64,000 bases of DNA from Planctomycetota bacterium (GTDB lineage: Bacteria; Planctomycetota; UBA1135; UBA2386): NCBI GenBank assembly GCA_965223545.1, contig OZ245006.1, positions 3,040,001 through 3,104,000 on the forward strand, given 5' to 3'. The position numbers and the translations under genes were made by a program. Shown here piece after piece: positions 1 through 64,000 of this stretch. Positions within the stretch are counted from its first letter, which is position 1. Each line of letters begins with the position of its first letter. The notes beneath the pieces are model-generated. The model saw only the letters and a list, made by a program, of their open reading frames with translations, did no database searches and was not told where the DNA came from.

Positions 1-374
1 AAGCCGGCCAGATGCACGACCCCGATCCACCCCTCCATGCGCTCGAGGCTGCTCCACAGGCTGCGCTGCGGATCGAACCCCAGAGCATCCGCAAACGCCG
101 TCACCACGACGAACGCGAGCAGCGCCCACATGGCGAGCGATCGCCGCGGCCGAAACTCCGGGTGCCGGCCGATCAGCACCAGCCAGAGCGCGAACAACAC
201 CGCGGTGAGCGCGCGGAACGCGAAATGCTTGGCGGTGACGGCCGGGTACAGCAGCGCCGGCGATCCCCAGCCGGCAACCACCGGCATCAGCAACGGCACC
301 AGCAAGAGGCCGTAGCGAACCAGGGTCGCGGCCAAGGCCGGTGGCGGCGCGGCGCGCTGGGTCACGGGCGGCAT
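1..374 (-). CDS. O-antigen ligase/polymerase (Wzy_C)-like membrane protein, N-terminal part; runs off the window edge
   Basis: Hand translation from ATG at 374 gives MPPVTQRAAPPP...hydrophobic segments...FDPQRSLWSSLERMEGWIGVVHL. The S-x-W-S-x-x-ERMEG motif is typical of O-antigen-ligase-family proteins. The start lies 6 bp past the upstream stop. It is absent from the ORF track because it is incomplete. Confidence 0.6.
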   Translation of the reverse strand, partial: MPPVTQRAAPPPALAATLVRYGLLLVPLLMPVVAGWGSPALLYPAVTAKHFAFRALTAVLFALWLVLIGRHPEFRPRRSLAMWALLAFVVVTAFADALGFDPQRSLWSSLERMEGWIGVVHLAG

Positions 375-380
375 GACCGG

Positions 381-1718
381 TCAGCGCGGTCGCCAACCGA
401 CCGGCTGCACCCAGGATTGCTGTAAGGCGCCGTCGAACGCCGGGTTCTCCGCCGCCAGCGACGAGGACACGACGGCGCGCACGTAGAGCTCGTCGCCCGC
501 TAGATCGTACGCGGGCGCAGTCCCCTCGACGCGAGCCAGGACTTCACCCACGTCGGCCGAATAGCGGCGCGTGGCGCGCATCACCTTGCCGTCCTGGTCG
601 ACCACCGGTGCGCTGCGGCGGTCGTAGCCGCGCCGCGTGCCGATGAACTCGGTGACGTAGCGGGCACCCGCTTGCGGCCGGATCTGCAGGCGCAATCGCC
701 GAGCGGCCGCGTCGAAGACGACGTCGTCCAGCACGACGCCACTCGAGCCGTAGAACTCACCCTGTTGCATGGCCTCGATCAGGGCGCGCGCGGACAACTC
801 GGCCGCGCGCACCATGATCCAGCCACGGCCCGGCGACGCCCCGTGCTTGCCGAAGTACTGGTGGCTGTCGTCGGTCGCGACGCCGAACAGCGGCGGCGCG
901 CCGAGCTCCGCCAAGCGAATCGTGTTGGCGACGTCCCACATGTCGTCGACGCTGGCATGATCCTTGTCGCCAGCCTGCGCCACGCTGGGATGGCCGTTGA
1001 AGATCTCGAAGAACTGCTCCTCGACGACGTGCGCCAAGTCCTCGGCCGTGATCGCCCAGCCGTAGTTGGGGTGGTTTACGTGCGCGAGGATTGGACCACC
1101 CGAAGCAGCGGCTTCGGCATGCACCGCCTGCAGAATCCGGCGCAACACATCGCGCACGTCGTCCCCGCCCGGAGGCGGAATCGCGCGCACGAGGTTGATC
1201 GCATTGACGTGCAAGGGCAGCGAATCGAACTGATCGGTGATCTCCTCGGCGGTGATCAGGGCGAACCGGCCGGGTTCCTCGAGCAGGCTGCGGACCTCGT
1301 CCAGCCGCTTGAGCCGCACTTGCAGCGCACCGTCGACCCGACGGGTCTCCACCCAGTCTCCTTCGAAAGCACGCCGATAGCGCGATAGGCCGGTCCGACC
1401 ACCGCGGCGGATCACATCATCGTTGTCGATCCACCGCTCGTGATCGGCGACGATGTTGTGGTCCGACAAAGCCAAGAAGTGGTAGCCGCGCTCGCGGTAC
1501 CAGCGGGCCACCATCTCCGGAAAGTCGTTGCCGTCGCTCCAGAGCGTGTGGGTGTGCAGGTTGCCCTTCCACCAACGCGCGGCAGGCAGGGGTCGGGCCG
1601 CACGGGACCCATCGGCATCCGTGGCGTCCCGCTCGGCGACGCGGCAGCCGACGAGCTCGGCGACCAGGCCGCAGGCGATGAGGCCGACACCGAGCCGGAA
1701 TAGCCATCGCGCCAACAC
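381..1718 (-). CDS. PHP-domain metallo-phosphoesterase (CehA/McbA-like), probable lipoprotein
   Basis: Metal-binding motifs KGNLHTHTLWSDG, LSDHN, HVNHP and DDSH. Hydrophobic N-terminus with lipobox-like LVGC. Start estimated at GTG 1718; the ORF is open to 1847. Confidence 0.8.
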   Translation of the reverse strand: MLARWLFRLGVGLIACGLVAELVGCRVAERDATDADGSRAARPLPAARWWKGNLHTHTLWSDGNDFPEMVARWYRERGYHFLALSDHNIVADHERWIDNDDVIRRGGRTGLSRYRRAFEGDWVETRRVDGALQVRLKRLDEVRSLLEEPGRFALITAEEITDQFDSLPLHVNAINLVRAIPPPGGDDVRDVLRRILQAVHAEAAASGGPILAHVNHPNYGWAITAEDLAHVVEEQFFEIFNGHPSVAQAGDKDHASVDDMWDVANTIRLAELGAPPLFGVATDDSHQYFGKHGASPGRGWIMVRAAELSARALIEAMQQGEFYGSSGVVLDDVVFDAAARRLRLQIRPQAGARYVTEFIGTRRGYDRRSAPVVDQDGKVMRATRRYSADVGEVLARVEGTAPAYDLAGDELYVRAVVSSSLAAENPAFDGALQQSWVQPVGWRPR

Positions 1719-1957
1719 GAGCGGCGACGGTAGGGGACGAGGAGGTGCCGGGGCAACGATCCGGTCGGCCAACGGCCGTTGGCACGGGTGCGACCGCCGG
1801 ATCCTGACTCGGGAAGCGCGCCCGAACCGGTTTCCGAGCCAGCGCAAGCTGCGTTATACTACGCAGATCCGTTTCGCGGCCATCGCCGCGTGGGCCCGCG
1901 GGAAAGCCTCCGCCTGGGGATCGGGTTCTCCCCCATTTCACCACTCCTCCCACGACC

Positions 1958-3796
1958 ATGCTTCGACCTCAGTGTTCCGCTGCCCTGTGCATGCTGATCG
2001 CCCTGGGCCACGTCCTCCCCGCCCAGAACTCGGTCCTCGACGCCTACGAGGGCTTTGATTACAGCCAACAGGCCCTGCACAACGCCGCCCGCGGCAACGG
2101 TTTCTCCGCGCCATGGATCGGCGTCGAGCCGGACATCAACGGCCTGGTCAGCTGGTGGCCGTTGGATGGGTCGGCGGGCGATGTGGGCCCCTACGGCAGC
2201 CACGGCACGGAGTTCTTCGCCAAGTACGCGGCGACCACCAACTTGCCGTGGTCCACCGATGCCCTGCTCCTCGATGGCTCCAACCACATCGAGCTGACCG
2301 CGCACTTGAGCCGCTACCTGGCGATGTACGGGGGCACGGTCGCGTACTGGGTGCGCACTTCGGAGAGCGCGCCCAGCCGACCGGTCTTGGTGATCAGCTC
2401 GACCACCATCCCGCGGTATCAGGCAGCGCTCGAGATCAACGCCGGCAACACGACGTTCGATGTCGAAGGCGATGTGTATACCAATGGCGCCGCCCTCCGT
2501 GGGGCGGGCGTTGCGGACGGAAACTGGCACCACGTCGCCATGCGCGCCAACGGCAACGGCGACTGCGACATCTTCGTCGACGGAGCCCGATCCGCGACCC
2601 GCAACGAGGGCTTCTTCGGCTACGCGCCGGCATCCGACGTGATGTTCATCGGCCACTCGGAGGTCGGCGGCCAGGCCAACAACTTCATCGGCGAGATCGA
2701 CGATCTCGCGATCTGGAACAGCGCGCTCACCGACCAAGAGATCGATGACCTCGCCAACAAGCTCTACCCACCGATCGGCGCCGTCGGCACGTCGCTCGGC
2801 CCGGGCCCCACGTTGACCAACCAGTCGCTCAGCAACAGCGCCTACGCCGGGACCGGCCTGGACTCGCGCGGCGGCGCCTTTCGGGACTCGACCGGAATGC
2901 GTGCCATCCGGTTCCTCGGATCGACGATCGACACGACGTCGGCGGGCGAGACGTACATCAGCTTCTTGGCCCGGCGCGAAGACGGCACCGCCACGCGTGG
3001 CCTCGTCATGGAAGCCGCGGAGTTTGGCACGCTAGCGTGTGTCATCGGCTGGACCAACACCGGCAACTGGCAGCTCGGCCTGCGCCGAGGGCTGCAGGGG
3101 CCGGTCATGAACGACGCCACGACTTACTTCTGCGTGGTGCAGATCCTTCGCACGCAGGGCGGTGGTGACGCCATTTCGTTGAAGGCGTACGCGCCCGGCG
3201 AGACCGTACACACCGACCCGTCGCAGCTGTCCGGCGTCGGCACCGCCGCGAACAACTGGACCATGACCGTCTCCGAGCGCAGCCAGGTCGTCGCAACGCA
3301 CCTGTTGATTACGCCGCAGTCCACGGACCCCACCAATGACGGGGTGGCCCTCTTGGACGAGCTCCGCATCGGCTCGACCTGGGAGACCGCCACGTCGAAG
3401 TGGTTCGGTCAGGGCTGTGGTGGCCTGACGATCGGCACCAACAACTCCGCGGAACTCGGCAGCAGGAACTTCGCGGTGACGCTGTCGGGCGCGCAGTCCT
3501 CGAGCCCTGCGTTCTTGTTCCTCGGCCTGAGCAACGCGGTCTGGTTCAGCAACCTTCTGCCCCTGGACCTCACCAGCAACGGCGCCCCCGGCTGCTTCCT
3601 GCTGGCCGCACCCGACGGCATCCTCAACAACTCCACGAGCGCGGGGGGGACCGCCAGCCAGCCCCTGCCGATCCCCAACCTCGCCCCTCTCGGTGGCCTG
3701 TGGTTGTTCGCACAGTGGATGGCCGCGGACTCGTCGACGCCAAACCCGTTGAAGGCCGGCTTCTCGAATGGCCATCAGATCCTGCTGCACCACTGA
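1958..3796 (+). CDS. Secreted LamG/concanavalin-A-like jelly-roll protein with the shared C-terminal domain
   Basis: Signal peptide ending LPA|Q. LamG signatures LVSWWPLDG, DGNWHHVA, IFVDG and FIGEIDDLAIWNSALTDQEI. C-terminal FGQGC...LPLDL..GAPGC...LFAQW domain. Confidence 0.8.
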   Translation: MLRPQCSAALCMLIALGHVLPAQNSVLDAYEGFDYSQQALHNAARGNGFSAPWIGVEPDINGLVSWWPLDGSAGDVGPYGSHGTEFFAKYAATTNLPWSTDALLLDGSNHIELTAHLSRYLAMYGGTVAYWVRTSESAPSRPVLVISSTTIPRYQAALEINAGNTTFDVEGDVYTNGAALRGAGVADGNWHHVAMRANGNGDCDIFVDGARSATRNEGFFGYAPASDVMFIGHSEVGGQANNFIGEIDDLAIWNSALTDQEIDDLANKLYPPIGAVGTSLGPGPTLTNQSLSNSAYAGTGLDSRGGAFRDSTGMRAIRFLGSTIDTTSAGETYISFLARREDGTATRGLVMEAAEFGTLACVIGWTNTGNWQLGLRRGLQGPVMNDATTYFCVVQILRTQGGGDAISLKAYAPGETVHTDPSQLSGVGTAANNWTMTVSERSQVVATHLLITPQSTDPTNDGVALLDELRIGSTWETATSKWFGQGCGGLTIGTNNSAELGSRNFAVTLSGAQSSSPAFLFLGLSNAVWFSNLLPLDLTSNGAPGCFLLAAPDGILNNSTSAGGTASQPLPIPNLAPLGGLWLFAQWMAADSSTPNPLKAGFSNGHQILLHH

Positions 3797-3860
3797 CGCC
3801 CGTCCGTCCCGCCGTTGAACGAGATCCCCCACAGCGCGTGGGCCTGAGCGCGTCTCCGCC

Positions 3861-5075
3861 GTGACGAAGACGCTCGTCATGACCTTCCCGACCACGCTCG
3901 GGGTGCTCGGCGGCGGCACGGTCGGCTGCATCGAGATCGTGCGGGCGCTACAGCAGGCCGGCGTGCAGGTCATCCTCTGCCTGGCCGACACGCGCATCCT
4001 CAACCGCGGCGTGTTCCGCTGCCCACCGCTCGAGGAGGAGTACCAGGGACGCGAGGCGGAGCAGATGCTGCGCGACCTGGGCGTCGAGATCGTGCGCGTG
4101 CCGCCGGTGCGCAGCCACTTTCTCTACGACTGCCTGCCGATGCGCGACGTCGTGCTGAGGCTGTGCGACCAGCGGCCCGTCGACGCCGTGCTCGGCTGGC
4201 ACCACGAGCTGACCAAGCTGCCGATCCCGCTCGCCAAGCGTGGCATCCCCACCGGCATGTTCGTCGCGGGGTGGTACAACCGGTTTCGGCGGCATGAGAT
4301 CCGCGCCAACGGCGGCAACCTCAAGGAACGCTGGAAGCTGCGGGCGGAGAAGCACTTCCTGCGTCAGGGTCTGGAAGGAGTCGATTGCGTCTTCGCCATC
4401 TCGCAGTGGTCGCGCAGCGAGATCGTCGACGTCTTCGACCTCGACGCCAACCGAGTGCACGTGGTGTATTGGGGTGTCGACCCTGTGTTCGCGACCCCCA
4501 CCCGCGAGCCGCGGGACCAGGTGCGCAACTTCCTGTTCTACGGCTCACAGAACCCCCGCAAGGGCGCCCTCGAAGCCATGGAGGCGCTCGCCAGCTTGGC
4601 GGAGAAGGGGCAGCGGGACTGGGTCTACAAGGTGGTGTGGCTGCACACCGACAGGGTCGCGGCGCGGGCGGCGGAGCTCGGCATCAGCGAGCAAGTGGTA
4701 CCGATCGCGCCGATGGACCACGCGGGCCTCGTGCGCGAGCTGCAATGGGCGCAAGTCGCCGTGCTCCCCTCGCTGTTCGAATCGTTCGGCCTGGCCTGCG
4801 CGGAAGCGCTCACCAGCGGCATCCCGGTGATCGCCTACGACTGCGCGGGGGTACCGGAGGTCGTGCGCCACGGGGTCGACGGCTGGCTGGTGGAGAACGG
4901 GCGCAAGGAGCAGCTCGAGCACCCGATCGCCGAGGCGATCGCGCAGCCGCGCCGCACGTTCGAGATGGGACTCGCGGGCCGCGAGCGGGCGCAACGGGAC
5001 TTCACTTGGAGCCAGGCAGCAACCTCCCTGCTCGAGCACCTGGACGCCGCTCGCGACCGGCGACAAAGAGCCTGA
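3861..5075 (+). CDS. Glycosyltransferase family 4 (GT-B fold)
   Basis: PSLFESFGLACAEALTSGIPVI (E-x7-E motif), PRKG, GVPEVVRHGVDGWLV, FTWS. Confidence 0.92.
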   Translation: MTKTLVMTFPTTLGVLGGGTVGCIEIVRALQQAGVQVILCLADTRILNRGVFRCPPLEEEYQGREAEQMLRDLGVEIVRVPPVRSHFLYDCLPMRDVVLRLCDQRPVDAVLGWHHELTKLPIPLAKRGIPTGMFVAGWYNRFRRHEIRANGGNLKERWKLRAEKHFLRQGLEGVDCVFAISQWSRSEIVDVFDLDANRVHVVYWGVDPVFATPTREPRDQVRNFLFYGSQNPRKGALEAMEALASLAEKGQRDWVYKVVWLHTDRVAARAAELGISEQVVPIAPMDHAGLVRELQWAQVAVLPSLFESFGLACAEALTSGIPVIAYDCAGVPEVVRHGVDGWLVENGRKEQLEHPIAEAIAQPRRTFEMGLAGRERAQRDFTWSQAATSLLEHLDAARDRRQRA

Positions 5076-5223
5076 AGACGCGCTTTCTCGAGTCCGATCG
5101 CCGCCGCCCCGGACGCCAGTGATCTGGCCCGGCGCACTTCGTGACCCGTCAGCGGAACGGAGTTTGCAACTCGGGTTGCACTGCCCCCCATCCCTCCCGT
5201 TCCAAAGAAGGAGTCGGACGAGA

Positions 5224-6528
5224 ATGCAATCACAACGCCCCCGCGGCGGCCTCGCGCTGCCGGCACTACTCGCCACCATCGCCACAACTGCAGCGGCCCA
5301 AGATCGTTGTGGCACGCCCGCCGCGCCTCGCGTGGCGCCCTCGCCCACTCTACGGACGACCGCATCCGACTGCGACCTCGGGTCCACCAACCCCGACCCG
5401 CGCTATGCGCCGACGGTCCTGTATCGGATCCCCGTCGTCATGCACGTGATCGAGCACACGAACGGATGGGGCGCGGTCACCGACCAGCAAGTTCAAGAAC
5501 AGATCGACATCCTCAACGAGGACTTCCGCGCGCTGCCGGGGACCCTCGGCGCCAACGGCTACGACACGATGGTCGAGTTCTACCTCGCGACCAGTGATCC
5601 CGAAGGCAACCCGACCAACGGGATCACCCGGTCGGTCAACAACAACTGGTTCCAGGACAAAGGCGCGTACTGGGAGAGCTTGGCCTGGGACACGTCGCGC
5701 TACCTCAACATCTACAGCAACACCGCCTCCAACTTCCTCGGCTACGTGCCGGACTTCCCCGCCAGCGGCACCTTGGTCGGAACCACGCGGGATCGCGTGG
5801 TCATCCACTGGCGAACGGTCGGCCGCGTGCCCTCGTTCGGCCCTCCGTTCCATCTGGGCCGCACGGCGACCCACGAGGTCGGGCACTACCTCGGCCTCTA
5901 TCACCCGTTCCAAGGCGGCTGCGACACGGCCGGCTGCTACGTCAGCGGCGACCTCATCTGTGACACCAACGACCAGGCCCAGCCGCTGTTCGGCTGCACG
6001 AACGCGAACAGCTGTGGCACGCCCGACCCGATCGACAACTACATGGGCTACGCCGACGACGACTGCATGATGCGGTTCACCGCCGAGCAAGCACTGCGCA
6101 TGCGCTGCACCTTCGAGAACTGGCGCCCCGACCTCGGCGCGCAGTGCGCGGTGGCCAGCGTCGGCTACCGCAACTCCGGCGCCAACGTCGACAGCTACGC
6201 GGCCTCCCGACCGATCCTGGGCAGCACGTTCCAAGCCACCGTCGACCTCACCACGACGGGACACACCAGCGCGGTCATCCTCGGCTACGACCGGGGGGAC
6301 ACGCTGGCCGTCATGAACGGTTACTTCCTGCTCGTCGATCCCAGCTCGACGCCGAGCGCGTGGTTCCCACCGGTCGTGCTCAACGGTCCGACCGCTCAGC
6401 TGAGCTACGCGATCCCGAACGACAGCGCCCTGTGTGGCCTGCGCATCTTCACGCAGGCGGTCCACGCCGGCGGCGCACCGGGGATCGCGCTCTCCAACGC
6501 GCAGGACCTGCTCTTCGGCACACAGTAG
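5224..6528 (+). CDS. Secreted zinc metalloprotease, M43 (pappalysin/ulilysin) family, with C-terminal domain
   Basis: HEVGHYLGLYH zinc motif, NYMGY Met-turn, RCGT pro-segment, IPVVMHVI. AGGAG upstream of ATG 5224. Signal peptide AAA|Q. Confidence 0.92.
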   Translation: MQSQRPRGGLALPALLATIATTAAAQDRCGTPAAPRVAPSPTLRTTASDCDLGSTNPDPRYAPTVLYRIPVVMHVIEHTNGWGAVTDQQVQEQIDILNEDFRALPGTLGANGYDTMVEFYLATSDPEGNPTNGITRSVNNNWFQDKGAYWESLAWDTSRYLNIYSNTASNFLGYVPDFPASGTLVGTTRDRVVIHWRTVGRVPSFGPPFHLGRTATHEVGHYLGLYHPFQGGCDTAGCYVSGDLICDTNDQAQPLFGCTNANSCGTPDPIDNYMGYADDDCMMRFTAEQALRMRCTFENWRPDLGAQCAVASVGYRNSGANVDSYAASRPILGSTFQATVDLTTTGHTSAVILGYDRGDTLAVMNGYFLLVDPSSTPSAWFPPVVLNGPTAQLSYAIPNDSALCGLRIFTQAVHAGGAPGIALSNAQDLLFGTQ

Positions 6529-6550
6529 CGACCGAGCCAGCGCGCGGCGA

Positions 6551-9500
6551 TCACTTCGGCATCTTCGCCATCGACGCCGCGAACCGAGCCGCCTGCACGT
6601 ACTTGCCGAGCTCCTCGACGGTCGGTGACTCGAGGACGGTGCGCAGCGGCACACCCACCGCCAACCGCTCCTTCAGGCGTCCGATCATGCGGTTGGCGAG
6701 CAGCGAGTCGAAGCCGAGCTCGAACAGGTTGTCGTGCACACCGACTTCGCCGATCCCGATCAGCTCGCCAACCACCGCCGCGATCTCGCACTCGATCTCC
6801 GAGCTCGGCGCGACGTATCGGGTCGCCAGCTGCGGCCGGGCGTGCGCCTGGACGCCACTCGCCTGCTCCTCCGCCGGCGCGGCATCGGTGGCGCCAAGCT
6901 CACCGCGGCTCCTCGCCCAGCGCAGCTCGAGATCGCCTGGCACCACCAGCACCTCGGGCAGCGGATTGCGGAGCAGCCGGGCGAACGCGTCGCCTCCCTC
7001 GGCGGCGCGAATCGCGTCGCGCAGCGCCGCCTCGCGCGCGCTCCTCTGCTCGGCAGTCGCGTCGGCCGCAAGCGCGTCGGCGGCGAACCCGACGTCCGCC
7101 CACGCATCCCACTGCGCGGCGATCCATGCCGCCCCGCCGGCCCCTTCGCGCGCCAGAGCCCACGCGTCGAGCACCGCGTTGGCGGCGACGTAGTCGGCGA
7201 GCCCGATCCCGCCGAGCAACGTGCTGACCGAAGAGCACAGCAGCACGAAGTCGCGTGGCGCGTCGCCGAGCACCTCGGCGAGAACGCGCGTACCGGCAAC
7301 CTTGGCAGCGAGGGTCGCGGCGGCCTGCGCGGAATCCGGCTCATCGAGCATCCGGTGGGCGATCGCACCGGCGGCGTGCACCACACCGTCGATGGTGCCC
7401 GTGTGGCCGAGTGCCCGCTCGACCACGCCGGCCATGGCAGCCGCGTCGGTGACATCCGCGGTCTCCACGACCACGCGAGCACCCGCCGCCTCGAGCTCCA
7501 TCACCGCCTGGATGCGGCGCGCCGCTCGGTCGGTCGGCGGCTCGCCACCCGGCGCTTGCGGCCAGGAGGAGCGCGGTGGGAGCGGACTCCGGCCCACCAG
7601 CACGAGCACGACGCCGGCACTCTCGGCCAACCGACGAGCGAGGGCCAGACCGATGCCACCCAAGCCGCCAGTGATCAAGTACACGCCCTTGACGCGCCCC
7701 GGCGCACCGTCCGCCGGCGGCAGGGGTGCCGGCACGATGGACCGCACCCAGCGCTGGCGACCCCGGTAGGCGACGACCCGGTCCGCACTCTCGCCGCGCG
7801 CCTCGGCGAGCACCTGCGCCGCCACGGCGGTGGCGTCGGTCTCGCGTTCCAACAGCACGTCGATGCTGCGGCAGGTCACCAGCGGAGATTCTTGGCCCAA
7901 CACCAACGCCGGCCCGAAGACGGCCGCTCGCTCCGGCCGCCGCACGGTGACTCCGCCGGCGTCGCGCAGCTGGTTGCTGACGACCTCGAGCTGGGCGGAC
8001 TGGTTGGCGAGGACCTGGGCGAGCGCGACCAGACTGTCGAAGCCCGCCCGCAGGTCGCGATCGTCGTCCGCCGCACCGGGCGCCGCGTCCACGACAGCGC
8101 CCAAGTGCACGACGATCATCCGCCGGTCGGCCTGGCGCGCCCGCCCGAGTTCGGCGGCGAACTCCTCCCGTCCCAGCGCGGCCCGACAACGCCGCACCGG
8201 ATCGCCGGCCTCGGCGAGCGCGCGCTGCAGGGCGTCGCCCAGCCCGTTCCCGTCGCCGACCAACAGCCAGCACGCAGGCCCGGCGGCGGCAGCCGGCACT
8301 GCGGCCGCGGTGCGCCGCCAGCCCGGGGTGAAGAACCAACGTCCGACGTCGTCGTTGCGCCCGACCGCCGGCGTTCCCGCCCCGGCCGAATCACCAGAGC
8401 CAGCAGCATCCGCATCCACCCAGTGGCGCACGCGGGCAAAGGGATAGGTCGGCAGGGAGACCCGGCGCACCGGTGCCTCACCGTGCGTTGCGCGCCAGTC
8501 CAGCGCAACGTCCGCGAGCCACAGCCGCGCCGCCGCCGCAGACAACGCCTCGCCGTCCGACACCGTGTCCTGCGGGTGCCGCATCGAGCTCACCACCACC
8601 CGGCCGGCAACTCCCTGCTGCTTCGACAGCGCGCTCAGCGTCTGCCCCGGGCCGACTTCCAGCAGCACCAGCCCCTCCTCCGCCAACAGCCTGCCCGCGC
8701 CATCCGCGAACCGCACCGCGTGCCGCAGGTTGCGTCCCCAATACTCCGGCGCCTGCCAGTCCTCGGCCGCGATCCAGTCCCCCGTCACCGTCGACACACA
8801 CCGCGCACCGGCCGGTTGTCGAGAAACCGCCGCCACCGCCCGCTCGAACTCCGCGACGATCGGCTCCATCATCGACGAGTGGAACGCGTGGCTCGTGTGC
8901 AACGGCCGGCACGGCAGGTCGCGCTCCGACAGCTCCGCCTCCAACGCCGACACGGCGGCGTGCGGGCCCGACACCACGCACGAGCGCGGCCCGTTCACCG
9001 CGGCCAGCGACAGCTCACCGCCGGCCGGCAGCTGGCCGAGCAGCGCTCCAACCTCCGCCTCGCCCAGCGGCACGCTCAGCATCGCGCCACCCGGCAGCGC
9101 CTGCATCAACCGACCCCGCAGCGCGACCAGCGCCAGCGCGTCCGACAGCTCGAACACACCCGCCAACGTCGCCGCCACGAACTCGCCGATGCTGTGGCCC
9201 AAGAACGCCGACGGCACCACGCCGAACGACCGCCACAGCTCCGCCAGCGCGTACTCCACCGCGAAGATCGCCGGCTGCGTCCATCGGGTCTGCTGCAGCC
9301 GCTCGGCGTCTTCCGCCGACGGCGACGCCGGATACAGCAGCGCGCGCAGGTCTCCCTCCAGGTGCGGTTGCAGCAGCTCGGCGCACCGGTCCAGCGCGGC
9401 GCGGAACACCGGGTAGCCCTCGTACAACGACCGCCCCATGCCGACGTACTGCGCGCCCTGTCCGGGGAACAAGAACGCGACCCGTGCCTCACCGTCGCCC

Positions 9501-12500
9501 CGCGCTCCCGCCAGCACGCGCTTGGCATCCCCACCGGCCAGCACCTCGGCCGCGTCGGCGGCATCGCGCACCACCAGCGCGCGCCGGTGCGCCAGCCCCG
9601 AACGGCTCGCCTGCGTGGTCCACGCCACGTCTTGCAAACCCTGCTCCGGGTGCGCGCGCAGGTGCGCCGCCAACCGCGCCGACATCTCGTCCAGCGCCGC
9701 CACCGTGTGCGCCGACAGCGTCAGCACCTCGCATTCGCGCGTCGCCTCGGCCGGCACCGGCCGCGCCGGCGCCTCCTCCAGCACGGCGTGCGCGTTCGTC
9801 CCGCCCAGACCGAACGAGCTCACCGCGGCACGGCGTGGAACCGAGCCACGCTGCCACGTGCGGTATGCCGCGTTGACGAAGAATGGAGACGCCGCGAAGT
9901 CGATCTCCGGGTTGGGCCGCTCGTAGTGCAGGCTCGGCGGAATCGCCTCGTTCTGCAGGGCAAGTACCGCCTTGATGAAGCCGGCGATGCCGGCGGCGGC
10001 ATCGAGATGCCCCATGTTCGACTTGACCGAGCCGATGGCGCAGAACTGGCGATCGACCGTCGCTGCGGAATAAGCCTTCGACAGCGCGGCGATCTCGATG
10101 GGGTCGCCCAGCGTCGTCGCCGTGCCGTGACACTCGACGTAGCCGATGCTGCGCGGATCGACGCCGGCCATGCTCTGCGCCATGGCGACGACCTCGGCCT
10201 GCCCGTCGACGCTGGGCGCGGTGAAGCCGACCTTGTTGGCGCCATCGTTGTTCATCGCCGCGCCGCGCACGACGGCCCGCACCGGGTCGCCGTCGGCGAG
10301 CGCATCGGCCAGCCGTTTGAGTACGACGACTCCACAGCCATCGCCACTCAGCGTCCCCTTCGCCGCGGCATCGAACGGCCGGCAGTGCCCGTCCGGCGAC
10401 AGGATCTGCCCCTCCTCGTAGAGGTGCCCCGTCTTCTGCGGGAAATTGATCTGCACGCCCCCCGCCAGCGCCATGTCGCACTGGAAGTCGCGCAGACTCT
10501 GGCAGGCTTGCACCACCGCCACCAGCGAGGTCGAGCACGCGGTGTCGACTTCCACGCTCGGCCCCTTGAGGTCCAACTTGTAGGACACCCTGGTCGTCAA
10601 GAACCCCGAGTAGTTGAGCAGGAACACCTGGAACGGCGACATCGACGCCAAGAAGCGCGCGTTGCGCAACAGCTGGTTGCGCCGGTAGCTGTTCGGTCCA
10701 CAGCCGGCGAAGACGCCGACCGACCCCGCCCGGAGCGGGTCGTAGCCCGCGTCCTCGAGCGCGGCGTGCGCGACCTGCAAGAACACACGGTGTTGCGGGT
10801 CCATCGCGTCCGCTTCGCGCGGATTGACGCCGAACGCCTCGGCGTCGAACAGATCGGCGTCTTCGAGCACGGCCCGCGCCCGCACGTAGTCGTCGCGGTC
10901 GAGCCAAGCCGGATCGACACCTGCAGCGAGGACCTCTTCGTCGGAGAAGAAGCTCACGCACTCGATCCCGTCGGCCAAGTTGCGCCAGTATGCGTCGACG
11001 TCGGGTGCCTTGGGAAAGCGCGCCGCGATGCCGATCACCGCGATCGCCTCGCCGTCCGCCGCCGCATCGCCCCGGCGGACAAGCCGCGCGCGCACCGCCG
11101 CGAACGCGTCCTCCTCCCCATCGCCGCCCCGCAGGTGCGCCGCCATCGCGCCCACCGTCGGATACTGGAACACCTCCGCGATCGACAGCTCCACGCCACA
11201 GCGCTCCGCCAAACGCCGCCGCAGCTGCACGATCAGCAGCGAGTGGCCACCCAGGTCGAAGAAGTTGTCGCCGCGCCCGACCCGCTCGACCTCCAACAGC
11301 TCCCGCCAAATCGCCGCGACCTCTTCCTCCAGCTCCCCCGACGGCGCCACGTACCCCGCACCGCCGCGCGCTCCCACCTCGCGCCCCATCAGCGCCGCGC
11401 GGTCCACCTTGCCGTTCGGCGTCAGCGGATACTCCGCCAGCTCCACCAGCACACCCGGCACCATGTACTCCGGCAGCGAACCGCGCAGATGCTCGCGCAG
11501 CGCGCCCTCCGTCGCCTCCGCGTTGCCCGGCTCGACGCGGTAGAAGCCCACCAGCTGCACGTCGCCGCGCCGTTTGGTCTGCGCCACCACCACCGCGTCT
11601 CGCACGCCGCCGTGCCCCGCCAGCACCGCCTCGATCTCGCCCAGCTCGATCCGGAAGCCGCGCACCTTCACCTGGTGGTCGATCCGGCCCAAGAACTCCA
11701 GCTCACCCGCGTTCGTGTAGCGCGCGAGGTCGCCCGTCTCGTAGATCCGACCCGTCTCCGCAAACGGGTGCGCCACGAACTTCTCCGCCGTCAGCGCATC
11801 GCGACGCCAGTAGCCCCGCGCCAGCCCGTCACCGCCCAAGAACAGCTTGCCGGGAACACCCACCGGCACCGGCTGGCCGTGCCGGTCCAGCAGGTACACC
11901 TCCGTGTTCGCGATCGGCGCACCGATCGGCACCGGACCGCTCCCCGACTCCACCCGGCCGCACAGCGACCAGATCGTCGTCTCCGTCGGCCCGTACATGT
12001 TCCACACTTCGCCCACCAGCGGCAGCAGCCGCTCCGCCAGCTCACGCGGAAACGCCTCGCCGCCGCACAGCACCTTCAGCCCCGACAGGCCGCCCCATCC
12101 CGACTCCAGCAGCAGGTGCCACGTCGCCGGCGTCGCCTGCATCACCGTCGCGCCACACGACTCCATCAGCGCCGCCAGCTGCTCGCCGTCGCTCGCCTGC
12201 GCGCTCGTCGCGATCTCCACCCGGCCGCCGACCAACAGCGGCAGGTACAGCTCCAGGCCCGCGATGTCGAACGAGATCGTCGTCACCCCGAGCAGCGTGT
12301 CCTCGCTCCCCATCCCCGGGCTCGACGCCATCGCGCACAGAAAGTTCAGCAGCGCCCGGTGCTCGATCTGCACCCCCTTCGGCCGCCCCGTCGAACCCGA
12401 CGTGAAGATCACGTACGCCAGATCACCGGGCCCCGCCGCCGGCGCCAGCGGCGCGGCGCTTTGCGCGGCGATCGCCGCTCGCGTCCCTTCCTCCTCGAGG

Positions 12501-14431
12501 TCCAGCACCGCCGGCAGCGACGGCGGTAGCCGTGGCAGCAGCCCGCTCTGCGTCACCAGCAGCGAGATCTCCGCGTCCTCCATGATGAACGCCAATCGAT
12601 CCGCCGGGAACGACGGGTCCAGCGGTACGTACGCGGCGCCGGCCTTCTGGATCGCCAGCAGCGCCACCAGCATCCCGACCGAGCGCTCCACCGACACGCC
12701 CACCAGCTGCCCAGGAGCCACGCCCCGCGACGACAGCTCGCGCGCCAGCTGGTTGCTGCGCGCCTCCAGCTCGGCGTGGCTCAGCTGCTCGCCGCCGCAC
12801 GACACCGCCACCGCGTCACCGCGCTCCGCCGCGACCCGGCTGAGCTCGACCACCAACGTCGAGTCGCGCGGATACTCCCGCTGCGTTGCTGCACTCGATG
12901 CCACCACTGCCGCGCGCTCGCTCTCCGTCAGCAGCGGCAGCTCCCAGATGCTCGCTTCCGGCGACGCGGCGACGCCTTCGAGCAGCGCGATGAAGTGGCC
13001 GGTCATGCGCACGACGGTTTGCTCGTCGAACAGATCGCTGTTGTACTCGAACGCACCGACGTCGTTGCCGAGGATGAGCGACAGGTCGAACATCGCCGCC
13101 GCGGTGTCGGGCGAAGTCCACTCGACCTCGAGGCCGCCGAACGCCGGCAGGTCCGCGTCGTAGAGGACGTTGAACAGCACCTGGAACAGGGGGTTGCGGC
13201 TCAGGTCGCGGTCCGGCTTGAGCTCGACGACCAGCTGCTCGAACGGCATCTCCTGATGGGCAAATGCGTCCAGCGCTACCTTGCGGACGCGCGCCAACAA
13301 AGCGCGGAAGCTCGGCGCGCCGGTGAGATCGACGCGCAGCACCAGCGTGTTCAAGAACAGGCCGATCAGGGGCTCGGTCTCGGTGCGATCGCGGTTGGCG
13401 ACCGGCGTCCCGACCGCGATGTCATCCTGCCCCGAGTAGCGCGCCAGCAGCACGTGGAACGCCGCCAGCATGGTCATGAAGTAGGTGCAGCCCTCGCTCC
13501 GCCCCAGGGCCTTGACCGCCTCGTGCGTGGTGGCCGGAATGTCGAAGGCGCGCCGCGTGCCGTGGAACGTCTGCTGTGGGGGCCGCGGCCGGTCGGTCGG
13601 CAGCTCGAGGGGGGCTAGTCCGGCCAGTCGTTCGCGCCAGTACTCCACCAACCGCCCGGAAGCGGTCGGATACCAACGCCGCTGCCAAGCCGCGTAGTCG
13701 CCGTACTGGACCGTCAGCGCCGGCAGAGGGGATGCACGCCCCTCGGTGCGCGCCTCGTACAGGGCCGCGATCTCCTTGAACAGCACGCCGTAGCTCCAGC
13801 CGTCGCTGATCAGGTGCAGCATGGTCAGCACCAAGAGGTGCTCGCGGGCGGCGGTCTTGACCAGCGTGAAGCGGTAGAGCGGCGGGTCTTTGTGATCGAA
13901 CGATCGCTCGAACTCAGCCCGCGCGAACTCGTCCGCCGCGCGGCCCGGGTCGTCGCGGTCGGTGAAGTCCAGCACCGACAGCACGCCGCCTCGCGGCTCG
14001 TCGACGACCTGCACCGGACCGTCCCCGGCCAGCCGGAACGCGGTGCGCAGGATCTCGTGCCGGCGCTCGATCTCGTCGAAGCTCCACGCCATCGCCGGCA
14101 GGTCGAGGGCGCCGTGCAGGCGCACCGCGTACACGAGGTTGTACGCGGCGGTGTCCTGCTCGAACTGCAGCAAGAACCAAAACCGCTGTTGGGCAAACGA
14201 CAGCGGCAACGGCGCTTGCCGATCCGCCGGCGTGATGCCAGCCGCCGCCGGCGCCGCGCTTTGCTTGGCAGCGCCGAGAAAGCGAACGAGCTCTTCCTCG
14301 CGCGCGCGCACCTCGGCGAGCAGCTCGGCCGGCACCGGCGTATCGCCTTCGTCGACCCGGAGACGACCGTCTTCGATGCGCAGCCGCACCCCGAGCTGGC
14401 GAAGCCGCGCCAACAGAGGGACCACGCTCAT
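6551..14431 (-). CDS. Hybrid NRPS-PKS 1: TubC_N/beta-hairpin docking-C-A(Gly)-PCP-KS-AT(malonyl)-KR-ACP
   Basis: N-term LLARLRQLGVRLRIEDGRLRV. C motif LHLISDG. A motifs YVIFTSGSTGRPKG and NMYGPTETTIW, code read as DILQLGMIWK (Gly). PCP FFDLGGHSL. KS DTACSTS, HGTAT, NMGH. AT GQG, GHSIGE, HAFH. KR ITGGLGGIG and DYVAAN. ACP LGFDSL. No TE. Confidence 0.95.
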   Translation of the reverse strand: MSVVPLLARLRQLGVRLRIEDGRLRVDEGDTPVPAELLAEVRAREEELVRFLGAAKQSAAPAAAGITPADRQAPLPLSFAQQRFWFLLQFEQDTAAYNLVYAVRLHGALDLPAMAWSFDEIERRHEILRTAFRLAGDGPVQVVDEPRGGVLSVLDFTDRDDPGRAADEFARAEFERSFDHKDPPLYRFTLVKTAAREHLLVLTMLHLISDGWSYGVLFKEIAALYEARTEGRASPLPALTVQYGDYAAWQRRWYPTASGRLVEYWRERLAGLAPLELPTDRPRPPQQTFHGTRRAFDIPATTHEAVKALGRSEGCTYFMTMLAAFHVLLARYSGQDDIAVGTPVANRDRTETEPLIGLFLNTLVLRVDLTGAPSFRALLARVRKVALDAFAHQEMPFEQLVVELKPDRDLSRNPLFQVLFNVLYDADLPAFGGLEVEWTSPDTAAAMFDLSLILGNDVGAFEYNSDLFDEQTVVRMTGHFIALLEGVAASPEASIWELPLLTESERAAVVASSAATQREYPRDSTLVVELSRVAAERGDAVAVSCGGEQLSHAELEARSNQLARELSSRGVAPGQLVGVSVERSVGMLVALLAIQKAGAAYVPLDPSFPADRLAFIMEDAEISLLVTQSGLLPRLPPSLPAVLDLEEEGTRAAIAAQSAAPLAPAAGPGDLAYVIFTSGSTGRPKGVQIEHRALLNFLCAMASSPGMGSEDTLLGVTTISFDIAGLELYLPLLVGGRVEIATSAQASDGEQLAALMESCGATVMQATPATWHLLLESGWGGLSGLKVLCGGEAFPRELAERLLPLVGEVWNMYGPTETTIWSLCGRVESGSGPVPIGAPIANTEVYLLDRHGQPVPVGVPGKLFLGGDGLARGYWRRDALTAEKFVAHPFAETGRIYETGDLARYTNAGELEFLGRIDHQVKVRGFRIELGEIEAVLAGHGGVRDAVVVAQTKRRGDVQLVGFYRVEPGNAEATEGALREHLRGSLPEYMVPGVLVELAEYPLTPNGKVDRAALMGREVGARGGAGYVAPSGELEEEVAAIWRELLEVERVGRGDNFFDLGGHSLLIVQLRRRLAERCGVELSIAEVFQYPTVGAMAAHLRGGDGEEDAFAAVRARLVRRGDAAADGEAIAVIGIAARFPKAPDVDAYWRNLADGIECVSFFSDEEVLAAGVDPAWLDRDDYVRARAVLEDADLFDAEAFGVNPREADAMDPQHRVFLQVAHAALEDAGYDPLRAGSVGVFAGCGPNSYRRNQLLRNARFLASMSPFQVFLLNYSGFLTTRVSYKLDLKGPSVEVDTACSTSLVAVVQACQSLRDFQCDMALAGGVQINFPQKTGHLYEEGQILSPDGHCRPFDAAAKGTLSGDGCGVVVLKRLADALADGDPVRAVVRGAAMNNDGANKVGFTAPSVDGQAEVVAMAQSMAGVDPRSIGYVECHGTATTLGDPIEIAALSKAYSAATVDRQFCAIGSVKSNMGHLDAAAGIAGFIKAVLALQNEAIPPSLHYERPNPEIDFAASPFFVNAAYRTWQRGSVPRRAAVSSFGLGGTNAHAVLEEAPARPVPAEATRECEVLTLSAHTVAALDEMSARLAAHLRAHPEQGLQDVAWTTQASRSGLAHRRALVVRDAADAAEVLAGGDAKRVLAGARGDGEARVAFLFPGQGAQYVGMGRSLYEGYPVFRAALDRCAELLQPHLEGDLRALLYPASPSAEDAERLQQTRWTQPAIFAVEYALAELWRSFGVVPSAFLGHSIGEFVAATLAGVFELSDALALVALRGRLMQALPGGAMLSVPLGEAEVGALLGQLPAGGELSLAAVNGPRSCVVSGPHAAVSALEAELSERDLPCRPLHTSHAFHSSMMEPIVAEFERAVAAVSRQPAGARCVSTVTGDWIAAEDWQAPEYWGRNLRHAVRFADGAGRLLAEEGLVLLEVGPGQTLSALSKQQGVAGRVVVSSMRHPQDTVSDGEALSAAAARLWLADVALDWRATHGEAPVRRVSLPTYPFARVRHWVDADAAGSGDSAGAGTPAVGRNDDVGRWFFTPGWRRTAAAVPAAAAGPACWLLVGDGNGLGDALQRALAEAGDPVRRCRAALGREEFAAELGRARQADRRMIVVHLGAVVDAAPGAADDDRDLRAGFDSLVALAQVLANQSAQLEVVSNQLRDAGGVTVRRPERAAVFGPALVLGQESPLVTCRSIDVLLERETDATAVAAQVLAEARGESADRVVAYRGRQRWVRSIVPAPLPPADGAPGRVKGVYLITGGLGGIGLALARRLAESAGVVLVLVGRSPLPPRSSWPQAPGGEPPTDRAARRIQAVMELEAAGARVVVETADVTDAAAMAGVVERALGHTGTIDGVVHAAGAIAHRMLDEPDSAQAAATLAAKVAGTRVLAEVLGDAPRDFVLLCSSVSTLLGGIGLADYVAANAVLDAWALAREGAGGAAWIAAQWDAWADVGFAADALAADATAEQRSAREAALRDAIRAAEGGDAFARLLRNPLPEVLVVPGDLELRWARSRGELGATDAAPAEEQASGVQAHARPQLATRYVAPSSEIECEIAAVVGELIGIGEVGVHDNLFELGFDSLLANRMIGRLKERLAVGVPLRTVLESPTVEELGKYVQAARFAASMAKMPK
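8432..9805. repeat. Direct repeat block B, copy 1 (KS end, KS-AT linker and AT); GRINS-like
   Basis: Aligns without gaps to 29140-30513 (offset 20708), with roughly two dozen mismatches seen by eye. C far exceeds G on the + strand (9121-9180: C28 G16 A13 T3). Confidence 0.9.
10984..12969. repeat. Direct repeat block A, copy 1 (A domain, PCP and KS start); GRINS-like
   Basis: Aligns to 31698-33683 (offset 20714). I saw no mismatch until ~12709 and only about 7 after it. The antisense ORFs 10990..12405 and 31704..33119 translate identically. 11281-11340: C33 G9. Confidence 0.93.
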
Positions 14432-14658
14432 CGGCAGAGCCTTCGGTCGGCCTGGGCGGGGGGCGGCGAAAACGGATCGGACATGGGTCCCTGCAGGGGC
14501 TGATCGGGCGTCGGCGGCACGGTGCTGAACAGAGGAGACGGGTCGACGGGCATCTTATGGAATCCGCCGGCGAGCGGCGCCTCAATCAGCACCTAACCCG
14601 TTCTTGCATCAACGGTTGTGGAGCAACCCACCAGCCAGTGGCTCTTCCCCCTCGTCGC

Positions 14659-16206
14659 TCAGCACCGGAACTGCGACACCAGGCGGCGCAGGCTGGTCGA
14701 CTGACCGGCCGCGTCCAGCGCCATGGTCGCCAGCTCCTGCGATCCCGCGGAGTTGCGGACCGTGAGGCCCTTGACCTCCTCGGCCCGCACCATCACGTCG
14801 CGCAGATCACCGCTCTGCTCGGCGGCGGCGCCGCTGATCTCGGTCAGGATGGAGTTGACCTCGGTCGCCGTGGTCAGGATCTGCCGCAGGGACTCGGCGA
14901 CGCTGGTCGCAAGCCGGTCGCCGCTCTCGGCCGAGTCGTTGGCACGGGCGATCATCTCGGCGGTCTCGGTCGCGGCCCGCGCACAGCGCCCGGCGAGGGC
15001 GCGCACCTCTTGCGCCACGATGCTGAAGCCGCGACCCGCATCGCCAGCGCGCGCCGCCTCCACCGAGGCGTTGAGCGCCAGCAAGTTGGTCTCGAAGGCG
15101 ATGTTGTCGATCACGCCGAGGATCTGCGACACCTCCTGACTGGTCTCGCGGATCCGATGCATCGCGCCGCCCAGCTCCTCCATCTGCGCGACGCCGCGGG
15201 CAGCCGACTCGTTGGCACCCGTCGCCAGCTCGCTCGCCCGGCGCGTGTGGTCGGAGGTGCGGCCGACGGCCGCTGTCACCTGCTGCAGTCGCGCCGAGAT
15301 CTCCTCGAGCGCGCTCGAACAACCGAGGGCGTACTCCGACAGCGAATGGCTGGAAGCCTGGATCGATCCACTGCGCTCGTCCATCTCGGCGGTCTCGTCG
15401 ATGATCGAGCGGATCGTCGTCCGCATCGAGTCGACTGCGTCGTTGAGCGCGCTCGCCATCTTGCCGAGCTCGTCGTCCGCCGCCACGCCCACGCGCTGAT
15501 CCAGGTGTCCTTCGCGCACGCGCTGCAAACCGTTCAGCATCACGCCCATCGAGCGGAGGATGTGCCGGGTTTGCGCCATACTGCCCAGCACGATGATCGC
15601 CAGGATGATGGCACTGACGATCAAGACGGCGCGCTGGGGAGCCGCTGCGCGCTCGCCAATCTGCGGGAGCTCGTGGGTCAACGTGTCGCGGACCGCGAGC
15701 GCGAGCTGCACCAGACCTTGCGCTGCCTCGCCGTGCAGCTCGTCGATGATGTCGACGTGCAGATCGGCGTCCTCGAGTTCACCCACCTCGAGCTTGGCCA
15801 AGCACTCGTCGACGGCGGCATCGACTTCTTGGAAAGCGCGCACGACGTCCTGCAGCGCCTTGCGCCGCTCCGGGTCACTGGTATCGGCCAGCATCTCGGC
15901 GATGGTGGCGCGCAGGTCTGCGCGTCGGGCCTGATAGCCGCTGGCGAGCCCCAGATCGCCGCTGCGAAGCAGCTGGATCAGCTGGGCGCGCGCGTCGACG
16001 GCCTTGTCGATGCTCGTGCTGATCTTGATGTGCATCGACGTCAAGCCCGACACGGCGTTGAGATCGCGCGTCACGACGTTCAGCTCGTAGACCACGACCC
16101 CGACCTGCACCGACAGGAGCAGCCCGACGGTCACCGCCATCCCGTACAGACGGCCGCGAATCGACCGGTCTCGACGCCATCGCCGCAAGCTGGATACAGG
16201 GTTCAT
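14659..16206 (-). CDS. Methyl-accepting chemotaxis protein (TM, periplasmic domain, TM, HAMP, MA)
   Basis: IDNIAFETNLLALNASVEAARAGDAGRGFSIVAQEVRALA signalling hairpin. HAMP DDELGKMASALN. Two TM segments. Start chosen at ATG 16206, just past the upstream stop. Confidence 0.93.
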   Translation of the reverse strand: MNPVSSLRRWRRDRSIRGRLYGMAVTVGLLLSVQVGVVVYELNVVTRDLNAVSGLTSMHIKISTSIDKAVDARAQLIQLLRSGDLGLASGYQARRADLRATIAEMLADTSDPERRKALQDVVRAFQEVDAAVDECLAKLEVGELEDADLHVDIIDELHGEAAQGLVQLALAVRDTLTHELPQIGERAAAPQRAVLIVSAIILAIIVLGSMAQTRHILRSMGVMLNGLQRVREGHLDQRVGVAADDELGKMASALNDAVDSMRTTIRSIIDETAEMDERSGSIQASSHSLSEYALGCSSALEEISARLQQVTAAVGRTSDHTRRASELATGANESAARGVAQMEELGGAMHRIRETSQEVSQILGVIDNIAFETNLLALNASVEAARAGDAGRGFSIVAQEVRALAGRCARAATETAEMIARANDSAESGDRLATSVAESLRQILTTATEVNSILTEISGAAAEQSGDLRDVMVRAEEVKGLTVRNSAGSQELATMALDAAGQSTSLRRLVSQFRC

Positions 16207-16222
16207 GGTGTGGTTCTCGGGA

Positions 16223-17227
16223 TCACTGCATCGGAGCCGGCGCAGCCACGGCGACGGGTTGATCCAGCGCTCGCAGGAAAGCGAGCAGGTCGGCGCGCTC
16301 GGCCTCGCTGAGCTGCAGCGGGAAGATCTCCGGGGACCGGCCGTAGCGGTCCTCGCCCACACCGCCGGCAATGTAGAAGTCGACGACCTCTTCCAACGTC
16401 GCCGCCGAACCGTTGTGGAAGTACGGAGCCGTGCGGCCGACGTTGCGCAACCCAGGGGTCTTGAACGCCTTGTGGTTGGCAAAGAAGGGGTACGGTCGCA
16501 TCGTGAAGTGCGGGTTGCGCACCACGCCCATGCGGCCGACGTCTTCGGTCGACACTCCGGTGTGATGGAAGTTCTGGTCGGTGAAGTTGGGGCCCTTGTG
16601 GCACTCGATGCAGTGCGCCTTGCCGCCGAACAGCTGCATACCCCGCTGCTCTGCCGGCGTCAGCGCATCGGTATCCCCCGCCAAGTAGCGATCGACGCGG
16701 GTGTCGTCGACGACGATCGAGGCGACGAACGCGCCGAGGGCCCGCAAGATCGAATCCTCGCTCACTCCGATCCCCGGGAACGCCGCGGCAAACGCCCGCC
16801 GGTAGCCCTCGATCCCCGCCAGTCGCTGCACCAACTCGGCCATGCTCATGTCGAACTCATCGGGGTTCTCGATGACCTGCTTGGCCTGACTCTCCAGCGA
16901 GGCAGCGCGCCCGTCCCAAAAGAACACGCGGTTGTAGCCGAGGTTGTAGAGCGGCGGGGTATGCCGCCGGAGGGTGACGCCGCGCATCCCTCGAGCCAGG
17001 GCAAGGCCGTCACCGAAGCCGAGCTCGGGTCGGTGGCAGCTGACGCACGCCAAGCTGCGGTCGCGCGACAACCGCTCGTCGAAGAACAGCGAGCGACCCA
17101 AGTCGACGATGGCGGCGGACTCTTGGTCCAGCGTGTCCAGCGCTCCGATGCGCTCGCCGACGCTCGGGCTGACGGTCGCGCAACCGACCACCGCGCAGAC
17201 CACCACGACCGCCCTGAGGACCCCCAT
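16223..17227 (-). CDS. Di-haem cytochrome c peroxidase / MauG family lipoprotein
   Basis: Two CxxCH motifs (CVSCH, CIECH), plus LFFDERLS, FWDGRA and FKTPGLRNV..TAPYFHNGS. Lipobox-like VVGC. Confidence 0.92.
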   Translation of the reverse strand: MGVLRAVVVVCAVVGCATVSPSVGERIGALDTLDQESAAIVDLGRSLFFDERLSRDRSLACVSCHRPELGFGDGLALARGMRGVTLRRHTPPLYNLGYNRVFFWDGRAASLESQAKQVIENPDEFDMSMAELVQRLAGIEGYRRAFAAAFPGIGVSEDSILRALGAFVASIVVDDTRVDRYLAGDTDALTPAEQRGMQLFGGKAHCIECHKGPNFTDQNFHHTGVSTEDVGRMGVVRNPHFTMRPYPFFANHKAFKTPGLRNVGRTAPYFHNGSAATLEEVVDFYIAGGVGEDRYGRSPEIFPLQLSEAERADLLAFLRALDQPVAVAAPAPMQ

Positions 17228-17233
17228 CGCACG

Positions 17234-17722
17234 TCAGACGTCGATCTCGAGCAGCACTTTGACCTTCTTGCGCGCGGCGGCGTCGAGCTCGTCCGCGGGA
17301 ACGAAGCCAATGCCGCCCTTCATCGCACCGACGAAGCGGATCACGCGCTGGGCATCGGTCAGCTGCTTGGCCGGCTTGATCGCCGACTGGTACTGCAGCT
17401 TGATCCAGTAGCGCGCCACCGAGTCCGCGTTCATCGACAGCACGTCGCGGAAGAACGCGTCTCGTGCTTCGACGTCACCCTGGAACTCCACCGGCACGAC
17501 CTTCTGTCGCCGGAACGCGCCGGCGCTCTTGCCGACCGCCCGCTCCCAAGTGTGCTCCTTCTTCAGGTAGAGCTGACGGATCATCTCCTTGCTCAGCTTC
17601 TCGGCCGGGTTGGCGGCGTGGACGATCACGCACACCTTCCGCTTCTTGTCTTGCGCCGCCGGGAGCACCGCAGTGACCAGGGCCATTGCCAGCAAGGCCC
17701 GCCAAGTCGTGGTCTTCCACAT
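17234..17722 (-). CDS. Small periplasmic binding-protein-like protein (family usually labelled phosphate ABC substrate-binding-like)
   Basis: Signal peptide PAA|Q. Pattern VIVH..NP...LS...IRQLYL, R..F...VL, YW, V..FV....GGIGFV. Confidence 0.7.
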   Translation of the reverse strand: MWKTTTWRALLAMALVTAVLPAAQDKKRKVCVIVHAANPAEKLSKEMIRQLYLKKEHTWERAVGKSAGAFRRQKVVPVEFQGDVEARDAFFRDVLSMNADSVARYWIKLQYQSAIKPAKQLTDAQRVIRFVGAMKGGIGFVPADELDAAARKKVKVLLEIDV

Positions 17723-17724
17723 GA

Positions 17725-18999
17725 TCAGAATCCAAATGCAATCTGAGTAACCAGGGAGTGCTCGTCGTGCGCGCCCTCGAAGTGCCGGGCGAACTCGACC
17801 TTGAGTCGCGTGTTGGGATTGACGTCGTAGTTGACGCCGACGATGCCGACCCGCGTCTCGGGGATGAACGTCTTGGTCAGCAGATCACCATCGAGGCGGA
17901 GCCCGTAGTAGCTGCCCTGGTCGCCACTCGGCAGATCCAGATGGTCGTAGCGCACGTACGGGTGCAAGTGGTTGTCGGCGAGATTCAGCGAGAGCTCGGC
18001 GGTCAACCCGAACAGCGCCTCGCCGCCGATCTTGCCGTAGGCCGCCTCGGCGAGCAGGTTGAAGTCCTCACCCATGTAGGTGACGTACGGGTTGAAGCCG
18101 ACCTCGTCGAGCCGCAGCGGAGTCGCGCTGTTGATGTCCACGGTGTTGCCGATCGCGCCGACCTCGAAGGTGTGGATCTCGCTGTACCAGCCGCTCAAGC
18201 CGACGCGGAAGTCCGCGGCGCCCGGCACCAGCCACTCGAGCAACCAGGTGACCTCTTTGCCCTTGTCGTCGCGCGCGAACGTGTTGATCGTCGGATCGAT
18301 GGCGCGACCGTTGCCGATGCCGACCGCGTATTTGAATCGCTGCTCACCGACATCGAACTGACCGTGCAGATTCGCACCGACCGTGTGCGTCGGCACCAGG
18401 TTGAGCTCCTCCTCGAACAGGTCGGGGACGAACACCGAGTGCATCAGCCAGGAGCGCGAATACAGGAAGCGGTTGTGGTAGCCGATCGGCGTGAAGAACA
18501 AGCCGGCCTGCAGGTTGATCAGCTCGCTGTGGCGGTAGTCGAGGAAGAAGCGCTCGGTGTCGATCTCGATCTCTTCGCTGCCGCCGCGGTCGGTCTGGAA
18601 GTTGATCTCGCCCTGGAAGACGAGATCCTCGGTCAAATCCGCCGTGACGACGAAGTCGGCGCCGACGATGCCGAAGCCCTTGCCGTAGCTGTTGAGCGGC
18701 TGCTCGTAGCCGCCGAACTGCTCGAACAGCGCGCGCTGCCGGCCGCTGGCGGGATCACCGAAGTCCGTGCCGAGGGTGATGTCCGCAAAGCCGTTGAAGC
18801 GGATGCGGTCCTCGCCGAACTCCTGCGGGATGGGAAGCAGCGGCACGTCCAGCGCGAGCTCGTCCGCCGCCTCCTCCTTCGGTTCTGCTGGCTGTCCACT
18901 CCACGCGGCGCCGGCCACGCCGGGCCGCTCGCGCCCTTCTTGCGCTCTTACCGTCGAGAGAACCAGCCCGAGCAGGACTGCCCAAACGATCATCCGCAT
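17725..18999 (-). CDS. Outer-membrane beta-barrel (porin-like)
   Basis: Signal peptide VRA|Q, alternating amphipathic strands, QAGLFFTPIG motif and C-terminal Phe (IAFGF). Alternative start at 19044. Confidence 0.75.
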   Translation of the reverse strand: MRMIVWAVLLGLVLSTVRAQEGRERPGVAGAAWSGQPAEPKEEAADELALDVPLLPIPQEFGEDRIRFNGFADITLGTDFGDPASGRQRALFEQFGGYEQPLNSYGKGFGIVGADFVVTADLTEDLVFQGEINFQTDRGGSEEIEIDTERFFLDYRHSELINLQAGLFFTPIGYHNRFLYSRSWLMHSVFVPDLFEEELNLVPTHTVGANLHGQFDVGEQRFKYAVGIGNGRAIDPTINTFARDDKGKEVTWLLEWLVPGAADFRVGLSGWYSEIHTFEVGAIGNTVDINSATPLRLDEVGFNPYVTYMGEDFNLLAEAAYGKIGGEALFGLTAELSLNLADNHLHPYVRYDHLDLPSGDQGSYYGLRLDGDLLTKTFIPETRVGIVGVNYDVNPNTRLKVEFARHFEGAHDEHSLVTQIAFGF

Positions 19000-19172
19000 T
19001 GCCCTTTGCCTCACCTGCTGCCTCGGCGACACCGACGCCGCCACCCTAAACAGCTCGGCAAATCAGGCGGTGTCCCCTTAGGGCATCACGGGTGCACACC
19101 GGGTTCCTTCACAGTCGAAGGGTCGCGTGTCCGGCGGCGCGTCGGGCCATGGCACCGGCGGATCGTGCGCGC

Positions 19173-20267
19173 CTATTGCATACCGACGACGAGTGCCCGG
19201 TCGCCGAGCACGACCTGCGGAGCATCAGCCAACGATCCGGTGCGCCTCAACGTCAAGCCGCGATAGGGAGACGGTGGCGAGCTGAACGAGAACTCGGCCG
19301 CCGGCGACAGCCGCAAGCCGACGCCGTCGGCCACCATGGTCTGGCTGTGGACACGACGGCCAAGCAGGGCCGGCGAACGCGGCACGGGCACGCGCAGCGA
19401 GAACGACGCGCTGCCGCCGGTGCCCCACAGGGTCCGGCCGGCGATCACTGCCGCGGGCTCGGTCAGGATCGCGCAGCCCGGTAAGCCGATCAGCGGGAGG
19501 GGCAGCGGCAGCGGCCCCCACTGAGTGCGGCTCGCGCCGAGCCACGCCACCGCGGGGTGGCTCGTGGAGGACGCCGGAAAGCGCAGAGTCGTCCGCAAAG
19601 AAGTACTGCCCGCCGACGCCCAGTACGACTGCGGTGTTGGACCACAACCGCTGCCGAACTCGGCGACCTGAATCGTCCAGCCCACTCCGCTCCACTGCGC
19701 GGCGTCCGGGTACCAGCGCCACTGGGTGGGGCCGCCGGCTTCCGGAGCCGTTTCGATCTCCAGCAACAGGTGCGCGCCGGCGACCATCGAGAACGGTCGA
19801 TCCAGCGGGATGCGTACGCTGAAAGATGCCGGCCCGGCGCCATTCGGCACGTGTGCGGGGAACGAAACCGGCTTGTCGTCGAGGACGGTGGTCAGATCAG
19901 CGCCGTAGTTCGCCGCGAAGCTGGTCTGACTGGCCAGCTCCGGGCTCGGCACGCCGCGCGCACTCAGCCGAACCGTGAGGCGCCGCTGAAACGCACCGAA
20001 CGAGCCGAACGTGCCGCCGTTGTCGGGGCGCAGCAGCAACGCGGACCAAGACTGCAGGGGCCGGTAGACCTCGCGGCTCTCGTAGATGGTCTGCGTCCGC
20101 TGCAGGGCATTGTTGGCCACCGCGAGACTCGCCGAGCGGCCCTCGGCGAGCTGCGCCGACACGGGCGTCACGCCGACCTGGCCCGACAGTGGGGAGCTGG
20201 CAGCCGTGGACAGAACCATCGCGACGGGCACGGTCGCGAGCGACAGGAGAGGGGAACAACGGAACAT
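19173..20267 (-). CDS. Secreted hypothetical protein carrying the shared FGxGC...LPL...PGC domain
   Basis: Signal-like N-terminus. FGSGCG...WLGASRTQWGPLPLPLPLIGLPGCAIL...VPRSPALLGRRVHSQ resembles the C-termini of the LamG protein and the sulfatase. Confidence 0.7.
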   Translation of the reverse strand: MFRCSPLLSLATVPVAMVLSTAASSPLSGQVGVTPVSAQLAEGRSASLAVANNALQRTQTIYESREVYRPLQSWSALLLRPDNGGTFGSFGAFQRRLTVRLSARGVPSPELASQTSFAANYGADLTTVLDDKPVSFPAHVPNGAGPASFSVRIPLDRPFSMVAGAHLLLEIETAPEAGGPTQWRWYPDAAQWSGVGWTIQVAEFGSGCGPTPQSYWASAGSTSLRTTLRFPASSTSHPAVAWLGASRTQWGPLPLPLPLIGLPGCAILTEPAAVIAGRTLWGTGGSASFSLRVPVPRSPALLGRRVHSQTMVADGVGLRLSPAAEFSFSSPPSPYRGLTLRRTGSLADAPQVVLGDRALVVGMQ

Positions 20268-20507
20268 CGAGGCAACTCCTCAGACTGATAAGCAAGGAGG
20301 ACCGGGGAGCGGCACAGCCGGCCACTCCGAGGGTGTTGCCGCGGAAAGGCGATCTGCGGCACGCCCCGGGCGCTTTTTGGGGCTCGGCCGCCGCTCGGGC
20401 GCGGCCCTTCGGCGCCGCCACGCCCCTGGCCTGCGTTTCGGCGACCGGATAGAACACGCAGCGCTCCTCTCCGGCGGCCTCCTGAAGCCGCGCCGCGCGC
20501 CGTGCCC

Positions 20508-23500
20508 ATGACTCCGATCGACGTTCTGCTCCGCCTGCAACAGCTCGGCGTAAAAGTCTGGCTGGAGGCCGAGCAACTCCGCCTCAGTACGGATCGCTCG
20601 GAGCTTCCCGACGACATCCGCGGCGCCGTCGAGGCGCACGCGCAAGGCATCGCCGACTTTCTCAAGCAGGCGATGACCGACGCCGCGCCGGGGACGGAGC
20701 CCGCCGGCATCGAGCCCGCGTCGCGCGAGACCCCGCTGCCCGTGTCCTTCGTGCAGCAACGGTTTTGGTTCCTCGATCAGCTCGGCGAGGACAATGCCGC
20801 CTACAACCTGCTGTTCCCCCTGCGCCTGCGTGGACCGCTCGACGGGCAACGTCTGCGCGACGCCCTCGATCAGATCGTCGGCCGGCACGAGGTCCTGCGC
20901 ACGGTGTTCGTCGAACACGGTGGCGAGCCGGCGCAGCGCGCCGCGGCACCGTCCGGGCTCGAGCTGCGGGTCATCGATCTGGCAGACGAGCCGGATGCCG
21001 AGGCCGCGGTGCGCGAGCGACTGCGGGAAGAGCTCGGCACCGGCTTCGACCTGCACACGGGCCCCCTGTTTCGCTGCAGTCTGCTCCGCCTTGGGTCGGA
21101 CGACCACGTGCTGCAGATCGCGATGCATCACATCATCGGCGATCGCTGGTCGTACGGCGTGCTGTTCGCCGAGCTGACGCAGCTCTACTCCGGCGGCCCC
21201 GCGCCCGCGCCGCTGTCGATCCAGTACGCGGACTTCGCCGCGTGGCAACGGCGGTGGTACGACGCGGAGGGAGCCGCCCTCGCCGACTGGTGGCGGCAGA
21301 CGCTGGCGGACCTGCCGACGCTGGAGCTGCCGACCGACCGGCCGCGGCCTCCCCTGCAGACGTTTCGCGGCCCGAGTCAAGCCATCGTCTATCCCGGCGA
21401 GGACATCGACCGGCTGTCGGCGCTGGTGCAGGGCGAGGGCGCCACCCTGTTCATGGGACTGCTGGCGGTGTTCGAGATCGTGCTGGCGCGCTATTCCGGC
21501 CAGCGCGACATCGTGCTCGGCACCCCCGTCGGTGGCCGCGACCGGCCCGAGCTCGAGCCGCTCGTCGGGCCGTTCTTGAACACACTCGTGCTGCGCACCG
21601 ACTTGTCGGGGAATCCGTCGTTCCGCGAGGTGTTGCGCCGGGTCCGCCAAACCGCGCTCGACGCCTTCGAGCGCCAGGGCATGCCCTTCGAGCAGCTCGT
21701 CGTCGAGCTCAAGCCAAAGCGCGACCCCAGCCGCAACCCGTTGTTCCAAGTCCTGTTCAGCCTGCTCAACGACGCCCCCCTGCCCCGCCTGGGCGAGCTC
21801 GACGTCGAGCTCGTATTCCCGGAGGCCGGCGCCTCCATGTTCGACCTGTCGCTGCTGGTGCGCCGGGACCCGAACCAGTTGGTGGGCATCCTCGAGTACA
21901 ACGAAGACCTCTTCGACGACGCCACCATCGAGCGCATGGGCCGACACATCCTCGGCACTCTGCACGCAGTCGTCGCCGATCCCGAAGCCAGTGTTTGGCA
22001 GATCCCGCTGCTCGACGCCGCCGAGCGCCGCGAGCTGCTGGAGGACCGCAACGCGACGGCGCGCGACTTCCCGCGGGACAGCACGTTCTCCGCGGAGTTC
22101 GCCGCGACCGCATCGCGCAACCCCGAGTCGGTCGCGGCGCAGTGCGGCGATGCCGTGCTGACCTATGGTGAGCTCGACGAACGCGCCAACCGCATGGCCC
22201 ACGCCCTGCGGAGCCGAGGCGCCGGCCCCGGCAGCCTGGTCGGCGTGTCGCTGCCGCGCTCGCTGGACATGCTGGTCGCGCTGCTGGCGATCCAAAAGAG
22301 CGGCGCCGGCTACGTCCCGCTCGACCCCACCTACCCCGCGGAGCGGCTGCAGTTCATCATCGACGATGCCGAGCTGGCACTGCTGGTGACCCAGGAAGAT
22401 CTGCGCGCGCAGCTGCCCCAGCGCCTGCCTCCCGTGCTGCTGCTCGACGCGGATGCCGCGGAGATCTCGGCGCAACCGAGCACGGCCCTGCCTCCGCCCT
22501 CCGCCGATGATCTCGTCTACGTGATCTTCACGTCCGGATCGACCGGCAAACCGAAGGGCGTGCAGATCGAGCACCGGGCGCTGCTCAACTTCTTGCACGC
22601 GACGGCGCACACCCCCGGCCTGACGGAAACCGATGTCCTGGTCGCGGTGACGACCATTTCGTTCGACATCGCCGGCCTCGAGCTCTACCTGCCGCTCTTG
22701 TGCGGTGGCCGCGTCGTAATCGCCACCGAGGCGGAGGCCAGCGACGGCCGCGATCTCGGCGCCCTGATCGAGCGCGCCGGCGCAACGGTGATGCAAGCGA
22801 CGCCGGCGACATGGCATCTCCTGCTCGAAGCCGGCTGGCACGGAAAGGCGGACCTGCGCGTGCTGTGCGGTGGTGAAGCGCTGCCGCGCGAGCTCGCCGA
22901 ACGGCTGCTCGCGGCGGTGGGCGAGCTGTGGAACATGTACGGGCCGACCGAGACGACGATCTGGTCGTTGGCCAAACGCGTCGAACGAGGCGAGGGCGCG
23001 GTGCCGATCGGCGCGCCGTTGGCCAACACGACGGTGTTCTTGCTCGACGCGCAGGGACAACCGGTGCCGGTCGGCGTGCCCGGCCGGCTGTTCCTGGGCG
23101 GCGACGGCCTGGCCCGCGGCTACTGGCGACGGCCGGAGCTGACCGCCGAGAAGTTCGTCGACAACCCGGTGCACCCCGGCACACGCATCTACGAGACCGG
23201 GGACCTGGCGCGCTACACCAATGCCGGTGAGCTGGAGTTCCTCGGCCGCACCGACCACCAGGTCAAGGTCCGCGGCTATCGGATCGAGCTCGGCGAGATC
23301 GAGCACGTGCTCGGCCGCGATGCCGCCGTCAAGGAGTGCGCGGTGACGACCTTGGACCGCGGCGGCGGCGACGCCCAGCTGGCGGCGTTCGTCGTGCTGC
23401 ACCCCGGCAGCGCGGCCACCGTCAGCGAGCTGCGGCGCGCGGTGCGCGAGGCGCTGCCGCTCTACATGGTCCCGCAGACCTTCACCATGCTGGACGAAAT

Positions 23501-23918
23501 GCCGCTGACGCCCAACGGCAAGATCGACCGCAAGGCGTTGGCGGCGAGCCATTCCGGCGGCGGTGCCGCCGCCGACGACCACGTGCCACCCTCCACACCG
23601 ACCGAGCGCTTCCTCGCCGAGCTATGGCAACGCGTGCTGGGCGTCGAAAAGGCCGGTCTGCTCGACAACTTCTTCGACCTCGGCGGCCATTCGCTGCTGG
23701 CGATGAAAGTGCTGTACGAAGTCGAGCAACAGTTCGGTGAGCGGATGCTGCCGATGGAGCTACTGCTGCAGAACCTGGGCCAGTTCGCCGAAGCCTGCGA
23801 CCAGCGACGCGGCGGAGCAGCGAACACGGAACCGACCGAGCCGCCCGCGACGGGCGAGGACGGCCGGCGCGGTGTCCTCGGCAGGCTGCGCGCCAAGCTC
23901 GGCCGCGGCCGCAGGTAG
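20508..23918 (+). CDS. Stand-alone NRPS: docking-C-A(Gly)-PCP with a basic C-terminal tail
   Basis: N-term VLLRLQQLGVKVWLEAEQLRL. C motif HHIIGDR. Same Gly code DILQLGMIWK. PCP FFDLGGHSL. Ends RRGVLGRLRAKLGRGRR. Confidence 0.95.
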   Translation: MTPIDVLLRLQQLGVKVWLEAEQLRLSTDRSELPDDIRGAVEAHAQGIADFLKQAMTDAAPGTEPAGIEPASRETPLPVSFVQQRFWFLDQLGEDNAAYNLLFPLRLRGPLDGQRLRDALDQIVGRHEVLRTVFVEHGGEPAQRAAAPSGLELRVIDLADEPDAEAAVRERLREELGTGFDLHTGPLFRCSLLRLGSDDHVLQIAMHHIIGDRWSYGVLFAELTQLYSGGPAPAPLSIQYADFAAWQRRWYDAEGAALADWWRQTLADLPTLELPTDRPRPPLQTFRGPSQAIVYPGEDIDRLSALVQGEGATLFMGLLAVFEIVLARYSGQRDIVLGTPVGGRDRPELEPLVGPFLNTLVLRTDLSGNPSFREVLRRVRQTALDAFERQGMPFEQLVVELKPKRDPSRNPLFQVLFSLLNDAPLPRLGELDVELVFPEAGASMFDLSLLVRRDPNQLVGILEYNEDLFDDATIERMGRHILGTLHAVVADPEASVWQIPLLDAAERRELLEDRNATARDFPRDSTFSAEFAATASRNPESVAAQCGDAVLTYGELDERANRMAHALRSRGAGPGSLVGVSLPRSLDMLVALLAIQKSGAGYVPLDPTYPAERLQFIIDDAELALLVTQEDLRAQLPQRLPPVLLLDADAAEISAQPSTALPPPSADDLVYVIFTSGSTGKPKGVQIEHRALLNFLHATAHTPGLTETDVLVAVTTISFDIAGLELYLPLLCGGRVVIATEAEASDGRDLGALIERAGATVMQATPATWHLLLEAGWHGKADLRVLCGGEALPRELAERLLAAVGELWNMYGPTETTIWSLAKRVERGEGAVPIGAPLANTTVFLLDAQGQPVPVGVPGRLFLGGDGLARGYWRRPELTAEKFVDNPVHPGTRIYETGDLARYTNAGELEFLGRTDHQVKVRGYRIELGEIEHVLGRDAAVKECAVTTLDRGGGDAQLAAFVVLHPGSAATVSELRRAVREALPLYMVPQTFTMLDEMPLTPNGKIDRKALAASHSGGGAAADDHVPPSTPTERFLAELWQRVLGVEKAGLLDNFFDLGGHSLLAMKVLYEVEQQFGERMLPMELLLQNLGQFAEACDQRRGGAANTEPTEPPATGEDGRRGVLGRLRAKLGRGRR

Positions 23919-23926
23919 TTCCCCCG

Positions 23927-26077
23927 ATGCGTGTCGCCGTCGCGGTCGCCACTGCCGGTCTCTTGGCCGCCGGTGCCGCAGCCCAACGGGTCGCCTGCCT
24001 GGGCGACTCGATCACCGCCGGTGCCCGGCTCGGCGACCCCGAGCGCCAGGGCTACGCGGCTCGTTTGGCGTGGCATCTCGGCGACGGTGCCCAGGTCGAG
24101 GCCTTCGGCGTCGGCGGCGCCACTTTGCTGCGCGCCACCGACCGCCCCTACAGCCGATCGGCGGAGTTCGCCGCCGCCCTCGATTGGCGACCGGACGTCG
24201 CCGTCGTCTTGCTCGGCACGAACGATACCTGCCTTGACGAGCGGCGCCGGTGCTGGCAACACCAGCGAGACCTCGAACGCGACACAATGGCGATCGTCAG
24301 CGACCTGCTCGAAGGCAACCCGCAAATGCGCGTCCTGCTGTGCAGCCCACCGGCGATGTTCGCCGACGCCAGCGGCCTGCCCGCGGCTCGCGCCGAAGAC
24401 CTGCGGCGGCGAGCCGCGCGCTTGCCCCGCGTGCGCGAGGCCCTGTGGGCCACCGCCCGTTTTTCCGGCTGCGAGTATCACGACCTCACACGCTGCCTCG
24501 AGCCCGGCGATACCAGCGACGGCGTCCACCCGACGCCACTGGGGGCCAATGCCTTGGCTGCCCGCGTCGCCGAGCTGGTGCGCGCCCGCCCCGCCCCGAG
24601 GCTCGCGCTGGACGATCGCATCGCACAGCACGCCGACGCCGTCACACGGAGCGAGTTCCACGACTTCGAGCGCCTCGATTTCACCCTCCGAAACTCCGGG
24701 GCACGCTGCATCCTGGTGCGCCCTCACGTCGCAGAAGAGGGCTACCCGTGGTTGTGGCGGGCCCGCTTCTTCGGCCACCAGCCGGCCCTCGACCTGGAGT
24801 TGCTCGACCGCGGCTTCCATCTCGCCTACTGCGACGTCGCCGGTCTCTACGGCGCGCCGGCCTCCACCGAGCGGTGGCGCGCGTTCCACGCGTTCGCCAC
24901 GCGGCTCGGTCTCAACCGGCGGCCCGTGCTGCTCGGCATGAGCCGCGGCGGGCTGCCGGCGCTCACCTTCGCCGCGGCGGAACCAGACCTCGTCGCCGCG
25001 CTCTATCTCGACAACCCCGTCTGTGATCTGCGCTCCTGGCCCGGCGGGCGCAACGGCAGGCGATCGGCCGCCGACTGGACGGCCAGCCTCCGGGCCTGGG
25101 ATCTGCGCGAAGCGGACGCGTGGCAGCGCGACGCGGTGGCGCTGGAGTCCTTGCCGCAGATCGCCTCCGCGCGGATCCCACTCCATTTGGTGGTCGGTGA
25201 GGCGGACACCGTGGTGCCGCCAGCGGAGAACGGCCATCGATTGGCGGCGCGCTACGCCGAGCTCGGCGGCCCGGTCACGCGCTGGCTGAAGCCCGGCTCT
25301 GGCCACCACCCCCACGGACTCCACCCACCGGCCCCGTTGCGGCGCGCGTTGCTGCGCAGCTGCGGGCTCGGCGACAACCCCGCGGCCCGACCGCTGCCTT
25401 CCGCCGAGTACCGCGGCCGCGCCGCCGGCTGGGGTGACGGCACGTGGTGGCAGCAGCTGGGACGCATGCGCGCCACCGTGCAGCAGGGCGATGGAGTCGA
25501 CATCGCTTTCCTCGGCGACTCGATCACCCAAAGCCTGACCGGTGCTGCCGACCGCTGGGCAAGACCCGACGGCCAGCGCGCGATCGATGCCGCCTTCGGC
25601 GCACGCCGCACGGTCGACCTCGGTCTGTCCGGAGACCGCACCGAGCATCTCTTGTTCCGCATCGAGCACGGTGCCCTGTCGCTCTGCGACCCTCGGGTCA
25701 TCGTGCTGCAGATCGGCGCCAACAACATCAACGCCGCCGGCCACTCCGCCGCCGAGACCGCCGAGGGAATCCTCGCCGTCCTCGACCTCCTGCAGGGGCG
25801 GGAGCCGCAGGCCCGGGTCCTGGTGTGCGGCCCGTTCCCCATCGGCGGCCGGCCGGACGACCCCCGCCGCCGCGCGGTCGATGCGGTGCACTCGGCGCTC
25901 GCGGCGGCGCAGCTCCCCGAGACCGTCCTCTATCTGGATCTGCGCCGGCTGTTCGTCGACGAAGACGGCAGCGCCACCGAGAGTTTGGCATCCGACCACC
26001 TACACATCACGGCCGCCGGGCAGGCCCACTGGATGCACGCGATCTCGGCCACCGTGCACGACTGGCTGCAGGGTTGA
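23927..26077 (+). CDS. Secreted tri-domain hydrolase: SGNH, alpha/beta hydrolase, SGNH
   Basis: First SGNH: CLGDSIT..LGTND..DGVHP. Alpha/beta nucleophile GMSRGG with GHHPHG. Second SGNH: FLGDSIT..IGANN..DHLH. Signal peptide AAA|Q. Confidence 0.88.
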   Translation: MRVAVAVATAGLLAAGAAAQRVACLGDSITAGARLGDPERQGYAARLAWHLGDGAQVEAFGVGGATLLRATDRPYSRSAEFAAALDWRPDVAVVLLGTNDTCLDERRRCWQHQRDLERDTMAIVSDLLEGNPQMRVLLCSPPAMFADASGLPAARAEDLRRRAARLPRVREALWATARFSGCEYHDLTRCLEPGDTSDGVHPTPLGANALAARVAELVRARPAPRLALDDRIAQHADAVTRSEFHDFERLDFTLRNSGARCILVRPHVAEEGYPWLWRARFFGHQPALDLELLDRGFHLAYCDVAGLYGAPASTERWRAFHAFATRLGLNRRPVLLGMSRGGLPALTFAAAEPDLVAALYLDNPVCDLRSWPGGRNGRRSAADWTASLRAWDLREADAWQRDAVALESLPQIASARIPLHLVVGEADTVVPPAENGHRLAARYAELGGPVTRWLKPGSGHHPHGLHPPAPLRRALLRSCGLGDNPAARPLPSAEYRGRAAGWGDGTWWQQLGRMRATVQQGDGVDIAFLGDSITQSLTGAADRWARPDGQRAIDAAFGARRTVDLGLSGDRTEHLLFRIEHGALSLCDPRVIVLQIGANNINAAGHSAAETAEGILAVLDLLQGREPQARVLVCGPFPIGGRPDDPRRRAVDAVHSALAAAQLPETVLYLDLRRLFVDEDGSATESLASDHLHITAAGQAHWMHAISATVHDWLQG

Positions 26078-26138
26078 AGTCCGGGGTCTTGCTCGACCCG
26101 GCCACCGACCGAAGAATCAGGAACGCGCGACCGCAACC

Positions 26139-27320
26139 ATGCCGACCGAGACCGAAATCCGCGAAGCAGCCGCCTTCGGCCTGGACTTGGATTGGGAGCG
26201 CAAGGATCGGGAGGTCGGCGAGATCTCCGAGCGCTACGACGAGGTCCGCGAGCTCGACGACGGTTTCGAGTTTCGCTACCCGGGCGGCGACCAATGGGCC
26301 ACCGACCTGAGCCGGGTGCAGCAGTTTCTGCAGCGCCACTATCCGTACTTCGACATCGAGCTGCGGCGCGGCGCGAACGACGCGCCCCACTGGCTGCGGA
26401 TCACCGGACCGGACGACGCGAAGTCGGTCCTGCAGCAGGGGCTGGATTACGCCGACGGCACAGCCACCCGCGATGGCTCCGAGATCCCGAGCTTGCGCGA
26501 ACGGCTGCTCGGCTTGGGACCGCGCTATCTGAGTGCACCGCTGCGGATGTTGCCCGACTTCCTCGTCATCGGCGCAGCCAAGGCCGGCACGACCTCGCTG
26601 TACTCCTATCTCTCGGGTCATCCGGCGATCGGCGCTGCGTTCCGCAAGGAGCTCTACTTCTTCGACATGAAGTGGTCGCGCGGCATCAACTACTACCGCG
26701 CCCGGTTCCCCACCATCGCCCAGAAACGACGCCACGAACGCCGCCACGGCAGCCCGTTCATCACGGGCGAGGCCACGCCGTGCTACATGTTCCACCCGCA
26801 CGCAGCAAGGCGCGCCCGCGCGACCGTGCCGCATGCCAAGCTGATCGTGTCACTGCGCGATCCCGCCGAGCGGGCGTACTCGCACTACTGCATGAACGCG
26901 CGCCGCGGAGTCGAGACGCTGTCCTTCGAAGAGGCGATCGAGCGGGAGCCCGAGCGCCTGCACGGCGAGCTCGAGCGCATGCGGGAAGACGAGCACTACT
27001 TCAGCCTCAAACGACACTACTGCGCATACCTGGCGCGCGGAGTCTACGCCGATCAACTGCAGTCGTGGCTCGAGCACTTTCCGCGCGACCAGCTCCTGGT
27101 GCTGACCAACAGTCAGCTCAAGCGCGACCGGCAGCGCACGCTGGCGAGGGTGCAGGAGTTTCTCGGACTGCCAATCCGCGAGCTGCCGGACACGGGCAGG
27201 CGCAACTTCATCCCGTACCCCGCGATCGAACCGCACATGGCGCGCCGGTTGCGCGACTACTTCGCGCCGCACGACGAGCGACTGCATGCGTTGCTCGGCG
27301 AACGCCCGGATTGGCTGTGA
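26139..27320 (+). CDS. PAPS-dependent sulfotransferase (heparan-sulfate 3-O-ST-like) with an extra ~110-aa N-terminal domain
   Basis: PDFLVIGAAKAGTTSLY (5'-PSB loop), KELYFFD, GEATPCY, LRDPAERAYSHY (3'-PB), YLARGVY. The ORF-track start at 25542 overlaps the upstream gene, so ATG 26139 is preferred. Confidence 0.9.
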   Translation: MPTETEIREAAAFGLDLDWERKDREVGEISERYDEVRELDDGFEFRYPGGDQWATDLSRVQQFLQRHYPYFDIELRRGANDAPHWLRITGPDDAKSVLQQGLDYADGTATRDGSEIPSLRERLLGLGPRYLSAPLRMLPDFLVIGAAKAGTTSLYSYLSGHPAIGAAFRKELYFFDMKWSRGINYYRARFPTIAQKRRHERRHGSPFITGEATPCYMFHPHAARRARATVPHAKLIVSLRDPAERAYSHYCMNARRGVETLSFEEAIEREPERLHGELERMREDEHYFSLKRHYCAYLARGVYADQLQSWLEHFPRDQLLVLTNSQLKRDRQRTLARVQEFLGLPIRELPDTGRRNFIPYPAIEPHMARRLRDYFAPHDERLHALLGERPDWL

Positions 27321-27330
27321 GCCGAGCCGG

Positions 27331-30300
27331 TCACCCCGAATCGCCGCCGTCCATGGTCGCCGCCCAACGGGCGACTTCGGCGTAGGCCGCCAAGTCGGCA
27401 ACCGTCGGCGACTCGATGATCGTCGCCAGCGGTACCGTCAGCTCCAGCTTGTCTTTCAGGCGACCGATCAGCCGATGGCCGAGCAGTGAGTCGAAGCCGA
27501 GGTCGAAGAAGTTGTCGAGCACCCCGACGCGATCGAGTGCCAGCAGCTCCTGCAAGATCTCGGCGATGTCGCGCTCGAGGTCGTTGCGCGGTGCGGTGTA
27601 TTCCTGCGCCAGCTCCGGCCGGCCGTGGGTCGCCAGTGCCGGCGCGTCACCATCGGTCGGTGGAGCGTTGTCGATGGGTGCGCGCGCGCGCGTCCGGCGC
27701 GTCTGCAAGTCGGTCGTCGAAACGACCACCTGGCGGTACGGCTGCGCCAGAATGCGCACCAACGCCGGCGCTGCCTCGTCGCCTCGGATGGCGTCGCCGA
27801 GCCGGCGCTCGCGCTCTTGGCGCTGCGCTTCGGTTTCGTCCGGTGGCGCCAGCTCGACGGCGAAGCCTACGTCGGCGAACGCATCCCAGTCGACCGCGAC
27901 CCACGGCGCGCCCATCCGGTGAGCCAACGCATCGAGCACGGCATTGGCGCCGGCGTAGTCGGCGAAGCCGACGCCGCCGATCACCGTGCTCAAAGACGAC
28001 ACCAGCACGGCGAAGTCGAGCGGCGCGTCGCCGAGCGCATCGGCCAAGGCGAACGCTCCCGCCACCTTGGCTTCGCCGACATCCGCAGCCTGGGCGGGCG
28101 ACAACGACGGCAAGGGATGGTGTGCGATCGCCCCAGCGGCGTGCACGATCCCGTGCAGCGCGCCGTGCTCCGCGCGGACGCGGGCGAGCAACGCACGGGC
28201 CGCCGCCGGATCGGCAAGGTCGACTTGTTGGGTCCGCACCGTGGCACCGCGATCGCGCAGTGCACGCACCACCGCCACTCGGCGCTGGACCCGCGCGTCG
28301 GCGCCGGCCCACTGTGCCTCTGGCGGCAGCTCGGACCGACCGGCGAGCACGATCGTGACCCCCGGCGCGGCGAGCGCCTGTGCTAGCGATCCGCCGACGC
28401 CGCCGAGACCGCCGGTCACCAAGTAGACGCCGTTGTCGCGGGGACGCCACGCGGTCGACGGCACCTCGTAGGGCGCGTAATCGCGCACCCAGCGCGCACC
28501 ACCCCGCAGCGCGACCGCGTCGGCCGCGCCGCCGGCGCAAGCCTCGCGCAGCACTTCCGCAGCGGCACGATCCGGCTCGGGATCGCGCTCGAGATCGACA
28601 CTCCACGCCCGCGCACCGCCGAGCTCTTGACCGAACACGAGTGCGGCGCCGAACACCGCCGCGCGCTCGGGATCTTCGACTGCGCAGCCGGCAGCCTCGC
28701 GCAGGGCATCGGTCACGACCACGAGATCCGCCTCCGCGTTGGCCGCGTCGACCGCCGCAGCCACGGTGGCGAAGCTGCGCCACCACGCGGCAGCATCGGT
28801 GGGGGCGTCGCCACCGCGCAGGCCACCGAGATGGAGGACGACGATGCGGTCCACACCCCGCTCGCGGAGCTCGGCGAGCGAGGCGTCGGCCGCGGCGCGC
28901 TCGACGTCCAGCGAGTCGCGGCGCAACGGCTCACCGGCCGCGGACAGCTGGCGGTGCACGGCCGCAGCCACCGAACCGCCAGCGTCCAGCAGCCACCACC
29001 CCCGCCGGAGCGAGCGCTCCGCGGGCACGGCGGCGGGCCGCCAGACCGGCACCGAAAACCACTCGGGCAGCGGACGCCGCCCCGCCTGCGCCGGCACCGC
29101 GGCCGGCGCACCGGTGTCGGCGTCGATCCAGTACCGGGTGCGGGCAAAGGGATAGGTCGGCAGGGAGACCCGGCGCACCGGTGCCTCACCGTGCGTTGCG
29201 CGCCAGTCCAGCGCGACGTCCGCGAGCCACAGCCGCGCCGCCGCCGCAAACAACGCCTCGCCGTCCGACACCGTGTCCTGCGGGTGCCGCATCGAGCTCA
29301 CCACCACCCGGCCGGCAACTCCCTGCTGCTTCGACAGCGCGCTCAGCGTCTGCCCCGGGCCGACTTCCAGCAGCACCAGCCCCTCCTCCGCCAACAGCCT
29401 GCCCACGCCATCCGCGAAGCGCACCGCGTGCCGCAGGTTGCGTCCCCAATACTCCGGCGCCTGCCAGTCCTCGGCCGCGATCCAGTCCCCCGTCACCGTC
29501 GACACACACCGCGCACCGGCCGGTTGTCGAGAAACCGCCGCCACCGCCCGCTCGAACTCCGCGACGATCGACTCCATCATCGACGAGTGGAACGCGTGGC
29601 TCGTGTGCAGCGGCCGGCACGGCAGGTCGCGCTCCGACAGCTCCGCCTCCAACGCCGACACGGCGGCGTGCGGGCCCGACACCACGCACGAACGCGGCCC
29701 GTTCACCGCGGCCAGCGACAGCTCACCGCCGGAAGCTCGCTGCCCGAGCAGCGCTCCAACCTCCGCCTCGCCCAGCGGCACGCTCAGCATCGCGCCACCC
29801 GGCAGCGCCTGCATCAACCGGCCCCGCAGCGCGACCAGCGCCAGCGCGTCCGACAGCTCGAACACACCCGCCAACGTCGCCGCCACGAACTCGCCGATGC
29901 TGTGGCCCAAGAACGCCGACGGCACCACGCCGAACGACCGCCACAGCTCCGCCAGCGCGTACTCCACCGCGAAGATCGCCGGCTGCGTCCATCGGGTCTG
30001 CTGCAGCCGCTCGGCGTCTTCCGCCGACGGCGACGCCGGATACAGCAGCGCGCGCAGGTCTCCCTCCAGGTGCGGTTGCAGCAGCTCGGCGCACCGGTCC
30101 AGCGCGGCGCGGAACACCGGGTAGCCGTCGTACAGCGACCGCCCCATGCCGACGTACTGCGCGCCCTGTCCGGGGAACAAGAACGCGACCCGCGCCTCAC
30201 CGTCGCCCCGCGCTCCCGCCAGCACGCGCTTGGCATCCCCGCCGGCCAGCAGCTCGGCCGCGTCGGCGGCATCGCGCACCACCAGCGCGCGCCGGTGCGC

Positions 30301-33300
30301 CAGCCCCGAACGGCTCGCCTGCGTGGTCCACGCCACGTCTTGCAAACCCTGCTCCGGGTGCGTGCGCAGGTGCGCCGCCAACCGCGCCGACATCTCGTCC
30401 AGCGCCGCCACCGTGTGCGCCGACAGCGTCAACACCTCGCATTCGCGCGTCGCGTCGGCCGGCACCGGCCGCGCCGGCGCCTCCTCCAGCACGGCGTGCG
30501 CGTTCGTCCCGCCGAAGCCGAACGCGCTGACCGCGGCGCGCCGCGGCCGTGCACCGCGCGGCCAGGACCGCAGCGCGGCGTTGACGAAGAACGGCGAGCC
30601 CGCGAAGTCGATCTCCGGATTGGGCCGCTCGTAGTGCAGCGTCGGCGGGATCTCCTCCCGCTCGAGCGCCAGCACTGCCTTGATGAAACCCGCGACCCCT
30701 GCCGCGGCATCGGTGTGCCCGAGGTTGGACTTGACCGCGCCGAGCGCACAGGCTTGCGCATCCGGCGCCCCGCCGGCGCGAAACGCGCGGGACAGCGCGG
30801 CGATCTCGATCGGATCGCCGAGGGGCGTCGCCGTGCCATGGCATTCGACGTAGCCGATGCTCGTCGCATCGACACCCGCGTCCATCTGCGCCGCGGCGAT
30901 GACCTTGGCCTGCCCATCGACACTGGGCGCGGTGAAGGCGACCTTGTTGCTGCCGTCGTTGTTCAGTGCGCCGCCGCGCACCACGGCGCGGATCGGATCG
31001 CCATCGCGGAGCGCGTCGGCGAGGCGCTTGAGCAGCACGACGCCGGCTCCCTCGCCACCCAGGGTCCCCGCCGCCCGCGCGTCGAAGGGCCGGCAGTGGC
31101 CATCGGGCGAGAAGATCATGCCCTCCTGATAGAGGTAGCCGATCGTGCGCGGGCACGCGATGGAGACCCCGCCGGCCAGCGCCATGTCGCACTCGTAGCC
31201 GCGCAGACTGCTGCAGGCCTGGAGGATCGCGACCAACGACGTCGAGCACGCGGTCTGCACCTCCACGGCCGGCCCTTGCAGGTCGAGCTTGTAGGCGACC
31301 CGGGTCGCCAGCGCGCCGCCTCCATAGCTGAACAGGGCGAGCTGAAACGCGTCCGCGGATTCGGCGAACGCGCGATTGCGGAGCACGTTGTTGCTGAAGT
31401 ACGTGTTCGGCCCGCATCCCGCGAAGACACCGACCGAGCCGGCACCGCGCGGACCGTAGCCCGCGTCCTCGAGCGCGGCCCAACAGCACTCGAGCAGGAA
31501 CCGGTGCTGCGGGTCCATGGCCTCGGCCTCGCGCGCGGGGATCGCGAACAAGCCGGCATCGAACAGGTCGACGTCGTCGAGCACCGCACGCGCTTTGACG
31601 TAGGCCGGATCAGCCAGCCGCTCGGCGGGTTCACCGGCAGCCAGCAGCTCGTCGTCGGAGAACCAGGAGATGCCTTCGCGACCGTCGCGCAGCATTTGCC
31701 AGTATGCGTCGACGTCGGGTGCCTTGGGAAAGCGCGCCGCGATGCCGATCACCGCGATCGCCTCGCCGTCCGCCGCCGCATCGCCCCGGCGGACAAGCCG
31801 CGCGCGCACCGCCGCGAACGCGTCCTCCTCCCCATCGCCGCCCCGCAGGTGCGCCGCCATCGCGCCCACCGTCGGATACTGGAACACCTCCGCGATCGAC
31901 AGCTCCACGCCACAGCGCTCCGCCAAACGCCGCCGCAGCTGCACGATCAGCAGCGAGTGGCCACCCAGGTCGAAGAAGTTGTCGCCGCGCCCGACCCGCT
32001 CGACCTCCAACAGCTCCCGCCAAATCGCCGCGACCTCTTCCTCCAGCTCCCCCGACGGCGCCACGTACCCCGCACCGCCGCGCGCTCCCACCTCGCGCCC
32101 CATCAGCGCCGCGCGGTCCACCTTGCCGTTCGGCGTCAGCGGATACTCCGCCAGCTCCACCAGCACACCCGGCACCATGTACTCCGGCAGCGAACCGCGC
32201 AGATGCTCGCGCAGCGCGCCCTCCGTCGCCTCCGCGTTGCCCGGCTCGACGCGGTAGAAGCCCACCAGCTGCACGTCGCCGCGCCGTTTGGTCTGCGCCA
32301 CCACCACCGCGTCTCGCACGCCGCCGTGCCCCGCCAGCACCGCCTCGATCTCGCCCAGCTCGATCCGGAAGCCGCGCACCTTCACCTGGTGGTCGATCCG
32401 GCCCAAGAACTCCAGCTCACCCGCGTTCGTGTAGCGCGCGAGGTCGCCCGTCTCGTAGATCCGACCCGTCTCCGCAAACGGGTGCGCCACGAACTTCTCC
32501 GCCGTCAGCGCATCGCGACGCCAGTAGCCCCGCGCCAGCCCGTCACCGCCCAAGAACAGCTTGCCGGGAACACCCACCGGCACCGGCTGGCCGTGCCGGT
32601 CCAGCAGGTACACCTCCGTGTTCGCGATCGGCGCACCGATCGGCACCGGACCGCTCCCCGACTCCACCCGGCCGCACAGCGACCAGATCGTCGTCTCCGT
32701 CGGCCCGTACATGTTCCACACTTCGCCCACCAGCGGCAGCAGCCGCTCCGCCAGCTCACGCGGAAACGCCTCGCCGCCGCACAGCACCTTCAGCCCCGAC
32801 AGGCCGCCCCATCCCGACTCCAGCAGCAGGTGCCACGTCGCCGGCGTCGCCTGCATCACCGTCGCGCCACACGACTCCATCAGCGCCGCCAGCTGCTCGC
32901 CGTCGCTCGCCTGCGCGCTCGTCGCGATCTCCACCCGGCCGCCGACCAACAGCGGCAGGTACAGCTCCAGGCCCGCGATGTCGAACGAGATCGTCGTCAC
33001 CCCGAGCAGCGTGTCCTCGCTCCCCATCCCCGGGCTCGACGCCATCGCGCACAGAAAGTTCAGCAGCGCCCGGTGCTCGATCTGCACCCCCTTCGGCCGC
33101 CCCGTCGAACCCGACGTGAAGATCACGTACGCCAGATCACCGGGCCCCGCCGCCGGCGCCAGCGGCGCGGCGCTTTGCGCGGCGATCGCCGCTCGCGTCC
33201 CTTCCTCCTCGAGGTCCAGCACCGCCGGCAGCGACGGCGGTAGCCGTGGCAGCAGCCCGCTCTGCGTCACCAGCAGCGAGATCTCCGCGTCCTCCATGAT

Positions 33301-35229
33301 GAACGCCAATCGATCCGCCGGGAACGACGGGTCCAGCGGTACGTACGCGGCGCCGGCCTTCTGGATCGCCAGCAGCGCCACCAGCATCCCGACCGAGCGC
33401 TCCACCGACACGCCCACCAGCTGGCCACGAGCCACGCCCCGCGACGACAGCTCGCGCGCCAGCTGGTTGCTGCGCGCCTCCAGCTCAGCGTGGCTCAGCC
33501 GCTCGCCGCCGCACGACACCGCCACCGCGTCACCGCGCTCCGCCGCGACCCGGCTGAGCTCGGCCACCAACGTCGAGTCGCGCGGATACTCCCGCTGCGT
33601 CGCTGCACTCGATGCCACCACTGCCGCGCGCTCGCTCTCCGTCAGCAGCGGCAGCTCCCAGATGCTCGCTTCCGGCGACGCGGTCATCGCCCGCAGCAGC
33701 TGCAGATAGTGCTGCTCGAACCGGGCGACGGTGGCGTCGTCGAACAGGTCGGTGTTGTACTCGAACGCACCCTGCAGGTCGCCGCCGGCACTGTCGCCGA
33801 CGAACAGCGTCAGGTCGAACATCGCCTGACCGCTGTCGGGCAGCAGCAGCTCGACCTCGCAGTCGCCGAGCCGCGGCAGCTCCGCTTCCTGGGTCATGCT
33901 GAACAGCACCTGGAACAGCGGGTTGCGGCTCAGGTCGCGGTCGGGCTTGAGCTCGACGACGAGCTGCTCGAACGGCATGCCCTGGTGCTCGAACGCGTCG
34001 AGGGCGGTGCCCCGCACGCGCCGCAGCACCTCGCCGACACTCGGCGCGCCCGACAGGTCCGACCGCAGCACGAGGGTGTTCAAGAACAAACCGATCAAGG
34101 GCTCGGTCTGCGCCGATTCGCGCCCACCGGTCGGCGTGCCCAGCACGATGTCGTCCTGTCCGCTGTAGCGTGCCAGCAGCACCTTGAACGCCGCCAACGC
34201 TGCCATGAAGAACGTGCACCCGCGGGCGCGCGCCATCGCCTTGAAGTCGTCGACGACGGGCTTGGGCATGCGGAACACGCGCCGGCCGCCCGCAAACGTC
34301 TGCACCGCGGGGCGTGGCCGGTCGGTGGGCAGCTCGAGCACCGGTACGCCTGCCAGCTGCTGCCGCCAGTAAGCCAGCAGGGCACCACCGTGGGCGTCGT
34401 ACCAACGGCGCTGCCATGTGGCGTAGTCCGCGTACTGCACCTCGAGCTCCGGCAACGGCGACCGCTTGCCGGCACATCGCGCCTCGTACAGCGTCGCCAG
34501 CTCGTGGAACCAGATCCCGAACGACAACCCGTCGGTGATCATGTGCAGCATGGTGAACACGAGCACGTGATCGCTCTTGCCGAGCTGCAGGAGCACCAAC
34601 CGCAGCAGCGGCCCGGTGCGCAGATCGCATCCGGTCTCGCTCTCTTGCTGCGCGATCTTCAGCGCCGCCGCGAGCGGATCGTCCCGATCGCGCAGGTCGG
34701 TGCGCGCCAGCGTCCACGCCGCCGGCTCGTGCACCACCTGCACCGGCTCGTCGCCGGCGGTCTCGAACGTCGTGCGCAGCACCTCGTGCCGGCGGACGAT
34801 CTCAGCGATGCTCCCCTCGAGCGCGTCGGCATCGAGCGGACCGCGAAACCGCAGCATGTGGGACAGGTTGTAGGGCGCGGTGTCGCCGCCGAGCTCGCAC
34901 AGGAACCAGAACCGCTGCTGGCCAAAGGAGAGGGGCAGGGTCCCGTCACGCGGCACGGGCGGGATCACCAGCGGGTCTTCGGCACCGGCCGAGATCGGAT
35001 CGGCGGCGGCCGCCGCCGCGGGGTCGCCAGACCGAAGTGCCTCCTCATCCTCCGACTCCGACTCCGACTCCAAGACGAAGGCGATCACCTCGTCGCGCTG
35101 CGCTTCGAGCTCGCGGGCGAGCTCTGCCGGCAGCTCGGCCCGGGGAATTCCCGTGCAGAGCTCACCGCCATCGACCCACAACCGACAGCCCAGCGCGCGC
35201 AGGCGCGACAGCAGCTCGAACAGCGTCAC
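27331..35229 (-). CDS. Hybrid NRPS-PKS 2: docking-C-A(Gly)-PCP-KS-AT(malonyl)-KR-ACP
   Basis: Same architecture as 6551..14431. C LHMITDG; KS QTACSTS, HGTAT, NLGH; AT GHSIGE, HAFH; KR VTGGLGGVG, DYAGAN; ACP LGFDSL. GTG 35229 has GGGAG upstream; the ORF is open to 35271. Confidence 0.95.
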   Translation of the reverse strand: MTLFELLSRLRALGCRLWVDGGELCTGIPRAELPAELARELEAQRDEVIAFVLESESESEDEEALRSGDPAAAAAADPISAGAEDPLVIPPVPRDGTLPLSFGQQRFWFLCELGGDTAPYNLSHMLRFRGPLDADALEGSIAEIVRRHEVLRTTFETAGDEPVQVVHEPAAWTLARTDLRDRDDPLAAALKIAQQESETGCDLRTGPLLRLVLLQLGKSDHVLVFTMLHMITDGLSFGIWFHELATLYEARCAGKRSPLPELEVQYADYATWQRRWYDAHGGALLAYWRQQLAGVPVLELPTDRPRPAVQTFAGGRRVFRMPKPVVDDFKAMARARGCTFFMAALAAFKVLLARYSGQDDIVLGTPTGGRESAQTEPLIGLFLNTLVLRSDLSGAPSVGEVLRRVRGTALDAFEHQGMPFEQLVVELKPDRDLSRNPLFQVLFSMTQEAELPRLGDCEVELLLPDSGQAMFDLTLFVGDSAGGDLQGAFEYNTDLFDDATVARFEQHYLQLLRAMTASPEASIWELPLLTESERAAVVASSAATQREYPRDSTLVAELSRVAAERGDAVAVSCGGERLSHAELEARSNQLARELSSRGVARGQLVGVSVERSVGMLVALLAIQKAGAAYVPLDPSFPADRLAFIMEDAEISLLVTQSGLLPRLPPSLPAVLDLEEEGTRAAIAAQSAAPLAPAAGPGDLAYVIFTSGSTGRPKGVQIEHRALLNFLCAMASSPGMGSEDTLLGVTTISFDIAGLELYLPLLVGGRVEIATSAQASDGEQLAALMESCGATVMQATPATWHLLLESGWGGLSGLKVLCGGEAFPRELAERLLPLVGEVWNMYGPTETTIWSLCGRVESGSGPVPIGAPIANTEVYLLDRHGQPVPVGVPGKLFLGGDGLARGYWRRDALTAEKFVAHPFAETGRIYETGDLARYTNAGELEFLGRIDHQVKVRGFRIELGEIEAVLAGHGGVRDAVVVAQTKRRGDVQLVGFYRVEPGNAEATEGALREHLRGSLPEYMVPGVLVELAEYPLTPNGKVDRAALMGREVGARGGAGYVAPSGELEEEVAAIWRELLEVERVGRGDNFFDLGGHSLLIVQLRRRLAERCGVELSIAEVFQYPTVGAMAAHLRGGDGEEDAFAAVRARLVRRGDAAADGEAIAVIGIAARFPKAPDVDAYWQMLRDGREGISWFSDDELLAAGEPAERLADPAYVKARAVLDDVDLFDAGLFAIPAREAEAMDPQHRFLLECCWAALEDAGYGPRGAGSVGVFAGCGPNTYFSNNVLRNRAFAESADAFQLALFSYGGGALATRVAYKLDLQGPAVEVQTACSTSLVAILQACSSLRGYECDMALAGGVSIACPRTIGYLYQEGMIFSPDGHCRPFDARAAGTLGGEGAGVVLLKRLADALRDGDPIRAVVRGGALNNDGSNKVAFTAPSVDGQAKVIAAAQMDAGVDATSIGYVECHGTATPLGDPIEIAALSRAFRAGGAPDAQACALGAVKSNLGHTDAAAGVAGFIKAVLALEREEIPPTLHYERPNPEIDFAGSPFFVNAALRSWPRGARPRRAAVSAFGFGGTNAHAVLEEAPARPVPADATRECEVLTLSAHTVAALDEMSARLAAHLRTHPEQGLQDVAWTTQASRSGLAHRRALVVRDAADAAELLAGGDAKRVLAGARGDGEARVAFLFPGQGAQYVGMGRSLYDGYPVFRAALDRCAELLQPHLEGDLRALLYPASPSAEDAERLQQTRWTQPAIFAVEYALAELWRSFGVVPSAFLGHSIGEFVAATLAGVFELSDALALVALRGRLMQALPGGAMLSVPLGEAEVGALLGQRASGGELSLAAVNGPRSCVVSGPHAAVSALEAELSERDLPCRPLHTSHAFHSSMMESIVAEFERAVAAVSRQPAGARCVSTVTGDWIAAEDWQAPEYWGRNLRHAVRFADGVGRLLAEEGLVLLEVGPGQTLSALSKQQGVAGRVVVSSMRHPQDTVSDGEALFAAAARLWLADVALDWRATHGEAPVRRVSLPTYPFARTRYWIDADTGAPAAVPAQAGRRPLPEWFSVPVWRPAAVPAERSLRRGWWLLDAGGSVAAAVHRQLSAAGEPLRRDSLDVERAAADASLAELRERGVDRIVVLHLGGLRGGDAPTDAAAWWRSFATVAAAVDAANAEADLVVVTDALREAAGCAVEDPERAAVFGAALVFGQELGGARAWSVDLERDPEPDRAAAEVLREACAGGAADAVALRGGARWVRDYAPYEVPSTAWRPRDNGVYLVTGGLGGVGGSLAQALAAPGVTIVLAGRSELPPEAQWAGADARVQRRVAVVRALRDRGATVRTQQVDLADPAAARALLARVRAEHGALHGIVHAAGAIAHHPLPSLSPAQAADVGEAKVAGAFALADALGDAPLDFAVLVSSLSTVIGGVGFADYAGANAVLDALAHRMGAPWVAVDWDAFADVGFAVELAPPDETEAQRQERERRLGDAIRGDEAAPALVRILAQPYRQVVVSTTDLQTRRTRARAPIDNAPPTDGDAPALATHGRPELAQEYTAPRNDLERDIAEILQELLALDRVGVLDNFFDLGFDSLLGHRLIGRLKDKLELTVPLATIIESPTVADLAAYAEVARWAATMDGGDSG
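29140..30513. repeat. Direct repeat block B, copy 2; GRINS-like
   Basis: Near-identical to 8432-9805. Confidence 0.9.
31698..33683. repeat. Direct repeat block A, copy 2; GRINS-like
   Basis: Near-identical to 10984-12969. Confidence 0.93.
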
Positions 35230-35475
35230 CGGCGGGCTCCCGGCCTTCGCGTGGACGCGGCGGCTCGGCATTCGGAGGGAGGAAGAGGCGGGGCGGGCAT
35301 GGAGGGTCGAGGCTCCGGCGAAGTCTACCTGACGTCACACACCGCGTCGCCACGCGCCGGTGGGACGGAGGACTCCACACCGAGCGGCAATCACCTTTGG
35401 TCGAGGCCCGGCACTCCCCGAAACAAACAGAGAATCGACCGGCGCCACCGCGCGTACCGCGTCCACCGACAAGCG

Positions 35476-36519
35476 ATGCCCGTGTTGAACACAGTCCCGG
35501 TCCACTACCGACGCGGCGCCGTCTTCCGCGGCGGGTTAGCCGCGGCCGCGTTCGCCACTGCGATCGTCATCGACCTGGTGTTGCAGCGCTCGCCGATCGC
35601 GGACGCACCGCCGCGCTGGAGTTGGTGGGACCTGCTGCGCAGCGGGGCGATCGCCGCGTGCGCCCTGTTGTCGATCTCGACATTGCTGCGGCTACGCCCC
35701 GTGCGGGCGGGGTCCTGCGCGTCCGCGCCGATCTCGGCGGCAACGCCGGCCGCGGTGTGCCTCGGGCTGGCAGCCACCTGCGTGGCGCTGCTGGCCTTTG
35801 CCCCGACAGTCTACGAATGGCTGTGCCAGGAAGACTCTTGGGTCGAGAACTCGTCGGCCGCGGCGATGGCGCTGGCCGCAGCCGTCGGCGCCCACCTGTG
35901 TGTTCGCGGCGCCAACCACCACGCCCTCAGGGTGGCAGCTGCGGCCGTGGCAGCGTTCTTTGCCCTGTGCGCGCTCGAGGAGGTCTCTTGGTTCCAACGC
36001 GTCTTGGACATCGAGACGTCGGCGTGGTTCGAGGGCAACCTGCAGAACGAGACCAACCTGCACAACTTCGCCACCGACAAGCTCGAGACCCTCTACTACT
36101 CGGGCGCTTTCGCCATGCTGGTCGCGCTGCCCTGGGCCGCGGAGCAGCTACCGCTGCGGTCGCTTCTCGGCCCGCTCGGGCCCCTCGTCCCCGGTCGGCG
36201 CGCGGTGGCCTGCGCCGCCCCCTGCAGCGCGTTCAACTACGACATGTGGAACAACGCTGCGATGCAGCTCGCGCTGGCCGGCACCCTGGCGATCCTCGGC
36301 CACTTCGCGCTCGCCTCCCACCGCGCCGGCGCGCGCCGAGAAGCGCGGATTTGGATGGGGTTGACCGTCGCGACGGTGGGCATCCAAGCCAGCTTCTTGT
36401 GCAACGGCGCGGCGCAGGAGCGGATCTGGTCGGTGACCGAGTATCGAGAGCTGCTGATCGCGATCGCCTGTGCGGCCTATGCGATCGACGTCCGCCGGCA
36501 GGTGGCGGCGCCCCGCTGA
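35476..36519 (+). CDS. Polytopic membrane protein with EDxxVE / EExSWxQR / NxQxExNLHN motifs; function unknown
   Basis: About 9 hydrophobic segments, with QEDSWVEN, LEEVSWFQRV and NLQNETNLHN. It is the real 3' part of ORF 33490..36519, whose 5' part is antisense shadow of the NRPS. Confidence 0.75.
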   Translation: MPVLNTVPVHYRRGAVFRGGLAAAAFATAIVIDLVLQRSPIADAPPRWSWWDLLRSGAIAACALLSISTLLRLRPVRAGSCASAPISAATPAAVCLGLAATCVALLAFAPTVYEWLCQEDSWVENSSAAAMALAAAVGAHLCVRGANHHALRVAAAAVAAFFALCALEEVSWFQRVLDIETSAWFEGNLQNETNLHNFATDKLETLYYSGAFAMLVALPWAAEQLPLRSLLGPLGPLVPGRRAVACAAPCSAFNYDMWNNAAMQLALAGTLAILGHFALASHRAGARREARIWMGLTVATVGIQASFLCNGAAQERIWSVTEYRELLIAIACAAYAIDVRRQVAAPR

Positions 36520-36552
36520 ACGGCGCGTCGTCCGCGGGTCAGCAGGCCCCGG

Positions 36553-37749
36553 TCAGAACGCCGTGGGCGGCGGCATGGCGCGCTCGAGCAACGACGGCCG
36601 CTCGGCGAGCACCTCGCGGTAGCGTTCGACGTCCACGTGCACGCTGCAGCCGGTGAACCAACTGAGCAGCTGCCGGCTGGTCGCGTTGGCGATCGGATCG
36701 TGGTCGTCCGCCAGCTCGAGCAACTGCTCCACGGCGCCGCGATCGCCGGCGCTCAGCAGCGCGCGCACGGCGGCGGTGCGCAGCGGCGGGTCCAACATCG
36801 ACAGCTGGCCGCGCACCTGCTCCGGCTCCACCGATCGCGTCGACTCGAGACAGTAGATCGCGCGGCGCCGGATCTCGAGGTCGAGGTTCGGCTCCAGGAT
36901 CCACGTCCAGACGGACCGCGGGTCCTGCAACGGGCCCTCCAGGCTGGCGAGCGCGGCGAGCGCTACGCGCTGAACATCCGGCGACCACTGGAAGAACGCA
37001 CGCGTCAGCCGCTCTTCGTAGTCACCCGCAACCCCGGCCGCAGTGATGAGCTCGATGATGCGGATCCGCTCGCGATCGTCGCCGAGCTCGACCCGGTTCC
37101 AGATCTCGCTCCAGAGCAACTCGCTGGGGTGGGCCAACAAGAAGTCCATCGCCGCCGTGCACACCTCGGCGTCGTCGTGGGCCATCAGGGACACGACCTG
37201 CTCGGTGACGTCCTCGGCGAACGGTGCGGCATGTTCGAGCGCCGCGAGCAGCACCGCGGCGTGCGACTCGAGCAAGAACAGCGCGATCGGCTCCTGCGAC
37301 CACGGGCGCAGTTGCCCCAAAGCGCGGATGGCGCGCGCACGCCGCTCCGGTGGACCATCGGCGGCCAGTCTCTCGAGCTCCGCGCTGAAGCTGACGATGC
37401 CGGCGGCGCCGACGTAGTCGATCGCCGCGGCGTGCAGGGGATCGACCGGTCGCCGCAGCATCGCCTGCAGCGGCGCCGCGAACTCGCGCGCATGACCCGG
37501 CGCTGCCGCCAGGATGCGCTCGCGCTCGCGCGGGTCATACGCACCCTGCAGCGCGCGCAGAGTCTCGTGCAGCCGGCGCTCGGCCATCGACTTGCCGGGG
37601 CCGAGCTCGATCTCCGGCTGAATGCTGAGCGCGTGCGCCGCGATCGCCGCCGCGACCCCGGCCAGCACGATGCCAGCGACGCGTGAGACCGCGACCTGGT
37701 TGAAGCGGGGCTCGGGCAACCCCGAGGGGGGGCGGGGGGAGGGACTCAT
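36553..37749 (-). CDS. Membrane-anchored HEAT-repeat-like protein
   Basis: N-terminal TM followed by repeated helical R..A..AL units. ATGA overlap with the upstream stop at 37746-37749. Confidence 0.7.
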   Translation of the reverse strand: MSPSPRPPSGLPEPRFNQVAVSRVAGIVLAGVAAAIAAHALSIQPEIELGPGKSMAERRLHETLRALQGAYDPRERERILAAAPGHAREFAAPLQAMLRRPVDPLHAAAIDYVGAAGIVSFSAELERLAADGPPERRARAIRALGQLRPWSQEPIALFLLESHAAVLLAALEHAAPFAEDVTEQVVSLMAHDDAEVCTAAMDFLLAHPSELLWSEIWNRVELGDDRERIRIIELITAAGVAGDYEERLTRAFFQWSPDVQRVALAALASLEGPLQDPRSVWTWILEPNLDLEIRRRAIYCLESTRSVEPEQVRGQLSMLDPPLRTAAVRALLSAGDRGAVEQLLELADDHDPIANATSRQLLSWFTGCSVHVDVERYREVLAERPSLLERAMPPPTAF

Positions 37750-38807
37750 CGAGCGATCTCCTGCCATCCGTTGAAGGCGACGTACGTGCCGCTCGCCTTG
37801 TTGGCCAGGGCGATGGCGGCGGATGAATAGATGACGTTGAGGGTGCCCTTGATCTCGAACGTCGAGCCGCTCGGGCCCTGCAACAGCGCGCCCCGGATCG
37901 TCGCCGTGCCCGCGCTGTTGACGATGTCGCCGAGCACGATCACGACGCCGTCGAACACGAAGTTGCCGGTCACGGTCAGATCGCCGGTGACCAGCAGGAT
38001 GCCGGCGCCTTGACAGCTGCCGGAGAACTGAACGTCGCCGTTGCGGTAGGCGATGTTGGCGACGCCACCGGTGCCGCTGCCGAACTTGTAGTTGGAGTAG
38101 CGCTTGCTGGTCAGGATCAGGTTGGCGATGTTCTGCAGCGACGTCACCATCTCGGTAAAGTTGAACGAGGTCGTCGCCGTCGCCATGGTCGGCGAGCCGG
38201 TCACGTAGCCCGACAGCGAAGTCGAGAACGACGTGGACGGCCCCGGCGACGCCACGGTCACGCCGGTGACCGTCGTGCCAGTCGACGCTCCGGTCATCGT
38301 CACCTCGTTGCCGGACACTTTCGGCGTGCCACTGCCGGCGAACACGATCGACGAGTTGAGGAACATCACCGCGCTGGAGATGGAGGGCAGCAACGGCACG
38401 GGGCCCAGATAGGCCACGACCTTGCGCGTGGTGTTGCGGTAGGTCCCCGCCACCAGCACCTGGAACGCATCCTCGTCGGCCTCGTCCACCGAGCCGTCGG
38501 CGTCGTTGTCCTGACCGTCGGAGCCGAGGTAGGTCGGCGTGACGTCGAACGAAATGCCGCCGCCGAGACCGCGGGTGTAGGTCACGCCCGTCTGCAGCGC
38601 CTTCGGGCCGGAGCGGCCGCGGAAGATCGCGTCGTCGATGCCGGACTCCGCCGCCAACAGCGCCTTCTCCTGGTCCAAGATCGCCTGGCCCTCCGCACTC
38701 CGGCGCGACATCGCCGCGGTGAACGCGCCGACGATCAGCAGCAACGGCACGAGCATCGCGAACAGGACAAAGAGGATCGCTCCTCGTTCAGAATGGGTCT
38801 GGTGCAT
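37746..38807 (-). CDS. PilX-like (type IV minor pilin N-terminus) protein
   Basis: ERG|AILFVLF.. prepilin-like N-terminus with ALLAAESGIDDA. C-terminal beta-helix-like G.G.LLV.GDL.V.GNF.F.G.VIV.G. Confidence 0.75.
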   Translation of the reverse strand: MHQTHSERGAILFVLFAMLVPLLLIVGAFTAAMSRRSAEGQAILDQEKALLAAESGIDDAIFRGRSGPKALQTGVTYTRGLGGGISFDVTPTYLGSDGQDNDADGSVDEADEDAFQVLVAGTYRNTTRKVVAYLGPVPLLPSISSAVMFLNSSIVFAGSGTPKVSGNEVTMTGASTGTTVTGVTVASPGPSTSFSTSLSGYVTGSPTMATATTSFNFTEMVTSLQNIANLILTSKRYSNYKFGSGTGGVANIAYRNGDVQFSGSCQGAGILLVTGDLTVTGNFVFDGVVIVLGDIVNSAGTATIRGALLQGPSGSTFEIKGTLNVIYSSAAIALANKASGTYVAFNGWQEIAR

Positions 38808-39412
38808 GGCTTGGCCTCCGCGCCTCCTCCCGCGGCCGCCTCACGTGCTGAGTGCAGCCGTCGGTTGTTTCGGCACACGCCGCCGCTCGGTTGAGACCGA
38901 GTGTGTCCGTGCTCTCACTCTGAGACTGGCCCGGGCCGGGGCCGCGACCCAAGACGAAGCACTTCGCGACAGCGACGGAGTCCGCCGCTCCAGCGTGGTG
39001 AAGTCCAAGCCAACCGAGTTCGCGCTCCACGGCCTAAGCGGGGCGTCGGGGCCACGGACGTGGTGCATCATCACCACGAAGGACCGAAGAACACGAAGAC
39101 CGGTTCCGACGCTGGCGCTGTCCCCAGCCCGCAGACGGACAAAAGTCAGGGCGGCGACCCCTTGCGGGATCGCCGCCCGGCCCTCTCAAGTCTCGTCTCG
39201 TCCAGTCGACTCTCCGTCTTCCCACCTTCCTCAGCGATAAACGGCAGCCGAACGGAACAGAAAACCACCAAAATGCGCGCCCCGCCGCGGTCCGCGACCG
39301 AGCGGCCGCGGCCCTGAGGCACGAGGTATCGTTGAGGGGTCGGAACCGGTCCCCTCCGCACTCCGCCCCGCAGAACGATCTCCGTTGCCCTGCCGGTGAC
39401 CCCACCGCCCGC

Positions 39413-42400
39413 ATGAGCCCACCCCCCTCCCCCGCACCCGCCGATGCCATCGCCATCATCGGAATGGCGTGCCGATTCCCAGAGGCGCCGGACATCGAAA
39501 GCTACTGGCGCCTGCTCCGGGACGGCGTCGAAGCGGTGCGCTTCCCCGACCCGGACGCGCTGCGGGCAGCGGGAGATACGCCAGAGCGGATGAGGCATCC
39601 GCGCTACGTGGCGTCCCCGGGGGCCGTGCTCGACGACGTCGACGCGTTCGACGCGGCATTCTTCGGCATCGAGGCGGATCGAGCCGCCCTGATGGACCCG
39701 CAACACCGCGTCTTTCTCGAGTGCACCCACGCCGCGCTCGAGGACGCCGGCTACGACCCGACGCGTTACCCCGGCATGATCGCGCTGTTCGCCGGCGCCG
39801 GCCGCAACCACTACCTGCTCGAGCACCTCCTGCCGCAGGCCCGCGCGATGGCCACCGCCGGACCGCTCGAGGTGACGCTGACCAACGACAAGGACTTCGT
39901 GCCGCTGCGCGTGTCCTACCTCCTCGACCTGCGCGGGCCGAGCGTCGGGGTGCAAACCGCGTGCTCGACGTCGCTGGTGGCAACCCACTTGGCGTGTCAG
40001 AGCCTGCTGAGCGGTGACGCGGACATCGCGCTCGCCGGCGGAGTCTCGATCACCACGCTGCACGGGCGCGGCTACATCGGCAGTGACGACGGCCTGTTCT
40101 CGGCCGACGGCCACTGCCGCCCGTTCGACGCCGACGCGACCGGCCCGGCCGCCGGCAACGGCGCCGGTGTCGTGGTGTTGAAGCGGCTGGAGGATGCGCT
40201 GCGGGATCGCGACTGCGTGCGGGCCTTGATTCTCGGCTCCGCCATCAACAACGACGGGGCGACCAAGGTCGGCTTCACCGCACCAGCCGTCGAGGGGCAG
40301 CGTCAGGTCGTCCGCGACGCACTGTCGATCGCCGGTGTCGACGCCGGCACGATCAGCTACGTCGAGGCGCACGGCACCGGGACCAAGCTCGGCGACATGA
40401 TCGAAGTCGCGGCGCTGACCGACGCGTTCCGCGACCAGACCGTGCAGCGCGCCTATTGCGGCATCGGCTCTGTCAAATCCAACTTCGGACACACCAACAC
40501 GGCCGCTGGCGTCGCCGGCTTGATCAAGGTGGTGCTCGCGTTGCAGAACCGCGAGCTGCCCGCCAGCCTCAACTTCGCGCGGCCCAATCCGGAGATCGAC
40601 TTCGCAGACAGCCCGTTTCGCGTCGTCGATCGACGGCAGCGCTGGGCGGCGGACACGCCGCGCCGGGCCGCCGTTCACGCGGTCGCGATGGGTGGCACGA
40701 ACGCCCACGCGGTGCTCCAGGAGGCTCCCGCGGCCCACCCCCGGCAGGCGACGGAGACTGCCGCGCACGTGCTACCGCTCTCGGCACCGACCGCGGAGGG
40801 CCTGCAGCGCGTCGCCGAGCGGCTGCGATCCCACCTGCAAGCCCATCCCGACCAGGCGCTCGCGGACATCGCCTACACGCTGCAGGTCGGGCGGCGCGCC
40901 TTCGACCACCGCCTCGCGGTGGTCGCGACCACGACACAGGCGGCAGTGGCCGCACTGGAAGACTTCGCGTCACCGGCTGTGGCCACGCCGGGTCGCGCGC
41001 TGACCCTCTGTCTCGCGGACAGCGCCCCCGAGCCCGAGGCCTGGCGACGGTTGCAGCGCGAGGACAACGCGTTTCGCGACGCGATCTCGGAGTGCGGCGA
41101 TCCCGAGGCACTGCTGGCGGAGAACGGCGGGCGCAGTGCGTTTGCCTGGCTCTACGCCCTGGCCAAGAGCTGGCAGAGGTTCGGCGTCACGCCGGCACGC
41201 ACCGTCGGGTCGGGGATCGCCGAGTGGGTCGCCAAGAGCCTCGACGGCCGTTGTGATCTGTCGACCGGGCTGGCTCATGCCGACCGGATCACGCCGACCG
41301 GTGCGGTCCAGCCCCCGGACGACCCCACGGCGACGCGCCTGGTGATCGGCGCCGCGTCATCCGAGGCGGATGCTACCGGTGGGCTCCTCGACCCACTGCC
41401 GGTCATCGCGCGGTTGTGGTGTGAGGGAATCGAGATCGATTGGCAACCGCGGGCCGACCTGCTCGAGGCGCGGCGCGTGTCGCTCCCCACCTACCCGTTC
41501 GCCCGGGCTCGGCATTGGATCGACGCCGGCGACGGAACACCAGCGACAGTCCAGCCGGAAGCCGAGGTGGATGGGTGGCTCTACGTACCGACCTGGAATC
41601 GCGTGCCCGTGCCGACCGAGAGAGTCACGGTGCGCGACACGGAGTGGCTCGTCCTCGCCGACCCGACGGGCGTCGGCGACCACGTCGCCGCCCGGCTTCG
41701 CCACCGGGGAGCGGGGGTCACGTGCATCACACCGGCGGCTGCATTCGAGCAGGTCGGCGACCGTCGCTACGCGTTGCGACCGGACAGCAAAGACGATTGG
41801 CAGAGGTTGTTCGAACAGCTGGCGGCGCAGGGTCGCCAACCGCAGCACGCGCTGCACCTGTGGTCGTTGGCGCCGGCCAGCGAGAACGGGGCCGCCAACC
41901 CACACCTCGACTCGCGCGTTTCGCTGTGCGTCGACAGCCTGCGCCACATCGTCGAGCACGTCGACGCGAGCGCCGGCAACGGTGCGGTGATGCTGGTCAC
42001 CGACCGCCTGAGCGACGTATTGGGTGGCGAGGTCGCGGACCCGGAACGCGCTCTCGCAGTGGGCGCGTTCCGCGCGCTCACCAGTGAGCATCGACGTCTG
42101 CGGGCACGCCACCTGGACCTTTGCCTGGCGCCGCCGCAGGCCGACGCTGCCGCGGCCGCCGATATCGTGATCGACGAAGCGACGACCTCCGCACCGAACA
42201 GCACGGTCGCCTACCGGGGCCTGAGCCGGTGGCGGCAGTCGCACACGCGCCTCCGCGCGAGCGCCGTGGCCAGCACCAACGAGCTGCGCGGCACGGTACT
42301 CATCACCGGTGGTTTCGGCCGCGTCGGCCAATCGGCTGCGCTCCAACTCGCGGCTCCGGGAGTGCACCTGCTGCTGACCACGCGCCGGCCGATGGCAGCG

Positions 42401-43231
42401 CCGGACACCGATGAGCGCGGCGCGAGCATTGCCGCACTGCAGGCCCTTGGCGCGACCGTCGAGGTGGCAGTCCTCGACCCCGCGGACGGGGCCGCGCTGC
42501 GCCACACCGTCGAACGATCGCGCGCGGACAACGGCCCGCTCCGCGGGGCAATCGGCGCGGCCACGCCGCGCCTGCACAGCCCCGACGCGATTCGATGCGG
42601 CGTCGAGTGCAGCCGCGCGCTGCTCGCCGCAGTCGCCGGCGAGCCGGTGCAGTTCACGGTGCTGACGACCTGCATCACCAGCGTGCTCGGTGGGGACGGG
42701 GTCGTCACTGACGCCGCCGCGGCGACCGCGGCCGAGAGCATCGCCCTGGCCGCCGACGCCGACGCCCGCGCCCGCGTCGTCACCTGGGACCGCTGGGACG
42801 ACCACGACGGGATCCTCGGCGACGACGGCCGCACGGCTCTCGGCCGGATCCTCACCAGCCCCGAGCGCCACGTCATCGTCTCCCGTTACGACCTCGACGC
42901 GCGCCGCGCCGGCGCCACGCCACGAGCTCCCGCTCGATCCGGATCCGCCACCGCGCCGCGCACGCCACTCGAGCGCGACATTCTGGCCATTTGGAGCGAG
43001 TGCCTGCAGGACGACTCGATCGGCGTGCTCGACAACTTCTTCGAGGTCGGCGGGCGCTCGGCGACGGCGACGCGGGTGCTGGCCCTACTCCGCGAACGCC
43101 TGAGCGTCGAGCTCCCGTTGCGACAGCTGTTCGAAGCACCGACGGTCGCCGATCTCGCGGCGGTGATCGAGAGCCGGCAATCGGACGATGCCGGCCGCGA
43201 CGACAGCGAGCGAGAAGAGATCGAGATCTGA
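39413..43231 (+). CDS. Type I PKS module: intact KS, degenerate AT, degenerate KR, ACP, C-terminal docking peptide
   Basis: KS QTACSTS, EAHGTGT, NFGH. The AT region is short with no GQG or HAFH, and GHSxG is replaced by GSGIAE. KR keeps ITGGFGRVG but lacks YxxxN. ACP FFEVGGRSA. Ends SEREEIEI. Confidence 0.92.
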   Translation: MSPPPSPAPADAIAIIGMACRFPEAPDIESYWRLLRDGVEAVRFPDPDALRAAGDTPERMRHPRYVASPGAVLDDVDAFDAAFFGIEADRAALMDPQHRVFLECTHAALEDAGYDPTRYPGMIALFAGAGRNHYLLEHLLPQARAMATAGPLEVTLTNDKDFVPLRVSYLLDLRGPSVGVQTACSTSLVATHLACQSLLSGDADIALAGGVSITTLHGRGYIGSDDGLFSADGHCRPFDADATGPAAGNGAGVVVLKRLEDALRDRDCVRALILGSAINNDGATKVGFTAPAVEGQRQVVRDALSIAGVDAGTISYVEAHGTGTKLGDMIEVAALTDAFRDQTVQRAYCGIGSVKSNFGHTNTAAGVAGLIKVVLALQNRELPASLNFARPNPEIDFADSPFRVVDRRQRWAADTPRRAAVHAVAMGGTNAHAVLQEAPAAHPRQATETAAHVLPLSAPTAEGLQRVAERLRSHLQAHPDQALADIAYTLQVGRRAFDHRLAVVATTTQAAVAALEDFASPAVATPGRALTLCLADSAPEPEAWRRLQREDNAFRDAISECGDPEALLAENGGRSAFAWLYALAKSWQRFGVTPARTVGSGIAEWVAKSLDGRCDLSTGLAHADRITPTGAVQPPDDPTATRLVIGAASSEADATGGLLDPLPVIARLWCEGIEIDWQPRADLLEARRVSLPTYPFARARHWIDAGDGTPATVQPEAEVDGWLYVPTWNRVPVPTERVTVRDTEWLVLADPTGVGDHVAARLRHRGAGVTCITPAAAFEQVGDRRYALRPDSKDDWQRLFEQLAAQGRQPQHALHLWSLAPASENGAANPHLDSRVSLCVDSLRHIVEHVDASAGNGAVMLVTDRLSDVLGGEVADPERALAVGAFRALTSEHRRLRARHLDLCLAPPQADAAAAADIVIDEATTSAPNSTVAYRGLSRWRQSHTRLRASAVASTNELRGTVLITGGFGRVGQSAALQLAAPGVHLLLTTRRPMAAPDTDERGASIAALQALGATVEVAVLDPADGAALRHTVERSRADNGPLRGAIGAATPRLHSPDAIRCGVECSRALLAAVAGEPVQFTVLTTCITSVLGGDGVVTDAAAATAAESIALAADADARARVVTWDRWDDHDGILGDDGRTALGRILTSPERHVIVSRYDLDARRAGATPRAPARSGSATAPRTPLERDILAIWSECLQDDSIGVLDNFFEVGGRSATATRVLALLRERLSVELPLRQLFEAPTVADLAAVIESRQSDDAGRDDSEREEIEI

Positions 43232-43373
43232 AAGCGTCCCCCGGGGCGCGTCACCGTCGCGGCGCGTTCGGCACCACCGGGCAGGGGCAGAGCCCGTAGC
43301 GCCCCTCGCCGGCACGGGCATCGAGGGGCACTGCCCCCTGTCGCCGACGCGCGAAACGCGGGACGATGCCGCG

Positions 43374-45809
43374 GTGGCGACTCCGCGACCCGTCTTCCGC
43401 CGAGCACTCGGACGGCTCGACAGCTACGCCGCGCTGGTCGGCATTCTGGTCGGCGCCGGGATCTTCCGGGTCACCGGCGACGCCTACGCCCTGACCGGCC
43501 CGAGCGTCATCCTGGGCTATCTGGTCCTGGCGCCGGTGATCGCCGCCACCGCCCTGCCGTACGCGGCGTTTCTCGGCACCACGGCGGGCGGCACCGCCGG
43601 CGGGGACTACGCCCACATCGCCCAGGTGTTCGGCCGCGGCCGGTTGGCCTTCCTCGCCGGATGGCTCAAGTTGATTTCCTATCTGGGCGCCGCAGCGTAC
43701 TTGGCCCTGACGGTTGCCGACTACGGCGTCGAGCTTCTCGTCACCTGCGGCTTGCCTGGGGCAGCGGCCCTCGACCGCACGTGGATCGCCGTCGCGACCC
43801 TGCTGCTGTTCTGGTCGGTGCAGGCCGGCGGCGCCCGTTGGTTCGCGCGCACCCAGACCGCGATGTTTCTCGCACTGCTGGCGGCAATCGCCCTGCTGGT
43901 CATTCCCGGCGTGTTCGCGATCCGGCCGCAGAACTACCAACCGTTCTTCGCAGCGGGCGCGACGGGCTTCGTCACCGCGCTGCCGCCCCTGTTCTTTGCG
44001 TACGCGGGGTTCGAGGCGCTCGCGCACCACGCGGCCGAAGTGCGCGACGGCTCCCGGCGGCTGCCGGGCATTCTGTTGCGCGGGATCGCGATGACCACCG
44101 CGATCTTCGTGGCGATGGCATCCGTCGCACTCGGAACGGTCGACGGAGCCGCGATCCGAGCGAGCACGGCGCCGATGGCGACCGCGGCCGCGGCCTACTT
44201 GCCCGCCGGAGCCGCCGCGGTCGTCGCCCTGGGCGGAGTCCTGGCGGCGGCGACTTCGGTCAATGCCACGCTCGCGGTGCCACCGCGGCTCGCGGTGACC
44301 CTGGCCGCCGACAAGCTGCTGCCGACCGCTTTGGGCTCGGTCCACTCGATCTCGGGCGCCCCGCGCCCGGCGCTGTTGGCCACGGTCGGGGTTGCGCTGG
44401 CGCTTCTGCTCAGCGGTCAGCTCGCGTTCGCCCTGAACATCGCCGTGCTCAGCCTGATGCTGGTCTACCTGTTGCACAGTGTCGCGCTGTTGTGCGTTCA
44501 GCGGCGAGCGCCGCGGCTGTGGTCGGAGATCATCCGTCAGACTCCGGCCCGCCGGCTACGCGCCGCCGCCTGGATCAGCGCTGCGACCCTCGCCGCGCTG
44601 ATCGGGACCATGGTCGTCCACGACGTCACCGCGATCGCCAACGACAGCATCGTCAGCCGATGGTCGGCCGGCAATCTGACCGCGCTCGAGCTCTGGATCT
44701 TCTGGGCCGCGGCGGGGTTGCTCCTGCACGCGAGGGCCGCCGGCAGGCAGGACACCGAGGTCCGCGATGTGAACGCGCGCAACCGGGACTTCATCCGCTA
44801 CGAGCAGGTGGAGAAGCGGCAGAGCTACCGGCTCGCCGAGGCGCGAAGCACGACTTCCGTTGCGGAGACCGAACGCTTCGACGACGACTTCGAGCTGCGG
44901 ACCGTGTCGATGCGTCTTCCCGAAGACGCCTTCGCCGCCGAACTGGGCACCGCCTTGGAGGAGATCGGGTTTTGCGTGTTGACCGACCACGGCACCGATC
45001 CGCGGCTGTTCGCGACGGCGGCAGAGCACACTCTGCGCATGCTGCGCGACACGCCGCAGGCCGCCAAGCAGCGATACCGCGCACGACGCCACGGCTCGAT
45101 CAACGCGGGCTGGTTCCCCCTGCAGGAGACCAGTGACATCCATCCCGATCAGGTGGAGGGCTGGGTCCTGTGCCGGCGCGCATTCGACCTGGGCGAGCGC
45201 GACGACTACGACGTCGACGCGTTCTGGCCGGACCCCGCACACGAGCGCGCGTTGCGGCCACTGTGCACGACCCAAGAGAGGCTGATCCTGCCCATCATGC
45301 AGGCAGTGCTGCGCTACCTCGGGTGCGACCCGCATCTGTACGACGCCCGACTGACGGCCACCAACTTCGCCCTCCGACTCAACTACTACCCACCGCAGGC
45401 AGCAGACGCCCCCACCGGAGCCGGCCGGCTGCTGGGCCACGAGGACGTCACGCTGTTCACCATGCTGCCGGCCCCCACCATCGAAGGCCTGCAGATTCTC
45501 AACCGCGCGAGCGCGGCGTGGGTGCGCGTCGACGCGCCGCCGAACAGCCTGATCCTGAACACGGGCGACTACATGCAACGGATCACCAATGACCGCCTGC
45601 CGTCGACCACGCACCGCGTCAGCCTGCCGCGCGATCCCGCCCTGCGCCGACAACCTCGCGTCAGCTTTCCGATGAACGTCTACTTGTGGGAAGACGAGAT
45701 CCTCGAGGTGCTCCCGGGCTTGGGCGAGCCGGCGTACCCGCCGGTTCGGGCCGAAGACTTCCACACCCGGATCACCGCGAAGTACTACGGCGACGATTAC
45801 CCCAGGTGA
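43374..45809 (+). CDS. Fusion of an APC-family amino-acid permease and an isopenicillin-N-synthase-family 2OG-Fe(II) oxygenase
   Basis: Permease: LVGAGIF, GGDY, FFAYAGFE, AEVRD..R.LP and many TMs. Oxygenase from ~44769: EEIGFCVLTDHG, LRLNYYP, HEDVT (HxD), LNTGDY.QRITND..PSTTHRV, RVSFP (RxS). One uninterrupted frame. Start estimated at GTG 43374. Confidence 0.88.
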   Translation: MATPRPVFRRALGRLDSYAALVGILVGAGIFRVTGDAYALTGPSVILGYLVLAPVIAATALPYAAFLGTTAGGTAGGDYAHIAQVFGRGRLAFLAGWLKLISYLGAAAYLALTVADYGVELLVTCGLPGAAALDRTWIAVATLLLFWSVQAGGARWFARTQTAMFLALLAAIALLVIPGVFAIRPQNYQPFFAAGATGFVTALPPLFFAYAGFEALAHHAAEVRDGSRRLPGILLRGIAMTTAIFVAMASVALGTVDGAAIRASTAPMATAAAAYLPAGAAAVVALGGVLAAATSVNATLAVPPRLAVTLAADKLLPTALGSVHSISGAPRPALLATVGVALALLLSGQLAFALNIAVLSLMLVYLLHSVALLCVQRRAPRLWSEIIRQTPARRLRAAAWISAATLAALIGTMVVHDVTAIANDSIVSRWSAGNLTALELWIFWAAAGLLLHARAAGRQDTEVRDVNARNRDFIRYEQVEKRQSYRLAEARSTTSVAETERFDDDFELRTVSMRLPEDAFAAELGTALEEIGFCVLTDHGTDPRLFATAAEHTLRMLRDTPQAAKQRYRARRHGSINAGWFPLQETSDIHPDQVEGWVLCRRAFDLGERDDYDVDAFWPDPAHERALRPLCTTQERLILPIMQAVLRYLGCDPHLYDARLTATNFALRLNYYPPQAADAPTGAGRLLGHEDVTLFTMLPAPTIEGLQILNRASAAWVRVDAPPNSLILNTGDYMQRITNDRLPSTTHRVSLPRDPALRRQPRVSFPMNVYLWEDEILEVLPGLGEPAYPPVRAEDFHTRITAKYYGDDYPR

Positions 45810-45818
45810 GGTCGAACT

Positions 45819-46478
45819 TCATCGAGCAGCGCGTTCCGCAACCCACGCGACGAGGGGAATCGTCAGCCTGTACGGCAGCTTTACGGCCCAGCTCGGCAGC
45901 TTGGGATGCCGCTCCTCGCGCTCGACCCGCCCGCGCAGGTGCTCCAAGCCGAGTCGTCGAGGAACCGCGCGCCGCAGGTCGATGCCGACAAGGTGTTTGA
46001 TGCTCTTGTAGCCGTAGTGCTTCGGCGCGACGAGGCGCAACGGCCCACCACTACGGCCATCGAGAGGCCGGTCGTCGAAGTGTGTCGCGACGATGACGTC
46101 CTCGGCGAGCGCATCCTCCCATACGAAATGGCCGCGGCGGTGATCCGCCGCGCGGGCCACCACGTAGGGGGCGGGCGGCGTGAGTTGGCCCAGTGCTTCG
46201 AGGACCTGCCGCAGGGGCACGCCCGTCCAGCGCACACCCCTCACCGACCAGGTCGTCACGCAGTGGAAGTCCGCTTGCAGCGTTCGCGGGCCCAGCGCGC
46301 GGAAATCATCGAGATCGAGCTGCGCGACCGGCTCTCGGTCGCGACGCACGACGAGCACCGGCGGTGGCAGCGGATCCGGCGGAGCCGACCACGGCCGATC
46401 CGAGAAGCGCGGCATTTGGCGCAACTCGCGTTGGCCGGGCGGCAACCCGGCGGCGCGTCTTGGCCACTGGAAACCCAT
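45819..46478 (-). CDS. Molybdopterin-dependent oxidoreductase (sulfite-oxidase family catalytic domain)
   Basis: DFHCVTTWS, WTGVPL, GGPLRLVAPKHYGYKSIKHL. Confidence 0.88.
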   Translation of the reverse strand: MGFQWPRRAAGLPPGQRELRQMPRFSDRPWSAPPDPLPPPVLVVRRDREPVAQLDLDDFRALGPRTLQADFHCVTTWSVRGVRWTGVPLRQVLEALGQLTPPAPYVVARAADHRRGHFVWEDALAEDVIVATHFDDRPLDGRSGGPLRLVAPKHYGYKSIKHLVGIDLRRAVPRRLGLEHLRGRVEREERHPKLPSWAVKLPYRLTIPLVAWVAERAAR

Positions 46479-46544
46479 GGGGTCGCGACTATCTCACCAG
46501 CGAATGCCCTGCGCACCAAGGGAGGCGCAATTAGCATTGGCGAC

Positions 46545-47888
46545 GTGAGTGCGACCCTAGCCATCTCGTTGCTCGCCCTCGCCGGCCAGCAACCCGTGCC
46601 AACGGACACGAGTGCCCCGCGTGTTGCGTCCGACGTTTCCGCCGCCGACTCCTGGCCGCACTGGCGCGGCCCATTCGGCACGGGAGCCAACCCGGCCGCC
46701 GACCCGCCGACGCGATGGAGCGAAGCCGAAGGGGTACGCTGGAAAGTGCCGCTGCCGGGAACGGGTCACAGCTCCCCGGTGGTCGCCGGCGACCTCGTGT
46801 TCGTGACCAGCGCGGTCCCGTTCGGCGAGCACGGCGATCCGGTGCCGGACGACGCACCCGGGGCGCACGACAACGCGCCCGTCACGCAACAGCACGCGTT
46901 CGTCGTGCAGGCCTACCGGCGCGCCGACGGCGGCCTGCTGTGGACGACGACGGTGCGTGAGCAACTGCCACATGCGGGCGCCCACGTCAGCGGATCACTG
47001 GCATCGGCGTCGCCGGTGACGGATGGCGGCCACGTGTACGCCTTCTTCGGCTCGTACGGCCTGTACTGCATCGACACCCGCGGCGAGATCGTGTGGCAGC
47101 GTGACCTGGGCGACATGCAGGTCAAGCACGGCCACGGCGAGGGTGCTTCCCCGGCCCTGCACGGCGACACGATCATCGTCAACTGGGACCACGAAGGAGA
47201 CTCCTTCATCGTCGCCCTGGACAAGCGCGACGGCACCGAGCGCTGGCGGCGCCCGCGCGACGAGGTCACCTCATGGGCATCGCCTCTCATCGTCGAGCAC
47301 GGCGATCGGCGCCAAGTCATCGTGAGCGGCACGACAAGGGTGCGGGCGTACGACCTCGAGAACGGGGACGAGATCTGGGCGTGCGGAGGCTTGTCACACA
47401 ACGTCGTCGCCTCGCCCGTCGCGGCCGATGGCATGGTGTATGCGGCCAGCAGCTACGAGAAGCGGGCTCTGCTGGCGATCCGGCTCGAGGGTGCCGAGGG
47501 CGACCTCACCGGCACCGACCATGTGGTGTGGTCGCGTCGCCGGCGCACACCGTACGTTCCCTCCCCACTGCTGTACGGGGAGTGGCTGTACTTCCTCAAC
47601 CACTACCAGGGAGTGCTCACGCGGGTGCGCGCGCGCACCGGCGAGGAACCCGACGGACCGTTTCGCCTCCCCGAGGTGTACGAGCTCTACGCATCTCCCG
47701 TCGGTGCCGCCAACCGAATCTACTTGTGCGACCGCGATGGGGTCACGGTCGTGCTTTCCCATGGCGACGACCAGCCGCAGATCGTCGCGATCAACCGCCT
47801 GGACGACAGCTTCAGTGCGACGCCGGCATTGGCGGGCCGCGAGCTGTACCTGCGCGGTCGCAACCTGTACTGCATCGCGCCCGACTGA
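46545..47888 (+). CDS. PQQ-binding-like beta-propeller protein (BamB-like planctomycete family)
   Basis: WPHWRGP, W..PLPG.GHSSPVV, ASPVTDG, ASP/PSP repeats, FSATPA...ELYLRG. Start estimated at GTG 46545. Confidence 0.88.
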   Translation: MSATLAISLLALAGQQPVPTDTSAPRVASDVSAADSWPHWRGPFGTGANPAADPPTRWSEAEGVRWKVPLPGTGHSSPVVAGDLVFVTSAVPFGEHGDPVPDDAPGAHDNAPVTQQHAFVVQAYRRADGGLLWTTTVREQLPHAGAHVSGSLASASPVTDGGHVYAFFGSYGLYCIDTRGEIVWQRDLGDMQVKHGHGEGASPALHGDTIIVNWDHEGDSFIVALDKRDGTERWRRPRDEVTSWASPLIVEHGDRRQVIVSGTTRVRAYDLENGDEIWACGGLSHNVVASPVAADGMVYAASSYEKRALLAIRLEGAEGDLTGTDHVVWSRRRRTPYVPSPLLYGEWLYFLNHYQGVLTRVRARTGEEPDGPFRLPEVYELYASPVGAANRIYLCDRDGVTVVLSHGDDQPQIVAINRLDDSFSATPALAGRELYLRGRNLYCIAPD

Positions 47889-47907
47889 CGGCGCGGCCCG
47901 GCCGACG

Positions 47908-49671
47908 TCAACCGCCGATCAACGCCGCCGCCGCATCCGACGTCGTCAGGCCGAGCCCGCTTCCCGGCGCGCGCGGATCCACCACAAGCCACTGGTGGAA
48001 CACCACCTGACCAATCAGATCCCGGTCGGCCGGCAGCGGAATCGACGCCGCACCCAAGCCGCGGCCATCAATCGGCACCAGCAGAGTGCTGTTCATGCCG
48101 GTGCGCAGCGCGCAACCGAAGCCGGCCCCCAGCCCACTCAGCGGCCACGGCAGCGCCAACCCTCGCCAGCTGGTGTTCGAGCTGCCGGTCGCCAGGATCG
48201 CGTTGCCGCCCGGCGGCGCGCTGTACAGATAGGTCTGGTAGATCGCACCGACCGTGGGCGCGGTACCGCCGATGCCAGGCGATCCATTGGAGCCGGTGCA
48301 ACCGCGAACGCCGAACACGTGGAACCCACCAGCCGGCGAGCGTGCCGCATCCACGACCGCATCCAGCTCTTCGTAGGCGTCCTGCGCCCTCGGCGACAAG
48401 CCGCCGGCGGCGAGCAGGTCCGTGGTCTCGAACGGATCGAGCCTGAGATCGTAGAGCTCGTCGAAGAACAGTGTCGGCGCCGGGTACCGGCGTACGAGCT
48501 TGTAGCGCGCCTCACGCGCGGCGGCGAACCCGCTGGCCGTTCCCGAGAACGTCGCACCAAAGAACAACTCGGTGAAGACCGACGACCTCGTCGCGACCGC
48601 TCCGGGTTGGGCCAAGATCGGCATCACGCTGATCGCGTCGATCGGCATCCAGGGATCCAAGACCTGTTCGGCGTCGACGCCGACGAGGTCGAGACAGGTG
48701 GCAAACAGGTCCACGGCGCTGACCAGAGCACCGACTTCGCGGCCACCCTGCGCGACGTCGGGACCGGCGATGATCAGAGGAACGTTGACACCTCCCTCGT
48801 AGGGAGTCGCCTTCGCGTGAGTCGGTTGGAACGGGGGCTCGCTGACCTCGGCGGTCGTACCGTTGTCACCGACGAAGATGACGTTGGTGTTTGCCAAGCG
48901 CGATCCGAGGTGACGCAGCAGTCGCCCGCTCTCGCGATCCATCGCCTCCACCATGGCACGAAAGAACGGGACCGGGGTCTGGGTCGGGTCCAAACCCGCG
49001 AGCGACTGCGAGTGCAGCGACGGAGGTGGCGCGTGAAACGGTGTGTGCGGCGCGTTGAACGACACCACACAAAGCCAGGGCTGCCGCTGCCGATCGATCC
49101 AGTCGATGGCGTCGTCGACGATCTGAGTGGTCGCGTACACCGTGCAGTTCGCCGTCACGCCATTCTCGGTGCGATCCCAGTCGAAGTAGTCGTGCACGCC
49201 ACCCGACAACAGGCCGGCGAAATGAGACCACCCCGCGCGATTGGGCCCGCGCGAACCACCGGCCGGCGAACCCAAGTGCCACTTGCCGATCAGCGCATGC
49301 GCGTATCCCGACCCGCCACGGTCGAGGGCTTCGGGCAACGTCGTCTCGCGGTCTGCCAAGACGCCTGTGTTGAACGGCAACGCCTGGCCGACCAGCGTTC
49401 GGAAAGCATGGCGGCCGGTGAACATGCCGGCCCGAGTCGGCGAGCACACCGGGTTGGCCCATGCGTTGCGAAACAACACCCCGCGGGCGGCCAGGCCGTC
49501 GATGGTCGGTGTCGGCGGCGGGTTGGCGCCCTCTCGATAGCTAGCAACGCCGTCGACACCCAAGTCATCTGCGACCACGATCAGGACATTGCGCTGCGTG
49601 ATCCCCGGCACTGACGTAAGTGCCGCGACCACCGCGCCCAACAATGGGTTGCGGAGGGCTCGTTGTTGCAT
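47908..49671 (-). CDS. Secreted formylglycine-dependent sulfatase with the shared C-terminal domain
   Basis: NVLIVVADDLG, CSPTRAGMFTGR (CxPxR), IGKWHLG, APHTPFH, GDNG, YEGGVNVPLII, ELYDL..DP.E. Start at ATG 49671. Confidence 0.93.
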   Translation of the reverse strand: MQQRALRNPLLGAVVAALTSVPGITQRNVLIVVADDLGVDGVASYREGANPPPTPTIDGLAARGVLFRNAWANPVCSPTRAGMFTGRHAFRTLVGQALPFNTGVLADRETTLPEALDRGGSGYAHALIGKWHLGSPAGGSRGPNRAGWSHFAGLLSGGVHDYFDWDRTENGVTANCTVYATTQIVDDAIDWIDRQRQPWLCVVSFNAPHTPFHAPPPSLHSQSLAGLDPTQTPVPFFRAMVEAMDRESGRLLRHLGSRLANTNVIFVGDNGTTAEVSEPPFQPTHAKATPYEGGVNVPLIIAGPDVAQGGREVGALVSAVDLFATCLDLVGVDAEQVLDPWMPIDAISVMPILAQPGAVATRSSVFTELFFGATFSGTASGFAAAREARYKLVRRYPAPTLFFDELYDLRLDPFETTDLLAAGGLSPRAQDAYEELDAVVDAARSPAGGFHVFGVRGCTGSNGSPGIGGTAPTVGAIYQTYLYSAPPGGNAILATGSSNTSWRGLALPWPLSGLGAGFGCALRTGMNSTLLVPIDGRGLGAASIPLPADRDLIGQVVFHQWLVVDPRAPGSGLGLTTSDAAAALIGG

Positions 49672-49876
49672 GGATCCCGGGAGCGGGGACGAGAGGAGGT
49701 GGTCGGATCTTTGAGCAAAACCCGATCGCCAGGGCAATTCGGGATCCCCCGTGGTGCGGGTGGGATTCCCGCGAGTGCGCTGCTCCGCATCGCAGCTGCC
49801 GCGCGAGCCGGTCCCGGATTGCGCATGAACGTCATCCGGGAGTACAAGAGAGGACCTTGCCACCCCCACACCTCCC

Positions 49877-51013
49877 ATGAACGGCTCCCTCACCCGGTCC
49901 CGAATCGGACTCGCTTCTCTTCTCCTCGCCGCGAGTGTCGCCAGCCAACCGTCCGCTGGCTGGCACATGGAGTTTCCAACCGCGGGCGGTCGCGTGGTCC
50001 TACGCGACCTGCAGGGTCACACGGTAAACGTGTGGACCTCGCCGATCGCCAACCACCGCTTCGCCGAGCTCGCCAAGCCGCTGCCGAACGGCAACCTCCT
50101 GGCGATGCTGATCGACGACACTCTGCCGGGCCCGCCGCACCACAAGATCCTGGTCGAGCTGGATTGGCTCGGCAACACCGTTTGGAGCTATGACCCACTG
50201 ACGGTCGGGCGTTATCTGCACCACGACTTCGAGCGCCTGGCCAACGGCAACACGCTGCTGTGCACGCAACAGGTCGTCACCGATCCGACGATTGCGCCGG
50301 GCAACATGTACGACGAAGTCATCATGGAGGTCGACCCCACCGGGACCGTGGTCTGGGAGTGGTCCACGCTCGCCAATCGGGCTCAGCTTCCGATCACTTC
50401 CGCCGGCTGGACCTACCTGTCGACGCGCCCCGCCGGCGCCGTGCGCACGCTGTTCCACCTCAACTCGGTGCAGTCGCTGCCGCGCAACCGACTCGAAGAC
50501 CCTCGCTTTCTCGCCGGCGACGTCCTCGTCAGCTACCGCGATACCAACTTGGTGATGGTGATCCGCAAGAGCACTGGCAACGTCACCTGGAGCATGATCA
50601 ACCGGACGATTGGCCAGCACCATGCGCGCATGATCCCGCTCGGGCTGCCCGGCGCCGGCAACATCCTGTTGTTCGACAACGGTGGCGCGTCGGGAGCTCC
50701 CTTGCTGGTGCGTGACTCGTCCCGAATCATCGAGATCTGGCCCGTCGACGGCCGCATCGTCTGGGGCTACGAGTGCGTTGTCGGTGCGGCGCCGAGCAGC
50801 TGGTGCAAGACGACGTTCGCCAGCGCCTTCATGGGTTCCGTGCAACGCCTGCCCAACGGCAACACGCTGATCTGCTCGGCCGAGCAGGGCCGCTCCTTCG
50901 AGGTCGACCGCAACCGCCAAGTGGTCTGGTCGCGCAACACCGGCACGCGCATCTACCGCTCGTACCGCATCGACGCGAATTGGCCGTCGTCGATGCCGAG
51001 CTTCATCTGGTAG
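49877..51013 (+). CDS. Aryl-sulfate sulfotransferase (ASST)-like beta-propeller, secreted
   Basis: LHHDFERLANGNTL, FHLNSV, GQHHARMI, ILLFDNG, SVQRLPNGNTLI. Signal peptide VAS|Q. Confidence 0.82.
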   Translation: MNGSLTRSRIGLASLLLAASVASQPSAGWHMEFPTAGGRVVLRDLQGHTVNVWTSPIANHRFAELAKPLPNGNLLAMLIDDTLPGPPHHKILVELDWLGNTVWSYDPLTVGRYLHHDFERLANGNTLLCTQQVVTDPTIAPGNMYDEVIMEVDPTGTVVWEWSTLANRAQLPITSAGWTYLSTRPAGAVRTLFHLNSVQSLPRNRLEDPRFLAGDVLVSYRDTNLVMVIRKSTGNVTWSMINRTIGQHHARMIPLGLPGAGNILLFDNGGASGAPLLVRDSSRIIEIWPVDGRIVWGYECVVGAAPSSWCKTTFASAFMGSVQRLPNGNTLICSAEQGRSFEVDRNRQVVWSRNTGTRIYRSYRIDANWPSSMPSFIW

Positions 51014-51056
51014 TCGGGGTCGATCCGGCGACGGCTTGCCGCGACAATCAGCGGCC

Positions 51057-52343
51057 ATGCCGCCTACCGGACGCGCCGTCGCCGAGGACCTCGGCCGCTT
51101 CATCGACGACTCGCCATCGCCGTATCACGCGGTCGCGTCGGCCGCCCAGCGCCTGGCAGACGCCGGGTTCTCCGCGCTGAGCGAGACCGAACCATGGCAG
51201 CCGCAAACGGGTGGGCGCTTCGTCGCCCGGGGCGGTGCCCTGGTGGCGTGGGTCGCCGGGCAAGCGCATGGGCCGACCGACGGGTTCCGCATTATCGGCG
51301 CGCACACCGACAGCCCCAACTTGCGCATCAAACCCCGGCCCGCATCGCCGGCAGCCGGCTTCGCCCAACTCGGCGTGGAGGTGTACGGCGGCGTCTTGCT
51401 CAACTCGTGGTTGGATCGCGACCTCGGGATCTCGGGACGGGTCGTGGTTCGCGAAGAGCGCGGACCGCTGCGCACTCGACTGCTGAGGATCGACGAGCCG
51501 CTGGCCCGCGTTCCACAGCTGGCGATCCACCTCGATCGACAAGTCAACGACAAGGGGCTCGTGCTCAACCGACAACGCCACCTGTCGCCGGTCTGGAGCT
51601 TGGACCCGAAGGCGTCGTTCGCGCGCTGGCTCGCCGAGCGAACCGACTGCCACGAGGAGGCGATCGCCGGCTACGACCTGATGCTGCACGATCTCACCCC
51701 CAGCACCCTGCTCGGCCGCGACCGCGAGATGCTCGCGGCGCCGCGCATCGACAACCAGGCGTCGTGCCACGCGGGGGTGCTGGCGCTGCTCGACGCCGCG
51801 CAAACGCCAGGTCCCGCCGTCCCCGTCCTCTGCCTGTTCGACCACGAGGAAGTCGGCAGCACCTCGACCGGCGGCGCCACGGGCAGCTTGCTGCCGACCG
51901 TGCTCGAGCGCATCCACGGCTCACTCGGCGGTGACCGAGCGTCTTGGCTCGTGGCGCTCGCACACTCGTCCTGCATCTCCGCCGATGGCGCCCACGCGAC
52001 ACACCCCAACTACCCGGACCGGCACGAGCCAGACCACCGCATCGCGCTGAACAAGGGACCGGTGATCAAGCGAAACGCGAACGAGCGCTACGCGACCGAC
52101 GCGATGGGCCAGGCAATTGCCGAAACCGCCTGCCGTGCCGCCGGAGTGCCGACTCAGCTGTTCGTCAACCGCAGCGATCTCGCCTGCGGCAGCACGATCG
52201 GACCGATCACCGCGGCGCAGCTCGGCATCACGACGGTCGACCTCGGCTTGGCCCAGCTCTCGATGCACTCCGCACGCGAGCTGTGCGGGGCGGACGACCC
52301 CGCCATGCTCGCCGCCGCGCTGAGCGCGTTCGCGCGCGCGTGA
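51057..52343 (+). CDS. apeB: M18 family aspartyl aminopeptidase
   Basis: SPSPYHA, GAHTDSP, VEVYGG, WLDRDL, PQLAIHL, IDNQ, FDHEEVGS, HPNY, CGSTIGP, LSMHSARE. Confidence 0.93.
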   Translation: MPPTGRAVAEDLGRFIDDSPSPYHAVASAAQRLADAGFSALSETEPWQPQTGGRFVARGGALVAWVAGQAHGPTDGFRIIGAHTDSPNLRIKPRPASPAAGFAQLGVEVYGGVLLNSWLDRDLGISGRVVVREERGPLRTRLLRIDEPLARVPQLAIHLDRQVNDKGLVLNRQRHLSPVWSLDPKASFARWLAERTDCHEEAIAGYDLMLHDLTPSTLLGRDREMLAAPRIDNQASCHAGVLALLDAAQTPGPAVPVLCLFDHEEVGSTSTGGATGSLLPTVLERIHGSLGGDRASWLVALAHSSCISADGAHATHPNYPDRHEPDHRIALNKGPVIKRNANERYATDAMGQAIAETACRAAGVPTQLFVNRSDLACGSTIGPITAAQLGITTVDLGLAQLSMHSARELCGADDPAMLAAALSAFARA

Positions 52344-52442
52344 CCTGTCTCTCCGAGCCTCCGGCGCCGCGGCGACTTCGCCGTGGCAGCGGCGTTGCCT
52401 CGAGAATGTTGTCGAAGCTCGACGATTCGTGGCGCCGGAGGC

Positions 52443-53780
52443 TCAGAAGCGAAAGTCGCCCTGCAGGTAGAAGAAGTGCGCGAGATCGTCGGCACCGGCC
52501 ACGGCTTCCGCGCCGGGACCGGGCAGGAAGACGCCGTAGCCGACCTCGAGCGCCGCGGTGAGCGGCGCCGTGTCCAGGGCTCGCGACAAGACGACGTCGA
52601 ACTCGTTGCCCATGGTCTGGGACTGCCCGGCTGCCCCCGGCGACAACGCCGCGCTGGGGCCACCGAACCGGTCCGCGCCTTCGTCGGCTCGAAAGAAGTG
52701 CCAGGCGAAGCGCAGCTTGTATCGCTCGGCGGGTGACGTGCCGACCTCGACCATCACATGCTGCAGGTTCTCCCACAGAGCCAAGTCCATCATGCCCAGG
52801 TAGTAGTGGGCGAATGGGAACAGCGTGTTGAAGCGCTCTCGGTCGGCCGTATCGGGGTCGTCGCCACTCACCACGTTGGCCTCGATCTTGGTCCACAACG
52901 CCTGCGGATCCGCAAACGGGCGCACGGTGGCGACCGCTGCCAGCGCATGGCACTCGCCGAGCGGGATGTCGGCGTCATCCACCTCGCCGGTCTGCGTCGC
53001 GGCCTCGATCTCGAGCTCGACCGGGCCGATCCGCTGCACGGCGCGCCCGCCGAGGGTCAGGCGGCTCTCGGTACCACCGGCGGCAGTCTCGTCGTCGTGC
53101 AGCCACAAGAGATACGCGTCGACGCCGAGGTCCTCGTCCGGCCGCAGCTCGGCGAAGACGCCCGTCGTCCACGCGTCGTCGTTGACAGCGTTCAGCTGCT
53201 CTCGGGTCTGCACCGCCAGCGCGTGCAGCGCACCATCGTCAGCCAGCGCCCAGGTCTGCACGACACCGTCGAACGCGCGCCCCTGTGTCGCCCACTCCAA
53301 CGAGCTGACCAAGCGCTGGCTGCCCAGCGCGATCGCTTGCCGCCCGATGCGCGCGCGACCGCCGATACCCGGCACGGCGTCGACCTGCAGGTAGCCCTGG
53401 TGCAAATCGAGCCCATCGGCATCGTCGTCCAGCGTGCTCGCCTCCTCGCCCCAGTTGCGCGCATCCTGAATCTGAAAGAACGCCGACAACTCGTCGTTGA
53501 AGCGCGGCTCGAGATTGATGCGCACGCGCTGGCCGAAGAAATCGTTGGAAGCCCCGCTGTCCCGGTCGAAGTCGAAGTCGATCTTGGCCTCGTAGCGCAA
53601 CCGGTACTGCCCGGTAATGGTCAGGCTCTCGAGCCCCGGCACGATCAGCTGAGGCCCCTGCGGCTGGGAAGCCGGCGGCTGGGGCGCGGGCGGCTGGGAC
53701 GCCGGGTCCGGCGACTGCTGAGCCACGAGAGGGCACGCGAGAACGAAGGCGGGGATGACGATCGCGGAACGCATGGACAA
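52443..53780 (-). CDS. Alginate export family outer-membrane beta-barrel
   Basis: GQYRLRYE, Q.QDAR.WG, LHQGY, IGRQ.I.LGSQRLV...EW..QGRAFDG, LFPFAH.Y.G.MD. C-terminal Phe. AGGAG before TTG 53780. Confidence 0.85.
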   Translation of the reverse strand: MSMRSAIVIPAFVLACPLVAQQSPDPASQPPAPQPPASQPQGPQLIVPGLESLTITGQYRLRYEAKIDFDFDRDSGASNDFFGQRVRINLEPRFNDELSAFFQIQDARNWGEEASTLDDDADGLDLHQGYLQVDAVPGIGGRARIGRQAIALGSQRLVSSLEWATQGRAFDGVVQTWALADDGALHALAVQTREQLNAVNDDAWTTGVFAELRPDEDLGVDAYLLWLHDDETAAGGTESRLTLGGRAVQRIGPVELEIEAATQTGEVDDADIPLGECHALAAVATVRPFADPQALWTKIEANVVSGDDPDTADRERFNTLFPFAHYYLGMMDLALWENLQHVMVEVGTSPAERYKLRFAWHFFRADEGADRFGGPSAALSPGAAGQSQTMGNEFDVVLSRALDTAPLTAALEVGYGVFLPGPGAEAVAGADDLAHFFYLQGDFRF

Positions 53781-53914
53781 CGGAAACTCCTCTCGCGAAG
53801 CCGGGGCGCGGAACGATGCTGCGCGCCCACCGTGGCGGTTTCAACGCACCGCGACGATCGGTTCTTTCGCGATCGGATAGGCTGGCACGGTACCGACAGC
53901 TCCACCCATCGCCG

Positions 53915-54484
53915 ATGACGACGCCCGACGCCGATGCGCTGCAGCGCGCCCGCCAACGCCTGTTGCCGGACGTCTTGTCGCCCGGTCTCCAGGTCGTGTT
54001 CTGCGGCATCAACCCGAGCCTGTACTCCGCCGCGGTCGGCCACCACTACGCCCGGCCTGGCAATCGCTTCTGGCCGGCGTTGCACGGGTCGGGCTGGACC
54101 GACCGGGCGCTCTCGGCGGCGGAGGACCGGCTCGCCCCGGAATTCGGCTTCGGCCTCACCAACCTCGTCGCGCGGCCAACGGCGCGCGCCGCCGAGCTCT
54201 CGAAGCGGGAGCTCACCGACGGAGTCGCCGCGCTGGCCGCCAAGATCGAGCAGTTCGCTCCGCGCCGGCTCGCCCTTCTCGGCTTGGATGCGTTCCGCAC
54301 CGCATTCCAGCGAAAACACGCCCGCGTCGGGCCCGCCAGCTTCGAGCTGGCCGGCGCCGAGGTCTGGGCCTTGCCCAACCCGAGCGGTCTGAACGCCCAC
54401 TACCAGCTGCCCGACTTCGTCCGCTTGTTCGCGGACCTGCGCGCGCCGCCTGTCAGGTCGTCGCGAGCCGCAGGCTGTGAATGA
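53915..54484 (+). CDS. mug: G/U mismatch-specific uracil-DNA glycosylase
   Basis: FCGINPS, GHHYARPGNRFW, GLTNLVARPT, LPNPSGLN. Confidence 0.93.
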   Translation: MTTPDADALQRARQRLLPDVLSPGLQVVFCGINPSLYSAAVGHHYARPGNRFWPALHGSGWTDRALSAAEDRLAPEFGFGLTNLVARPTARAAELSKRELTDGVAALAAKIEQFAPRRLALLGLDAFRTAFQRKHARVGPASFELAGAEVWALPNPSGLNAHYQLPDFVRLFADLRAPPVRSSRAAGCE

Positions 54485-55124
54485 AGTCGGGCGACAGCCG
54501 CTGCGCCACTTCGACCTGCCCCACGAGGTAGATCAGCGACTCGCGGAGCTCCGCCGCCAGCTGCAGACACTCGCGGTCGGCGTGGGTTGACGTGGCACGG
54601 GCCATCAGCCCCGCCAACGCCTGTAGCGAGTTCGCGCCACCGGGGCAGACGAGCGCCGGCGCCAACTCCTGCACCGACTCGAGCCGGTTGCGAGCGCCGG
54701 CGGTTCCGTTCAGGCGACGAAGGAAATCCTCGCGTTCGCTGCCCTGCAGCAAGCCGCCGACATCGGCCAGGAAACCCTCGCCAGCACCTTCGAGGGCCCG
54801 CAAGTAGTAGGTCACCGCCCCTGCTCCCAGCCCGCGCTGCTCCGCCTCGCAGCCGCGGCGGAAATCATCGGCACCGAGTCCGAGTGCGGCTTGGACCGAC
54901 TCGGGGACCGCGATCTCCACGGTGCGGGCTTGCTCCACGCTACTGGCTTGCTCCACGGTGGAGGATTGCGGCACAGCACTGGAGCTCTGCCCCCCACCGG
55001 CGCCCGCCCCGGCCTCCGCGGAGACCTCGTCGCCGCGCGCGGCGATGCTGTTCTCGTTCCAATGACGCGCCGCGTAATCTCGGATCGTGGCTTCGTCGGT
55101 CGTGCCCGGTTGCGAGCGGTCCAT
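54453..55124 (-). CDS. Hypothetical protein with a helical C-terminal domain
   Basis: Last ORF of the minus-strand signalling operon. GGAG 5 nt before ATG 55124. No family recognised with confidence. Confidence 0.6.
   Translation of the reverse strand: MDRSQPGTTDEATIRDYAARHWNENSIAARGDEVSAEAGAGAGGGQSSSAVPQSSTVEQASSVEQARTVEIAVPESVQAALGLGADDFRRGCEAEQRGLGAGAVTYYLRALEGAGEGFLADVGGLLQGSEREDFLRRLNGTAGARNRLESVQELAPALVCPGGANSLQALAGLMARATSTHADRECLQLAAELRESLIYLVGQVEVAQRLSPDFIHSLRLATT
54915..54960. repeat. Degenerate 18-bp tandem repeat (about 2.5 copies) encoding TVEQAS-like units
   Basis: ctccacg recurs at 54915, 54933 and 54951. Confidence 0.6.
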
Positions 55125-55134
55125 GGCTACTCCA

Positions 55135-55815
55135 TCAGACACTGAGCTGGGCGTACACGTCGTCGACGGACACCGTGCACTCCGTGCGACAGCACACGTA
55201 ACGACGGCCGGTGCGGATCGCGATCAGGCTGTCGCCGTCGTCGTAGACCTGGGCGTAGCTGGTCTCGTCGCGCCCCTCGCGCCGTGACATCTCCCGGGCG
55301 GTCTCGATCAACACGTTGAAGACCCGACGGTCGGACGCGAACGCGTCGTCACTGGCGGCGACGACCGCCAAGGAGTGGTCGAGCAGGCCTGCCCGCGCCA
55401 TTCCGTCCATCTCGGCGAGTCGCTTGATCAGGTCCTCGGCGCGGTCTCCAACCTCGGTCTCGTTCGGCGTCGCCACCGGCGCGCGCCCGGTGTACTTCGA
55501 CTCGTCCAAGCGCCGCAGGGTCTCCAACAGCATCCGGTCACCGGACATCTCCGGGAACGAACGCTCCGCGGTCGTCACGCCGGGCTGGAACACGCAATCT
55601 CCGGTTGGCCAACGGACGATCTCGAGCAGCGCGTCCGGCCCCTCGGCTCCCTCGACGCATGCGTGGAGGAACCGGCCGTCGGCCAAGTAGACATCGCCCG
55701 ATTGGTCACCGTGCGTGACGGCGAGCCGGCCTCCGGCAACTTGGAAGATCAAGTGCTGGATCACATCGAGGATGCCGACGTGGTTGATCGTCGCCTTGAA
55801 TCCGCTGCTGCTCAT
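55135..55815 (-). CDS. DUF4388 (PATAN-like) domain protein with a roadblock-like C-terminus
   Basis: F.ATI....ILDVIQ.L......G.L.V......G.VYL.DG...HA.....EG.DAL.EI..W..G...F pattern. ATGA overlap with the upstream stop. Confidence 0.8.
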   Translation of the reverse strand: MSSSGFKATINHVGILDVIQHLIFQVAGGRLAVTHGDQSGDVYLADGRFLHACVEGAEGPDALLEIVRWPTGDCVFQPGVTTAERSFPEMSGDRMLLETLRRLDESKYTGRAPVATPNETEVGDRAEDLIKRLAEMDGMARAGLLDHSLAVVAASDDAFASDRRVFNVLIETAREMSRREGRDETSYAQVYDDGDSLIAIRTGRRYVCCRTECTVSVDDVYAQLSV

Positions 55816-56234
55816 CGCTGGCCCTCCGTTGCGGCGGGCTGCGCGGCCGCCGCTGGCTCGGTCTCGGGCGAGAACGACACTTCCGAAGTCTCGAGGATCT
55901 GTGCGACCATCTGAAAGCTCAGCTCGAGCAGCGGCATCTTGACGTCGCAGCGCGTCACCACGACGACCACGTAGTTGTCCAGCTGCTGAACACAGGTGAT
56001 GGACTCCGGCCGGGCGAAATCGAAGCGGTGCCCTTCGCAGCCGAGGTCGGCGAGCTTGCCGACCATGCACCAAGCGGCGTCGGCATCGGCAGCGATATCG
56101 ACCTGCTGGACATCCGGGGTGCAGAGCACCGCGCGCAGGGTCCCGCCCTCCGAGATCGACGCCGCCTGAACGCCATCCAAGTCCAGCAGCTTGCCAAGCA
56201 ACTTGTACGAGCTGACTTTCTGTGCTGTCGTCAT
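55812..56234 (-). CDS. Small hypothetical protein, possibly roadblock/LC7 (MglB-like) fold
   Basis: LL.LDGV.AA.I...G pattern and size. GAGGGG before ATG 56234. Confidence 0.55.
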   Translation of the reverse strand: MTTAQKVSSYKLLGKLLDLDGVQAASISEGGTLRAVLCTPDVQQVDIAADADAAWCMVGKLADLGCEGHRFDFARPESITCVQQLDNYVVVVVTRCDVKMPLLELSFQMVAQILETSEVSFSPETEPAAAAQPAATEGQR

Positions 56235-56317
56235 TTGTCCCCTCTTCGCTCGCGACTCTGTGGCGACCTCCGCTCCAGACCACACCGGTCGTGGTCAGCC
56301 GCCGGCGCGCGACCCGA

Positions 56318-56704
56318 CTACTTCTGTTCGTCCGGCAGCAGCGGGCCCAACACGTCTCGCATCTGCTCAGGAGTGAATGGCTTGGTCAGGTATCCGCGGG
56401 CACCGTGCCCCATCGCCTCCCGCTCGACGTCCGCGCTGCGCTCCGACGTGATCATGACCACTGGCGGCGGTGTCTGGAACTTCTCGGCAATGGCGTGCAC
56501 GAAGCTCAGCCCATCCATGCGCGGCATGTTCACGTCGCTGAGAATCAGGTCGACGCCCGGATTCATCTTCAGCGCCACCAACGCCTCCGTGCCGTTGTTC
56601 GCCTCCAGAACAGCATCGATGCCGATGCCGGCCTGCAGCAGGCTGCGTCTGATGATCTTTCGCATCGTCCTGGAGTCGTCAACGATCAGGAAGGTGTAGC
56701 TCAC
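56318..56704 (-). CDS. Single-domain response regulator (CheY-like)
   Basis: LIVDDS, LILSDVNMPRMDG, VMITSE, YLTKPF. Confidence 0.93.
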   Translation of the reverse strand: MSYTFLIVDDSRTMRKIIRRSLLQAGIGIDAVLEANNGTEALVALKMNPGVDLILSDVNMPRMDGLSFVHAIAEKFQTPPPVVMITSERSADVEREAMGHGARGYLTKPFTPEQMRDVLGPLLPDEQK

Positions 56705-56900
56705 CGTGGTCTCTCTTGAAGCGCGGTATCGCGGTAGGTCGTTATCGACGTTCGCGCGCGGCCCCCTTTACCAAGAGCTCCGGATAATGCCTGACCAGCC
56801 GGCGACGGGCTCACGCGGCCACGGCCACGCCGTTGCCTTTGCCGGCAACGTTGCCTCGAAAGAAGTCGTCGCAGCGCGAAGATCCGCGGCGCCGGAGGCT

Positions 56901-58480
<1,580 letters not shown>

Positions 58481-58481
<1 letters not shown>

Positions 58482-59443
58482 CAGCGCCCCCTCGCCGTCA
58501 CCGAGCGCGCGCGGTCGACGAACGCCTGCGGCAGCTCGATCCCGAGCTTGTTGGCGACCGCGGCGTTGTAGACCATCGAATAGCGCGGAGGCACGACCTC
58601 GGGCGCGGTGCCGGTCACCGCGTCGCCGCGCAGGATCGCGCGCAGGACGTCGGCTGCCTGCCGGCCCTGATCGGCTGGGTCGACGCTCACGCCCGCGACG
58701 GCTCCGGCCTTGACGAATCCCTGGGAGAAACCGAACACCGGCACTCGATTGCGTATCGAGCTGAGCAAGAGGAGGCGCACGGTCGCCGCGTGGAACACCG
58801 CGGGATCGGCAGTGGTCCAGATCAGCTCGGGCTCGCTCTCGAACAGTGACTTGATCGCCGCAGCTTGAGTGGAGAACGATGCCATGTCGATGGGCACCAG
58901 TTCCTCCTGCGGCCGCAACGCCGCGTCGACGCGGACCAACGTGGCCACGCTTCCCTCCGAGTCCGAGCGATAGAGCATCGCGATCCGGCGAGTCCTGGGG
59001 AATGCCTGGCGCGCGACGGCCAGCGCGACCTCCGGCGCCACCTGTGTCGTCACCCCGTGCAAGCGGCCGGCTTCGGCGCCGACGCGAGCCGGCGCGGACA
59101 CCATGCAGTAGACCGCGGGAACCCCATCCGGGGCGGTCGTGAGCGCCTTCGCCGCCGCCGTACCGAGGCCGACGAAGGCGGCCGGGCGACCCGCCATCAG
59201 CGAGCTGCGCGCGGCCTGATCCAAGTCGGAGAGGACCACTTTGCGCACCGTCAAGCCATCGCTCTGCAGCGCCGTCTGCAGTGCCGCCAACGCGTCCTCG
59301 TACGGCTTCGCCTGCTGACTCAGCAGCGCAATGACCTCCTTCTGCGCAGCAAGCGGCGCGTGCCCACCGAGCACAGCCACCAACGCCAGGACAAGGGACG
59401 CGACGAGCGTCCGTGGGCGCGCATTCTCAGGCGTCGGCTGCAT
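58481..59443 (-). CDS. Periplasmic ABC-type substrate-binding protein (ABC_sub_bind-like)
   Basis: Signal peptide LAA|Q. PVFGFS..FVKAGA, DQGRQAA, N..VA.KLGI.LP. No permease or ATPase adjacent. Confidence 0.82.
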
Positions 59444-59456
59444 GTGGCGACCGAGC

Positions 59457-61451
59457 TCAGAACCTCACCTGCAATCGCAGGAAGGCCGCGCGACCGGGCG
59501 TCACCACCGCCCCCGTACCGATAACGGAGGGGGCGTAGTCGGAGTCGTCCAGCAGATCCGTAACGCCGAGCATCACCTCGCCTTTGCCCTCGAAGACTCG
59601 TTGTGCCAACGTCAAGTCGAGCCGCTGCACCTCAGGCAGCCGCTCGATCTGGAACGACTGCGCCCACGTGCGAGAGCTGTACTTGTAGTTGAGCGATGCC
59701 GAGAGATCCCGGCACAGGTCCGCCCGGAGTCGCGCGCCGACCTTGTGCTGCGACGGACGCAGCGCGCGGATGCTCTGATTGCCTCGGTCGGGCTCGAACT
59801 CGTGGAACGCGTACCACACCGAACTGGTCAGCCACTCGCCCCGCCACGACGCTTCGGCCTCGACACCGTAGCCGTCGCCGCCGTCGATATTGACCAGCTC
59901 GGCTACCAACGGAAGCCCCGGCGACGCCAGGGCGAGCCCGATCAAGTCCTCGTAGCGCTGATAGTAGCCGTCGACACGTACGTCGAGACTCTCGGCCCAA
60001 CGATCGGAGTAGCCGAGCTCGATGCCGGCGACCTCCTCGTGCTCCTGTCCGCTGCCCGACTGCAACACGAACCCGGGGCGGTTGAGCCGCAGCCGCCGAA
60101 TGCCCGCAAGAGGGGCGCGAAACGCCCGGGCTGCGCTGGCACGAAGCGTCGTGGCCCGATCCTCCCAGGGCTGATAGAGGGCCGTCAGGCGCCCCGACCA
60201 ATCCTCGGTCGTTTCGGAGTAGTGATCGCCCCGCAGCTGCGCTTCAACCGCCACTCCCCTCGACACCTGCACGCGGCCGATGGCCAGCAGACCCGCCCAT
60301 AGCTCGTCGTACCCGTTCAGCGTCGGCTCCGCCTGGAACGGCTGGGCTTGACGCCCGTCGATCTCCACGGCGCGGAGGTTTCCGCCAACGGTCAGCGATG
60401 CGCCTCCCTCCCCCGCGAACGTCCACTGCCCTTCGACCTCGGTCTCCCGTGAGTCGACCTCGGTGAGAGAGGGAACGTTGTCGTCGTACCGGTTGTGTAC
60501 GATCTGCGCGTAGCCACTGCTGCCGGACGATGCCTCGTGCTCGAGACGGAGGTAGGCATTGGTCGTCCGCTGATGCCCGTCCTGGGACGGCTGCACCCCG
60601 AACATCGCGTAGTCGCCCACCTCGATGTCGTTGTAGCCGGCACCGAAACGGAGCGCCGTCCGCTCGCCCAAGGACAAGCGAAAGTCGGACGTCACCATCG
60701 GGTTGCGCGCGAAGTCACGCGGCAGTGCTCCGGGGTTGTCGGCAGGCGACGAAGCCTCGTGCTCCAAGTAGCCCGCGGAGACGCGCCAGCTGAGCGGCCC
60801 AGCCGTGTGCGCCCACCGCACGTAGGTGTCCGTGTCTCCCAGCTCGTTGATGGTGAAGGAGGAGGCGAACCCCGAGACTTCCTCTGGGCGCGCCGTAATG
60901 ATGTTCACGACCCCGTTGAATGCGTTCGGCCCCCAAGCGGCGCCGCCCGGCCCACGCACGACCTCGATCTGCTCGATGTCCTCCATGAACACGAGCATCC
61001 GCGCATACTCGGGCCCGCCGTACACCGGGTTGCTGGCCGTCCGGCCGTTGACCAGCGCGATCGTCCGGTCGGAGAAGGACTCGTGCATGCCGCGGATGCC
61101 GGCGGCCGGCCGGTTGCGGTCGAAGCGCAGCATGTCGACGCCAGGGGCAAACTGCAGCACTTCGGCGATCCTTGTCTGCCCACTGTAGTGGACGTCGTCA
61201 TAGCTGAGCACGGATACCGGCACGGCAGTCAACGTGATGGACTGCTGCTCCCGGGAGGCGCTGATCACCACCGGCAAGTCTTCGAACGCCAGCAGATCGT
61301 CCCACTCCTCGACGCCGTCCTCGGCGGTCGTTCCTACCGCCGGTGGATCGGCCGGTTCGACCTGCGCCGGTGGGTCAGGATCTTGACCGCGCAGGGGAAC
61401 GGCCGACGCCAAGAAGGCGACGGTCATGCACTTGAATCCAACTCTCGACAT
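59457..61451 (-). CDS. TonB-dependent receptor
   Basis: VISASR, plug VL..APGV, IRG, LVNGR, IEQIEVVRGPG.A.WG.NA.NGVVNIIT. C-terminal GR...LRLQVRF. Confidence 0.92.
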   Translation of the reverse strand: MSRVGFKCMTVAFLASAVPLRGQDPDPPAQVEPADPPAVGTTAEDGVEEWDDLLAFEDLPVVISASREQQSITLTAVPVSVLSYDDVHYSGQTRIAEVLQFAPGVDMLRFDRNRPAAGIRGMHESFSDRTIALVNGRTASNPVYGGPEYARMLVFMEDIEQIEVVRGPGGAAWGPNAFNGVVNIITARPEEVSGFASSFTINELGDTDTYVRWAHTAGPLSWRVSAGYLEHEASSPADNPGALPRDFARNPMVTSDFRLSLGERTALRFGAGYNDIEVGDYAMFGVQPSQDGHQRTTNAYLRLEHEASSGSSGYAQIVHNRYDDNVPSLTEVDSRETEVEGQWTFAGEGGASLTVGGNLRAVEIDGRQAQPFQAEPTLNGYDELWAGLLAIGRVQVSRGVAVEAQLRGDHYSETTEDWSGRLTALYQPWEDRATTLRASAARAFRAPLAGIRRLRLNRPGFVLQSGSGQEHEEVAGIELGYSDRWAESLDVRVDGYYQRYEDLIGLALASPGLPLVAELVNIDGGDGYGVEAEASWRGEWLTSSVWYAFHEFEPDRGNQSIRALRPSQHKVGARLRADLCRDLSASLNYKYSSRTWAQSFQIERLPEVQRLDLTLAQRVFEGKGEVMLGVTDLLDDSDYAPSVIGTGAVVTPGRAAFLRLQVRF

Positions 61452-61587
61452 CGATCAATTCCCTGCCGGTCAGCAATGCCCATTGTCCTGATCGACCGGA
61501 CGAGGCGCGGCACGTGAGGGCCACCGCGACGAATCGGCCACACCTACGCGGCCGAACCACTCGCCGCATGTTCCGCACCAAGCCGGT

Positions 61588-62901
61588 CTACGGACAGACC
61601 GGTACGGGCGCGCGCCGAGGCAGCTGCACGATGAAGACGGAACCTCCGTCGCGGCGGTTCTCCGCGTGGATCGTGCCACCATGCATGGCCACCACATCGC
61701 GGCAGATCGCCAGTCCCAGCCCGGTACCGCCCGCGCCCGACCGCGTTTGGCTCGACTGCGCGAACTTCTCGAAGATGGTCTCCAGCTCCGATTCGGGGAT
61801 GCCGACGCCGCGGTCGCGAATCTCGACAGTCACCGACTCGTCGGATTCGCGCACGTCGATCTCGATGTCCGAGTCGTTGCTGGAGAACTTGGCCGCGTTG
61901 CTCAGCAGGTTGCGAAACACCTGCTTGGCGAGTCCGGGGTCCAGCGCCATATCGACCGATTGCCCGGGGTGCAGCCATACGATTCTCAAACCGCGCGCCG
62001 AGATGTAGGAGCGAAACTCGTCGACCATCTCGTCGAGCAAGTGGGCGAGATCGACATCCTCCGGCCGCAGCTCCATCCTGCCGCTCTCCAGCTTGGCCAG
62101 GTCCAAGAGGTTGTTGAGCAAACCCAGGAGTGTCCGTCCACTGCGGTCGATCTGCTCGAAGAAGCTCAGCAGCCGCTCGGGCTCCACCTTCTCGATCCGG
62201 CGCATGCCGAAGCCGGCGAAGCTCAGTATCGAGTGCAGCGGCGTCCGTAGCTCGTGCGACATGTTGGCCAAGAACTCGCTCTTCGCCTGATTGGCCTGCT
62301 CGGCCTCTTGCTTGGCGGCGACCAGGGCGCTGGTCCGCTCCATGACACGTGCCTCGAGGAACTCGTGTTGGCGAGCCAACAAGTCCTCGGCCTCGCGCCG
62401 GCTAGTGATGTCGCGGACGATCACGATCAGATCGCCGCGCCCGATCGGCAACAACCGTGCCTCGAAGTATGCAGAGCGGCCGTCCAGGTCGAGCCCGTAC
62501 TCGACGGAAACCGACGTATCCGAGCCACGCACACTCCGCAGCGCACCGCAGATGGCACGCGCCGCCTGCGGCTGGGGCACGGCGTCGAACTTCTTGCCCA
62601 GCAGCTCCGGCGCGGTGATCAGCAAGTCGCGCTTGTCGCCGACGTGCAGGTTGCGGATCCGGTCTTCCTTGTCGAGCCACACGAACAGATCCGGACACGC
62701 CAGGAACACCGCCCGCATCTCGGTGTTGGCCTGCACCAGATCTCTCGAGCTCAGCTCGAGACTGCGCTCGAGCATGGCCCGATCGTCGTCACTCTCGCGA
62801 TAGGCGTCGTCGATCGCGGCGACGAAGGCGGACCACCGATCCGGCGGTTGTTGCTCGGTGCCGCCGTAGCGCTTGAGCTGACGCTGGAGTAACCGGTGCA
62901 T
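61588..62901 (-). CDS. Cytoplasmic PAS-domain histidine kinase
   Basis: MHRLLQRQLKR...DRAMLERSLELSS N-terminus, PAS ending VRDIT, FLANMSHELRTP, NLLSNAAKF, GGTGLGLAI. Confidence 0.93.
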   Translation of the reverse strand: MHRLLQRQLKRYGGTEQQPPDRWSAFVAAIDDAYRESDDDRAMLERSLELSSRDLVQANTEMRAVFLACPDLFVWLDKEDRIRNLHVGDKRDLLITAPELLGKKFDAVPQPQAARAICGALRSVRGSDTSVSVEYGLDLDGRSAYFEARLLPIGRGDLIVIVRDITSRREAEDLLARQHEFLEARVMERTSALVAAKQEAEQANQAKSEFLANMSHELRTPLHSILSFAGFGMRRIEKVEPERLLSFFEQIDRSGRTLLGLLNNLLDLAKLESGRMELRPEDVDLAHLLDEMVDEFRSYISARGLRIVWLHPGQSVDMALDPGLAKQVFRNLLSNAAKFSSNDSDIEIDVRESDESVTVEIRDRGVGIPESELETIFEKFAQSSQTRSGAGGTGLGLAICRDVVAMHGGTIHAENRRDGGSVFIVQLPRRAPVPVCP

Positions 62902-62915
62902 GCCGCCGTTTCTGA

Positions 62916-64000
62916 TCAGCGTTCGCTGAACGCGGTGATCGTCATCGTCTGGTTGTGCAGCTGGCAGGCGGCGTTCGGGGTGAACGGCGAAATCTCGCCG
63001 TACGAGTAGAACCCGGTCATCGTCGTGCCGGCGCCCAGCACCTCGCGCACGGCTTCCACCTCTTCTTCGATGCGCTGACGCAGGACGAGCTTCCGTCCGA
63101 CGCAGCTGATGAGGATCGCCAAGTCCGGCTCGGAGCTGCCGATCGCCTCGTAGCTGCTGCGGGCCGCGCCGGCGGCACCGTCCACCAAGCGGTCGAAGTT
63201 GGCCTTCATCAGCTGCGCGAAGGCTCCCTCGGGGACGTCGCCGGCAAACGTCATCGACTGCGTCTCCTCGTCGACGGCGAGGATGGTCCGCACGACGGGC
63301 GTCGCGCCGTCGCGGAACCGGACGGCCAACGGGTACAGAAGCCCGGTCGCCGGCAAGCCGTCGGCGTGCTCGCCCAAGTACTCCTTGTAGAGCGCCAGTG
63401 CGGACTTGCCATCGAGCTCGTGCAGGACGTTGCCGGTCGCCCGAGTGATCAGACGCTCCGGGCCGAAGGGATCCCAGCCACCCAGTGACGCGTAACCGAC
63501 CTTCAGGCGCTCACCGTACATGCCGAGGACTGCGACCTCGCCAGGGGCGGGGGCCTCGCCATCGGCCAGCACGAGGGTCTGCTCGAAGCGATCTCCATCA
63601 CCGGAAAGGCCGCCGGTCACGGTGACGCCCTCGGGCAGGTTGCTGGTCAGGCCGGCAACCAACTCACTGCCGTTGACCTGCAGGCCTTCGGAGATGACGA
63701 AGACGTGCACCAACCCCTCGGTGGCGAGCGATCCCGCCAGCCGCGCGCCGACCGCGTGGCTGTCGTCCGCGTCGTCCAGGTGGGCCCGCACGCACTCGAT
63801 GCGGGTGTCCTCGAATTCGACCGCGGTGGCGACCAAGGACTCGTCGCAGACTTCGATGTCGCGGATCTCGCCGGCTGTCGAGCAACCGATCACGTGCGCC
63901 TGCGGATAGGCGCTCCGCAGATCGGTCAGCCAGGTCGGGTCGCGCATGGCCGACGTACTGCCGAACGCGAACACCAGCTGCGCGGCGTTGACGCCGTTGG
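62916..64000 (-). CDS. FIST N/C domain sensory protein; 5' end outside the window
   Basis: GCSTAGEI, GGLSGDG, GW.PFG, ELDG..AL..Y..YLG, SCVGRK, GFYSYGEI, LHNQT. The frame is open to the window edge. Confidence 0.93.
   Translation of the reverse strand, partial: NGVNAAQLVFAFGSTSAMRDPTWLTDLRSAYPQAHVIGCSTAGEIRDIEVCDESLVATAVEFEDTRIECVRAHLDDADDSHAVGARLAGSLATEGLVHVFVISEGLQVNGSELVAGLTSNLPEGVTVTGGLSGDGDRFEQTLVLADGEAPAPGEVAVLGMYGERLKVGYASLGGWDPFGPERLITRATGNVLHELDGKSALALYKEYLGEHADGLPATGLLYPLAVRFRDGATPVVRTILAVDEETQSMTFAGDVPEGAFAQLMKANFDRLVDGAAGAARSSYEAIGSSEPDLAILISCVGRKLVLRQRIEEEVEAVREVLGAGTTMTGFYSYGEISPFTPNAACQLHNQTMTITAFSER

Follow-up and report, generated by a model that had tools for sequence, protein, structure and literature searches.

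GRINS, genetic repeats that show intense nucleotide skews, are the described elements that most resemble the locus presented here. In the sections of the GRINS paper available to us, these repeats are common in actinobacteria and rare in proteobacteria, AMP-binding domains are listed as GRINS (206/7190), cases of anticorrelated GC and TA skew are mentioned without explanation, and the origin of the skew is described as unknown (Nivina et al. 2021, PMC8256042). This distribution differs from that in the initial annotation of this DNA, which had called GRINS mainly actinobacterial and myxobacterial. In Table S1 of the same paper, many clusters are scored as having duplications but no GRINS (PMC8256042).

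In the cinnamomycin and mangromycin PKSs, the AT conversion unit extends from a GTNAH motif to an HHYWL motif, according to the available part of that study (PMC12391348). Similar to what is proposed here, the concerted evolution of tufA and tufB in Salmonella involves intrachromosomal conversion between paralogues, with homology setting its bounds and mismatch repair shaping it; in the available text, whole genes in inverted orientation convert and no skew is described, whereas here only subdomains of diverged genes appear to convert (PMC5485169).

Architecture of the Locus

The window, the whole stretch of 64,000 nucleotides that was analyzed, belongs to a host genome (G000) whose two contigs measure 8.07 Mb and 40 kb, and it contains the following biosynthetic genes.

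6551-14431, minus strand: gene A, 2626 aa, TubC_N docking-C-A(Gly)-PCP-KS-AT(malonyl)-KR-ACP (Pfam), on the leading strand
27331-35271, minus strand: gene B, 2646 aa, domain order as in gene A (Pfam), an old paralogue of gene A (KS tree)
20502-23918, plus strand: third NRPS gene, TubC_N-C-A(Gly)-PCP, inverted, A domain with 64% amino acid identity, no skew, used as internal control
39332-43231, plus strand: PKS gene, KS-KR-ACP without an AT match, no skew, its counterpart adjoining the cluster of the relative G009

The segment between the direct repeats of genes A and B (14432-27330) holds a chemoreceptor gene, a di-haem peroxidase-like gene, the inverted third NRPS gene, and a GDSL hydrolase gene. 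A crossover between the repeated tracts would remove ~20.7 kb and leave a single hybrid gene. The proteins scanned included no thioesterase. The plus-strand gene at 26192-27385 encodes a 397-aa protein with no Pfam match that is sulfotransferase-like by language-model features (score 0.95), and a sulfatase, an arylsulfotransferase, a glycosyltransferase, and a permease-2OG oxygenase ORF lie nearby. Given the sulfotransferase-like protein and its sulfatase and arylsulfotransferase neighbors, the cluster product may be sulfated.

A search for ftsZ in 21 genomes of the order, the host and 20 relatives, gave no match, and DUF1559 was not found in the host (1/11 genomes) and so lends nothing to the phylum assignment. 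Planctomycetota are not known to have FtsZ, and the absence of ftsZ from the host and these relatives is consistent with a planctomycete host.

Two Near-Identical Tracts in Otherwise Diverged Genes

Self-comparison of the window returned two ungapped block pairs at precisely the positions reported in the initial annotation: 10984-12969 = 31698-33683 (tract 1; 1986 bp, 6 mismatches, 99.7% identity) and 8432-9805 = 29140-30513 (tract 2; 1374 bp, 22 mismatches, 98.4% identity).

10984-12969, minus strand: tract 1, copy A; covers the C-A linker, A, PCP, and ~22 residues at the KS start (aa 488-1149 of gene A); fourfold G 0.72
31698-33683, minus strand: tract 1, copy B; differs at 6 positions, every one within the 5' 260 bp on the coding strand
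10984-12709 = 31698-33423, minus strand: identical core of tract 1; 1726 bp, letter-identical
8432-9805, minus strand: tract 2, copy A; KS end (GTNAH), KS-AT linker, AT, and the post-AT linker as far as LPTYPFAR (aa 1543-2000); fourfold G 0.71
29140-30513, minus strand: tract 2, copy B; differs at 22 positions, of which 6 lie in one 11-bp patch matching 9025-9035
9806-10983 (gene A) and 30514-31697 (gene B), minus strand: KS core between the tracts, outside conversion; 69% amino acid identity, ordinary codons

Outside the tracts, the nucleotide identity of genes A and B falls to 0.48-0.81, in agreement with the divergence noted earlier for the flanking domains, and the shared fourfold sites around the tracts are mostly near saturation. 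The uniformly high identity expected of a recent whole-gene duplication is thus not observed. Of the 26 codons that differ between tract copies, 13 are synonymous. A search of the genome for further copies, as had been advised, found none beyond the pair; the next-best match has 72% identity.

The differences between the copies are nested in density: 0 in the 1726-bp core, 6 in the adjoining 260 bp (all within 12710-12887), and 22 in the 1374 bp of tract 2. At the AT-block rate, zero differences in the core have a Poisson p of ~6e-9, the rate having been computed from 15 scattered AT-block differences where the actual count is 16. These nested densities point to repeated conversion events, of which the identical core would be the most recent.

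As in the cinnamomycin and mangromycin AT conversion regions, tract 2 runs from GTNAH at the KS end to a conserved post-AT motif; unlike in those PKSs, as far as the available text describes them, an A-PCP tract accompanies the AT tract and no change of extender is visible (PMC12391348). The natural borders seen here, from the C-A linker to the KS start and from GTNAH to the post-AT motif, mark swap points that both proteins tolerate.

Assembly Check

Contigs of four public runs, from one study and two samples that may include the source sample, were compared with the locus. These contigs break at the tract edges, and unique flank contigs overlap the tracts at both loci. In runs X1-X3, tract depth is approximately the sum of the flank depths. 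All 28 tract differences are present as alternative letters in the run contigs, and long contigs over the identical core carry none. Assembler collapse or polishing, which had been named as the possible undoing of the repeat, could in principle have produced a 1726-bp core of 100% identity, and the four runs may derive from the source sample itself. The contig breaks, the unique flanks overlapping the tracts at both loci, the additive depth, and the presence of both allele sets speak against it, and a codon skew cannot arise from collapse. This explanation of the tract identity is largely refuted, and we regard it as extremely improbable.

Phylogenetic Evidence for Gene Conversion

Among 40 relatives searched, near-full-length matches occur only in G009, a member of the same family in another genus, and the closest non-self match has 71% identity; none of the relatives was near enough to polarize the 28 tract differences. 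The G009 cluster contains three such genes, X, Y, and Z, which show neither repeats (68-69% identity) nor skew. In the KS tree, gene A falls together with G009-X (0.99), as gene B does with G009-Y (1.00). The C (100/96) and ACP (0.92) trees likewise place gene B with G009-Y. In the A, PCP, and AT trees, gene A pairs instead with gene B, on long branches (0.32-0.35). The KR tree gave no resolved grouping; the KS, AT, and KR trees were built with FastTree. Pairing with the paralogue inside the tracts and with the orthologue outside them, as conversion predicts, is therefore seen for KS in both genes and for C and ACP in gene B. The orthologous pairing of KS against the paralogous pairing of A, PCP, and AT indicates that genes A and B are older than the split between the host and G009 and were homogenized locally at a later time.

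Judged from these sequence comparisons, the tracts are very probably kept alike by repeated gene conversion, and divergence or selection would exclude such conversion from C, the KS core, KR, and ACP. The earlier proposal that conversion homogenizes exactly the substrate-selecting domains therefore stands as to conversion, on the evidence of the trees, and falls as to "exactly", since the tracts include the PCP, linkers, and KS ends. An apparent orthologue of G009-Z (G009:C32) lies in the host at G000:C1:3467686-3477465, ~400 kb from the locus; the cluster is thus split in the host and contiguous in G009.

Substrate Specificity of the Converted Domains

The A domains of gene A, gene B, the third NRPS gene, X, and Y share the pocket segment DILQLGMIWK, the position numbering behind this reading being our assumption. 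An HAFH motif, which we take to denote a malonyl-type AT, is found in the ATs of A, B, X, Y, and Z and of a distant paralogue in the host genome. In the available part of a published account, DILQLGMIWK corresponds to a Gly code (PMC12283262). Compared with the G009 orthologues, no change of specificity is visible in the pocket segment or the HAFH motif of the converted A and AT domains, so that the predicted Gly and malonyl specificity matches that of orthologues outside conversion. The tracts appear, accordingly, where both proteins do an equal job.

Codon Recoding within the Tracts

On the coding strand, fourfold sites inside the tracts have G 0.71-0.72, C 0.20, and T 0.05, compared with G 0.43-0.52, C 0.39-0.48, and T 0.05-0.09 outside. 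Against family-matched leading-strand codon use, fourfold G in the tracts is 531/680 where 350 are expected (z 14.5); outside the tracts it is 452/848 and 454/876 where 430 and 450 are expected. Five plus-strand base counts made by hand in the initial annotation proved exact: C33:G9 (11281-11340), C28:G15 (12121-12180), and C28:G16 with A13:T3 (9121-9180) inside the tracts, and C18:G16 (10561-10620) and C17:G19 (13021-13080) outside. The same annotation had described a shift toward G/T-rich codons, of which the G gain holds and the T gain does not, NNT codons not being raised. Silent sites in the tracts are recoded from C to G only, without a shift toward T. The third Gly A domain, which had been offered as a codon control, serves as one, with ordinary codons and fourfold G of 0.45.

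Mean |GC skew| is 0.20-0.21 in the AT tract and 0.24 in the A-PCP tract, above the level of ~0.15 proposed for skew confined to the repeats and far beyond the genome background: values at least as high occur in 20/5870 genome tiles of AT-tract length and 3/4061 of A-PCP-tract length, tracts included. Mean |TA skew| is 0.18 in the AT tract and 0.12 in the A-PCP tract, with a genome median of 0.134, and is equaled or exceeded in 1103/5870 and 2736/4061 tiles of equal length, respectively. Among non-duplicated 300-codon windows, in a scan whose gene calls cover 72% of the chromosome, 0/4336 have a log-odds shift of at least 1.0 (maximum 0.82; tracts 1.2-1.4). The shift is also seen at the protein level, E/(D+E) being 0.68 in the tracts and 0.49-0.61 in four homologues. 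Pooled exchanges from C-form to G-form number 254:168 inside and 302:305 outside the tracts, counted against four non-independent homologues. Over the last ~40 identical codons of tract 1, the G shift fades. Taken together, the skew is probably a by-product of conversion.

A different origin of both features would be the import of G-rich A-PCP and AT pieces from a donor with odd codon use, or their codon selection, followed by a single copying into both genes. A single recent copying also yields high identity, and the converted-domain branches are long, as noted above. Both tracts nevertheless fall among native homologues in the trees, and one such event does not account for two tracts with the same shift, nested difference densities, and the recurrence of a repeat-restricted shift in other genomes; we consider it improbable.

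Comparison with GRINS

The locus shares with GRINS long, domain-sized repeats of more than 98% identity within one cis-AT PKS/NRPS cluster, a strong GC skew concentrated at third positions, coverage of the AT, and an A domain, a known carrier, in the sections of the paper available to us (PMC8256042). It differs from them in showing no T gain, a GC-TA skew correlation of 0.15-0.23 (0.70 there), one polarity throughout, and a signature of transversion rather than transition (PMC8256042). The host lacks FtsZ, bears MutS, and stands outside the phyla named in the GRINS text at hand (PMC8256042), and the name Planctomycetota is absent from the supplement text and from a 2023 survey (PMC10394414), as far as these are available. 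GRINS in NRPS modules and A domains are already on record in the GRINS paper, so that the A-domain case is not new.

The formal definition of GRINS asks for a length of more than 500 bp, more than 80% identity to a region of the same cluster, and mean |GC skew| and mean |TA skew| each above 0.15 in 150-nt windows moved by 30. At 1374 and 1986 bp and 98.4% and 99.7% identity, both tracts exceed the first two limits, and both exceed that for GC skew. For TA skew, the AT tract reaches 0.18 (0.15-0.16 in an approximation of the pipeline), the limit of 0.15 being exceeded by 36% of genome tiles as well, and the A-PCP tract stays at 0.11-0.12 because its recoding is from C to G only. A correlation between GC and TA skew, typical of GRINS though outside the formal definition, is not seen here (r 0.15-0.23), Streptomyces control tracts having mostly 0.5-0.96. 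By the formal definition, the AT tract thus qualifies as a GRINS, with a TA skew close to background, and the A-PCP tract does not. The GRINS match proposed initially holds as a resemblance and, formally, for half of the locus.

In the published GRINS model, skew arises first by error-prone replication (tautomeric C→T and A→G), after which the skewed sequence converts its neighbors and diversifies the product. The AT is covered by the tracts with borders at known swap points, the AT tract falls within the formal definition, and moderate G shifts, of up to 0.82, are seen in a few single-copy genes, as such a model would allow. There is no transition signature, however, NNT is not raised, no single-copy window matches the tracts, and the specificity motifs equal those of orthologues outside conversion, leaving no diversification visible. 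For this locus, we find the published order of events hard to credit.

A second possibility is that conversion is real and the skew stems from strand-specific mutagenesis during repair, through damage to exposed single-stranded DNA or translesion synthesis, with C changing to G. The shift is confined to repeats and depends on context, as would be expected of such a process: it is strong after C or T (ACC→ACG 38:4, TCC→TCG 44:1, CTC→CTG 107:6) and weak after G (GGN 28:59, CGN 42:34). Mutagenesis alone does not predict that T falls and A rises where myxobacterial tracts are G-shifted, that the reverse holds where they are C-shifted, or that genomes bearing NucS switch to G+T, all described below. 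It is a less likely source of the skew, though one to be taken seriously.

A Proposed Mismatch-Repair Filter

Bacterial MutS is taken here to act weakly on pyrimidine pairs; for its ranking of mismatches, no bacterial source was found in the literature. In the available parts of the respective papers, the C-C mismatch escapes mammalian mismatch repair (PMC11853414), and Streptomyces NucS cuts G/T, T/T, and G/G and not C/C, A/A, or A/C (PMC11109965). The host genome contains MutS and lacks NucS.

In the mechanism proposed here, conversion would proceed with a fixed strand geometry, and repair would veto or revert the heteroduplex mismatches that it sees and pass those that it misses. The leading-sense strand of the recipient would pair with the complementary strand of the donor, as in lagging-strand gap repair or the repair of a collapsed fork. 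A recipient C opposite a donor G would then give C:C, which passes, and the reverse would give G:G, which is removed, so that purines would accumulate on the leading strand over very many events. NucS, blind to C:C, A:A, and A:C, would give G+T, the classic GRINS pattern. Conversion would persist where both proteins do the same job, that is, Gly activation and carriage and malonyl loading. The model predicts G/C and T/A shifts of opposite sign in MutS hosts and of the same sign in NucS hosts.

For a cross-taxon comparison, clusters were selected by AT-domain content alone, and repeats of at least 450 bp and at least 90% identity were scored; seven G044 stretches without repeats were left out of the count. 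On the MutS side, comprising myxobacteria and three Thermoanaerobaculum stretches, repeats occur in 9/29, all nine myxobacterial. In 9/9 of these clusters, the log-odds shifts of G/C and T/A have opposite signs (e.g., +2.35/-1.68 and -1.31/+1.55), with two weak cases and two of the nine clusters homologous to each other (78%). In Streptomycetales, repeats occur in 7/12 stretches, and all seven have same-sign shifts, with NNT up and NNA down. At the locus presented here, the shifts are +1.12 for G/C and -0.08 for T/A, that is, T/A barely moves. MutS is present in G042, G045, G047, G051, G056, and G067 and was searched for without a match in G041 and G076, G061 lying outside the check, and the distribution of NucS is the reverse where tested.

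Several further observations accompany this comparison. The two homologous myxobacterial tracts, L160-L161/L162-L163 (G051:C17, G056:C13), are 78% identical between genomes and 98-100% within, with fourfold C down to 0.07-0.10. One Streptomycetales pair, L195-L199 (G076:C1, offsets 82811-90130 of a joined 95 kb), changes along its length from near-neutral to C+A-rich, unlike its G+T neighbors. Among 79 KS-related loci, only 3 have internal repeats. A 471-bp Thermoanaerobaculum pair has fourfold G of 0.64 versus 0.46; it lies below the stricter repeat threshold and was left out of the count. Two low-GC cyanobacterial loci with internal repeats were uninformative.

Repair type is confounded with taxon in this comparison of only three lineages, the absence of MutS having been seen in two Streptomycetales, and the fall of both NNT and NNA at the present locus needs an extra GC-biased component. 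That a repair filter, here MutS, shapes the recoding is put at even chances, and the same balance applies to the whole explanation, recurrent conversion plus a mismatch-repair filter giving C→G. Somewhat more tentatively, GRINS may represent no elements at all and instead be the trace that blind spots of mismatch repair leave on long-running gene conversion, with purine skew (C→G, T→A) in MutS lineages, keto skew (G+T) in NucS lineages, and the replication fork setting the G strand; the dual-skew definition would then have hidden a large MutS class, with the present locus as a clean example. We take many of the clusters scored in Table S1 as having duplications but no GRINS to be myxobacterial, from our assignment of producers, and such a score would be expected if the definition misses an opposite-sign class. 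The locus and the sign contrast also suggest that the apparent enrichment of GRINS in Streptomyces may be partly a product of the definition. No papers joining GRINS and NucS were found in the accessible literature, subscription-only work being outside reach. The locus offers in-gene, in-cluster, and orthologue controls for a purely transversional version in a MutS host, and together with the sign contrast across taxa it makes the cause of GRINS testable by knockout and reporter.

Replication Polarity

The replication origin of the host was placed by the skew minimum (4,016,777) and dnaA (4,017,607), and with this origin the G-gaining strand of the tracts is both the coding and the leading strand. 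Among nearby direct repeats in the host genome for which the same gene provides a control and 120 or more sites were scored, G is on the leading strand in 5/5 loci: the shift is to C in four tandem-repeat genes encoded on the lagging strand and to G in the gene A/B pair. Since the latter is the only leading case, strand is confounded with gene type. Rows of insertion sequences, which have no non-repeated control, were dropped from this count. Among small rows with fewer scored sites, 1/5 agrees with G on the leading strand; a pair at 3.711/3.712 Mb, without an in-gene control, is leading and C-shifted, and a RAYT-like family is G-shifted in three lagging copies too.

In other genomes, strand was called from flanks, a procedure that is correct for 175/177 40-kb tiles of the host. 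Of the nine myxobacterial clusters, four clearly and three weakly have G on the leading strand, G061 C4a has no shift, and G067 gave no clear result. In Streptomycetales, two leading clusters agree, the lagging-encoded G084 keeps G+T on its coding strand, and the sign is reversed in one G076 pair. Given these mixed results, the polarity is suggestive for MutS hosts and, at most, a possibility for NucS hosts; that replication sets the polarity of the skew is slightly less likely than not.

The four lagging tandem-repeat loci, C-shifted relative to the rest of the same gene, lie at G000:C1:2930641-2939310, 5023621-5026230, 6504901-6506850, and 98671-99480. A multicopy ORF of ~240 aa is present at G000:C1:2259971-2260788 (L134:5082-5789) and in ~11 more full copies of 88-97% identity. 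A 58-residue query of it gave no Pfam match, and at full length it matches REP_Tyr_transpos (REP-associated tyrosine transposase) below the cut-off. This ORF has the strongest G shift in the host genome (log-odds 1.9-2.6), with formal G+T skew, in both replication orientations.
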